A stretch of DNA of 63,425 nt, filler included, from Octopus bimaculoides (taxonomy: Eukaryota), in assembly GCF_001194135.2 (NCBI RefSeq). It is 5 parts of 4 records of this genome, joined end to end, with 100 filler letters (N's around TTAATTAATTAA, not from the genome) between each part and the next. Parts side by side here need not be neighbours in the genome. Positions count along the whole stretch, not along the records: positions 1 to 19,452 come from NC_068981.1; positions 19,553 to 51,165 come from NC_068996.1; positions 51,266 to 54,668 come from NC_068986.1; positions 54,769 to 60,512 come from NC_068996.1; positions 60,613 to 63,425 come from NC_069007.1. One strand, written 5' to 3'. The notes beneath the pieces were generated by a model that had not been told where the DNA came from, did not search any database, and saw only the letters and a list, made by a program, of their open reading frames with translations. The position numbers and the translations under genes were made by a program. This document shows positions 1 to 63,425 of the stretch, in pieces (within the stretch, counting starts at the first letter, position 1; each line of letters opens with the position of its first letter).

Positions 1-302
1 ACTTATTCTATCGGTCTCTTTTTGCCGAACCGCTAAGTTACGGGGACATATACATACCAGCATCGGTTGTCAACCGATGGTGGGAGGACAAACACAGACA
101 CACAAACACATATATATATATATATATATACATATACACGACTGGCTTCTTTCAGTTTCCGTCTACCAAATCCACTCACAAGGCTTTGGTCGGCCCGAGG
201 CTATAGTGGAAGACACTTGCCCAAGGTGCCACGCAGTGGGACTGAACCCGGAACCATGTGGTTGGTAAGCAAGCTACTTACCACACAGCCACTCCTACGC
301 CT
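1..302 (-). mobile_element. tRNA-derived SINE (family A): tRNA-like head, CORE-like segment, internal TA/CA microsatellite, 3' tail
   Basis: Minus strand from 302 reads ggcgtaggagtggctgtgtggta (A-box-like), ggttccgggttcagtccc (B-box-like), then accttgggcaagtgtctt. The same modules recur many times in the window. Confidence 0.8.
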
Positions 303-332
303 ATATATAACGTTTGTATGTTTTTGTGACTA

Positions 333-525
333 GGTTTGTTCCCCTCTATCGCGTGACAACAGTGTTGATTTGTTTACATCCCAATAATCTAGCTATTGGA
401 CAATAGATACAGATAGAACAAGTACCAGGCTTTAAAAAATAAGTACTGAGGCTGATTCATTTAACTAAAGTTCTTCTAGGCGCTACGCTAACATGGCCCC
501 AGTCTAATGACTGAAACAAGTACAA
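333..525 (+). mobile_element. SINE family A 3' tail fragment
   Basis: Ends in ...cagtctaatgactgaaacaagt + A-rich run; similar to 30700-30920 and to the minus-strand tails at 6505 and 54420. Confidence 0.65.
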
Positions 526-1138
526 AATAAAAGAAAAAATAAATAAAATAAGGAAAAGCCGACAACTATAAAATATGGGAACAATATTTTGTTAAAAGCA
601 ATATTTTTACACAACTCTAAAGAATACGCAATAAATCATGATGATCTATGTGGAAAATCCTTCTATAAGAATTCGAAACTTGTTATCCGTAAACTTAGTG
701 ACCTTATTATTGTGAAATATATGTAAAATTCCTTTGTCTCTAACATTCTTACAATATCGCACAAAAGAATACATGAGAATTATGCTTCTGGTAACATATA
801 CATATGAAAACATATATGTGGGCACGCAGACATCTTTATCTATGAATACACATGCAAACACTCATACTCACAGAAACACACATGTACATGGGCGCGCACG
901 AACAGTTTTCTATTCACTCTATTACCCATGAGAGAGAAATTTCTTCCGCATTCATATTTAGTATTCAGATAGCTCCACTGAGGTATTTTCTCTCGGCTCT
1001 ATTGTTAATAATAATATAAATGGTTTTACGGCACTAGCTTTGTATGTTTCCTAGTCAGACATAGAAATATATTTTCAAAATCATTGAACGCACACGTCCA
1101 TTTTGCAAGTAAGACTGTACTTTATTATTCTGACGTGA

Positions 1139-1139
1139 C

Positions 1140-1208
<69 letters not shown>

Positions 1209-1262
1209 TTATCTATGTCTTCCTCTATCTTTCTATCTATCCCTCTATCTACCTATCTATCT
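1139..1262. repeat. (TCTA)n microsatellite, decaying 3' end
   Basis: Directly visible tandem TCTA. Confidence 0.95.
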
Positions 1263-2182
1263 TTCTTCTTACCCATCTCCCCGTCTCGCTCTGCTTCTTT
1301 CAGTTATTCTAACTTCTACTTCACTGCTATACACTCCTGTTTCCTCCTCCTTGTTCCACTTCCTCCCTCCACCATCCTCTCTGCTCTCGTGTGACCTGTG
1401 GTCAACTTTCTTTTCACTCCAGCCGCTGTGAAGGCAAGACAAACTAGTAGCGTTCTACATCAGATTCGCGTTTGACCGTACGGCTTTTTTATGTTGTTTT
1501 CACTGTCCAATTTTTCCTGTCTTGGTTTACGTTTGGCACCTTGGAATCCTCTGTTTAGTTGGTTGATCCACTACTCAGGAAGAGACTATTCTAGAGTACG
1601 TCCTGCCTTATCTTCGAAACGTCGAGTTAGAATAGAGGCAGCTGATGAATAATTCCAAGTGGCTTTCTGTTTTCCTATGTGTTNNNNNNNNNNNNNNNNN
1701 NNNNNNNNNNNNNNNNNNNNNNNNNNNNNNNNNNNNNNNNNNNNNNNNNNNNNNNNNNNNNNNNNNNNNNNNNNNNNNNNNNNNNNNNNNNNNNNNNNNN
1801 NNNNNNNNNNNNNNNNNNNNNNNNNNNNNNNNNNNNNNNNNNNNNNNNNNNNNNNNNNNNNNNNNNNNNNNNNNNNNNNNNNNNNNNNNNNNNNNNNNNN
1901 NNNNNNNNNNNNNNNNNNNNNNNNNNNNNNNNNNNNNNNNNNNNNNNNNNNNNNNNNNNNNNNNNNNNNNNNNNNNNNNNNNNNNNNNNNNNNNNNNNNN
2001 NNNNNNNNNNNNNNNNNNNNNNNNNNNNNNNNNNNNNNNNNNNNNNNNNNNNNNNNNNNNNNNNNNNNNNNNNNNNNNNNNNNNNNNNNNNNNNNNNNNN
2101 NNNNNNNNNNNNNNNNNNNNNNNNNNNNNNNNNNNNNNNNNNNNNNNNNNNNNNNNNNNNNNNNNNNNNNNNNNNNNNNNNN

Positions 2183-2224
<42 letters not shown>

Positions 2225-2349
2225 TTGCGTGCGTGTGTTCAGCCGACCTTCATTAATCAAGTATCGTTGAGGCTTGTGGAATATCAGATTCGTACATTTG
2301 CTGGGTCACCAATGGCTGGATTAACACATACAGTTTACCCAACAGTTCA

Positions 2350-2615
2350 CTACCTTAAAAATCAATAAAAGTGTAAATACTCCCTTCAGTCATGAATGAC
2401 CATGGGATTGTACTTAGAAAGTTCCCTTCCAAGGTATAAGTCCGGGCAGGGTTGTGTATGGAAGACCAACAGTCTCTCCTCTCCACGCCACCGATGTTAT
2501 CGAAGGGAAAAGCAAAGGCCAATACAGCTTGGCACCAGTAATATCGAAACTCATTTCTACAGCTGAGTGAAGGGGAGCAACGTGAAATAAAGTGTCTTGC
2601 TCAAGAATACAACAC
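2350..2615 (-). mobile_element. SINE-like interspersed repeat fragment with CORE-like segment
   Basis: Contains gagcaacgtgaaataaagtgtcttgctcaagaa, shared with 7340-7380 and 18840-18875. Confidence 0.55.
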
Positions 2616-2824
2616 ATTAAATTGATTAATAAAGGGGGAAAAGAAAAGGAAAGAAAAGAAACGAGATCAAAAGCAAGTGAAATTTTAATGAAGAACATTA
2701 AAATAATGGGTACATGGTACAATAGTTTTATCGACTTACATAAAGAAGTTTAACATTGCTGCCTTCAAAGGGAATAGCTGGAAATTACAACAAACCAGAG
2801 TTACATATCAAGAAGAAGAAGCTC

Positions 2825-3196
2825 TTAGGATCACGATTTTCATATTGAAAGGGAGCTGCAACATCAGGCACTGATAAGCTGCGTTGCTGCTTGAAATAAG
2901 GAAGCCACATTGTAATAATCATACTCGTAACCTAGTCTTTGTACTTCAACAAAATCTTTAGCCTGTTCCTTCGCCAGATCTCCATACATCTCAACACGTT
3001 GACTTAGGAAGTACTTTATCTGTACTTCATCCAGTTTTGAACTTTTCCCGTCTTTCATTACCCTCCCTTTGTGCATCTTTTTCTTTGGATGTCGCTGTCC
3101 AATGTCTTCAGAAGTTAAAATTTACTTATGGAAAATGTAGAACTCGCACCTTTTACACAATAAGAAATACTCCTTTTCTGCTTTAGGATCACGATT
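2825..3196 (-). pseudogene. Unidentified protein-like fragment bounded by 14-bp direct repeats
   Basis: ttaggatcacgatt at 2825-2838 and 3183-3196. The minus strand reads ...LTSEDIGQRHPKKKMHKGRVMKDGKSSKLDEVQIKYFLSQRVEMYGDLAKEQAKDFVEVQRLGYEYDYYN... with non-repetitive composition; family not recognised. Confidence 0.35.
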
Positions 3197-3289
3197 GGGA
3201 ATAATTACGAGGAAGTTTTATTAATTGTTTCAAATTCTGGCACAAGGATGGCAATGTTAAAGGATGGAAGTTAGTTGATTTCATTGATT

Positions 3290-3410
3290 TTAATACTTCG
3301 CAACCACGTAAGGATGAAAGACAAAGTTGACCTCGATGGGATATGAACTCAGAACGTAAAGACGGACGAAGTGCTGGTATGCTAACGATTCTGCCAACTC
3401 ACCGCCTTTA
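3290..3410 (-). mobile_element. SINE family D (Deu/Nin-domain-like) fragment
   Basis: Matches the reverse complement of the copy at 19141 (gttctgagttcaaatt...gaggtcgactttgcctttcatcct). Confidence 0.65.
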
Positions 3411-4794
3411 GAGTTGTAAAGAATATTAGAAATATATTTTATGTAATGCAAATCTTATCTCATATAGAACTAAATATATTGGGTAGAGTGGATAGATATA
3501 TTTATTATACCTAAAATTGGCACACCTACTCTGAGTATCAACCTAGGCTGTGCTGTTCATCACTATAGCCTACAGTTGTGAGCAGCTCAGTCTGGGGTGA
3601 AACTCGGAGTAGACTGTCAATTTTTGACAAAATAAACATATATATACATATGTCTGTGTGCGTGTGTGCATGCATGCATATATATATGTTTGTATGTATG
3701 TATGCATGTCTACATATGTATATAGAAAGACAAAGGAAAAGATAAGTTATTAAAGGAAGGCAGATAGGAACAAGCGGAATGAGAATAAGGTGGTTCTCGA
3801 TTCAGAGTTCAAATTATACCTATCAGAATTTCGGAAAGACCGCAAGTGGTGTTGGTAGGGAAGTGTGTGGGGCATGCGTAAGGCCTTCTTCGTTGTTTCT
3901 CTGGTTATCTTCTGCCATGTTGGTGGAATATCTGAGAGAGTTGAGCATCTCATTAAATGCACTGAATATTTTTTCTCCATCTCAGTTCCATGTTCTAAAC
4001 GTGCTGGGTCAAGTTTGCCTTTCACCTTTCCAGAGTTGATAAAATTGAATTAAAAGAGGAAGTAGTACACCGGAGCCGATTTAATCGTTTATGTCTCTTA
4101 TGAGAACTTTTCGATTTTGTGTACACTTACCATATATATATATATATATATAGTCTGTCATACCGGCCATGATGAAATACTACAAAGTATAGAAAATATG
4201 AAATACCACAAGGTATAGAAAATATTCGCCTTTATATATTTATATATTTAATCCTTTATATTGAACACTCAATATTTCATCTTTTCAATAAGACATATTC
4301 CATATATTCAATAAGACATTCAATACTTTATTTCATAGTACCATCCATTTTTATTTTATTTTATATTATATATTGTATATTATATTATATATTGTATATT
4401 CCATATTCTATNNNNNNNNNNNNNNNNNNNNNNNNNNNNNNNNNNNNNNNNNNNNNNNNNNNNNNNNNNNNNNNNNNNNNNNNNNNNNNNNNNNNNNNNN
4501 NNNNNNNNNNNNNNNNNNNNNNNNNNNNNNNNNNNNNNNNNNNNNNNNNNNNNNNNNNNNNNNNNNNNNNNNNNNNNNNNNNNNNNNNNNNNNNNNNNNN
4601 NNNNNNNNNNNNNNNNNNNNNNNNNNNNNNNNNNNNNNNNNNNNNNNNNNNNNNNNNNNNNNNNNNNNNNNNNNNNNNNNNNNNNNNNNNNNNNNNNNNN
4701 NNNNNNNNNNNNNNNNNNNNNNNNNNNNNNNNNNNNNNNNNNNNNATATATATATATATATATATTGGAAGGTTTGGAGGTGATGTACAGGAAT

Positions 4795-5032
4795 TATATA
4801 TTAGAAAAAATAATAATTAGGTACTCAGATGGCTGGATGGTTGTATATTTACAGATTTTTATTCATGTCACGTTTTATAAATTAGCGCTTTCACCTAGTC
4901 TTTCACCTAGTTTGATAACCCTACAAGACTAGGTGAAAGCGCTAATTTATAAAACGTGACATGAATAAAAATCTGTAAATATACAACGATCCAGACATCT
5001 GAGTACCTGATTATTATTTTTTCTAATATATA
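4795..5032. repeat. Fold-back element, 108-bp inverted arms, 22-nt spacer; probable PLE pseudo-LTR derivative
   Basis: 4795-4902 is the near-perfect reverse complement of 4925-5032; both arms carry GAAAGCGCTA. Confidence 0.85.
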
Positions 5033-6504
5033 TATAATTAAGTATTGAGATATTCTATTGACAATCCAATAATTTATTTATATATATTTTTTTCTAATAT
5101 ACATAATCACGGTTCCGTTATATATATAGTCACTTCAGGGTCTTTTGGTTTAGAAAGAGACGAAATTCCGTGTGAAAGGAATATATATATATATATTGAT
5201 GCGACCGCCAATAAGCAAAAATAATGTTATGTCCTTATACCTCGATCTGGTGGGTTTGAAACCGTTTCTAGTTGGTCAGGGCATTGGTATTTCCTTCGTC
5301 CTGTCAACAAGCACAGTTATTTTTAGCGTAGGAGTGTGATCGCTGACCCTTTCCGGTCATCGAAAGTTTAGAAAAACAAGTTAGGAACTGTACTAAACTG
5401 ACCCAGCTTTGGAGTGGGGTAACGTAGCACTTTTGGGTACGGTGTCTCATAAATACGAGAGGATAGATTTGGGAATCGCAGTTGGTGTAAGCGGTCAGCC
5501 AGTGAAGATGGACAAGCAGTTGGCGTAAACAAAGTCATTGGATGAAGAACGCGAGCCGGTGTGAAGGCCAGTAGCCAGTGGAGAAGCAAGATGAACAGAG
5601 AGACTGACAGACAGAGGCTGAGAGAGAGAGAGGCTATTGTCAGAAGGTACCAGTCAGCAGAAATGGATAGAGTCTGAAAGAGAGAGGGACAGAGAGATGG
5701 GACTGTTGTGGCAGGCAAAAGATTGTAGTAGACTACGTTGGTCAGTTCTTGTCATTGTAGTGGGAGATTTGAAGGAAAGGAAATTCTTGCGGTGAAGGTT
5801 TGTTTGCATTTCTTTAAAGAAAAGTGTACTTGCGTTGTTATATGTTTTTGCAAAGAACTTTGTTAACTCTTGTTAATTGTGATATTAACTGGTTGAAAAA
5901 AAAGAAAAGAGAGAACTTTGTTGTTACATGTTGTTAAAAAGAAAAGAAAAACAAAAGAAGNNNNNNNNNNNNNNNNNNNNNNNNNNNNNNNNNNNNNNNN
6001 NNNNNNNNNNNNNNNNNNNNNNNNNNNNNNNNNNNNNNNNNNNNNNNNNNNNNNNNNNNNNNNNNNNNNNNNNNNNNNNNNNNNNNNNNNNNNNNNNNNN
6101 NNNNNNNNNNNNNNNNNNNNNNNNNNNNNNNNNNNNNNNNNNNNNNNNNNNNNNNNNNNNNNNNNNNNNNNNNNNNNNNNNNNNNNNNNNNNNNNNNNNN
6201 NNNNNNNNNNNNNNNNNNNNNNNNNNNNNNNNNNNNNNNNNNNNNNNNNNNNNNNNNNNNNNNNNNNNNNNNNNNNNNNNNNNNNNNNNNNNNNNNNNNN
6301 NNNNNNNNNNNNNNNNNNNNNNNNNNNNNNNNNNNNNNNNNNNNNNNNNNNNNNNNNNNNNNNNNNNNNNNNNNNNNNNNNNNNNNNNNNNNNNNNNNNN
6401 NNNNNNNNNNNNNNNNNNNNNNNNNNNNNNNNNNNNNNNNNNNNNNNNNNNNNNNNNNNNNNNNNNNNNNNNNNNNNNNNNNNNNNNNNNNNNNNNNNNN
6501 TATA

Positions 6505-6640
6505 TATATATTCTTTTACTTGCTTCAGTCATTTGACTGTTGTCATGCTGGAGCACCCCCTATTAGTCGAAGAAATCGACCCCTGCACTTGTTCTTTGTA
6601 AGCCTGGTGCTTAGCCTATCGGTCTCTTTTGCTGAAACAT
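6505..6640 (-). mobile_element. SINE family A tail
   Basis: cttttacttgcttcagtcatttgactg...atgctggagcac...ctatcggtctcttttgc matches other copies. Confidence 0.7.
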
Positions 6641-7204
6641 GCTGGCCACTGATAAATCATCAACTAATGATGTTATCCTATTTATGTATAAATATTATTC
6701 ATTCACTCCACAAACATGTTTGCTGCGGAATTATTCCGAGTAAATATGCACATGACTGAACTGGATGACGGGGCTTTTACTTCGTGTATATATGTGAAAT
6801 GCATGTATATATTCATATTTGTACGACTGTATAACTATAGGCATGTATATATAATTCTCATTTATTTACGATCGGTGTACTATACCGAAGATTGTAAAGC
6901 AATTTTAATATTGTAAAACATGAAATCTTATGATATAGAGTTGTCTACACTATTTTTATAAATTCTTTCTGTCCATTTTCCTCGCATACAGCCTTGTGTT
7001 AGACAGAGTAATAACTTACGTGGTTTGTAGTCGTTTGCCGTCTATTTCTAGCGTACAGGCGCTGTCCCTCCAGCGCCCTTTATTATAATTATATTTTTAT
7101 AATTATACTTTAAATATTAATTTAACCCATATGGTCTTTTTTGTACGTTGGCCACTGATAAATCATTAGCTAATGACTTTATCCTGACTATGTATATAAA
7201 AAAA

Positions 7205-7395
7205 ATAAATGCGCCCTTTTAAAGCCTAGCCAGGCTCATGGGCCCGGTTTCCCGGTTTCAATGGCGTATGTGTTCCCCAGCTGGACGGGACGCCAGTTCA
7301 TCGCAGCGTTACTCATTTTTGCCAGCTGAGTGTACTGGAGCAACGTGTAATGAAGTGTTTTGCTCAAGAACACAACGCGTCGCCCGTCCAGGTTA
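7205..7395 (-). mobile_element. SINE family C body/tail
   Basis: Reverse complement matches 16900-16990 (gagtaacgctgcgatg...ccagctgggg...ctaggctt) and carries the CORE-like segment. Confidence 0.65.
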
Positions 7396-8529
7396 AGGTT
7401 TGGATAAAGGTGTATAGTTATAGCTCATCCATTTAACACTGCGAAGTTTGGGAATAAGTACCAAACCCTGTCGGCTCTTTTCATTCAAAAGAAAATGAAA
7501 AAAAGAAAAGAAAGAAAATACGACGTTTAACCCAAGTTAGATTCGACCGAGTTGACATAATCACGTGCCCCACAGTCTGAATAGGTAAACCTGTGGGCTG
7601 ACTCGGTGTATTTACCTTTATTTGTCTACAGCGAGAAATTTTCTTCATGACAAAACAGAGTGAGTGGCTTTCTTGCGGGTTCGAATATGCCTCAAGCATA
7701 TTTGAACTGGTAACAAGTTTGTATTTATATGCATCATTGCTTAGCGCTGTCACTTCGCATAATCAAAAGTGTTCAAGCTGTATTTTCTTTTGTATTGGGT
7801 GATTTACCTTAAATCATCCTTGACTGAACAGACCTGTTATCAAAGACGCTCCTACCATGACCAGTCCGTCTTTTATTGAGGGCATCTATGATTATCTGAT
7901 AGTTAATCAAATTGGTAGTAGATGATATAAGCGAGATTTAGCTGCTTAATCACATAAAAATTTCCCCGTTAATTCGAAAGAAGATATCACTTGCAGAATG
8001 GCGAATCAATTAACTTATAACTCTCACACACGCACACGAACATTGGCCGTGTGCCTATATAAGAATTGTCATTGCATATTCAATTAGCGACTTAATTGTT
8101 TTACATGAAGACTGTCAAATTTCTCCCCCGGAGACATATGCATGCTGTGAAGGTAAACAACAGGAGTGAGCAAATAAACATTGACATATTTCTATTTTTA
8201 AAAATGTCTTTGTTGATGCGTTTAAATGCGAAGCGAACACAAGAAAGTACATATGATACTTACACGCCGCGTATTTATTTAAAGATCATACAATTTTTCC
8301 ATATATGTGCCGCGATGAGGCTGGGTGTCTAGATGGTCGTTCGACCTGTTAGAAATAGCAGCAAAATCTCCCGCAAATCAAACTTTGCTGTTGTACAAAT
8401 AAAAGGAAGGACACACTACATAACGTCTTTGTTCATTTTTAAAAATCGGTTTGGTCTGAAGGAAACGTTACAGTTACGGTCTTTGCCGGTCTTCCGCGAC
8501 CATCTATCTACACTGATACCGTAAATGTC

Positions 8530-9420
8530 CTGTCTGAATCAATGCAAGTTGATAGCAGCAGGAAAAACATGTCCAAGGAGAGAATTCCAGAAGGTCGACG
8601 TTCTAGGAAAGAAGGACAGGAAGGTAATGGTTAGTGATAAGGTTTGTGATAATGGTTAGTGGTAAGGTAATGGGTGATAAGAAAGGAAGAGATGAATGAG
8701 TTCGAAGTATCTAAGTAGATGGAACCCAAGAACAGCCAGTACCAAAAAGCAGAGGTCGTTATAGTAGAAGCGGAAAGGCAAAGAGGAAAGAATATGCCTG
8801 TGAGCAAGACTAAAGTGTACTCGTGGGCGAAATCGTATTATTTTTGTATTCTAAGATGTTCGTTTGTGTAGCTGCAGCACAGTCCCAGATGTGGAAGCAG
8901 TACTCTACTGATGATCTCCCCAAAGCTTTGAAACAGGCTCGTTGTTGAAGAGAGAGTGAAGTTTGATGTAGTTTACTTTTCTGGCTTTGAAAAAGCAGAT
9001 TAATCTTTGAGATGTAGTCTTTATTATGTTGAGAATGCATGTTCGTCAAAGAAATTTCAGTGATGATAAGGACTTGCACTTAAACTGAAAAGCAGTATCA
9101 CATTTAATCTAAACATGAACAACATACTGTTCAGGTTTAAGAGATAGCGTGAGGTGCGATAGAGTTACCTTGGTGTGCACAGTAACTGTATCGTTTTGCT
9201 TTTTGAACGAGTCAAAAATTGACATGACTCCATCAGAAGATACTTTCAAGGTTTTCTTTCATGAAGTTTATAAGGTATCTCGGTTGCATACTTAGGTACG
9301 GAAGATTAGAGATAAATGAGGGATGGTATCATCTGCATAGGGATAGGTTTGGAATGACGGCAAGAACATCATTGATGTTGGAAGGTAAGTGGGAGAACAA
9401 AACCTAAGGAATACAAGAAT
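8530..9420 (-). mobile_element. CR1/L2-type LINE RT C-terminal fragment, frameshifted
   Basis: YADD motif (tatgcagatgat on minus, 9328-9339) and the downstream 'VEYCFHIWDCAAATQTNIL' segment resemble CR1/L2 ORF2 C-termini; many stops. Confidence 0.65.
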
Positions 9421-9464
9421 TGATACTGTATGGATCAGACAGACAGACAGGCAGGCAGAGACAG

Positions 9465-10664
9465 AGATAGATAAAACAATGTTTTATACCCAGCTGAGAG
9501 CCGTACTTGGAAAAATCCCCAATTCTGATAAAGTCATTCTACTGGGGGATTTTAATGCCAGAGTTGGAACAGACTGGCAAACATGGAACTCTCTAGGACG
9601 TTTTGGAGTAGGGAAAATGAATAGCAATGGTCTCATGCTACTGGAGCTTTGCGAAGAACGTGGACTTTACATCGCAAGCACTCATTTTGTGCACAAAGGT
9701 GATCACACAACAACATGGATGCACCCAAGGTCCAAAGTTTGCTGGATTATGTCATCATCCGCAAGCGCGACGTTTATGACATTTGTAATGTCAAGTCCTT
9801 CCATGGATCAGAATGCTGGACAGACCACAGTCTGGTGCGAGCAAAGTTCCGAATGGTAATTAGAGTAAAAGAGAGAAGAGGACCAGTCAGCATTCCTCGC
9901 CGTCTAAATGTCCAGAAGGTGTATGATGTGGTTAGGAAAGAACTTCAGACTCGCTTGTCCAGCATTGAAACTGCTGCAGCATGGGAGGATTTTCGAGACC
10001 ACGTTCTACAATGTGCAGCCGAAACCCTGGGATATGTTACTGCCAGACACAGAGACTGGTTTGACGAGAATGATGCTGAAGTTCAGCGAGTACCTGGGCA
10101 GCACACTCAGCCATTCTTGCTCCCTGGATGAGGAAATATGAGCAACTAATTCCTTCCGGTCTCTTCAGTCTTGTGTCTGGTCCCAGCATGGCATAGCAAG
10201 GCAAACAAAAGTTGCTGTGTACCGTGCTTGTGTACTAACATCGCTCCTCTACTCTTGTGAAACATGGACTCTGTACAAACGTCAGGTAAGGGTCCTCGAA
10301 TGCTTTCATCAGAGATGTCTCAGGCACATTCTCAATGTTGGCTGAACCTCAAGGATTCCAGACGGACAGATCCTGAGGACAGCTGATATCTTGAGTATTG
10401 AGGCAATGGTGCACAAGCACCGGTTACGTTGGACTGGACACGTTATTAGAATGAAGGATTGCAGGATTCCTAAGCAGATGCTCTATGGAGAACTTGTGAA
10501 TGGAAGGAGACTTCGGCAGAAACCAAGGCTGCGCTTTAAGGACTGTGTCAAGTCCTCATTAAAGGCTTGTGATATGCAGGACACTGACTGGGAGAACAAT
10601 GCCTGTCATCGCCACAGATGGAGGAAGCAGGTTAAGAAGGGGATCAACACTTTTGAGAGAGCAC
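9465..10664 (+). mobile_element. RTE-clade LINE remnant: APE endonuclease C-half joined to ORF C-terminus, RT core deleted
   Basis: ILLGDFNARVG, NGLMLLELC, TWMHPRSK, LDYVI, TDHSLV (APE); WFDEND; then EYLGSTLS, TSLLYSCETW, RLRWTGHVIRM, PKQMLYGEL, PRLRFKD. All are RTE hallmarks; truncated by a gap. Confidence 0.9.
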
Positions 10665-10964
10665 NNNNNNNNNNNNNNNNNNNNNNNNNNNNNNNNNNNN
10701 NNNNNNNNNNNNNNNNNNNNNNNNNNNNNNNNNNNNNNNNNNNNNNNNNNNNNNNNNNNNNNNNNNNNNNNNNNNNNNNNNNNNNNNNNNNNNNNNNNNN
10801 NNNNNNNNNNNNNNNNNNNNNNNNNNNNNNNNNNNNNNNNNNNNNNNNNNNNNNNNNNNNNNNNNNNNNNNNNNNNNNNNNNNNNNNNNNNNNNNNNNNN
10901 NNNNNNNNNNNNNNNNNNNNNNNNNNNNNNNNNNNNNNNNNNNNNNNNNNNNNNNNNNNNNNNN

Positions 10965-11034
<70 letters not shown>

Positions 11035-11699
11035 TTTATATTCTTGCTGCTGCATAAGCGTCATTAACGAAGATTTCAAACGAGATAGATTCGAGGCTTT
11101 GATAGAAGGCGCTCACCGGAGATGGTACGCAGTAAGGTCGAACTTGGAGCCACGTAGTTGCAATGACCTTAGTAATCACAGCAGCCATACACGCGTCCTG
11201 CATACCAACAGATATGAAAACATGCGCACAGAACTATGTATAGACTGTGTATACATACATGAATTATAAGGAACCGAGTGTGGACCTTCTGCACAGTCAC
11301 TTCCCTTGTTGTAAATAGCAACCATGTCTTTAAATCACACCTCACTGTATGGCTCATCATGTAGACATGCATATACAAAATGATGGGGTGGCTGGAACCT
11401 GGAGCTAAGCAACGCCAATAGTACCAATAACATTATTAAGAAGTCTCTAAAATGGTCTCTAAAATTGGTTGCATTAACAGGCGTCGTATTTGGCAGTGAA
11501 ATTGATAAATTGTTGGCGTACTACATTAACCAGTCCGAGAACTTTTTGATACCGCCTCGTATCTTCTATTATAATTCCATTAAAGCGGCTCTCAACCATT
11601 TTACCATCGCGATACACTTTGGCAAATCTATAATCTTCTGTAACACTTTATTAGGTGTTTAAATAAAATTAAAATAAGAAAACACATTTGTGCAGTTTA

Positions 11700-11970
11700 A
11701 CTTTATCTTTTATCTTTTACTTGTTTCAGTCATGCTGGGACACTACCTTGAAGGGCTTAGGAAAAACATCGACCCAAGTTTTTAAGTCTGGTATCTATTC
11801 TATTTTTCAGTCTCTTTTATCGAACCACTAAGTTACGGGGATGTACACAAATCAACACTGGTTGTAAAACGGTACAGGAACAAACACAAATACACACTTA
11901 CATATACACATACATACATGCATACATACATGCATACATACATACATACATACATACATACATACATACA
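11700..11970 (-). mobile_element. SINE family A tail plus (ACAT)n
   Basis: cttttacttgtttcagtca...gaaccactaagttacggggatgt matches 1-70. Confidence 0.7.
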
Positions 11971-13205
11971 GCTTCTATATCCAGACTATGAATTCATATT
12001 CATATCAATAATAATTGGGGCACTAGGTTTTGTTACTAAATGCTTAAAGGAGAATCTGGATAAACTGGTATTTTCAGAGAGAGAAATCGACTGACTAATT
12101 CGTACAAGTGCAATCTGTGAGTGGAACAGTAAAAATATGCAAGAATTTTCTCAAGCTCCAAATGTGAATTTGTCTGTGTTAACTACATCCCAAAGATGGA
12201 GCCTTGTATCTTTGTTGGAAACCGGCTCCCTCCTCGGTGGAAAATTTACAATAATTTTTAAAAATAGAAGAGACACATACATACATACATACATACATAN
12301 NNNNNNNNNNNNNNNNNNNNNNNNNNNNNNNNNNNNNNNNNNNNNNNNNNNNNNNNNNNNNNNNNNNNNNNNNNNNNNNNNNNNNNNNNNNNNNNNNNNN
12401 NNNNNNNNNNATATATATATATATATATATATAGTAGTTGAAAAATATCGTTATAGGTATAAAATTACCATAAACAATTATAGAAAAATGGAGGAGAAAA
12501 AGATGTTGAATCAAAATTAGATTTAATACAAAATAGGATTCAATACATACGTGCATTTCAAAGGACAATACAAATATGTAAGAAAATAATTTTAACCATA
12601 GGAATTATAATTAAATTTATGCATTGTCATTTTCATCAGTGTGAGGAATTTTTGTAAAGACATCAAAAAAGGTTTAATAAAATAAAGTAAATTAAAATAA
12701 GATAAAATAAGGGAGAATACAAATGGGGTAATAGGGAAAAAAATCGGATATTTACAAGCAAGCTGTAAAAGGGAAAAAATAACAATAATAATAATAGAAA
12801 GAGGGATGAAAGAGAAAAAAAGACAGACATATCAATGTGTATGCACGTGTATATGTGCAGTAAATTATAACATAAAAGTAAGAATGAAAAGCTAACGGGT
12901 ATGTTTTAAAAAAATGGTAACAGGTCGAAACAAAGCATAATAAACAGGGCCACGTGTGTATAGTAGTATATATAACGTAACAGGTGGACTAGTAGAAGAA
13001 AAAAACCATAAAGAGTTATACATATTAATATTGAAAAACGAAAAAAATATATGTATATATATTTTACACGAGGCTAAAATGTGATACGCAAGACTATGTT
13101 TGAAAAAAGTTACAATGTTAAAGTAAAAATGTACATACATGCAGAGAAGAAACCAAAGAGAACTTAACAAGGAAAAACACATTGATTAGACAATACCGGC
13201 CGGTA

Positions 13206-13252
<47 letters not shown>

Positions 13253-13519
13253 NNNNNNNNNNNNNNNNNNNNNNNNNNNNNNNNNNNNNNNNNNNNNNNN
13301 NNNNNNNNNNNNNNNNNNNNNNNNNNNNNNNNNNNNNNNNNNNNNNNNNNNNNNNNNNNNNNNNNNNNNNNNNNNNNNNNNNNNNNNNNNNNNNNNNNNN
13401 NNNNNNNNNNNNNNNNNNNNATATATAATTCTCAAGCAAGAATGTTGTTGACAGTGACTTCGAAGTTTCGGCCAGTTGAACCATTGTCGGATTGAACATA
13501 AAAACAAACATTAATATAT

Positions 13520-13787
13520 ATCTTATGGTAAGAAGTTTCCTTCCCAACCACATGGTTCTGCGTTCAGTCCCACTGCCTGAGCAAGTGCCTTCTACTATAC
13601 CCTCGGGCTGACCAAAATCTTGTGAGTGGATTTGGTAGGCGGAAACTGAAAGAAGCCCGTCGGATATATATGTATATATCTATGTGTGTGTGTCTTTGAG
13701 GCTGTGCTTGTCCCCACCCTCTCCCATCATCACTTGACAACCGATGCTGATGTGTTTGCATCTCCGTACCTTAGCGGTTCGGCAAAG
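13520..13787 (+). mobile_element. SINE family A copy
   Basis: ccaaccacatggttctgcgttcagtccc...gtgagtggatttggtaggcggaaactgaaagaagcc, then microsatellite, then tail. Confidence 0.75.
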
Positions 13788-14058
13788 TGGATGAACCACA
13801 GAGGGATATTTTTCTCTTTTTACCAGTCAAATGAGATATGTGGGTATTTCTGTATGTATTTAATGGGGAGGAGTGAAAGATTTGCTAGCAAAATAAATCC
13901 ACCACCATCACCACACACCTCCATCCACATCTAACTACCATTCCTTCTATTCGCATCACCTTTCACTCCTCTCCATCAAATACACACAGAAATACCACAT
14001 ATCTTACTTCACTTTCAGACTGGAAAAAAGAGAAAAACATCCCTCTGTGGTTCATCCA
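13788..14058. repeat. Fold-back/MITE-like element with ~95-bp inverted arms
   Basis: 13788-13828 vs 14018-14058 are nearly perfect reverse complements (tggatgaaccacagagggat...ccagtc); the match continues inward to about 13879/13960. Confidence 0.75.
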
Positions 14059-14386
14059 ATAATGCTATATCGCCTGAACAAATGAATCAATGTTGATCAT
14101 CAACCGGATGCCGAAGGATACTACAGACTACACTGTAATCATCCCAGGAATATGGACTGTAATCTTAAACGTCATGTTGTTTGTGGAAACGCACGTAGCG
14201 ATAAATTAAATGTCTATAAATTCAATTCTAGGATTATTGTTATTATAATTATATTTATCCTACATTATATCAGTATAACTTGATGCAACGCCGAAAAACT
14301 GGCTCACTAGTCAGCATCATTAAACTGTGGCCGACATAATGCAATTATATATATATACACATACATACATGTATATACACATACAT

Positions 14387-14421
<35 letters not shown>

Positions 14422-14449
14422 NNNNNNNNNNTGTGTGTGTGTAATGATA

Positions 14450-14481
<32 letters not shown>

Positions 14482-14617
14482 AGCTGTGGCTGTTTATGTA
14501 TGTGTGTGGTTGGACATAGTATCGTTATATATATATAGTAAATTGATCTGCGTAAAATGTCAACAAAAAAAATTCTACCTCTAATGAGAGTCAATTATTA
14601 AGGTATGTTTGACTCCG

Positions 14618-14735
14618 CATGTATTACACGCGCTACTACTAGTTTCACAAACATGATGACCTTTATTTGTCATGTAGCGCCCGATGAACCTACTTGACAT
14701 GTACGTGAAACTATTAGTAGCGCGTGTAATACATG
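14618..14735. repeat. Inverted repeat, 38-bp arms, overlapping a hammerhead motif
   Basis: 14618-14655 vs 14698-14735 are reverse-complementary with 3 mismatches. Confidence 0.85.
14677..14723 (+). ncRNA. Minimal type I hammerhead ribozyme-like motif (U4C variant)
   Basis: GCGC-CCGAUGA-[AC.UAC loop GUA.GU]-GAAA-CUAUUAG-UA^-GCGC: helix I GCGC/GCGC, GUA cleavage triplet, quasi-palindromic helix III. Confidence 0.6.
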
Positions 14736-15535
14736 TGCAGTAGAACACATAATTTTATATACATATATATATATATATAATAATATAAATAATATATAAT
14801 TATATGCATATATACATACATATATGTATATACCTACATATATATGTATATATACATGCATATATGGGTACAGAACATCAAAAAACGTGAACAAAATGAG
14901 AAACGAGAACATAAAAAACAAAAACATACNNNNNNNNNNNNNNNNNNNNNNNNNNNNNNNNNNNNNNNNNNNNNNNNNNNNNNNNNNNNNNNNNNNNNNN
15001 NNNNNNNNNNNNNNNNNNNNNNNNNNNNNNNNNNNNNNNNNNNNNNNNNNNNNNNNNNNNNNNNNNNNNNNNNNNNNNNNNNNNNNNNNNNNNNNNNNNN
15101 NNNNNNNNNNNNNNNNNNNNNNNNNNNNNNNNNNNNNNNNNNNNNNNNNNNNNNNNNNNNNNNNNNNNNNNNNNNNNNNNNNNNNNNNNNNNNNNNNNNN
15201 NNNNNNNNNNNNNNNNNNNNNNNNNNNNNNNNNNNNNNNNNNNNNNNNNNNNNNNNNNNNNNNNNNNNNNNNNNNNNNNNNNNNNNNNNNNNNNNNNNNN
15301 NNNNNNNNNNNNNNNNNNNNNNNNNNNNNNNNNNNNNNNNNNNNNNNNNNNNNNNNNNNNNNNNNNNNNNNNNNNNNNNNNNNNNNNNNNNNNNNNNNNN
15401 NNNNNNNNNNNNNNNNNNNNNNNNNNNNNNNNNNNNNNNNNNNNNNNNNNNNNNNNNNNNNNNNNNNNNNNNNNNNNNNNNNNNNNNNNNNNNTATATAT
15501 ATATATATATATACATACATACACACATATATATA

Positions 15536-15567
<32 letters not shown>

Positions 15568-15649
15568 ATAATATAAATAATATATAATTATATGCATATA
15601 TACATACATATATGTATATACCTACATATATATGTATATATACATGCAT

Positions 15650-16285
15650 ATATGGGTACAGAACATCAAAAAACGTGAACAAAATGAGAAACGAGAACAT
15701 AAAAAACAAAAACATACAAAACGAACATTTTTTCGAACAAGGAAAGAAACGAGACAGGCAACATAAAGAACATTTCCATCATCAGTTGTCCCCTGTTTTA
15801 TCTACTTTCGAAAGTAGGGACAAGACGCGACGTCGTTAAAACAGTCCTCGCAAAACGAATTAAATAAAATTTGGGATTTTTTGCGGAGGGTTAAAGTGGT
15901 TACAAAAACAGGACAGTAAGAACAAAACAGTAAAAACAAATGGTGAGGGCTGTTAAGCCATGACGAGCTGAAGTAGTGAACGCTGGAAAAACGAGCTTTG
16001 AAAAGAGACAAGCAAAGCACGTCTTGTCTTTAGGAAGGAATTGGAAGAAAGAAAGATAGATAGCCGTTGGTCACGTGTGAGCAACGAGAGCGTCAAGGAG
16101 GAAGAGTGAGAGAGGGAGAGGGAACGGTGAAGAGGTGAGGAGAAGAATAGGGAATGGGTGGGAGAGAAAAACAGAAAGGAAGAAGAACAAGTGAGGGAGA
16201 TAGATAGAATAGAGATAGGATGTAGAGTGCGCATCGGAATTATTAAAATAAAACTTACTTGGAAAAGGATGTGTGGTGTTCAATC
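15650..16285. mobile_element. Unclassified interspersed repeat
   Basis: Complex non-coding block flanked by imperfect ~50-bp AT-rich direct repeats (15566 and 16287), with a 16-bp palindrome at 15802-15817; family not assignable. Confidence 0.3.
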
Positions 16286-16679
16286 ATATAATATAAATAA
16301 TATATAAATATATGCATATATACACATATGTATATATATATTGATGATGGGGTTGTGCTTGACGCGCAATAATTAAACCATTCAGGTTTCGGCTCTAATG
16401 TTAATCGCCGTTAAACTCCTACACAAGTCCTCCGTATTCGAGGGTAGGTTATGACGTGTTTCCTCTTCAGCAACCTGATGATGTGTTTGATTACCATGCT
16501 GGCACTATGCAGAGAATCTACTGATTGCATGTCATGTGATATCATGTGTTGCAGAATACTAAAACATATATAACAGATGAAATAAAGTACCAAGTCAATG
16601 CTCATGTTCTTTTTCTCTCACATACATACATACATACATACATACATACATACATACATACATACATACATACATTTTC

Positions 16680-16990
16680 GATCATGTGACTACTGACATG
16701 GTGGAGCACCGCCTTTAGTCGAAGAAATCGACCCCAAAATTTATTCTTTGTAAGCCTAGTACTTATTCTATCGTTGTGTGTGTTTATTGAGCAAAAACAC
16801 CTAAAAGCTCCACGAGGCTCCGGCAGGGGGTGGTGGCGACCCCTGTTGTACTCTTTCGCTCCAACTTTCTCTCACTCTTTCTTTCTATTTCTTGAGTAAC
16901 GCTGCGATGGACAGGCGTCCTGTCCAGCTGGGGGGAACCCATACGCCATAGAAACCGGGAAACCTGTCTAGGCTTTGAAAGGGCGAAAAA
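16680..16990. mobile_element. Composite SINE remnant (family A tail, family B body, family C tail)
   Basis: Segments match 54440-54540, 52235-52330 and the reverse complement of 7205-7320 respectively. Confidence 0.65.
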
Positions 16991-17297
16991 AAAAGAGATA
17001 TGCATGTATACATGTACANNNNNNNNNNNNNNNNNNNNNNNNNNNNNNNNNNNNNNNNNNNNNNNNNNNNNNNNNNNNNNNNNNNNNNNNNNNNNNNNNN
17101 NNNNNNNNNNNNNNNNNNNNNNNNNNNNNNNNNNNNNNNNNNNNNNNNNNNNNNNNNNNNNNNNNNNNNNNNNNNNNNNNNNNNNNNNNNNNNNNNNNNN
17201 NNNNNNNNNNNNNNNNNNNNNNNNNNNNNNNNNNNNNNNNNNNNNNNNNNNNNNNNNNNNNNNNNNNNNNNNATATATATATATATATATATATATA

Positions 17298-18220
17298 GGG
17301 CGAATAACATTTCGGATCTCTGCTTCACAAACAATACGGACATCTTTCATGATGCGAAAGTGACGCCGACATTAGCTTCGGATCACAACATAATAGAGCT
17401 GTCTATGTATGGACCGCAAGTAGCCAGAGACATACAGCCTAAAGGAAGCACCCAAAATCTCTCCAATCTCTTCAATCTCTCCAATCTCTCCAATCTTTCC
17501 AATCTAAACTTCCACAAAGCACACTGGAAATTGACCCGAAAAGAGATCCTCAGACAGGACTGGCCTAAATGTCTCTCCACACCAGACATTGGCATGAAAC
17601 TAGAATATCTCATGTCTGTTATGCAAACTATATGCCATAAATATGTCCCAGAGCATAAGGCCAACACATAAAGGAATGAGATTCCAAGGGAGAGGAAGAT
17701 CCTCATGAGACGACCGTCGAAGGTTGCAAACACTGATAGAGATTGAAAAAAGCCTGCAACAATCCTATGGGAAGGAGAAAGCAGACAAAAAAGCCTGGGT
17801 TATAAAAAACATTATGTCAAACCAAAAGGCCTGCTTTCATTATGCCAAAGAAACAGCCCCAGTACGCTACAAAATAGGACCCCTCTTCCAAAAGGATGGC
17901 TCCCTCACAGATAGTCTAACCATGATCAGTGAGATACTGAATGACCAGTTCAAAAATGTCTTTACCACCATTGGAACACAGACAAGTGAACGAACCAGTG
18001 GATTTCTTTGCCGTCTCACCAGCGAGGCAGTTAGGATGGCTTACATCGACATTAGCGAAGAAGGTATACTACTAGCCATAGATGAGTGGGCGCAAACTCA
18101 ACTGCTGGTCCTGATGGTTTCCCAGCAATCCGCCTCAAATCGTTTAAGCGTGTCCTGGTGAAACCACTACAGATTCTCTTCCAGAGCTTTCTTGCAAATG
18201 GCAGGCTGTCATGCAAACCG
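17298..18220 (+). mobile_element. CR1-clade LINE ORF2 fragment (end of APE, linker, start of RT)
   Basis: DLCFTNN, SDHNIIE, NFHKAHW, ISEILNDQFKNVFT, and a frameshifted AGPDGFP...PLQILFQSFL; stops and frameshifts. Confidence 0.8.
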
Positions 18221-19140
18221 ACATCTTCAGAATTATACTAGGGGAGGTACCTCAGTATGCCATTTAATTTGATAGATAAAAATAAAAGAAAGAACTAAAG
18301 TTACCGAGATCCAATTTGAGTCACGAAGTGGAGTGGCTACTGCAGCGAGCGTTGCAGGGCATTCTCACCGCGGCAAAGCCATCGCGGTGCGGCTGAGTAC
18401 ATCACTTGTTGTGGGGTATGTGACCCATCGCCCCTCCCCCTTCACCTTCTGCTGCTTTACCCTACCCACCCCTTTTCTCTTTTCCTTACCTCTTTTTTTC
18501 CTGCTTCTGTGTATTTAAATTCATTTCAGAGATGTTCTATCTTCAGACTGCAATTTTAGTGCTACCTATGAAATACTCCAGAAAAAATACTGTTTTGAAA
18601 GAAATCATTCTCTGTAAACATTCAACTACCTAAGTTTCAAAATAAGCGTGATCTCCTGTCGTGGACGACACATGAAAGTTTCGCAATATTTTGCTAACTA
18701 ACCTACACAGATGATTCATTTATAGTAATCAAATATTTGTGTTGTACATTCGTTCAATCTTTCCACCATATTGCCATTCCCTGTGCAAAGTGTATTGCCT
18801 GTACATGTGCTGTGCTACGCCTCAGATGTCGAAGTGATTGCAGAGCGACGTGAAATGAAGTGTTTTGCCCAACACCAAGACCGAGCTGGTGACCAAGATT
18901 AAGGAGGTGTTCGAAGATCTTCCCAGCGACAGAATGGGGAACGCTTGCGCCATGTTCCGCTTGAGGCCGTGGTGAAAGCTGAGGGTAGCTACTTTGAGAA
19001 AACTGTTATCTCTCAGCCATAATCTAGTTGATATATTTTGATTTTTTTTTTAAATACAGCAATCCCTCGACTATCGCAATGTTACGTCCCAAAACCCCAC
19101 ACGATAGGTGAAAATCCGCGAAGTAGAAACAGTACTGTAC

Positions 19141-19370
19141 GGCGAGCTGGCAGAAACGTTAGCACGTCGGGCGAAATGCTTAGCGCTATTTCGTCTGCCG
19201 TTACGTTTTGAGTTCAAATTCCACCGAGGTCGACTTTGCCTTTCATCCTTTCGGGGTCGATAAATTAAGTACCAGTTACGCACTGGGGTCGGTATAATCG
19301 ACTTAATCCGTTTGTCTGTCCTTGTTTGTCCCCTCTGTGTGTAGCCTCTTGTGAGTGGTAAAGAAATAAT
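19141..19370 (+). mobile_element. SINE family D (tRNA head + Deu/Nin-like domain)
   Basis: ggcgagctggcagaa (A-box-like), gagttcaaattcc (B-box-like), gcctttcatcctttcggggtcgataaattaagtaccag (resembles the Deu/Nin domain as recalled). Confidence 0.75.
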
Positions 19371-19552
19371 ACATACATACATATACATAGACACATACAC
19401 ACACATAGACATGCATGTACTCTACACACACATAGACATGCATGTACTCATCNNNNNNNNNNNNNNNNNNNNNNNNNNNNNNNNNNNNNNNNNNNNTTAA
19501 TTAATTAANNNNNNNNNNNNNNNNNNNNNNNNNNNNNNNNNNNNNNNNNNNN

Positions 19553-19915
19553 GTCACCTTGTTTATGGCTAGTGTTTCCAGAATCCACGTGTGGGGAACA
19601 CTGTCGAAAGCCTTTTGGTAGTCCACCCAGGCCATACTGAGGCCTTTCTTCTTTCAGCGGCTGTCTTCAGTTATGGCTTTATTGATCAATAATTGATCTT
19701 TACAGCCGTATGAGCCCTTGCAGCATCCCTTCTGCTCTTCTGTAAACAGGTAGTTATTTTCCAGGTGCTTACTCAATCTCTGCGATATTATTGCAGTAAA
19801 GGCTTTGCAGATCGTAGGGAGACAGGTTATAGGTCTCTAGTTTTGTGGTTTCTCCGTTTCGTGGATTTGGGGATTAAGATGGTTTTTCCTTTTGTGAGCC
19901 ATTCAGGCATTTTCT
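19553..19915 (-). mobile_element. R4/Dong-clade non-LTR RT fragment
   Basis: Minus strand: RPITCLPTICKAF...EEQKGCCKGSYGCKDQLLINK...LSMAWVDYQKAFDSVPHTWI. Confidence 0.85.
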
Positions 19916-20555
19916 TCTTCTTATTATTATTATCATCATTATTATTATTATCATTGTTATTATTATTAAAACCGTCACATTATCACATAGCTGTAATTAG
20001 CTTCACGTTCCCGTTCGTGGGACAGTTGTATTCATCACAACTGTCCGACAAACTGGAACGTGATATTGTGTGTGTGTGTGTGGAACTCACTGCGTGCGCG
20101 CGTGTGTATGATTCTGTGTGTGTGTCTCTATGTGTGTGAGTGTGTGAGTGTGTGTGTGTGTGAACAATATCAATTCTAAAGGTGCGAAATTGTAATGATG
20201 TTTTTGCCTTTCTCCCACGCTCTTTCTCTCTCTTTCCCTCCCTAATACTGTACTTCTTTCTTCGTTCTGACTTTCTGTCCTCTCGCCTCCAGTACTTCAG
20301 ATCACTCTCATTGTTTATTGTATATATATGTTTTTGTTTGTTGTGTTTATTTGGTCATTGTCCGGTACATTCGTTAGCTATTCCTAGTGGCCTTTCGCCA
20401 CTGTTGCCACTAAAAGTGAATAATATCAACGTTAAACGTGCGTAATTTTAAGGATTTTTTGGGCATACTCTGATGAGGAATAAGCTACAAATCTTCTGTT
20501 TATGTTTGTGTAAAAGTTTCGATTTGTTCTGATTTAGTTAAATTTGTTAATATAT

Positions 20556-20680
<125 letters not shown>

Positions 20681-20923
20681 TCTGCGTATCTCCTTCTGTC
20701 TATCAATCTATGTGTGTATCTATCTAAATATATATAACTGGAACCTTAGAAATTGCTTGTCCGAGTATGCTGTAAAACAATTTCTGACAGTTTTACTAAA
20801 CAGAATTTTCAGATGCAAAATAGTGTATTAAATGCAAGAGTGCAACAGCAGTTGATGCACTATCGAAACCCGCATTCGAGTGCAACAGCATTCAATGCAC
20901 TATTGAAACCCGTATTTTGCTTA

Positions 20924-21776
20924 TACGAGGTTTTATCAATAAGTATCCGGACTGTTGCCGCATTAACGAAGCTAAAGCACACAGAGTAAAGCCGCTTGGC
21001 ACAGATTGACTTTGGACGCTGTTGTGCATGTGCACTAAGTTCTACTGTTCTGGCTTACATCCGCTGTTTACAGCAGCGCTTGGAAGGAACGTGTATAGCG
21101 TGTGATCGTCGCGTTGACCATGACAAAGAAAGTTGTGATGGCGATATTACAGGAAGTGTATGGAGAGGAATGTATGAGACGAACACAAGTGTACAAGCGG
21201 TTCAAAACCTACGTTTAAAGATGGCTGAAAAATGTCGATATTAACGAACGTTCTGGGAGATCCGCAACCAGCAGAACTAAGAAAAACATCGCATATATGC
21301 GTGCAGCTGTGATGGGAATTCGTTGAATCACCATCCGTGAGTTATCAGAGTATGTGCAGATTATTCACAGTTCAGTTGGGTGTGAGACGCGTATCTTCCA
21401 AGTTTGTACCAAAATTGCTTTCAGCTGACCAAGAATACACTCGGGTTTCAGTTGCACAAGTTATTCTTGATTGTGTCTTGACCGCAAAAAATCTTTTTGA
21501 AAACTTTCCATAAGCATCTGAGCAGGTATCGCCAAGCGTTTGGTAAAATTTGATGTAGATTCTCTGCACAACTTTTGTTGTCATGATCAATACGACGATC
21601 ACACGCTACACATGCTATTTCCAAGCTCCACTTTAAACAGCGAAAGTGAGCTAAGCTGTTAAAATTTAGTGCGAATGCACAGCAGAGTTCAAGGTCGATT
21701 TGTTCCAAGTCGCCTCACTCTGCTTTAGCTTCGTTACTATAGCAACTGTACGGACACTTATTGATCACTTCACATA
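20924..21776. mobile_element. Mariner-derived fold-back element made of two inverted 5' ends
   Basis: TA|tacgagg...atcaataagtatccggac at the left, with its inverted counterpart at about 21745-21776. The ~200-bp arms extend into the ORF start; HTH-region peptides (VYGEECM, SGR, VSSKFVPKLLS on plus; QRIYIKFYQTLG on minus). Confidence 0.75.
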
Positions 21777-22884
21777 CATGAATTCATGCAACACCAGCGA
21801 TCTAGTTTTTTTTCTTTTTCTTTGGTCCTAGATTTCTGAAAAACATTCCAAGGTTTGATATTATGTGGGAGATGATTAGTTGATTACCCGAGTTCATTCT
21901 TCAGATGGTACTTATTTCATACTCCCCAAAATTATAAAATCTGATCTCGCTGAAATTTGAACTCCGAGCATGAAGATGAACGAAATGTCATTAAGCATTT
22001 TGTACTAACAAATTGGTCAGTCCACCGCCTTAAAAGTTTCTGATAAAAATAAAAGAACTTATAAATTAGTGGAATATTTTTTGGCAATGAAGTTTTTGAA
22101 GATGAAACCCATGCAGTTTGTTACTAATTACTATCAGCAGAACCCTTTAATTCTTCGAACATATTCTGATCAGGAGATCAGCTATTAACCAATTCGAATT
22201 CATATTACAGTACATTCCTTGCCAAAAATATTTTCTAAAGCAACAGTCGTGTTGTTTTCCTTTTTCTCTTAACGTTATTACTACCTCCAAAACTTTTCTG
22301 AAGTATATCTTACATGCATAACATTTCTCTTAACGACACCAGATCATTTTCAAACAATATCAAATAACCATGTACTTCATAAAAGGTGTTTAGTTTACGC
22401 CCACTTCAGTTTCTTTGTTATCTTTCCATTTCCATTTCTTTTGAACTGCTCTAAATAAATTGTCTGAACTTCGTTTTGATGATCAGTTGACATTTTGATT
22501 GGAAACTTGAACTTAAATTGACATATGGCATCCTATTTCAATAAGTTTAGATATTCTGATTCATATTGCTTCCAAATTGATAAAGTAACAATTTCTTCAT
22601 TTTTTTAAAAATTGCTTCGTCTTCTGAATTATATAACGCATAGTTAATTTGCCGACAGTGCGATCTCAGCCCGTCTTGGCATTTAAAGCAACATTATTGT
22701 TTCATAATTATCACTCATCTTTGTTCAAAGCTTCTTCTTAGATCTTCATCATTTATGTATATATATATATTAATAATAATAATAATAATAATATGACAAC
22801 AAAAGAATAAATGAGACCTCGATATTATGTAAAATAGAGGAATTTATCAAGAAAAATAATATGTGACAATTAGTTGGTTGTCAC

Positions 22885-22944
22885 AATAAAACTCAGAGTT
22901 TCGAATGCCGGGGCTGAAGTCTGCTCCGGCATTTGATCAGTTAC
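22885..22944 (-). ncRNA. Degenerate type I hammerhead-like motif
   Basis: Minus: AGUAA-CUGAUCA-AAUGCCGG(13-nt loop)CCGGCAUU-C-GAAA-CUCUGAG-UU^-UUAUU. Helix I and II pair; G8 is C. Confidence 0.45.
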
Positions 22945-23439
22945 TAAGACAAATAAAAACGCTATGAAAATTCACCGTTGAATAAAGGGAAATTACTCCA
23001 ATAGGCATGGGGAAAGTAAAACTTCTTTCATAGAATCCGCATATGCACACATATATAAATACACATACACGTACGCACATACACATATGTATGTATATAT
23101 ATATATACACATACTCACACGCGTGTACATATACATACAAACAAGCATACACACACACACACACACACGCACACACATATATATATATATATATATGACT
23201 ACGCATACACGTACATACATACGCATATATACCCATGCACGTACCACCATGCTCATATACACATCTCTACACGCACTCACATATACATACACGATTATCC
23301 AAAACGTAGCTTATACGCACATATACATACATACGCGGATATACAAAACGTAGTCTATACGCACATGCACATACGTACGCGGATAGACGTATATACGAAT
23401 AAATACACACACACACACATATATAGTTGCAATTTACAA

Positions 23440-23590
23440 AAACAAGACAAAACAACAGACGAAGTCGGGTGTGTAAACAACAAACAGATGTATTAGTTTA
23501 ACGCTTGGGAAGTGAGAAAATCTTTTACGTTTCGAGACTACGCTCTTCAAAGAAAGAAACACGGAAATAAACAGAGAAAATAAAATAAAG
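23440..23590 (-). mobile_element. Short PLE-like repeat carrying a degenerate hammerhead (same family as 25740-25880)
   Basis: Minus: tcttt-ctttgaa-gagcgtagtctc-gaaa-cg-ta-aaaga, followed by the same downstream sequence as the 25.8-kb copy. Confidence 0.6.
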
Positions 23591-23611
23591 CGAGAGAATA
23601 TATATATATAT

Positions 23612-24000
23612 ATATGAAGAATAATAATAAATGGAGCAAAACGTATATAATCAAAAAGTTATTTTAATTCCTACATATGTTTCAAAATATATGTGCACCC
23701 TTCTTCAAAGAAGTAAGAGGTGCTGGAATTGCACATAAATTCATCGTCAGGGAACCAACATACTAAAGCAAGACATGCATTAAATGCTAAGGTTGCGTGC
23801 GGGTTATAACATTATATAACCTTAGCATTTAACGCATGTCTTGCTTTTGCATGTTGGTTTCCTGACGATGAATTTATGTGCAATTCCAGCACCTCTTACT
23901 TCTTTGGAGTAGAATGCACATATATTTTGAAACATATTTAGGAATTAAGAGACCTTATTGATTATATGCGTTTTGCTCCATTTATTACTATTCTTCATAT
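23612..24000. repeat. Fold-back element, 183-bp inverted arms, 23-nt spacer; probable PLE pseudo-LTR derivative
   Basis: 23612-23794 vs 23818-24000 are highly similar reverse complements; each arm carries CTGACGA...GAAACATAT. Confidence 0.9.
23669..23754 (-). ncRNA. Type I hammerhead ribozyme motif with palindromic helix III
   Basis: Minus: UUCC-CUGACGA-long helix II (AUGUGCA/UGCACAU)-GAAA-C-AUAU-G-UA^-GGAA. The core and helix I are canonical; the right-arm copy has GUA changed to UUA. Confidence 0.65.
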
Positions 24001-24155
24001 TTACTCAAGATACATCACTTTAACTTGTTATGTCTACCCATTAACCGGGTATGATATCCCAATTTTTCGTGTAATTTTTGCTACCCTGGTAACTATTAAC
24101 ATATTTTCATTATCGAAGTTTTTTTCAACTGAGATAATATTAATATATACATAAA

Positions 24156-24213
<58 letters not shown>

Positions 24214-25579
24214 CACATACTTAAACACACACTCACACACATAAAACACACAAACGCACGCACACACATATATATATATATATTAGCATGCGTGTGTGCG
24301 AATGTAATGTACTATTCATACTTAGATGCATACCAATACGTCACTGTAGAAATTGGTAATGTCATAGAGCGTGGAGAAAACCGCGAATAGAATGTAGCCA
24401 CACTAAGCAAAATCGAAACAAGACTCAGCATCAAGCAACTCAAAAAAATTCGTCTCAGTTCGAAGATGAGCGTGCAGTCTTGTAAGAGCCATTATCTAAA
24501 TAGACACATAGAAATAAAGAAACGTATTTTGTATAATGGGTCTACGGATTAAACTAACTTTAACATAACACTTGCAAGTGTTTTCTGGTATTTTTAAAAC
24601 TCCTGTAGAAGGGAGTGTAGTCGAGACTTGAACCCAGATGGTAAGAATGTAACCAAATATAGCAAGGTATCTTAACCAGCGCCCTGCGATTTTGATATCC
24701 ACATAATGTCGATGATAAGAGTATGAATTTTCAATCGCAACTATTGGTAAACGAGTAGAATTTTTTTATTTGTATTTAATTAATTATTTTTATATATTCT
24801 GTAATATAAAGGCATTTGACGGAAACTAGATAAATCACCAAATGTTTTCACCGTAGAAAGCATTAATTCTTTAGAAAATTATTTCATTCTGTCATATCCT
24901 ATTTATCCGTAATGGAACGCATTTTATATTTACTAGGTAAAAAGTAAATAGAGAAATAATATTTAAAAAAATGAAATTTTACTTGTGTTATCAGAAAAGA
25001 AATATCCTATTACAGTCCTTCAAAACTGAAATCTTAGATATATAAGAAATAGAAAATTAAGAAAATGTTTAAAAATAACAAAAAATTGATACATTTATTT
25101 CTTCCAGCAATAAAGATAAGGTTGAAAATATAAAGTAGATTGGATCCGATTGGGATCTAACTTGGTTTAGAAAGAAGAAAATACATACAAATTCTTACAT
25201 GTCTGTGGAGACAAAATCTTTATTAAAGAACGGTGTGAATTCAAAATTTCTATATCGTTAATATATATTCAAATATTTAAGCAAAAAATATGTAGAAAAT
25301 TGACTTTACAAATAGACAGAAATCGAATAGATACATGTTAGTTATTCTGGTGTCTGAAGGAAAGCTATTCAAGACGTCAACTATCAGCATAGATATCAGC
25401 TGGTCTCTTAAGAATTTCTTTCACTGGAACAAATGGTCGTTTGATATGAATCATTTAGTATTGTAAAATACAGAAATGAGCAAATGGCTAAGCTGTACTT
25501 CCTATTTTCAACAGGTCCAGTAAACAAATATAAGAAGGCATATATATATATGTATACAAATGTGTGTGCCCTGTATATG

Positions 25580-25730
25580 AGTGTGTGGTAAGAAGCTTGT
25601 TTTCAACAATGTGGTCTTGCGCTCAGTCCCGCGGAATGGTACCTTGAGCAAGTGACTTCCACTTTGGTCCGGGTGAACCAGATCCTTGTGAATTGACTTA
25701 GTTGACGATAACCGAAAGAGACACGTTGTA
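25580..25730 (+). mobile_element. SINE family A head/core fragment
   Basis: gtgtggtaagaagcttg...tggtaccttgagcaagtgacttc. Confidence 0.65.
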
Positions 25731-25750
25731 TACATTCCTTGTCTCCGTAT

Positions 25751-25787
25751 TCTTTCTGTTGAAGAGCGTAGCTCGAAACGTCAAAGA
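25751..25787 (+). ncRNA. Minimal hammerhead-like motif with CUGUUGAA core variant
   Basis: UCUUU-CUGUUGA-A-GAGC(GUA)GCUC-GAAA-CG-UC^-AAAGA: perfect helix I and II, GUC triplet, ACGU palindromic helix III. Confidence 0.55.
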
Positions 25788-25882
25788 CTTTCCGTATTCC
25801 CGAGCGTCATACTAATATATACTTTTGTTATTTACACCACCTGTCCTCGTCTGTTGTTATTATTTGTATATTCTCCCATATA

Positions 25883-25985
<103 letters not shown>

Positions 25986-26310
25986 ACGGCGTGTTTCGTT
26001 AGGTTATATATATTACGGAGATGTATTTGCATAGCAAGTGACCTGATCTGAGTTCATGTACTGAAACAAAAACAATTGCAGCGTGGAAGGTGTTTAAAAG
26101 CCATTTATACACCGCATCAAATTGTACTGGGAGTTAAATAATATGATAGACAATAACGCTAGTGGAAGCGTTTTCTCAGCAATTACCATGGCTTTCAAAT
26201 GAAGGAAGTATAAAGAAAAGTATACATAAGCACAAAAATGCACACACGCACATGCGCACAATCGCACATACACAAAGTGTGTGGGAGGGAGGGGGTTGTA
26301 TGCACATATA

Positions 26311-27800
26311 CAGACTCGTCCAAAATTATTAGGCCACCCCAATGTTTTGGGCTTCTGCTATCACAATGTATATCTTTTTAGTATTCATATGCATTAGTTT
26401 TAATATCTGGTTTACCCTCCTTTAACATCAATTACCAGTTTCATACTATACATATGCAACCAATCACAAGTAAGACAAACATTCAAAATTAACTTATGTT
26501 TCCTTGATTATTTCAGAGTTTTATGCTAAAATACATTGTAGATACAATTAGCAATCAGTAAAATGCCTACAACAAGGGAGTTGAGTGAGTGTGAGCGAGG
26601 TCATATCGTAGCTCATCATGAAGCTGAAATGTTCTCAATGTGAGGTGCAAAAGACTCTCAAGCACTTCAGAGAGACAAAAGATGTCAATACAATACAAAG
26701 AACTGGCAGAACAAAAGTTACATCACCTCGTGGTGATAGATCCATCACCTCGTGGTGATAGATCCATCATCCGTCAGTCGCTCAGAAACAGAAGAAAAAC
26801 ATCGTCGGAGCTCTTTGCAGACTTCAATAAGGCAAGTACTTCACAAATATCAACCAGAACTGTTAGAAGAAGATTTGTAGAGTACGGTCTGAAAGGCTGT
26901 AAAGCCAGGAGGAAGCCATGGGTTTCTGAAGCGAATATGGAAAAAACGTCTTCAGTGGGACAAAAACCACTCAAATTGGACCAGTGAGCAATGGTCAAAA
27001 GTCACATGGTGTGATGAAAGTAACAATGATGTAAGATAGTACATGTATTTAATCAACATATAAACTGGTTTGTTGCCCAAAATATAAAAAAAAAAGTATC
27101 CAACATAAAGCTAATATTATTTTTATGTTTTTCCGCAGGTTTTCGGTACATCTAGTGCAAATTTCGTGCGTCGCAGAGTTGGGGAAGCATTTAAGGCTGA
27201 ATGTCTGGTACCAACCGTGAAACATCGGAGTGGTTGTATCAGGGTATTGACCTGCATGTTTTGCCACATGACCCGGAGAAATGTTTTTATGTCAGGGAAG
27301 GATAAATTCAGCTACCTATGTTTCTTTGTTATCAGATGTTTTAGAGCCATTAATTGCTAAATTGCATCCAAGAGTGTCGAAAAATAGTGTTGTATACAAT
27401 TTAGATCATACAGCAAAGAATACTCATCAATGGTTTGAGACACAGAGTATTTATCCCATGGACTGTCCAGCTCAAAGGTCCGATCTAAATCCAATCGAAC
27501 ACCTATGGGGGAACTCTTGGTCAAGCTATCAGAAACATAACAGTTAAAAGTAAAGAGCATTTGTAACAAAAGTTGAGAGAAGAATGGAGTAAAATTGCAC
27601 CTAGAGCCTGCAAGGAATTAGTTGATTCAGTGCCTAACCGTATTAAAGCGGTAACTGATGCTAAAGGAGGGTCAGCTAGATATCAAAACTAATGTATATT
27701 GTGAAATATACCATAATCTACCATGTCCACGAATTTCATTAACATTGAGATAGCAGAACCCCAAAACATTGGGGTGGCCTAATACTTTTGGCCAAAGCTT
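26311..27800 (+). mobile_element. Tc1-family DNA transposon, near full length, defective transposase with apparent intron
   Basis: TA-flanked TIRs (ccaaaa[t/g]tattaggccaccccaatgttttggg at about 26320-26368 and 27743-27792). ORF from MPTTRELSECERG via RTVRRR, ARRKPW, WCDES, PTVKH, DLNPIEHLW to KAVTDAKGGSARY; frameshifts include a 22-bp duplication at 26721-26764. Confidence 0.9.
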
Positions 27801-27914
27801 TATGTATGTATGTACATATTGACAAATATTTTTCTCTATTGCAATATATTTATATACTTACCTCACCGTATTAGCAATTGAATATTCTTTTATGGTAATA
27901 TTCTTTCATTACAG

Positions 27915-28060
27915 GCGTGACTGTGTTGTAAGAAGCTTGCTACCCAACCACACCATTCAACTCTGTGGCACCTTGGGCAAGTGACTTCTACCATAGCCTC
28001 AAGCTGACCAACGACTTGTGAGTGGCTATGATTGACGGATACAGAAAAACGCCCATCATA
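27915..28060 (+). mobile_element. SINE family A head/core
   Basis: ggcgtgactgtgttgtaagaagcttgctacccaaccac...gtggcaccttgggcaagtgacttc. Confidence 0.7.
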
Positions 28061-28070
28061 TATAATATGT

Positions 28071-28140
<70 letters not shown>

Positions 28141-28168
28141 CTGTATAATAATATATCAATAATAACGA

Positions 28169-28900
28169 CTAGCTGGAACCGTGAAAAATTCACGGAGAAC
28201 ATAAACAATGTGAGCATCTATAAACAGTGTACTGGTGCCATGAGAATTGTCTGCATATTATGACCCTCTGTCTTTACGTTCTGAGTTCAAATTCTGCCGA
28301 GGTCGACTTTACCTTTCGGGGTTGTTAAATTAAGTACCAGTTGTATACTGGCTCCATTTAATCAATTGGCCCCTCCCCACAAACATTCCAGGCTTAGAAA
28401 TGTATATTGTGACAGTTACAGAATATAGAAAGCAATGTAGCACCAATGAGTATATAATCCAGCCAAAATATCTCAGTTGCACTAAGTTTAATTCTGGGAA
28501 TTAGAACTGTATGACCTCTGTTGGAGCCTAATGCCAATGATGCTTCAACACATGTTCATGAAGTGTTTGCACTTTCTTGTGAATTCCATTACATAATCCT
28601 TAGCTGATCGAAAGATTTCTTAGCAGCATTACAATTGCTCCTACTTTTAAGTTGAGGCGATGAGGAGGCAAACCGGATGGAGTGAGTGAGTTTATGAATT
28701 CAAATAGATAGTTCTGAACCTCCTCTTCATTATTGCAGGACACTGTGTCTGTGCTTAAGTTTGCTTTAGGTGCCTCTGATATAATATTAAGAACTTTTTC
28801 ATTCATTGCAAGACAGAATTTTTAGGAGACAAAATTACTCGTTTTTCCATTTCTTCTGGCGTGCAGTTGTTGAAAATTTCTAGGTAGAAATGTACAAATT
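28169..28900 (-). mobile_element. Helitron 3' portion: PIF1-like helicase fragment and canonical 3' end
   Basis: Minus ORF FINSLTPSGLPPHRLNLKVGAIVMLLRNL..GLCNG. 3' hairpin ccgtgaa/ttcacgg at 28179-28195 followed by CTAG|T at 28169. SINE D is nested at about 28250-28400. Confidence 0.85.
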
Positions 28901-29059
28901 GAAATGCAAAAGAACGAAATAATAAACGGATTTATGAATGAAAGTTTGGTAATTGCGTTTATTTCCACCATATGACACTTATTATTGCAAACATGTTTTA
29001 ACTAACCTATACTATACACACACACAAATGCATGCATATATATATATGTCTCGAGTTGT

Positions 29060-29380
29060 AGCTGTAATTCAAAGGGGACAGCCTTGTCATATTCTGTGTA
29101 GTGTTGAATCTTCCTGAGAACTACGTTAATGCTATGCACGTCTGTGGAGTACTCAGCGATTTTTGAGTTAATTTCATCATAGTGCAGTAATGAAAAGTGA
29201 AACTGACAGCCAATATTCGGTGTGTATATATCTATATGAACTTTTTACGTTCTGAGTTCAAATTCCGTCGAGGTCGACTTTGCCTTTCATCCTTTCGGGG
29301 TCGAAAAATTAAGTACCAGTTGCGTACTGGAGACGATCTAATCAACTGGCCCCCTCCCCAAAAATTTCCTCTGGATATCC
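29060..29380 (+). mobile_element. SINE family B fragment followed by SINE family D copy
   Basis: 29060-29170 matches 52355-52450; 29230-29380 matches 19190-19300. Confidence 0.7.
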
Positions 29381-29629
29381 TTGTTGCTTATTTTGATTTT
29401 AATCACCTTATTTTAAGCACTTTCAACGTAAAAAAATGTAAACTCTTAATCACTGATATGCAATAAAACAAATCTATGCACGAACTTGAAACGAAATACA
29501 TGAACAGTGAACACCATAAAATAAACCTTAATAGTAATTACTATTTAATTAAACGAACATTGTCTTTTCCAGTGAAGTGAGGTAAACTTTGTCTTGATTT
29601 CTGTATATTTAATATGAATTTGTGCCTAT

Positions 29630-29960
29630 TTTTGTAGCCTATTCTGAAGCTTCTTTTTTTTCACAGAATCGATAGCATGCTCAACTCCTTGGCTATGACA
29701 GTCAAATCTTTTTTATTTTTGTCATAACACGTGCAGGTGCATATATCAAACATTTCATTGAACTCCTCTAATTTCTTATCAACACTATCTCCTCTTTGCT
29801 TGATAGGTATTTTGTTTAATTTATGAGCAGATTCCATCAATCTCTCAAATTTTAGAGATATTCCTGAAACTCAATATAAGGAAAGAAAAATTTGTCCCAT
29901 ATTGTTTGAACATCTGCAGCAACAATCCGGTAGCATTGTTTCACTGTGGGTGAAGTTTGT
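29630..29960 (-). mobile_element. Possible hAT (hATm-like) transposase remnant, internally deleted
   Basis: Minus-strand peptides VQTIWDK, NEMFDICTCTC and, in another frame, FDCHSQGVEHA. These resemble recalled N- and C-terminal hATm motifs; no TIRs found. Confidence 0.4.
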
Positions 29961-30699
29961 GATATCTGTTCTTCTCGTTTTCTTATGTATAAATTATGTC
30001 GGAATGCATCAGCCTTTGATAGAGGTCACTGCTGTAAGAAATTCTGCAGGAAATCCAAATGCTGAATTACGACCTTTACTTGTAGTTGCCACTATATCAT
30101 TTTATTTACTTCAATTGTTAGAGTTTAAAGTTATGTAGATATTTTTGTAAAACTATAATACAATTTAACTCTGAAATAATCTGAAAAACAAAAGAAAATC
30201 ATTTAAAAAATGTATACATTTTCAAAAAGGAAATTTATTTGACACGTACTGAGAAGTTGTAATTTTACCGTGTTTGAGCGGTACTTACCTACCTACCAAT
30301 TGTCTTATACTTCAATGTTTTTGCTAGGTTTACGCATCAGATGTTTTAAACAAAGTTTCTACAGTGAATTCTGATCAAATGTTTCATATCCACAAGCAAT
30401 TTTGAGATTATGTGATTCATATGGAAAATGAAGGTATTTAATTGTGGTGGTGGAGTGTATGCGTGAGGTACGGGGTGGTCACATAACTCTAATCTTCATA
30501 TATTTTATTTAAAAATACTATTTTTAACTGTACTTACCGTAGAATTATGGTTCCTTTANNNNNNNNNNNNNNNNNNNNNNNNNNNNNNNNNNNNNNNNNN
30601 NNNNNNNNNNNNNNNNNNNTATATATATATATATATATATATGTCTGTGTTGTGTGTGTGTGCGCGCGCGTCTGTGTGTGTTTGTATCTGTGTGCGTGC

Positions 30700-30922
30700 G
30701 TGTGTATCTATGTGTGTGGCTTTGTGTCTGTGTTTGCCCTCCCACCACCGCTTCACAACCGGTGTTGGTGTGTTTACGTCCATGTTACTTAGTAGTTCAA
30801 AAGAGACTGATAGAATGAGTACTAGCCTTTAAAAAATAAGTCCTAGCGTTGATTTATTCAACTCTGCAACGTTTCAAGGTATGGCCGCAGTCAAATGACT
30901 GAAACAAGTGAATGAATAAAGG

Positions 30923-31020
<98 letters not shown>

Positions 31021-31075
31021 TGTGTGTGTGCGTGTGTGTGCGTGTGTGTGCGTGTGTGTGCTTGTGTGTGTGTTT
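30700..31075 (+). mobile_element. SINE family A tail followed by long (GT)n
   Basis: ttcacaaccggtgttggtgtgtttacgtcc...gcagtcaaatgactgaaacaagt. Confidence 0.7.
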
Positions 31076-31739
31076 ATAAATATATATGTACGTATGTATT
31101 TGTTGCTTTATATTTCTACATTTGAAGTTATGCAACGGCATTGAAAAATTTGTATAGCAGTCAAGTATTCGTAAACATAAATTCGCTAGAATACGCACAC
31201 GCGCGCGCACGCACGCACACACGCACACACACACACATACACTTACACACACACACACACTGAAGAATAAAGAACCTCAGCTAATGAATTCTGTTCCATG
31301 TTGTTGACTACAATTTTGCAAACTGTGCTAAAGTGAAGAAAGTATTAGCAACTGGAAATGCTAGTCTGCTACGTATACACGTACATAGATGATGACTGCA
31401 AACTCGTGTTCAAGTATTGCGATCGCCTGATCTAAAGTTCCGCACATGTGAAAGCTGCGACCAGCGAGCCTGGACACCAAGGCCGAGCATCAATACATGC
31501 ATACATACACTCGTACACATATTGTTGTATGGCCGTTGGCTACTCATGAGCCCTTCCGCTTTTGGCAGGTCTTATTTGTTATCCTGTAGGATATCCAACA
31601 ATCAGCCTCCTCACCAAACAAGCTTGATGCGGTTGCCGGTTTAGTCGTCGACAAACCGACCATGCAACAGTTGGTACTGATTTACACACATACAAGCATG
31701 CATGCATGCATGCATGCATGCACGTGTGTAGTTGCAAAG

Positions 31740-32095
31740 AATATTCCCAATAATATTTGTGGGAAGGACTGCTCGAACATATACATCAAAGGTATGCCAG
31801 GAGCAGCAGGTATTCACACCTCTAAAAACAAGAAGTACTGGTGGAACAACCAAAATAAAAATAACAATTCGATTCAAAGATAACAGACCTGATATTGTTC
31901 TGTGGAACACGGAACAAAAGTCATGCACTGTTGAAGAGGTCAGCCGTGAATGCACAGTCAGATGTCCGGGAGAAAGAGAACATTTATGGTGAATTAATGC
32001 GGAACTTACAACTCTTGTACCTACACTGTATATTCTCGTTTGTACCCAACATCATAGATGTATTCATTTATGTACCAACAAATTTGCTCAAAAAC
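31740..32095 (+). mobile_element. R4/Dong-type restriction-like endonuclease (RLE) fragment
   Basis: KDNRPDIVLWNTEQKSCTVEEVS...EKENIYGELMRNLQLLY matches the PD-(D/E)xK RLE pattern of RLE-encoding non-LTR elements. Confidence 0.7.
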
Positions 32096-32099
32096 CAAC

Positions 32100-32142
<43 letters not shown>

Positions 32143-32284
32143 GATAGATAGACAGATAGACAGATAGGCAAATAGACAACTAGAGAGAGAGGAAGAGAGG
32201 AAGAGAGAGGTTGATGCTCATGTTTATATTATAATATATACTTCCATTTTAACTTCAAGGATTACACTTAGTCGGTATCTTACT

Positions 32285-32650
32285 AAAAACATCGTTTATA
32301 AATGCACATTATCAGCTGTCAGATCTAACTATATGTATATCAGCTCATGTAGCACCACCTTCAAAGCCAGATTGCGTAACCACCACTCCAGCTTCAAGTC
32401 CCAAACAATCCAGCTGAAAGTCTTTATCTCACCTTATCTATAAACCCAAGAACGAATCTATTTTTTACACTTTGAAGTGGTCCATAGTCATCTATGCTAA
32501 ATAATATACTGGCTATAATAGCAAATGCGATTGTTGCATAGCTGAAGTCTTATCTATTATGCGCAGTCCACTGATTGTCTGAGTGAACGTAGTAACGTAA
32601 TTTTTACATCCAGAGATAGATTACGTCACCTATTCTCAAAATACAAATAA
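32285..32650 (+). mobile_element. Penelope-like element GIY-YIG endonuclease fragment
   Basis: IVYKC...YISSCSTTFKARLRNHHSSF...LKWSI...CDCCIAE...LSERS; the order of motifs fits PLE endonucleases; frameshifted. Confidence 0.7.
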
Positions 32651-33669
32651 CAAAACCACCACAACCCAACGTCATTCCCTAACCCTAACCCTGCCCTCAT
32701 AAACATTTACCCTTACAACCACCAAATCTTTAACCACCTATATATTCCCTATGGCTCCTTATTTCTTATTTTATATTGTATCTATTTTTATTTTTCCTTA
32801 CCCTTTATACCCTAAAAATTCTCTTAATTCGCCTTGTTTTGCATATATATCCACCTCCTCTGTGAACTTACGAGTACATATGCCTACATATAGCTCTACT
32901 TTTCATACAGTTCGCGCGCACTCAACAATATACATTCCTTAATTCTTAGATTTTAATCATTACTATCATTCTTCTTCCTCTCCTCTATACTTTTAATTTT
33001 ACTACTATACTATCTCTTTAAGCTTTCATTTTCTTCCTGTTGGCCAGAAATATTTCATCTCCTTCCTATTCAAATCCTATTCAAATATCACTCCCTATTC
33101 GCCCCTCTTTGACTCGGCCATAATGGTGCTGTTAAAAACAATCTGTGGAATGACCCTGCTTAAATTCTTTAATTGGAACTTTCCTACTACCTTGTATATA
33201 TTTTTTTTACCATTTTATATTTTTGTTTTCTTATATTCCTAATTCATCTTCTCAATTATATTCTCCACTCAAACTGTGCTCTCTAAGCACTCTGATCAAA
33301 TCCTCTGTGTTAACATGGGCCTCTTAACAATATAAACTTCATTTAATCAAGACAGCTTTAGCCTGAAGAGTAATCTGCGGTAGATACCTTGTATTTACCA
33401 CTTCCGAGGTTCCGTTCGCTATGTCACATATGTATCACGGATTTTATTTGCTCCATTCCTTAACTCTTGGATTTTTATTCGCATACCTGGAAACTTGGCT
33501 GCCTACCGTGAAATATAAAATAATTTGATTTAGCTTATCGTACTTTGATATGGAAAACGCCAAACCTTCCTGAAAGTTGTTTTTATATATTTTCTACGGA
33601 TGGCTTGAAGCTCACATCCTTCCTGCACCTCGATCCGCGGGCATAGAGAGAGAGAGAAAGGGAGGAGAA

Positions 33670-33757
33670 TGGAGAAAATCTGGAGAAAATCTGGAGAAAA
33701 TCTGGAGAAAATCTGGAGAAAATCTGGAGAAAATCTGGAGAAAATCTGGAGAAAATC
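33670..33757. repeat. 11-bp minisatellite (TGGAGAAAATC)x8, perfect
   Basis: Eight identical units counted directly. Confidence 0.95.
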
Positions 33758-34679
33758 ACATCTTTAATTGGTGATCCCACCATACTTTACCGACCATTGT
33801 TTCTACTATATCAACATTTTTAGATACAGAAAATATCATTCACATTAATATATAAAAAATATGTGTTAACACAACGTTATCAAGGTAATCCAGAATTTGA
33901 TTACCTTGAGAGAACAAAGAAAATATCTCAGTAGACGAACACATACAAAATGAAAGTTAAGAAATATAATACATCAAGAAGAGTAAATTAATATTTAACT
34001 TTTGATTACGTCAGTAGGTAACAAAAGAATAGAATGTAAACATAAAAATTCTACGTTATGACAATTATAACCATAGAAATTCTACGTCAGAACAATTAAT
34101 TATCTAACTATTAAATATGTTAAACATTTTTAGAGAAATTATACACATTTTGTTATATGAAAGGCAATTGGAATTGATGGTTTTTTTGGATTGAAATATT
34201 CAAATGCTTTTCTAAATTTGTGAGAACATTTCAATGTACAATTACAATTCAATGATATTAATTTAGAATTAAGTATATCATACATTTCCTCAAAGCAATG
34301 ATCACATTGAAAATTACTAGTAATATACGAAGATGCGTAACTAATAATAGACCAGTTTAAACCCTAATTAATGTTCCTATCTTTTAAATCTGAGATACAT
34401 TTACTAAGATTCGTAAAATTACATTTTCTCTATACTGAAATGAATAAGAATGATTATGTAATCTATATTTCCAAATTGTAGAACACGAATCTGTGTAATA
34501 ATACGTACGATCCCTGGTTATTACCTTACACTAATACACTATACTCTTCCTTAAGCAATGATTTTCTAAAGGACAGATAATTTTGTTTCTGAAATTACAA
34601 AGGCATTTATTCATTTGAATGTGTATGTATATATGTATGTATATATGTATATATGTATGTATGTAGGTATGTATGTATG

Positions 34680-35097
34680 TACATGGACTTATTTAAACAT
34701 GTTGAGAGACAAATTAATACCTCAAATTGAGCGCCTAAGCGAGGGACTTCCGAATTTGTTTCAGCAGGATGGAACCCCTGCCCATGTTGCCACAACTGTT
34801 AGAGATTGGCTTAATGACACTTTTCTTCACTGGATTGGACGAAGGGGTCATGTGGAATGGTCCCCTCGTTCACCAGACCTTTCTCCCCTTGGCTTCTTTT
34901 TTTGGGGTATGTTGAAAGAGAAAGTTTACTCAATAAAGATTACAGATTTAAACCAGATGAGAGAACGCATTAGCAGTCAATGTGCTGAAATTGATGGCAA
35001 TGTAGACTTATTTAATCAAGTTCACCTGAATTTTGCAAGGCGCATCAAGTTATGCATTGAAAATGATGGAAATCATTTTGAAAATATTATTTATTAA
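34680..35097 (+). mobile_element. Tc1/mariner DD40/41D (rosa-like) transposase C-terminal fragment
   Basis: FQQDGTPAH...WIGRRG..W.PRSPDLSPL[G]FFFWGMLKEKVY...CIENDGNHFE. There are 40 residues between the second D and the third catalytic position, which here is G. Confidence 0.85.
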
Positions 35098-35306
35098 CAT
35101 TATATATATATATATNNNNNNNNNNNNNNNNNNNNNNNNNNNNNNNNNNNNNNNNNNNNNNNNNNNNNNNNNNNNNNNNNNNNNNNNNNNNNNNNNNNNN
35201 NNNNNNNNNNNNNNNNNNNNNNNNNNNNNNNNNNNNNNNNNNNNNNNNNNNNNNNNNNNNNNNNNNNNNNNNNNNNNNNNNNNNNNNNNNNNNNNNNNNN
35301 NNNNAC

Positions 35307-35344
<38 letters not shown>

Positions 35345-35347
<3 letters not shown>

Positions 35348-35880
35348 CAAGGTTTAGTCAAAAAGTATCCGACCAAATGACAAGTAATATTTAAAAAGCT
35401 GATCATTTTTATTTAGTTTCCTTTAAAGTAATCACCTTGGTAGTCTACACACTTCTGCTAGCGTTCCCGGCACTGCTGGAAGCATTTCTGGAAATCACTT
35501 TTGGGGTAAAGTCAAGCTATGCCATTGAACTTTGATTAATGTCCTCTGCTAACTCAAATCTTATCCCGATGAGTGTTCTTTATTTTCGTTTTGTTTTTTT
35601 TTAAGTTTACGAATAGCTAAAAGTTACATAGAGTCAAGCCTGGAGAGTAAGAAGCCTGATGAACAAGTGTTGAGTTTTGCTTGACGAGAAACGCTTAGAC
35701 GACGTGGGTGAATGAGCGAGTGCGTAGTCATGGTGGAGTGCTCACAAATCGGATCATTTCCACCGTACTGAAGAACTTTTGCAATCATTTCGTCCTTTCT
35801 GCTAGTTGATATTCTGCCACAACGCAGCTTACTGTCCACTGAGGTGCGGCCATTTTTGAAACAGTTGTAGGTATTGTTTA
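35345..35880 (-). mobile_element. Mariner (DD34D) remnant, internally deleted
   Basis: Minus: FKNGRTSVDS..GR.STSR, then HHDYALAH...SYSPGLTLC, then DFQKCFQQ..QKCVDYQGDYF; TIR-like end near 35345-35370. Confidence 0.75.
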
Positions 35881-36250
35881 TAGAGCGAAAGTGCAAGTAG
35901 ATGGCTGGCAAAAATATAAAACATATACAGAGGCTTCTGAGAATTCATTCGAGATTCGTATCTTTTCCCACGGAAATTCTTTCCGATACCCCGAAAACAG
36001 GACAGCGACTGGTCTTGCAAAACACGTCTGGGAATTGAAAGAGAATGCCACCCTTCCTTTCAATTTAACCTGGAAAACTCTAGGAAAAAGCATCAGCATA
36101 CAAACAGGGAGCTTTATAAAACACCTATGAAATGTAATCTTTGCCTCTCAGAAAAATTCTTCATCCTGTTCCAGGATAAAAACGCTTTGAACCAGAGACG
36201 CGAGCTCTTAAATTCCTGCAGGCACACCACAAAATTTTAAATGTCAACCG
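35872..36250 (+). mobile_element. Penelope-like element GIY-YIG endonuclease C-terminus
   Basis: IVYRA...TY..ASENSFEIR..SHGNSF...LAKHVWELK...W..L...CNLCLSEK..LNQRRELLNSCRH. Confidence 0.85.
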
Positions 36251-38960
36251 ACAAAATACCGAATGGGTAAAATCTTTTGACTTTCGAAACATTTTTTGAC
36301 TGTCGCATTTGAATTTGACTTTACGCGGTGTAGGTATTTTGCATCGCAACTCTAATGTATATTGCAACTTCATTTTTAAGAAAGCCTTCGACTGTTTTAT
36401 GAATTGAATTTTATGCCTAAGCTTTGCCGGGGTTTATTTTTATTATTTTTATTTTCATTTTCATTCACGTATTTAATTATGTTACACCAAATTAATGTAC
36501 AACTTCCCTATTTTACATTTTAGTATTATACACACCCAACAGATTTTTAAAATTGTTTGCATATGTACGTTATGTCGAAGATATGTCTATATATTTATGT
36601 GTATGTATGTATGTATTGTAGGTATGTATATGTATGTATATGCACGTATCTGTGTGTGCGTATACAAATGCGCGTATGTGTGTGTATATATGTATAAATG
36701 AATATATACACACATATATATATGTATACATATATAAATCTGTATGTATATGTGTGTATACTTTTATATATGTGAGCATGTATTTGCGTAAATATTTTTG
36801 TATTTTTCTGTATTTGTTTGCGTATCCATAGATATACATGTAATTATATGCGTGCGTTTTTATGTGTTCGTTGCACAAGCTATATCNNNNNNNNNNNNNN
36901 NNNNNNNNNNNNNNNNNNNNNNNNNNNNNNNNNNNNNNNNNNNNNNNNNNNNNNNNNNNNNNNNNNNNNNNNNNNNNNNNNNNNNNNNNNNNNNNNNNNN
37001 NNNNNNNNNNNNNNNNNNNNNNNNNNNNNNNNNNNNNNNNNNNNNNNNNNNNNNNNNNNNNNNNNNNNNNNNNNNNNNNNNNNNNNNNNNNNNNNNNNNN
37101 NNNNNNNNNNNNNNNNNNNNNNNNNNNNNNNNNNNNNNNNNNNNNNNNNNNNNNNNNNNNNNNNNNNNNNNNNNNNNNNNNNNNNNNNNNNNNNNNNNNN
37201 NNNNNNNNNNNNNNNNNNNNNNNNNNNNNNNNNNNNNNNNNNNNNNNNNNNNNNNNNNNNNNNNNNNNNNNNNNNNNNNNNNNNNNNNNNNNNNNNNNNN
37301 NNNNNNNNNNNNNNNNNNNNNNNNNNNNNNNNNNNNNNNNNNNNNNNNNNNNNNNNNNNNNNNNNNNNNNNNNNNNNNNNNNNNNNNNNNNNNNNNNNNN
37401 NNNNNNNNTATATATATATATATATATATATTTATGTGTTGCATACATATGTCTATATTTATGCAAGCTTTAGTATATATATGTGTATTATAGATGGCTT
37501 GGTGTGTGCATATACTGTGAAATGTATATGTAATCCAACGTGAAAAAACTTTTAAGCGGATAACTTTTGATGCATTGATTGACTAATATTTTACAAAAAT
37601 TTTTTTCCCTGGGTATTTAGATACTGTCCGTCGTCATAAGCTATTTTTAATTTAAGGTTTTCTACGACTTTATAATAAGATGATTTTATACCTAAATCTG
37701 TTCATAACATGCAACTGGTCATTGTAAAGACCGTTAGTTGAAAGGACCAATGAAACAAACCAGTAATTGTATATGTGTGCTTATAACCTTATTTTTGTTC
37801 TATTCCAAACAAAACTATCCGAAGAACGGGAACGTGAAAGTCTGAGGAATAGTTTTTGTGATATTTCTGCTGCTTTTCAATAAAGCATATTACTCTACCT
37901 CTGGTATTCGAGTACTATTTTTTCTACCTTATTCCGCATTTATGTGCTAACTCTGGTATGTATATATATATATATATATATGTAAAAGGTTGAAGAGGAA
38001 CACACGAGTAGATATATATGGAAAAAAGACAACGTAGAAAATGGTAAAATACTTTTATAAAGAACATTACAGAACCGGTTTCGATCCTTGAGATCTTTTC
38101 AACAGTAAATATGAATAATAGATTTTTGAAAAATTATTGAAAAATTAAATTTAAAAGAAAAATCTTAGGCAGAAACAAGAAAAATGCCGCTGTTACTTGN
38201 NNNNNNNNNNNNNNNNNNNNNNNNNNNNNNNNNNNNNNNNNNNNNNNNNNNNNNNNNNNNNNNNNNNNNNNNNNNNNNNNNNNNNNNNNNNNNNNNNNNN
38301 NNNNNNNNNNNNNNNNNNNNNNNNNNNNNNNNNNNNNNNNNNNNNNNNNNNNNNNNNNNNNNNNNNNNNNNNNNNNNNNNNNNNNNNNNNNNNNNNNNNN
38401 NNNNNNNNNNNNNNNNNNNNNNNNNNNNNNNNNNNNNNNNNNNNNNNNNNNNNNNNNNNNNNNNNNNNNNNNNNNNNNNNNNNNNNNNNNNNNNNNNNNN
38501 NNNNNNNNNNNNNNNNNNNNNNNNNNNNNNNNNNNNNNNNNNNNNNNNNNNNNNNNNNNNNNNNNNNNNNNNNNNNNNNNNNNNNNNNNNNNNNNNNNNN
38601 NNNNNNNNNNNNNNNNNNNNNNNNNNNNNNNNNNNNNNNNNNNNNNNNNNNNNNNNNNNNNNNNNNNNNNNNNNNNNNNNNNNNNNNNNNNNNNNNNNNN
38701 NNNNNNNNNNNNNNNNNNNNNNNNNNNNNNNNNNNNNNNNNNNNNNNNNNNNNNNNNNNNNNNNNNNNNNNNNNNNNNNNNNNNNNNNNNNNNNNNNNNN
38801 NNNNNNNNNNNNNNNNNNNNNNNNNNNNNNNNNNNNNNNNNNNNNNNNNNNNNNNNATTTCATCCGGTTTAATCGTAATTTATACGCATATATTGTTTAT
38901 ATAATAAATTACGCTGTGCGTATCTATGTGTGTAACAATTTTAGAGTTCGGATTCTAGAG

Positions 38961-39014
38961 TTAGGGTTAGTTTTAGGGTTAGGGTTAGGGTTAACAGTCT
39001 AGTTAGGGTTAGGG
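38961..39014 (+). repeat. Interstitial TTAGGG repeats (6 perfect units, interrupted)
   Basis: Directly visible; embedded in a larger unclassified repeat-like block to about 39250. Confidence 0.8.
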
Positions 39015-40778
39015 GATTAATACGATATACACCGTTACAGCGCTATCTGTTTTCAACTGAATAAACGTCAGTGATTAGTAGAAATTATCGAAATAAGACA
39101 ATTTTTTACATGAAATAAATTCGAATACAAAAAAATTTTTGTGTTCTATAACACAAAATAGATAAGTATACGAAGTTTGAAAGTCTTTCGGTACCAAAAA
39201 CACTACATAAAACATAAATGAAAACTGGTGCCCCCGTTTTGAAGTAGATCCATTTCTTCATATGATTAAGGAAAACTAATCATCTAATTTCAGTTCTTAG
39301 AGTGATTAGGTGTTGATTCCATATGTTAACCAGTTCATTGTGAGTATATATATGAAATTATGTATATATCTATATACATATGTGTATGTATTGTCCATGT
39401 TCGTGCATGCTTATGTGCGCAGCACATCTATACTTTTGTATTTTATTTATTTATTTGTATTTCTATAATTAGCTCGTTGATACTTGAAATCATTTTAAGC
39501 ATAATACACTAAACTGTTATAAATTGTTTTGCCTTCCATTTATTCGCTGTTCATTACTGATATTTTCCTTATTCTCATTTGCTTATAAATATTTAATTGT
39601 CATAGAACAGATTTTAGATATGCGTCGAAAGATTTTCATTTCATATGATTAAATATTAATTAAGAAGAAAGTTAGAAACCGTAAGCAAATTTTATTAAAG
39701 AGATGACCACAATACATACATAAATAACGTATCTAATGGTGGTATCGTTTAAATACAGAAAACGATTGACCGAAATCGCAATGTTTTTTAACGCGCCGAT
39801 TCATCCATGGTGGAGGAAATACAACAAAGTAAAATAACGTGGATGCCAAAACACTTTTATATAACGATATTTAAGTCAGTTTTCTATGCTAAAACTATGA
39901 TCAATGGTAAACAAAATATATGTATGTATGTATATATATATATANNNNNNNNNNNNNNNNNNNNNNNNNNNNNNNNNNNNNNNNNNNNNNNNNNNNNNNN
40001 NNNNNNNNNNNNNNNNNNNNNNNNNNNNNNNNNNNNNNNNNNNNATATACATAGTGTATATATATATATATATATATATATATGAACGAATAATGATAAT
40101 AGATGAGCGTACAGATACAAATCCCTTACGGCCGTTTCTACCATGATGCCTCAGAATCTTAAAAGTTATCCTCATCACATCAGTGATATACAGGTATGAA
40201 CAAACATTGGACATAGATTGGATAATGGTTGAGCCTCAAGACTTCTTCAGAAAGTATAGATTTTAAGAAACTAACATGTGGGAAATTCAATTGGAATAAT
40301 AGAGTAGAATAATTAGAATAATAGAGTAAAATAAGATAAGGTAGAATAAAATTGGAAAAATGAAAATAATGCAACATAATAGTCATGGTAAGGAAAGGTA
40401 AACCTTCGTTTCAAAGTGTTATTATAATTCATGATATTCCATCTTGTAGTAAGTAAGTAAAATCACTCTCAGGAGATATATCCGTGGGCTGCGTTTTACA
40501 TCGTATTTCCATGATACTGAGGGAAATAGTATGGGTAGCATGTTATGTGGTGGCTTTAATGGTACGGTACATGTTACAGGGGTCAGAAGTTAGAGGCTAT
40601 CCGCAGGAGATTGCGAAGTTGTCTGGAGGCCGACGCTGAAGCAAATTTTATTGAACGAACTTACTCTTTAATATTTCAAGGTATTCTTATGTAATTTTTG
40701 TAAATATATCTTTTAAAATGAGATGTCAGCGTTATTTTAATTTCTGCGTAATTACAACGACAGTTTATCCACCGCATT

Positions 40779-40826
<48 letters not shown>

Positions 40827-41371
40827 NNNNNNNNNNNNNNNNNNNNNNNNNNNNNNNNNNNNNNNNNNNNNNNNNNNNNNNNNNNNNNNNNNNNNNNNNN
40901 NNNNNNNNNNNNNNNNNNNNNNNNNNNNNNNNNNNNNNNNNNNNNNNNNNNNNNNNNNNNNNNNNNNNNNNNNNNNNNNNNNNNNNNNNNNNNNNNNNNN
41001 NNNNNNNNNNNNNNNNNNNNNNNNNNNNNNNNNNNNNNNNNNNNNNNNNNNNNNNNNNNNNNNNNNNNNNNNNNNNNNNNNNNNNNNNNNNNNNNNNNNN
41101 NNNNNNNNNNNNNNNNNNNNNNNNNNNNNNNNNNNNNNNNNNNNNNNNNNNNNNNNNNNNNNNNNNNNNNNNNNNNNNNNNNNNNNNNNNNNNNNNNNNN
41201 NNNNNNNNNNNNNNNNNNNNNNNNNNNNNNNNNNNNNNNNNNNNNNNNNNNNNNNNNNNNNNNNNNNNNNNNNNNNNNNNNNNNNNNNNNNNNNNNNNNN
41301 NNNNNNNNNNNNNNNNNNNNNNNNNNNNNNNNNNNNNNNNNNNNNNNNNNNNNNNNNNNNNNNNNNNNNNN

Positions 41372-41405
<34 letters not shown>

Positions 41406-41419
41406 GTCCTTGCGTCGGA

Positions 41420-41835
41420 TCGAGATAGATGGCGAACAATAGTGTCGAGTGGGGTGAGTGCGTTTGAGGTTTGAGGAGGCTGACACATGTAAGACTCAAG
41501 AGAAATTTAAAGAACGTTCTGATCGAGAAGGTGACCTTCTCGTGTGCAGAGTTTGTGAATGACCATACCTTTCTTTTCTTGGACTCAAACCTCATTGGCG
41601 GACACATGGAAAACAAACCTCAACTAACTTCTCTACCAATATATCTGTGTAAACCTTTCAATGCTGTGTATGGCATAAGGTCTGTAAATCTAACGGGCGC
41701 CTCAAAAGACATTTTAAGATCAACAAGGGTCAGAACGTAACTGCAGATCTTGATGGTCCAAATCAGATATGCAATCTACGTGCGTGCCTTTTCAATACAT
41801 TGTCTGGTTTAAAAAGCCACATCTGACGCCATGAT
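41420..41835 (+). mobile_element. Probable RTE 3' end with degenerate C2H2 zinc-finger-like tail
   Basis: QICNLRACLFNTLSGLKSHI*RH resembles RTE C-terminal zinc knuckles. Confidence 0.45.
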
Positions 41836-42129
41836 GGATCTAAGGTGTAAGTACAAGTGGTAGTTAGTTTGTGCCACATATCTATACGTATATATATGAA
41901 TACATAAATACTCATATTTATACATATAGTCATACATGCTTATATTCATACATACATCTGTACATAAATATATATTCATACAAGCATCCATCCATCCATC
42001 CATACATACATACATACACATATACATACATACATACATACGTACATAATGGTGACCGGTAATAAAAACCGATGAAAATGATGCCTTAGTCCGATACTCG
42101 GATGTGTGTAATTAGTGCTCATATGATGG

Positions 42130-42600
42130 CAGCAATATAAAAAACTTCAAGCAAAGCATCTCCAAAATCATCTCAAAATTCACATCACAGCATAATTTAG
42201 AGTTCTCCATGTAGGTTTGTGGAGAAAACAGATGTGAAATATGCAGTTACAGTGCTTTAAAATATTTGGATATTACCACTCATATAAAATTTAAAAGTGA
42301 ATTCGCCTTCAAAATAACGTCAATATGAACGATAAAACACAGAAATTAATATGCCGTACAATCCACCCGAATTTGCAAAAAGTATTATACTAGCAAACCC
42401 AACAATTTCCATTATTAACTAGGAAATATCTATAGAGGACACATCATCAACAAGAATTACTTAAGATTCCACTAAGCAAGCAACTTAAAAAATGCAGAAA
42501 CAGAAACTTCAAGACCTTTCCGTTTCTACAAATACCCGAGGGATTACCCAAAATACCGAAAGGCAACGGAACTGCATTTTATAAAAGAAAATGACTAATA
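42130..42600 (+). mobile_element. Penelope-like (Neptune-type) endonuclease fragment, highly decayed
   Basis: CGENRCEIC (Cys cluster upstream of GIY-YIG), then IPLSKQL..C...F..FPF and RKATELHFIK in shifted frames. Confidence 0.55.
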
Positions 42601-43237
42601 AAATTGAACGTGTAAAAACTATATTTAGAAGATGTGGAAACTTCTTTTAAAAAATTACTTTCCGAGACGAAACTAAACTTAAACAACTAACACACACACA
42701 CACGCGCATGCGCTTAAACACATTTAAAAGCTTTCTCAAGCAATTTAATAGATTGTCTTTCCTACAGCTGGTTAACATGACAACTAACCTAAAATGTTGT
42801 CTGTCAGACAATGATTAAAAGAAATTTATTGCAAATGTTAAAAAATTTACCTCTTTGACTTGTCGTCAATTTCACTCTTTTCAGAAAAACTCCCATTTCG
42901 TTCTTTCTTTCTTTCTTCTCCCTCTAACTAAGCATCCAACGATCTGCCATTTACACTGTGTTTAAAAATTCATGAAATACACATGTTTACTCACACATAT
43001 AGAATTCAAAATGACAAAGAACATTTCAAATAACCATTCTTAAAATATCCACTTTCTAAAACCCAAGAAAATAAATTCAACTCCAATTTGTTTGTTCCAA
43101 TTAAGTCACATATATATAAAATTTAAGAATTTTCTATAAAAAATAAATAATTCAAGATGAATCTCTGAACGAGATGAAATTACTTAATAAGTAATTGTCC
43201 AAATCCTGACAAGCTTCTTTTAATTCACACACACACA

Positions 43238-43285
<48 letters not shown>

Positions 43286-43714
43286 CACACACATACATGT
43301 ACGCTATATATATATACGCAGGCGGGTGGTTCTGGGTTCAGTCCAATTGTGTTACACTTTGGTCAAGGTCTTAGCTTCAGACTAACCAAAACCTTGTAAG
43401 TGGAAAATGAAATCGTATACACACAGACAAACACACACATGCACATATAACGTTACTCTCGCTAATATTCTAAATGACCCGAGATACTCATCCTGCCTTC
43501 GTTTTTGTTGTCCATTTTCCTTTAGTATATAACTACTGACTCGGAAGCCTACTACAGATCCCCAGCTTCAGCCTCAGCTGTGCAATTGGAACCTAAATAA
43601 TGGGAAATTATAGCATTTACGCACCTAATGGTTTAGATAATCAGTGAAGCAAACCCCCTCATGTTCCCTGTCTATCTGTTTCTTTCTCTCTCTTCCCATA
43701 TATATATATGTAGG

Positions 43715-43850
43715 CGCAGGCCTGGCTCTATAGTAAGAAGGCTGTTTCCCTACATGGTTCCGGGTTCAGTCCTATTGTATGAAATCTTGAGCAAGAGATT
43801 TAACCTCGGGCTGACCAAAGCCTTGTGAGTGGATAAGGAAATCGTACATG
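43715..43850 (+). mobile_element. SINE family A head/core
   Basis: taggcgcaggcctggct...tagtaagaag...atggttccgggttcagtcc...ctcgggctgaccaaagccttgtgagtgga. Confidence 0.7.
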
Positions 43851-44114
43851 CACAAACTCGCACGTATACACATACATACACACGCACACACACACATACA
43901 AACGCGGGCACACACACAAACGCACACACATATGTATGTAGTTATAATATTGTTGGTTGCAGCTAGTGAGACTCGTATGCATATATAACCCGTATGCATA
44001 TATGATTAGTAGCAGCCCAGACACAAATGTGTGTGTGTGTGTTTGTTTGTTTGTTTGTTTGTTTGTGTGTGTGTGTGTGTGGGTGTGTGTGTGTGTTTGT
44101 TTGTNNNNNNNNNN

Positions 44115-44162
<48 letters not shown>

Positions 44163-45137
44163 GCACACATATTAAATGTTTTTATTATGTAACAATGTCT
44201 GAAGACATTACGTGGTACTTTTTATCTGGGAAAGATTTTTATTTTTCAACTAGCCTTCGTGACCGTGACTCAGTCTTGTACTTATCCTCTCTGAAAAATG
44301 TCTGTTTTGTATTTTTTCTTTCTTCATAATTAGGCAAATCTGTTCTTAAACCAATTGTTATATTATCATCAGGACTTTGCTCGATGGATACACACCGAAT
44401 TCAGGCAGAAGTTAACTTGGTACACTTTACTCCTAAGCATACGATTTACTACAAAAGATAACATGAAGGAGTGCGGTGAGAAGTAAAAAGCTGCCAATCG
44501 GTTTGAGAATTTAAGGTCAGAAAAACATATTCGATATTATTCGATATTATTCGATATTCGATATTATTAGCAATGCTGAACATATTCAACACATTTTTTT
44601 TCTTATTACAGACATAATTAGACAATAAAATAAGAATTCGATTATGAATGTTTGAAAATAAATTTCCAAATTAACATATGATATTTTAGCTTTCTAATAA
44701 ACACAACTTACCGAGATTTATCTAAGACAAATACTCTGCATCCTATCGAAAAGTCGGAATTATTTCTAAAACTTATCTCATAGTTTAACAATACCTATCT
44801 CTTTATTTAACTTACCAATTTATAGTTGAGCTAGCATTATTGTGCAGGATGCATCGATTCCCATCACATATTCTTTGGTCCGGTGTATATATCTTATGTG
44901 AAACTCAGTTTATAAATAATATTTTTAGCAAACCTAAGTGAATATATCAATCTGCTAATAAATCTAAATTATGAAATAAGAAATTTGCTTCAGTGTGTCC
45001 TAAATCTAATAAACTTTTTCTTGTTATAAATCAAAGTACCAATCATTTATAAAGCAATTAGATTACTCTTAGTGAGGAACATCGGTTCTCTCCGTGTCAC
45101 ACAAATCACATCCTGCCGAGTAAGGTGCATGTGGTCC

Positions 45138-45182
<45 letters not shown>

Positions 45183-46214
45183 TACGACTGAAAAGCAAAT
45201 GGAGTAGACGTAGCCGAAAGAATATTGATCATAGGTTAGCTAAACAACAAAAACAACAGACGCAGCAATAACGACAGCAGCAACGAACTACACAACAATA
45301 CAACAACCGTTATCCAACTTTTCTTTCCGCGGTTTCCAAGACATTTTTTAATGTTTGAAAACATTTTATTATTATTTCCAAATTTCCTCTTATTTTCATG
45401 TTATGTTTTATTTATCTTTTTCCTTATTTTTCCTCTTTTTCTTATGTTTTGTTTCTTTTTCAACACTTCCTCGCTTACCTCACCAGTGCAGTTTCCCATA
45501 ATTACTGAATGCTATTTCTGATTGCACTTTTGAAACACTTTAACATGCTTTCTCATATATTGCCGTGTTTTGTTTTTTTGTTTTTTATCTTTTCTGTTTA
45601 CAATTTTAAAACTGTAAAAATAAATTTAAAGAATACATTCGAAATCATGAACAATCTCCTTGACCACTAAATTCATCATACTTTCTTTTACTATTTGTTA
45701 TATCTAAATGATTCATTACAGTATCCCTCTATTCATCTATCATGGCTAACCAAGCATTAACGAGGAAAACGTCATTTTCTATATTCATTGCTTGCAAGTC
45801 ATTAAAATTTGGCAATTACAAAAACCAGAGTACACAGAAATACTGTAAACTATCAGGTTCTTTTGTTTTTGTTCTTTTTTTGTCTTATTTTTCTTTAAAT
45901 TTAATTTGCGCGGCTGCCAAACTCCACCTAATGAATCTTAAGAGCGTTTTTAACTTTATTAATCCGGGGAGTGATTTCAAAACAAGACAATTGTCTGATA
46001 AACTATTCTTCGTGTTGGCAGCCATAAACAAAAACTGTTCACTGAGATTTCAGAAGGAAAATACATCTGCAGAAAGCTGTAGCGGACTGGACTGAATGTC
46101 TTGTAGATTTCCGTTTCGTTCATATATTGTATAAGTTCATATTTCACCGGATTAAAGAAACAATATCGATTAATTTCGATTTCAAATTTTGGTACAAGGT
46201 CAGCAATTTTGGGT

Positions 46215-46605
46215 GGAAAAGATAAGTCGATTACATCGAATCCAATACACAACTGGTACTTATATCATCAACGAAAGAATGAAAAGCAAGTCCACCTCAG
46301 CGAAATTTGAAATCAGAAAGAAGAGACAAACGAAATGCGCTAAGCATTTTGACCGGTGTACAAACAATTCTGCCAGCTTACCACCTTAATATATTGATTA
46401 ATATTGGTGTCAAATTTTAAGGCGGTAAGCTTGCAGAATCGTTAGCACACCAGTGAGATTTTGTCTGTCTTTTCGTTCTGAGTTTCAAAATTTCGCTGAG
46501 GTCGACTTTGCCTTTCTTCCTTTCGGGTTCGTTGAAATAAATACCAGGCGAGTATTGGGGACAATGTAATTGACTTACCCCCCCAAAATGCTGGCCTTGT
46601 GCTTT
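46215..46605. mobile_element. Two SINE family D copies head-to-head
   Basis: Minus copy 46215-46388 and plus copy 46418-46605, separated by a ~30-nt AT spacer. Confidence 0.8.
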
Positions 46606-47599
46606 CTCTCCAGTTAAGTTTCTAATCACGAGAGACAAAACCAAGTTATTGGTTTCATAGAAATATTGCTTCATTTTACAAACTGAATCCAATTTCCTTA
46701 GAAATTTCGTTTAGTATCATCGTTCCAAATTCGATATATCTTATAGCTGGAACACTTAGAGCGCAATAAAAGCATGTAGTAAAGTAGCTTGGTTTGCAAT
46801 CAATTGTTTCTTGGCTCGATTCCACTATGTAGCAGGTTACGTCTTCCAAAGTCTTGGGTTGACTTGATGCTTTTGAGAGAAATTTAATCTACAGCACTGT
46901 ATGAGAGTATCTCAAATGGAGGATACAATCACATATGTAGTAGAATTGTATAGCATAGGTGAGTATATTTATGGCGTTGGTTATTTGCATAATCGGAAAT
47001 ATTTATTATATGATATTGTCATGTTCACTTTCTTCAAATGCATGTCACTGGCTATTCTGACTCAACGCATCTTCCTTTAAACTAAGCAAATCACCTAATT
47101 CAAAATTATTTCCTACTTTCTTTTTTCTTTGTGCAAAGGTCAAAGTAGAACAAATGCTGTGCTGATAAAGACTGTTGATGTAGAAATACGTGTTGCAGAT
47201 ATTCCCTGGTTACCATATTATTAAATGCTTCTTTCTTGATGGCATGTCAGTTTAAGAGGATTTAATGCTAAAAGCATGAAATCATCTCCGAAATGAATTT
47301 GTTCCCACTTGCCAACAGTCGACTATTTTAATTTCTCTGAGAGCGTAAATAATTTCAATGAATCAAGAACGTATGGTGTATGGTATATAATATAATATTA
47401 TTTGTCTATGCTTTACAAATATATGCCACTGGCTACTATGTGGTATTTCTCTTAGCTCATTTTCTTTCAAATATATCTATATAAGGCTTTCTTCTCAAAG
47501 GAACATACAATTGGTTATATTCTACTTTAATCCGTTTTATGGAATATTTTTCATATCTCCCATTTCGTCTACTGTATTCAGTTTGGAAAATAATATTCA

Positions 47600-48660
47600 T
47601 AATTTCACTAATGCATATTTATCCACTACTTCCCACTTCTGCTGGAAGCATTGAAAACGTTCATCGTCTTGCTCCACATGATGTTCTTAGTTCTTCTTTG
47701 TATTAACTTCCTTTTATGCTACCATTCCATAATACCTCTTCCAGAACCGGAAATTCAAGATCCAGAGTTATTGCTTATCATAAACCATCAAGTGTATATA
47801 CGAGGGCTTTCTTCTGATCTTTCTGTTCTTTTCAGTTATTTACTGCATTCAGATTTCTCGTTCCTGATTGCTCTCTGTTTATGCTCGGTGTTGCAATTCT
47901 TACCCTGTAAGGTGTAGTACGACAACAAGGATGTCTTTTGGTTATAAAGTGGCATGTATGCCGCAGAAACACAATCCAGCAAAGCATGACTTCCGAGTCA
48001 ATAACAGACTGTAATGCCATTTCAGCCCCAGTGCCTTATTCTAGAGAGATTAGACGATCACATTTCATGTACACATCAGTGTAAGTCTGTTCTATGAAGA
48101 GCTTTATAAAACATCATAACACCTTTGTAAATGTCAATCTATTTATGTGTGTATGTATCTGAGGTGCTACTTCGTTCAATTTCTCCATTACATTTGGTTG
48201 AACAAGTATCATCCACAAGAAATCTACATGGTTCACGCTAAACCTGCATAGACAAGATGGAAAGACACCTTGATGATATTCATGAATAATAGTTATATCA
48301 CAGTGTCTCCCTTAGCTGCACAAAAACGCTATTAATGAACAATCTGGATAATTTTACCATTTCCCTTCCACTAACTCCCTTTATGTATGAACAACATGCA
48401 CTAGAAATCTCAGGATCACTTCTAATTTAGGTCTCGGTATAATTGTAAAGCTTTCCCGTCAGTCATACACCCTCAACATTGCAAAACGCCTTCAAAATGA
48501 GTGATTTATTTCTTCGGAGCCATAAAATACTTGAATCCTCAACAACTACTAACATTCTACTAGCGTTCTATATATTTCAGGAAAGAAGCACATCTCGAAG
48601 TGTGTTGCTGGTACTCTCAAAGATGTCCTAGATAACACAGGGGAAGGCCACTCGACTGCT
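47600..48660 (-). mobile_element. Possible decayed R4/Dong LINE fragments
   Basis: Short peptides such as LQLYRDLKLEV and ENFWK resemble Dong ORF segments; many stops. Confidence 0.35.
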
Positions 48661-48679
48661 CAATAATTTCACTAATGAG

Positions 48680-48935
48680 TGGTAAAAAGCTCGCTTTCCA
48701 ACCACATGGTTCCGGGTTCTTTCCCATTCCGTGGCATCTGTGCAATTCTCTTCTACTATAGCCTCGGGACGATCAAAGCTTTGTCATTGGACTTGGTAGT
48801 CGTATATGTATCTTTTTATCTGTGCATCCACCCGTCCCCAAACACAAACACCACTTGATAATCGATGCTGATGCGTTTACTTCCCTGTAACTTAGCGGTT
48901 CGTCAAAAGTCTAATGACTGAAACAAGTAGAAGAA
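48680..48935 (+). mobile_element. SINE family A copy
   Basis: gagtggtaaaaagctcgctttccaaccacatggttccgggttc...cctgtaacttagcggttcg. Confidence 0.75.
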
Positions 48936-49656
48936 TCCTTCAGAGATAGAAGACGTTTTGTCTGCTATTTCTGCTTTACCTTCAGTCATTGCAAGGCATC
49001 TGGTATTTGGAGCTTGTTTCTCTGATGCTTTACCCATTCAAGTATTCACAACACACTCCCGTCATCTGCATTTACAAAAATGGATCATTTACACAGTTCA
49101 GAAACTACTTGTTCAGTAATACCTTTTATAATATATGTCCTCTGGAATTACGAGCGTGATCGTTTTTCTTCCAGACCCCGACATGCAGCTGTTCAAGTAC
49201 GTACGGAAAACACAGAAAGAATACTAAGAGGAATATTAAGCATTTTTCAAAGTACTTTGTGTATCAAATATAACTTTCTTTCATCATAAACTCTCGGGTG
49301 CTGCAGAGACGTTGGGATTCCCTTTTCAACTACAGATATTTATAGCACTGTGATTTAAAGTTCGGAGGAGTCGGGTAAGTGTGAAAAGCAAAGTCAGCCT
49401 CGGCGAAATTTGAACTCAGAACGTGTAGATGTACGAAATACCCCAAACACTTTGCTCGGCGTGTTAACGATTCTACCAGCTAACTATCATTGCAATATGA
49501 CTAAAAATAAACCTCGAAATTTCTATCGTAAATTTTATCAATTTCACAAACACACANNNNNNNNNNNNNNNNNNNNNNNNNNNNNNNNNNNNNNNNNNNN
49601 NNNNNNNNNNNNNNNNNNNNNNNNNNNNNNNNNNNNNNNNNNNNNNNNNNNNNNNN

Positions 49657-49985
49657 GTTAGGGCAGCGGACTCGTGGTCATAGGATCGCAGTTTCGATTC
49701 CCAGCCAGGGCTTTGTGAGTGTTTATTGTGCGAAAATACCTAAAGCTCCACCAGGGCAGGGGATGGTGGCGAAACCTGATGTACTCTTTCACCACAAATT
49801 TCTCTCACTCTTACTTCCTGTTTCTGTTGTGCCTGTAATTCAAAGGGTCAGCCTTGTCACACTGTGTCCACTTGCACGTTAATTTCACAAGGTATAGAAA
49901 ATACGTATTGGCCTTTATATATTTAATCCTTTATCGGATCAACTGGAACCCTAGAAGTCGTAAGCGACGGAGTGCCAACAATATA
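49657..49985 (+). mobile_element. SINE family B copy with an AT-rich replacement near the 3' end
   Basis: Matches 52170-52520; 49886-49933 instead resembles 4206-4258. Confidence 0.8.
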
Positions 49986-50890
49986 TATATATATATATAT
50001 ACATGTACACATACATGCACTCATTTTTTTCTTTCTTTCGTTTTAGTCTCTTATCCATGATTGCCCTCTCTCGTACTTCTTCCTCGAAGGAAAAGATAAC
50101 GTGTTCACAATCACACTCTCACACACACGCGCTGAAACCCGCACATATCCATCTCTATGCACATGGTCTGATATACATATATATATATATGTCTGTGTGT
50201 GTGTGCGCGCGCGTGTGTGCGTGCGTGCGTGTGAGTGTGTGTGTGTGTGTATGCGTACGTCCGTGTACGTGTGTGTAAAGTGAGAGAGACTGAAATAACA
50301 TATGAAGGACAGATAAAATGGAATGAGATTCCTTATTAATCACTATGATCGTTTCGACCCATCGTGCATCGGTCCTTTGCGGATGAGATTCTGTACCACT
50401 GGTTGTGGTGCATTATTCGGCGCAGTTGTGCCTCGTCAGGTAACTTTTCAAGAGGTGCTGCACCTATTAAGCCCAGTTTCGCTTATTTCGATTATAATTC
50501 ATTTCGTCATTTGCCTGCAGCTGATTATATATACATATATATTGTGCATATAGCGCTATACACACCCTTTAATATATCATGTATTGCTGGAAAGAATACT
50601 CGTGTGTGTAAGAAAAATACACATATGTACACATTGATCTGTATATGTATATGTGTCAGTATGTATGCTTATGAATGTGTTTATGAATGTGTTTATGCTT
50701 ATGTATGTGTTTATGTAGTAGTATATTTGTGTATAGCTTCATGGTTAGATGTTTGCTGCTAAACCACATGTGCCGAGTTCAGTCCCACTACGTGAAATTT
50801 TGAGTCCGTCCACCATACAGTGAAAATATTCTTGTTACCGGAACTACATCACGGATAATATTACAGTATGCATAGAGTAAGTGCATATAT

Positions 50891-51086
50891 ATATTGAGAA
50901 AAAAAAGTTGGCAGAATTTTGGAAAAAATCTTTTTACGTCTTCATTATTATTAGCGCTTTCGTACCTCTGTAAAATTAGTCAAATACAATTGTATTTGAC
51001 AAGTTCTAGGGAGGAACAAAAGCGCTAATAATAATGAAGAAATAAAAGAAGTTTTTTTTCCAAAATTCTGACTTTTTTCTCAATAT
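50891..51086. repeat. Fold-back element, ~75-bp arms, with central 22-bp perfect palindrome
   Basis: 50891-50967 vs 51012-51086; gtcaaatacaattgtatttgac at 50979-51000; GAAAGCGCTA on minus at 50952-50961. Confidence 0.8.
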
Positions 51087-51134
51087 TCAATTCTGACATC
51101 ACACCCAACACTATGCACACACACATATATATAC

Positions 51135-51165
<31 letters not shown>

Positions 51166-51269
51166 NNNNNNNNNNNNNNNNNNNNNNNNNNNNNNNNNNN
51201 NNNNNNNNNTTAATTAATTAANNNNNNNNNNNNNNNNNNNNNNNNNNNNNNNNNNNNNNNNNNNNTATA

Positions 51270-51313
<44 letters not shown>

Positions 51314-51511
51314 GTATTTATTTTCTCCTAATTAATAAATAACTCGGACAAAATAAATTGGTTAATAGATACCAGGGTAGCAAAGATCACAAAATGACTG
51401 TGGTGTAACTCCTGTTTATGAGGTAGAAACTCCTTGATATTTTGGGTACTTGAGTATATATAAGTTTAATGAATGTAGTTAACATATGCGTTTTACTCCA
51501 TTCATTAAATT

Positions 51512-51571
<60 letters not shown>

Positions 51572-52149
51572 TAGACAACCATAAATACATACATACATTT
51601 ATATATATACATCTATATATGTGTATACGTTTATATCTTAGTACATATGTATGAATATATGTATACATGTATGTTTTTGTGTATGTATGTACACATGTCT
51701 TGGGTATGACTTTAAACTGCATCCGTGGGGCTCTGGTTCAGGAGTTCTGGGCTTTTGAGGAATGTGGAACCATCTCTTAGCCTCTATTTTTAACAGGTCT
51801 ACTACAGCCCGGAGTGGCAGCACCTGTTAGGGACCAAAGTATGGGTTAACTAGCATGTGAACCAAAAGATGTGGTGGACGCCTGATTCGTTATAGGACTC
51901 TCTTCTAGAAGATAAACTCATATAAAAAGTCAGAAATGCAGTTGGTTTCTGGTAGTCTCAACTTCTGTTGTGCCATTAACGCGTAATTGCCTTGAAAGTG
52001 GGTTTCAGTGCTGTGCAGCACTTTATCCATCCAAAACAAATTCACACACGATAAATTCCGGAACTCCCGGAACTTTTGCATATATATACTGAGTTCAATA
52101 AGTCGTTTTACTCAGTGACGAGTTGTTTTGCACCATGTTTGTATGTTTG

Positions 52150-52521
52150 TGAGGCGCAATGGCCCAGTGGTTAGGGCAGCGGATTCGCGGTCATAGGATT
52201 GCGGTTTCGATTCCCAGACCGGGCGTTGTGGGTGTTTATTGAGCGAAAACACCTAAAGCTCCACGAGGCTCCGGCAGGGGATGGTGGCGAACACTGCTGT
52301 ACTCTTTCACCACAACTTTCTCTCATTCTTACTTCCTGTTTCTGTTGTGCCTGTAATTCAAAGGGTCAGCCTTGTCACACTGTGTCACGCTGAATATCCC
52401 CGAGAACTACGTTAAGGGCACACGTGTCTGTGGAGTGCTCAGCCACTTGCACGAGGGTTCCGTTGATCGGATCAACTGGAACCCTCGACGTCGTAAGCGA
52501 CGGAGTGCCAACAACAACAAA
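52150..52521 (+). mobile_element. Full-length tRNA-derived SINE family B with 10-bp TSD
   Basis: Head ggcgcaatggcccagtggttagg (A box), ggtttcgattccc (B box), (CAA)n tail; tgtatgtttg at 52140-52149 and 52522-52531. Confidence 0.9.
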
Positions 52522-53684
52522 TGTATGTTTGCACCTAAGTATCGATGTATCCATGTATATACGCAGGCATATTTCTATCCATGCATGTACGGACGTAAGT
52601 ATGTATGGATGCATGAAGGTATGTATTCATAGCAAACGTAGCTTGTTGCTTTGCACTGAGAGGCGTGCTATTCCGATATTTTACACTCCGGTAGCTCTTC
52701 AGCCTTTCACATAAACTAATCGAGGGTTCTTAACTCGCCTACATTGTAGAACTGATACAGGTTTTATAACTTTCGAAAGTCCACTGAAATTTTTCTAAAT
52801 AATTCCATGGCGTGTGATAGCTGACTCCAGTTTCCTATCACTCCATGTCTTGTGTATTAGTTTAAATTGATCATTTGATCACTGCTAAGATGACGCTTTT
52901 TTTGGTTACGAACTTTTTAACAAGCTGATATTAATGGCAAATGTATAATAAGTGGTTTTCATTACACGAAAGAATAGATAATCCTTCGAAGCCGAATTTA
53001 CGGAATTCGATGCCACCTCATTCTGTGGATATGTATATATGCATATATGCATGCAAGTTTATATGTATGCATATATACATATATACATACATGCATATAT
53101 ATATATATATATATATANNNNNNNNNNNNNNNNNNNNNNNNNNNNNNNNNNNNNNNNNNNNNNNNNNNNNNNNNNNNNNNNNNNNNNNNNNNNNNNNNNN
53201 NNNNNNNNNNNNNNNNNNNNNNNNNNNNNNNNNNNNNNNNNNNNNNNNNNNNNNNNNNNNNNNNNNNNNNNNNNNNNNNNNNNNNNNNNNNNNNNNNNNN
53301 NNNNNNNNNNNNNNNNNNNNNNNNNNNNNNNNNNNNNNNNNNNNNNNNNNNNNNNNNNNNNNNNNNNNNNNNNNNNNNNNNNNNNNNNNNNNNNNNNNNN
53401 NNNNNNNNNNNNNNNNNNNNNNNNNNNNNNNNNNNNNNNNNNNNNNNNNNNNNNNNNNNNNNNNNNNNNNNNNNNNNNNNNNNNNNNNNNNNNNNNNNNN
53501 NNNNNNNNNNNNNNNNNNNNNNNNNNNNNNNNNNNNNNNNNNNNNNNNNNNNNNNNNNNNNNNNNNNNNNNNNNNNNNNNNNNNNNNNNNNNNNNTATAT
53601 ACATGTGTTGTTGCTGGCATCCTTTTGTCTCGGGAGACAATGGAGTTGCGCATAAAATAATCTAGTCTGGTTTTTACATTTCAT

Positions 53685-54045
53685 GTCCTAATACATCTCC
53701 TGCTGTGGCTATGTAGTCTTATCCTGGACAAACACTCCCTCTGGCAGGTGCCGCAAATGTAGCGAAGACTTTGCCTGGCTGGTTGTAATGTCATAGTTTC
53801 TTGTCGACATCTTTTTCTTGTCTTTCCATTTCTCCTCTCTCCCTCTATCACTCCTTTGTGTTCCCTTTTCTATGGTGCGTCGCTAATCTCCACGGTTGCT
53901 GGCAACCGCTTCCCAGTTCCTAATACTGATGTCGCAGGCCTTCATGTCCCTTTTGCAAACAGTCTTTCCACAGACCTAGTGCCCCTAGCAAGCTCTCCGT
54001 AGAGTATGTCCTTGAGGATTCTGCCATCTTCCATACGACTAATAT
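53685..54045 (-). mobile_element. RTE-clade LINE C-terminal fragment
   Basis: Minus: RMEDGRILKDILYGELARGTR...CKRDMKACDI..WEAVASNR. Confidence 0.8.
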
Positions 54046-54087
54046 ATCATAGTCTTTGTGTGAGGAATGCTATGCATGTATATGTGC

Positions 54088-54126
<39 letters not shown>

Positions 54127-54363
54127 TGTATGTGTGTGTGCATTGGAGACGCGAGTCCAGGCAGGTTCTTATAGCATGCCTTGTGTCTCCAAGCAACTTC
54201 TAGGCTTTGAGCACATGGCGTATTCTATTTACAAATCATAATAAGTGCCAACGCACGAAACTCTCACCCCTTGAGTCACTCTGTAACTTTCTGCCGATTA
54301 TTAATAAAAATACATGTGTGTATATATATACACACACACATATATATATACGTGTGTTTGTGA

Positions 54364-54412
<49 letters not shown>

Positions 54413-54419
54413 TGCATAT

Positions 54420-54626
54420 ACTCTTTTACTCTTTTACTTGTTTCAGTCATTTGACTGCGGGCATGCTGGAGCACTGCCTTCAGTCGAGAAAATCAACCCC
54501 AGGAATTATTGTTTCTAAGCCTAGTACTTATTCTATCGGTCCCTTTTGCCCAACCGCTAAGTTACGGGGACGTAAACACACCAGCATCGGTTGTCAAAGG
54601 ATGGTGGGGGGACAAACACCGACACA

Positions 54627-54668
<42 letters not shown>
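54420..54668 (-). mobile_element. SINE family A tail plus (CA)n
   Basis: Near-consensus tail matching 1-110. Confidence 0.8.
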
Positions 54669-54768
54669 NNNNNNNNNNNNNNNNNNNNNNNNNNNNNNNN
54701 NNNNNNNNNNNNTTAATTAATTAANNNNNNNNNNNNNNNNNNNNNNNNNNNNNNNNNNNNNNNNNNNN

Positions 54769-55080
54769 TCATGAAATTAACGTGCAAGTGGCTGAGCACT
54801 CCACAGACATGTGTACCCTTAACGTAGTTCTCGGGGATATTCAGCGTGACACAGTGACAAGGCTGACCCTTTGAATTACAGGCACAACAGAAACAGTAAG
54901 TAAGAGTGAGAGAAAGCTGTGGTGAAAGAGTACAGCAGGGTTCGCCACCATCCCCTGTCGGAGCCTCGTGGAGTTTTAGGTGTTTTCGCTCAATAAATAC
55001 TCACAACGCCCGGTCTGGGAATCGAAACCGCGATCCTATGACCGCGAGTCCGCTTCCCTAACCACTGGGCCATTGCGCCT
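54769..55080 (-). mobile_element. SINE family B copy (3' end in gap)
   Basis: Reverse complement of 52153-52455. Confidence 0.85.
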
Positions 55081-55866
55081 CCACAATTCGGTGATAATCG
55101 AAGTAAAAACAGTAATAGAAGGCTGCCGCTGTGTTGCTTGCTTTAAGTTCGTGAAATTCTTCGTTCTCTATTCATGATAAACTGTTCAATAACAAAATTA
55201 ATTTTTAAAATGGTTGTAAGAAAATAATCATTCAGCTATTTATTGAAATGACTGGATGGAGAAAACTGAAATGACAGTGCCTGTGGGTTGTCTAGGTTAC
55301 TTGTGTGTGAGATCGAGATAATATGTAATACGACAGTGATGAATAAATATCTATCTGCAAGTTTTCATAAGAGAAATTTAAAGAATGGAGATTCATCATC
55401 TTTCTATTTTATAATAAACATAATCATTTTAAAAGATTAAATTTATATCTGAGAAGATGGTAGATTATGTTTTTAACGACTGTGTTGAGAAATGTGTCTG
55501 TGATTGTGTGTGTGCGTGAGTATGTGTGAATGTGTGTGTATGTGTTGTTCTACAAACATGCATACGTACATACACTCACATACATACATGCATACACGTA
55601 CTACATACATACATATATACATGCACACATATACATACAAACATGCACACACATACATATGCACATACACACACACATACACACACACATACACACATAC
55701 ATACTCTACATACATGCAAATATACATACATACACACGGAAGGTGAGAGTGAAAGGTGGGGAGATGGGGGGAGTTATGTTACAGACAGATTTCTCAAATA
55801 TTATAACCATGATTTCACTCCGTCCGTCCAACAGTTGACCTCACTTCAATGCAAGGCTTGTGTACT

Positions 55867-55897
<31 letters not shown>

Positions 55898-56563
55898 TTA
55901 TTTATTTATTTATTTATTTATTTGTTATATATTTATTTATTTATTTATTTATTTTACTGATACCAAGAAGTTACCCCAATCAACAACGCAATGTTCCATC
56001 TGGCATTGGACAACCTGTCACTGGTTAGCTCAATCTTCAAGAACCTGTTTCCTGCCATAAGAATGATATGGAATATTAGTTATGAGCGCAAAGAGCCACC
56101 AAAAGTATCTCTCCACGCTCTAAAAATTTCACCAAATCAGCCATGCCGGTCTGATACTTTTATTTTTATCAATCTACTGATAAAATGTCGTGTTAAACAG
56201 GACTATTGATTAAATTTATTACTCAACAAAAAGAATGATCTTTTCAGTAACGGTTCTTCACGCATTTTATTTTGGTGAAGCCAAGTATTTATGAATGATA
56301 AAGCGTGCGATGGATTTACTCTACCACCGAAGAATTGAGAACGGAAAAATTTCGATTAAATACTACAAGTTATTTCTTCTTACTCTCCAACAATTTACCG
56401 AATACGCTGTGCTGGACTCCGACATGATGAAATAGTATGTTTAACCTTGACGGTATTTGAATTGAAAGCTCGGAGATGCTGGCGAAGCAACTACCGCACT
56501 ATCGACCTTTATCGACCTGCCAGTTCACTTCCTGTTACCCTTTCAACCATTGATTATATTCAT

Positions 56564-56598
<35 letters not shown>

Positions 56599-56907
56599 GT
56601 AAAGAAGAACAGTTTAGATGGAGCAGAAGCGATGGCATTTTCAATGAGGTCTGTCCAGATGATGTTCTATTCTTGTAGGTTCTTATGACAATGGTGAGTA
56701 TGTGAACGAGGAGGGGATTTTCACGGGGCCCCAGTTGCCACAAGGCTGGCCGAGTCAGCCAAGCGTGCAGTGAGATTATTTAAGTGGACGCAGTAACAAT
56801 GTTGTAAGGCTTTAAGGTAATCTCATCTTGTTTATCAAGAGGTACATTATTTAATCTTCTCCTCATACACATATAAAGAAATATGCTCACGCAACTAAAC
56901 ATAGAGA

Positions 56908-56910
<3 letters not shown>

Positions 56911-56991
<81 letters not shown>

Positions 56992-57010
56992 TATAGACAG
57001 AGAGAGAGAG
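56911..57010. repeat. (AG)n/(AGAC)n compound microsatellite
   Basis: Directly visible. Confidence 0.95.
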
Positions 57011-58180
57011 AGGGGGGACATTAAAACGTCTGATGACAAATAAGTGAGTGCCCAATCAGTGACGCCAAATAGGCGACGCCATAACAGCTGCACCAAACGT
57101 CTCCGACTCGTCTCACGGGATAATAGTTAACTTGCGTACAAGACATCTGCAGGAATCTCTTCGCAGTCTTTCAAGACTAGTCGAAGTATCAACCAATTCT
57201 TTTTAAAAAATACATCCAGCACATCTCTCTTATTCCACTGTCGCATCATTCAAGGATCAGTAGTGATTATGTACAAGTATCAATTTCTGAAACATCCCGA
57301 GTACAGACATTGTTTTATGGTTAATAAGCTCAACTCATAAATAAGTGATTTCGGGTTCAATGTTAATACTTTCCGCCTTGGTATCATGTGTTCCACCAAT
57401 GCTTCAGCTTTCTGCATTCCGAGTTTGAATATTTCCAGTGGCCAACTGCACCTTCCAGGGTCGACGAAATTAAGTACCTGTCCATTCGAGGTGGTTGATC
57501 AAGAGAATTATTAGAGCGTATTTATTCTGGCTCTTTGTGTTTTTCTGAGTTCTTCATTAGCAAATTTAATACGTCGTGCAGTTTATCTCTTACAAATATT
57601 TTAGTTTGACCAAAGCTTTGTGAGAAAAATTCACAAGGCTTTAGTTGTGTCTGTTCTTAGATTGTAGACTGACTCCGTTACCCGGTTTAATACGACCACC
57701 TGGCCATTGGGTACCTTTAGTGAAGTCTAGTCCGTTGCAAACATTCGGATTAGATATCTAGTTTGAAAATAGCTTTCTCCTTTCATCCCACGATCTCAAA
57801 AAACATTGCCTTTTCACTTTTGACTTGGTAATTAAAAATAAATAGACGAATTGATAAAATACGCCAAACCCCAGTTCTTATGCCAGACATAATACTCTCT
57901 CTACTCACCCATTTGCTTCATTGGATGTAGTTTGATTAAATTACAAGAATTCAAGCATTGACCAATCCATACTATGGTGGAAACCAAATCTGCCCTTGCC
58001 AAGAAGTGTGTAAGAATCATCATAAAACGTGTTTAGAAATCAGAAACACGCAGATGATCAGCTGGTTGTTCATCATATGCTAAAACGATACACGGTCGGG
58101 TTTCAAATTGAATTAACACTCGCGAAAACAAAAACTGGCGAGTAAAAGAAATAAGGAAAAACGTAACAATGTATCGCACG

Positions 58181-58239
<59 letters not shown>

Positions 58240-58569
58240 ACGTACGTACGGTTAATTAATATTTCAACTGAAGCTAGATGTACGTTTACATTCTCCATAA
58301 TTATTCTCAAAATATTCTTTGTTATTTAGAATCAGCGATTTATTGGTAGTGGAAATATGCAAAACAACAACACTAATTTACCTGTCTATCTCGTTACCGT
58401 TTCTTTCTCTTGTTTCTTACTTTCTCTCCTGACTTTCGTTCTGTCTTTTAATTTGTATACATTTTGCCTATTTACCATTCTTTTCCAGCTCCATTTAGTT
58501 ACTTTTTCTTGTCTTTGACTCCTTCCTCTGTTTCTCTTTTAATCTTTCTATCGATCGATCTCTCAATTT

Positions 58570-58570
58570 C

Positions 58571-58645
<75 letters not shown>

Positions 58646-58965
58646 GTCTGTCTGTTTGTCTGCTAGCCTACCTGCATTCATGCATGCCGGCTTACCTCTC
58701 TGTATGTCTGTGTATCCAATTTCTCCTACCTTTTCCTTACTTTCTGTGTGTAGGAGGGGGTACGCGCGCGTGTATATATGTATGTATGCATGTATGTCTG
58801 TATGTATGTATGACCGTATGTATGCATATACATGTATGTATGTATATACATGTGTGTATGTATGTATGTATGTATGTATGTACGTACGTACGTACGTATG
58901 TATGTATGTATGTATGTACGTATGTATTTACGTATTTACGTATTTACGTACATATGTATATATAC
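58570..58965. repeat. (TCTA)n and (TATG/TACG)n compound microsatellite region
   Basis: Directly visible. Confidence 0.9.
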
Positions 58966-59809
58966 CTACTATTGAGATTAAACATCTGTAAGTCAGAAGC
59001 TGCAAGGAAAAAGATCGTTGGCAGGAAGGGTATTTCAGACGTAAGGAGGAAATGGTAAAGGTGATTAATGGAGGGCCAGGAAGGAGAGACTTGGTTTTTA
59101 TACGAGAGAAAGGGAAGCAGATGTGTTAGATGGGCTTCACTTTGAGGAGATATGAAGATATCTAGTTCAGATGAGTAGAGACAGTTGTAACAGTGATAGA
59201 AAATAAATGGAGAAGGTACAGTATACCTGTGAGCCAGAGACGTCTGCAATTTGATTTCACTTCCCGCCTAGGTCATTTATGCCTTTCGCCCTTTCCCGGT
59301 CGATAAAATATAGTACGAATTGATTACTGTGATCGATGGAATTAACCAACGAGCCGAAGTTCCTCAAAATCTTTTTTGGGGGGCTATTCCAAAATTCGAA
59401 GAATGTTTTGTTGTTTTTTTTTGTTGTTTTTTTTTGTTGTTTTTTTTTCCATTTCCGACAATTAGTGTTAGTATAATTAACTGAAATAGCAACAATCCAA
59501 ACTTGATCCTACGAGAAATGTATTTTGTAGTAATTCACTCATGTCTTTTGTAAATAAATTCAAGAACGGTTCCATTTTCCCCCTCTCTATGTATTCAGTA
59601 ACAGAGTAAAAAGGAATTGTCTTCGCATATTGATCGTTTTAAAAACTTAGTCTGTCTTGAGATTTCTCCAGAGATCTACGAGATTATTTTCTTTGTAGAT
59701 ATCAGTATAGAAAGCTTGGTTTTTATTTCAACTATATCGACACAAACAGTAAACATTTCACTTTTATGTCTAAAAAAGAAATCATAGCTATGAATTAATT
59801 TCTTACACC

Positions 59810-60290
59810 AAATACGTGGGCCCCACATTTGAGAGAAAGGAACGGTCGGTTATTTTCACCCAGTACTTGATGGAGTTTTATTTTTGTCGATCCCGAAGGA
59901 ATAAAATGCAAAGTGATTTCGTCTGGATCTGAACGTTTGTCTTTTAATTATTTCAGTCATTAGACTGACTGCTACCATGGTTGGGTACTGTCACGAAGGT
60001 TTTTAGTCGAAAAAAGTCGATTCCAGTACTTATGCTTTCTTGTTTTGTTTTGTTTTTGTTTCTTTTTTTAAAGTCTGGTACTTATTCTATTAGTTTCTTT
60101 TCTCCTGAATCTAAGTTAGGCGGATGTAAGCAAACCAACATTGGTTGCCAAGCAGTGGTGGAAGACAAATAAGCACACACATACACATATAAGTGTCTGT
60201 CGGGCTGAGGCTACAGTAGAAGACACTCGACCAAAATTCCACTCAGTGAGGGCGGGGGGACCCGGAATCATGTAGCTGGCAAACAAATTT
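59810..60290 (-). mobile_element. SINE family D fragment followed by decayed SINE family A
   Basis: gatcccgaaggaataaaatgcaaagtga (family D, reverse); cagtcattagactg...gaggctacagtagaagacac (family A, reverse). Confidence 0.6.
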
Positions 60291-60612
60291 TTTACGCCTA
60301 TTAAATGAAACCTACTCTGCTGGGCATCCAACTGGGGGTATTTATACTTACCACTATAGTACCGAGTAAAGAACAGGAACAAAACCAAGGTCTCAAGAGA
60401 AAACATGGCAGCATTTCAAAAATATTTTTTACTTTTAACAAAACATAATATTTTAACAGTTATCCATTTTTCTATTTCTTAAAAAATATATTTGTTCTAG
60501 ATATTTGTTGATNNNNNNNNNNNNNNNNNNNNNNNNNNNNNNNNNNNNNNNNNNNNTTAATTAATTAANNNNNNNNNNNNNNNNNNNNNNNNNNNNNNNN
60601 NNNNNNNNNNNN

Positions 60613-61085
60613 AAACGTCGCAGTAGAACTCTGGGTTGACAGTCTGGCCCCGGAAAACAAATTCTCGATGCACAATATCATATTTTCGGGAGTGACACTC
60701 GCGCAGGTTTTCCAGATCGCCCATCGACTTCCAGAGATGTTCTTCCGCTTTTAAAGTGCCACTCGAAACATTGCGTACGACCCATTGCCTCGTCGCTGTA
60801 AGCTTACCGAAGCATGATCAATGTCTCTGTTGCAGACATCTTAAGTTTAACGCAAAATTTTATGTTGGCTCTATGTTCCAACTTCCTGCCCATCGCAAAA
60901 TTCGCAGACTACAGCATACACGTGATCACAAAAACACAAATTTCACAACTTGCGAACACAGCAATGTCACTTGGCACACTGCCTCATGAAGGTCACTGCT
61001 AACTCTCACTATGTGTGCAACCGTGTGCTGCCATCTGTTGGCGCGCTACAGAACTAGTCCGGGAACTTTTAGATATTACTTCGTA
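60613..61085 (-). mobile_element. Mariner 5' portion, internally deleted
   Basis: TIR tacgaagtaatatctaaaaagttcccggac on minus; MGRKLEHRANIKFCVKL...FEWHFKSGRTS...GRSG, then IVHREFVSRGQTVNPEFY in another frame. Confidence 0.8.
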
Positions 61086-61172
61086 TGTAACGTACTTAAC
61101 CTGTACCTTTGTACTAACCGTGTTGTATAATAATTATGTACCTAAGTGACATGATGTCGCGTTCGTTTCTAT

Positions 61173-61523
61173 CTGAGGTTTCTCAACGATTTTTTAAACT
61201 ATGGACCCCTTTGATTACTATTTTATTCTGGTGGACCCCCATAGCCATCTAATGTTGAAAAACTAGCTTTAGAGAAACTTCTTTCAATTTTTTTTTCCAC
61301 ACATTAACTCTGGTAAGTTGAATTATGTAAACTTAGAGACAGAAGCCTAGCTGTTTCTTGTAATACATACCAATACATACATCCAAAGCGAAATATTTTC
61401 AAGGCCCCTTAAAATATTATTGTGGCTCCCCAATTTACTATTTTGTTACGTCCCTCCCCACCACCACCACCAAATCTTATATGGACCTTCATGCGCCTTA
61501 TGGACCCTGGTTGAGGACCACTG
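61173..61523. mobile_element. hAT (Charlie-like) non-autonomous element
   Basis: Degenerate TIRs ctgaggtttctcaac / gttgaggaccactg with subterminal tggacccc motifs; TSD not clean. Confidence 0.55.
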
Positions 61524-61761
61524 GTCTATAAGCTGAATTCAAAATGGCGCCAATGCAGATTTCGTGCTTCGTTTATCGGGTACGGTATAATAACGTACCA
61601 CTCGTCAACTGCTGTCACTGTAATCGACTTTATTCTCCCCGCCGAATGTATTAGCATGTAAATCTTACAAATGAATACATACATACATACATACATACAT
61701 ACATACATACATAACTTTTAACTTTTTAAAAAATATATTACTGTTTTTAATTCATAACTGG

Positions 61762-63210
61762 ATATACGTATATATAAAATTAATATAAACAGTAAGTTGC
61801 AATGTTTCACCGAAAAAGACAATTATAATTGTCACTAAATGTGACTAGGTGTTAAGAGAAACATGCATTGTATAACAGTGGGATTGTTATAACGGCTGAT
61901 TGGGTACCACTTTTATAATGTGGTATATTATCTTATTTATATGGTTTCTACTGGGATAGATAAATAGTTTATTCCTTGAGTAAAAATCTACAATGATAAA
62001 CCCGTCACTTATAACTTGATTATAAGTATTATCACTATACATAAATCTCAAATCAAGCTACATAAATGCCCTAGTGAAATATATATATATCAAGACGCTT
62101 AAGGTCATGTTGAATGTGCATCTATGTTGAAGAAATGTTCGCGTTCTTTTTCACCGCAATAAGAACAGTTTCATAAATGCAGAAGTAAATTTCATTAACA
62201 GGTTGGAAAGAAGTGAAGAAAAAGAAAATATTTACTACATTGGTTTATTTATGTATACTATTAAACCTTGGAAGAGGCATTATGCCGGTAATAAGCACAC
62301 GCACTGGTTCGGTCCTAACCAGTGCGTGTGTTTATTACCGGCATAATGCCTCTCCCAGGGTTTAATAGTATTTCTTTCAACACACGTATTCACATCAAGA
62401 ATCTTGCACACCAAATACACATACAAAATTATTTATGTATATTTAATATTTACAGTACATTTGGAAGTAAGGCACTTTGTCGTAGAGAGATACGACATAA
62501 ATGTATTACTACCTAATTCCTTCGTACTAACTATCAGAGTTTACACAACAATTTCAAATAAGTCTTGTTGGGTTTGAGTAATTGACATGGCACAAAAATA
62601 GCCAACATCTCAAAGGAGTGAGCGTCGTGGAGTTCAGTAACAAGCAACGATCACTAGGGTGAGTGTTGTGGAGTCTATTGACAACCAACGAACACTGATT
62701 AATTTCCCCAAAATCGGGGTTTTTATAACTGTTCATATCTGAATTCTAAGAACTGTATTTCGTGAAAGAATTCTCTTTGTCGAAAGTTTAGAATTCAAAT
62801 ATGGGCAGTAATTTTAACCAATGGGAAGCCAACAATTATACTTGTTCGGGCAACAGGACCATTACGTCATATTACCACCTTTTACGACTTGCTTGCTGTT
62901 CGCTACAATTGCTAGAAATAAGAGCTAAAATACTCTAATGCTGTAATTAATGCACATGAATGAAAACATACTCTAACAGGAACCTGAATCGTCCGAAAAT
63001 TTTCTCGGTCGGCATTTTTCGGACGCTTATGGTCCGTTAGTGTATATGTTTTCATTCATCTGTCTTAACTACAGCATAAGGGCATTTTAACTCTTATTTC
63101 TAGCAATGTAGGTGTTTCTTAACACCCTAGTCACATTTAGTGAGAATTATAATTCTCTTTTTCGGTGAAACATTGCAACCTGCTGTTTATGATTTTATAT
63201 GTATGTATAT
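61762..63210. mobile_element. Long palindromic MITE interrupted by a ~1.04-kb insertion
   Basis: 61785-61870 pairs with 63105-63190, and 62908-63000 pairs with about 63013-63107. The left arm is split at attg (61867-61870 / 62908-62911). Confidence 0.75.
62255..62371. repeat. Near-perfect hairpin, 55-bp arms, 7-nt loop
   Basis: 62255-62309 vs 62317-62371; one mismatch and two G:T pairs; loop cggtcct. Confidence 0.9.
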
Positions 63211-63232
63211 GCAATTATATACATACATGCAT

Positions 63233-63295
<63 letters not shown>

Positions 63296-63371
63296 CATAC
63301 ACACACACTCACAGAGACACGCACACACACACACACATATACATACATATATTTATATATATATATACAAG

Positions 63372-63403
<32 letters not shown>

Positions 63404-63425
63404 AGTATATATATATATATATGTA

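What the first reader, a model, noticed from the sequence alone, without database searches (positions are those of the whole stretch)
4795..62371. Recurring architecture: unrelated fold-back elements built around dimer-type hammerhead ribozyme motifs
Seen: five inverted-repeat elements with different arm sequences (4795-5032, 14618-14735, 23612-24000, 50891-51086, 62255-62371). Four contain GAAA-[palindrome]-UH (AGCGCU twice, ACUAG/UUAGU, ACAUAUGU) and the fifth turns at CGGUC. Three decayed PLE GIY-YIG fragments lie in the same window. Established: PLE pseudo-LTRs encode minimal type I hammerheads with palindromic helix III that cleave as dimers, and PLEs form inverted pLTRs on insertion. Inference: these are either inversion products nucleated at the ribozyme, or a class of short non-autonomous, ribozyme-processed palindromic retroelements. 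Symmetric arms would give one self-cleaving motif per strand and long dsRNA in a lineage known for heavy A-to-I editing.
Basis: partly seen in the sequence, partly recalled or inferred. Interest (0 to 1): 0.72.

Follow-up and report, generated by a model that had tools for sequence, protein, structure and literature searches.

The report
Penelope fold-back insertions, ribozyme-cut chimeras
These five hairpins are back-to-back insertions of the ends of Penelope-like retrotransposons, a known structure; elsewhere in the genome, pieces from different families are joined exactly at their predicted ribozyme cut sites, which likely records that these ribozymes cut RNA in the living animal.

Summary
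All five fold-backs are real. Each is the 3' end (pseudo-LTR) of a different repeated Penelope-like element (PLE) family; long copies of all five families run into a GIY-YIG endonuclease. One arm carries the PLE 'tail' and the other is an inverted, tail-less, 5'-truncated copy, a published PLE insertion form. Junctions differ between copies, linear copies predominate in the tail-anchored samples, and element 5 has a 13-nt target-site duplication, so a self-propagating palindromic class is not supported. Four families carry a type I hammerhead within the arms (two mostly with the known U3-A8 core); element 5's lies outside the hairpin. In element 1's family, 5' ends pile up at the ribozyme's 5' edge (27 of 66), not at the cut site. 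The new result came from follow-up: a retrozyme-like family's 5' half is joined to three PLE families' 3' halves (including those of elements 1 and 4) at both predicted cut sites, and there is a probable fourth chimera. This likely records in vivo cleavage followed by ligation or a template jump, for which the papers I read report no evidence.

The parts
4765..4900 (-). E1 tail-bearing arm: 3' end of a PLE pLTR plus ~30-nt tail abutting (TA)n; 5'-truncated inside helix II, so it lacks the catalytic core
4912..5032 (+). E1 inverted tail-less arm with a near-complete hammerhead: U3-A8 core 4912-4918, helix II, GAAA 4935-4938, palindromic helix III, predicted cut 4944/4945
14537..14675 (-). E2 tail-bearing arm (older, lower-copy PLE family)
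14676..14750 (+). E2 inverted arm; hammerhead core 14681-14687 with U4>C decay, GAAA 14707, predicted cut 14719/14720
23612..23818 (-). E3 tail-less arm next to (TA)n; canonical core at 23750-23744, 60-nt helix II, predicted cut 23672/23671
23819..24140 (+).
50891..50985 (-). E4 inverted tail-less arm; helix III at 50961-50952, core and helix II decayed
50986..51117 (+). E4 tail-bearing arm; U3-A8 core 50996-51002, G12>A decay, predicted cut 51027/51028, tail to ~51117
62258..62428 (+). E5 fold-back plus 58-nt tail; no hammerhead inside
62245..62257 (.). E5 left copy of the 13-nt target-site duplication
62429..62441 (.). E5 right copy of the 13-nt target-site duplication
25750..25920 (+). Copy of PLE-like family F7 (variant hammerhead, predicted cut after 25782); this family's 3' half is a chimera partner elsewhere (L351)

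Best explanation
Each hairpin is a truncated Penelope-like insertion made of a tail-bearing pseudo-LTR and an inverted tail-less copy, likely formed anew at each insertion when the element's enzyme copies its RNA from two internal start sites; the ribozyme motifs are carried along with the pseudo-LTR, and those of the element 1 and 4 families likely cut RNA in vivo.

Shown: arms are 3' ends of GIY-YIG-linked families; one-sided tails; varied junctions; target-site duplications in E5; a pile-up of 5' ends at the ribozyme's 5' edge in E1; inter-family chimeras at predicted cut sites.

Inferred: (1) Both nicked target strands prime cDNA, one at the tail end and one at the tail start, and the two join through short microhomology or an imperfect palindrome; fold-back of a single cDNA is the alternative. 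(2) The pile-up marks the RNA's 5' end (a pLTR promoter start) or a stop site helped by that palindrome. (3) Cleaved RNAs (2',3'-cyclic phosphate and 5'-OH) are occasionally joined across families, by RtcB-type ligation or a reverse-transcriptase template jump, and then inserted.
For: Family size: first-look candidates 1837, 60, 1313, 720 and 1493 for E1-E5 (40 scored each).

Endonuclease link: continuous family sequence leads to a GIY-YIG in E1 (L155, L136, L190), E2 (L070, backed by L075 and L065), E3 (L019 and 11 others listed), E4 (L230, L238) and E5 (L118, L124). Pfam GIY-YIG hits E 0.0006 and 0.0016, just under the gathering score, for 2 of 3 fragments scanned.

Tail-anchored E1 sample (70 of 171 exact matches): 21 flagged as fold-backs, centres all different. 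20 of 25 flagged inverted arms stop 27-38 nt short of the tail end.

E5: shared flank of 10 nt or more in 9 of 14 fold-backs (5 in non-simple sequence) against 9 of 182 cross-pairs.

5' ends at -11..+4 of core position 3: 27 of 66, 4.1 expected, P about 1e-15.

Chimeras: all 17 purine-next loci among 744 F6 motif matches were read; 5 continue into foreign sequence, 0.66 expected, P 6e-4. Three partners are PLE 3' halves starting at their own predicted cut: L270 (E1), L351 (F7), L418 (E4; junction in both arms of a fold-back). L455 is a probable fourth.

Literature: inverted truncated copy plus tail (PMC8557442); two RT start sites bounding the tail and extension of both strands (PMC11167929).
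Against: Twin priming and single-cDNA fold-back were not separated; later deletion of the hairpin tip could mimic asymmetric arms. My arm-versus-arm identity test crashed after one row.

One E5 junction recurs in 6 matches, about 5 loci; it sits on a 7-nt microhomology, but re-mobilisation is not excluded.

RNA reads from 3 runs of one study show no pile-up of ends at the cut site or at the hotspot (low, apparently unstranded coverage). No listed read or contig bridged the L128 chimera junction (314 pieces not shown).

No chimera with E3 was found (10 loci; 20 of 25), and no reciprocal chimera among 100 of 120 listed F6 3' halves.

Some E1 subfamilies carry A13>C or a weak helix I, so not all would cleave. 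L351 could have used a 3-nt microhomology if its donor was of the UC subfamily. Hotspot offsets were partly curated by hand (one value taken), and several lie in TA microhomology.
Confidence: 0.85

Rival explanations
1. A class of short non-autonomous palindromic retroelements that are transcribed, ribozyme-processed and re-inserted as hairpins.
For: One E5 junction recurs at about 5 loci with different flanks. Fold-backs make up about 30% of tail-anchored E1 copies. Opposite-strand joints appear in RNA reads.
Against: All 21 flagged E1 centres differ. The recurring E5 junction has a 7-nt microhomology, and its left ends fall at or near the site where other junction types end. Each strand holds only one sense ribozyme, and it is buried in the hairpin (49 kcal/mol penalty). 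E5 hairpins have no ribozyme.
Confidence: 0.06
2. MITE-like DNA elements or post-insertion palindromes formed by DNA repair, with chance ribozyme-like motifs.
For: Many copies sit in (TA)n. TIR-bounded elements exist in the window (20935-21765, 26320-27791).
Against: One-sided tails, 10-13-nt duplications, continuity with GIY-YIG ORFs, and full hammerhead motifs (2 window hits against 1 in 20 shuffles).
Confidence: 0.03
3. The fold-backs are PLE products, but the chimeras arise by DNA recombination or template switching within shared hammerhead consensus, without any cleavage.
For: Hammerheads share GAAA and U16.1. Internal deletions starting at the same F6 site use 3-nt microhomology (L312, L353, L369). 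L351 might share 3 nt with its donor.
Against: In L270 and L418 the crossover lies after H17, where the partners share no base, and it matches both cut sites. Four other F6 copies end at the cut against non-ribozyme DNA (L335, L350, L360, L372).
Confidence: 0.12

Closest known systems
EN+ Penelope-like elements with inverted 5'-truncated pLTR and tail (Craig et al. 2021, PMC8557442; passages read)
   Same: C-terminal-type GIY-YIG upstream of a hammerhead-bearing pLTR, inverted truncated copy at the 5' end, one-sided tail, (TA)n targets.
   Different: These are extreme truncations holding only pLTR ends. Tails range from about 30 to 140 nt against the 30-40 bp described. Clades were not assigned by a tree.
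Minimal type I hammerheads of metazoan PLEs (Cervera and de la Pena 2014, PMC4209133; parts 1-2 of 4 read)
   Same: Palindromic helix III, short helix I, U3-A8 core variant; that paper already notes opposite-strand pairs 100-700 bp apart as likely truncated PLEs, and proposes cleavage followed by ligation.
   Different: It reports no in vivo evidence. E3's 60-nt helix II is far longer than the 7-8 bp described. Cross-family chimeras are not in the parts I read.
Anolis Poseidon PLE in vitro (Frangieh et al. 2024, PMC11167929; parts 1-2 of 4 read)
   Same: Two internal RT start sites define the tail, both target strands are cut and extended, and the ribozyme is protein-assisted.
   Different: It found cleavage unnecessary for insertion in vitro and no reads at the cut site; here genomic junctions fall on cut sites.
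Non-LTR retrozymes (PMC7229834, passages; bioRxiv 10.64898/2026.07.22.740005, part 1 of 5 and passages)
   Same: Family F6 is a ~357-nt circularly permuted unit with a canonical type I hammerhead and PLE-like ends and inversions.
   Different: The five window elements are pLTR fragments of coding PLEs, not retrozymes. F6 is mostly dispersed (a tandem pair seen in 2 loci).
U6/LINE-1 chimeras made by RtcB ligation (PMC6789731; abstract and outline read)
   Same: A cyclic-phosphate RNA joined to a 5'-OH retroelement RNA and then retrotransposed.
   Different: Here both ends would be ribozyme products; ligation and template jump were not distinguished.

Membership tests
EN+ Penelope-like element | GIY-YIG endonuclease ORF upstream of the pLTR, same strand | tested here: met
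   All five families have copies continuous with a GIY-YIG fragment; Pfam hits just under the cut-off for 2 of 3 scanned
EN+ Penelope-like element | Telomerase-like reverse transcriptase in the same ORF | not tested
   Loci reach only 1.5 kb from the match; no full-length copy was fetched
EN+ Penelope-like element | 5'-truncated copies with an inverted pLTR and a one-sided tail | tested here: met
EN+ Penelope-like element | Microsatellite or AT-rich targets; target-site duplication where discernible | tested here: met
   E1 tails mostly abut (TA)n (part of the output cut); E5 duplications of 10-13 nt
Type I hammerhead ribozyme | Core C3/U3-U-G-A-N-G8/A8-A, GAAA, UH with helices I and II | tested here: met
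   E1 and E4 tables (26 of 70 and 12 of 23 copies parsed); E2, E3 and E5 by inspection. Most window copies are decayed, and one E1 subfamily has A13>C
Type I hammerhead ribozyme | Palindromic helix III kept by covariation (dimer form) | tested here: inconclusive
   Double change preserving the palindrome in F6; palindromes present in E1-E4, but no such covariation was counted there
Type I hammerhead ribozyme | Self-cleavage after UH | not testable with these tools
   Indirect only: chimeras at the predicted sites; RNA reads show no end pile-up
Self-propagating palindromic element or MITE | Copies share one junction and symmetric ends | tested here: not met
   21 different E1 centres; asymmetric tails; one E5 junction at about 5 loci
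Non-LTR retrozyme (the five elements) | Short non-coding tandem unit, no ORF link | tested here: not met
   Families extend into endonuclease ORFs

The most novel reading that the evidence does not exclude
PLE and retrozyme hammerheads cleave in the germline and their products are joined across families at the cut sites, by RtcB-type ligation or template jumping, and then inserted by PLE enzymes. The genome thus holds a fossil map of true cleavage sites and a route by which new pLTR and retrozyme combinations arise. The pile-up at the ribozyme's 5' edge would mark the RNA start, which explains why most insertions are ~160-nt solo pLTRs and hairpins.
Probability: 0.65. Interest if true: 0.65.

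Novelty: new member of a known kind. Interest (0 to 1): 0.47.

Why it matters
The hairpins themselves are ordinary PLE debris. But the role of PLE hammerheads is stated to be unclear (PMC8557442), to lack in vivo evidence (PMC4209133), and to be dispensable in vitro with no reads at the cut site (PMC11167929). Cross-family junctions at both predicted cut sites give a simple genome-only assay for which ribozymes cleave and where, usable in any animal with several PLE families. They also support the proposed cleave-and-rejoin step, and they show that U3-A8 variants are likely active.

Tried and rejected
Rfam scan: no hammerhead among the rows shown, only microsatellite-driven miRNA hits. A strict CUGANGA scan missed E1 and E4 because of the U3-A8 core.

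No RNA holder was listed among indexed runs. Raw RNA reads (3 runs, 1 study, about 6% of each read) gave low two-strand coverage with no end pile-up; A>G and T>C differences cannot be called editing because reads come from many diverged copies. Laying contigs and reads on the L128 chimera gave no listed bridging piece.

Chimera searches with no new find: E1 3' half with a pyrimidine H17 (20 matches against 29 in the control, only L128), E1 5' half (5 loci), E3 5' half (10), E3 3' half (20 of 25 read), F7 3' half (7, only L351), E1 3' half after GAAAC (2). The native family of L455's 5' half was not found in the loci held.

A fixed upstream exon as the cause of the hotspot was rejected: the flanks vary. 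RNA structure stalling is disfavoured, because it would stop the enzyme at the ribozyme's 3' edge (inference).

Earlier scan findings were not available. Paper supplements were not seen; they may list these families or such junctions.
Full report
Setting. The window is a pack of five stretches from a 2.34-Gb, microsatellite-rich genome. I take it to be an octopus; that label is inferred from recalled genome features and comes from no call. E1 and E2 lie on contig C1, E3 and E4 on C16, and E5 on C27.

Observation. All five inverted repeats exist, among 15 hits spanning under 1.5 kb. Four have GAAA, a perfect palindrome and H, with a per-arm chance of 0.004-0.064. A full hammerhead scan allowing U3 cores gives 2 window hits against 1 in 20 shuffles; the strict scan finds E3's left arm with a 60-nt helix II. 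Three decayed GIY-YIG fragments are present. E5 has no hammerhead in its hairpin.

What the arms are. Each arm matches a repeated family (60 to 1837 first-look candidates, 40 scored each). In every family one arm continues into a tail that the other lacks. Long copies of all five families continue, on the same strand, into a GIY-YIG fragment (Pfam E 0.0006 and 0.0016, below the gathering score, for 2 of 3 fragments). The reverse transcriptase was not reached. This is the arrangement described for PLEs: an inverted 5'-truncated copy and a tail at one end (PMC8557442, passages). Opposite-strand ribozyme pairs and the U3-A8 core are already reported (PMC4209133, parts 1-2 of 4).

Are the hairpins a family of their own? 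I sampled E1 by its tail alone: 70 of 171 exact matches, taken in contig order. 21 were flagged as fold-backs, one of them a gap artefact, and one more was visible by eye; all centres differ. 20 of 25 flagged inverted arms end 27-38 nt before the tail end; three of the others are low-complexity artefacts. In E4 about 5 of 23 tail-anchored copies are inverted; in E3 one other fold-back was among 40 scored. E5 fold-backs are flanked by duplications: 10 nt or more in 9 of 14, five of them in non-simple sequence including the window copy, against 9 of 182 cross-pairs. One E5 junction recurs in 6 matches, about 5 loci, on a 7-nt microhomology. The hairpin fold beats the ribozyme fold by about 49 kcal/mol in E1. 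So the hairpins most likely form anew at insertion. Published in vitro work shows a PLE protein cutting and extending both target strands from two internal start sites that bound the tail (PMC11167929, parts 1-2 of 4), which fits two cDNAs meeting in the middle. Fold-back of one cDNA is not excluded, and my arm-identity test failed to run.

Where the turn lies. After dropping 4 gap-cut copies, 27 of 66 E1 5' ends fall at -11..+4 of core position 3, with 4.1 expected (P about 1e-15; offsets partly hand-curated). Only 3 fall at the cut site (0.7 expected; two of them ambiguous). E4 shows a weaker cluster (about 8 of 23 by eye). In E2, 4 of 8 flagged inverted arms start at -4, in a sample biased by its query. 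E3 and E5 turn elsewhere. A short imperfect palindrome overlaps this spot in E1, E2 and E4. I favour an RNA 5' end there, helped by microhomology; this is untested.

The unexpected result. One E1 copy (L128 = L270) is preceded by the 5' half of another family's hammerhead (F6), joined exactly at both predicted cut sites with no shared base; 29 of 30 F6 loci in that sample continue natively. F6 is a ~357-nt circularly permuted, retrozyme-like unit whose helix III palindrome covaries. Of 744 F6 motif matches, all 17 followed by a purine were read: 10 point variants, 2 internal deletions and 5 foreign continuations, with 0.66 expected from the background break rate (P 6e-4). Three foreign partners are 3' halves of ribozyme-bearing families that start at their own predicted cut: E1 (L270), F7 (L351; a 3-nt microhomology is possible) and E4 (L418). 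L418 is itself a fold-back with the junction in both arms, so both were copied from one chimeric template; its direct arm lacks one AAT unit and its inverted arm has one mismatch. The other two end on unique DNA or a non-ribozyme repeat. Among 22 pyrimidine-next loci, 2 more end at the cut. Among 14 E4 3' halves with altered helix III, L455 follows a complete hammerhead 5' half of an unidentified family, a probable fourth chimera.

Against this reading. Searches centred on E3, on the E1 5' half and on reciprocal F6 chimeras found none. RNA reads show no end pile-up, and laid contigs listed no piece bridging the L128 junction. An assembly error at both cut sites without shared sequence seems unlikely (inference).

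Mechanism and precedent. Hammerhead products carry a 2',3'-cyclic phosphate and a 5'-OH (established). RtcB joins such ends in U6/L1 chimeras (PMC6789731, abstract) and circularises retrozyme RNA in vitro (PMC7229834, passages). A template jump from one cleaved RNA to another gives the same DNA. I found no report of cross-family junctions at PLE cut sites in seven searches or in the parts read, including a 2026 preprint (10.64898/2026.07.22.740005, part 1 of 5 and passages). The library lacks most subscription papers, and supplements were not seen.

Verdict. The finding as written is a known PLE insertion form in new families, and the proposed palindromic element class is unlikely. The follow-up gives likely in vivo evidence for PLE ribozyme cleavage in two of the five families and a simple genomic test of an open question. 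Interest 0.47.

Noticed in passing
L128/L270 (G000:C7:62678437-62678620), L351 (C6:22845700-22845880), L418 (C17:8391470-8391680), L455 (C19864:185020-185130): Chimeras joining one family's hammerhead 5' half to another family's 3' half at the predicted cut sites; L418 is a fold-back with the junction in both arms.
   Followed up: yes
L250, L360, L372, L402: F6 is a ~357-nt retrozyme-like unit (744 motif matches) with PLE-like ends; several inverted arms end exactly at the cut site, as if primed on a cleaved RNA end.
   Followed up: partly
   Followed up: no
window 62903-63218 and 61754-61870: Fold-back with a one-sided tail, and a second tail copy in opposite orientation; likely another PLE family.
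   Followed up: no
window 20003-20063, 13788-14058, 46194-46600: Other inverted structures with no hammerhead hit; 46194-46600 is two copies of an abundant dispersed repeat in opposite orientation.
   Followed up: no
window 20935-21765 and 26320-27791: Elements bounded by terminal inverted repeats, likely Tc1/mariner-type DNA transposon remnants (label recalled).
   Followed up: no
window 23419-23558 (-) and 25750-25920 (+): Two copies of abundant family F7 with a variant hammerhead core (U in place of A6 by my reading) and a 4-nt palindromic helix III.
   Followed up: partly
window 23672-23750 (-); L001-L028: The E3 family hammerhead has a 6-bp helix I and a conserved 60-nt helix II domain, far longer than described minimal PLE hammerheads.
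   Followed up: partly
L156-L225: E1 subfamilies differ in ribozyme integrity: one has A13>C, one a longer palindrome with mismatched helix I; helix I strands co-vary between two subfamilies.
   Followed up: partly
window 40795-41405: The long 'inverted repeat' reported by the repeat finder is an assembly gap flanked by (TA)n, an artefact.
   Followed up: yes
window 15012-15564 and 53043-53595; 13664-14865 region: A 553-nt, 97% inverted match between two different stretches of the pack, and local duplications around 14450-15660; possible recent repeat or assembly duplication.
   Followed up: no
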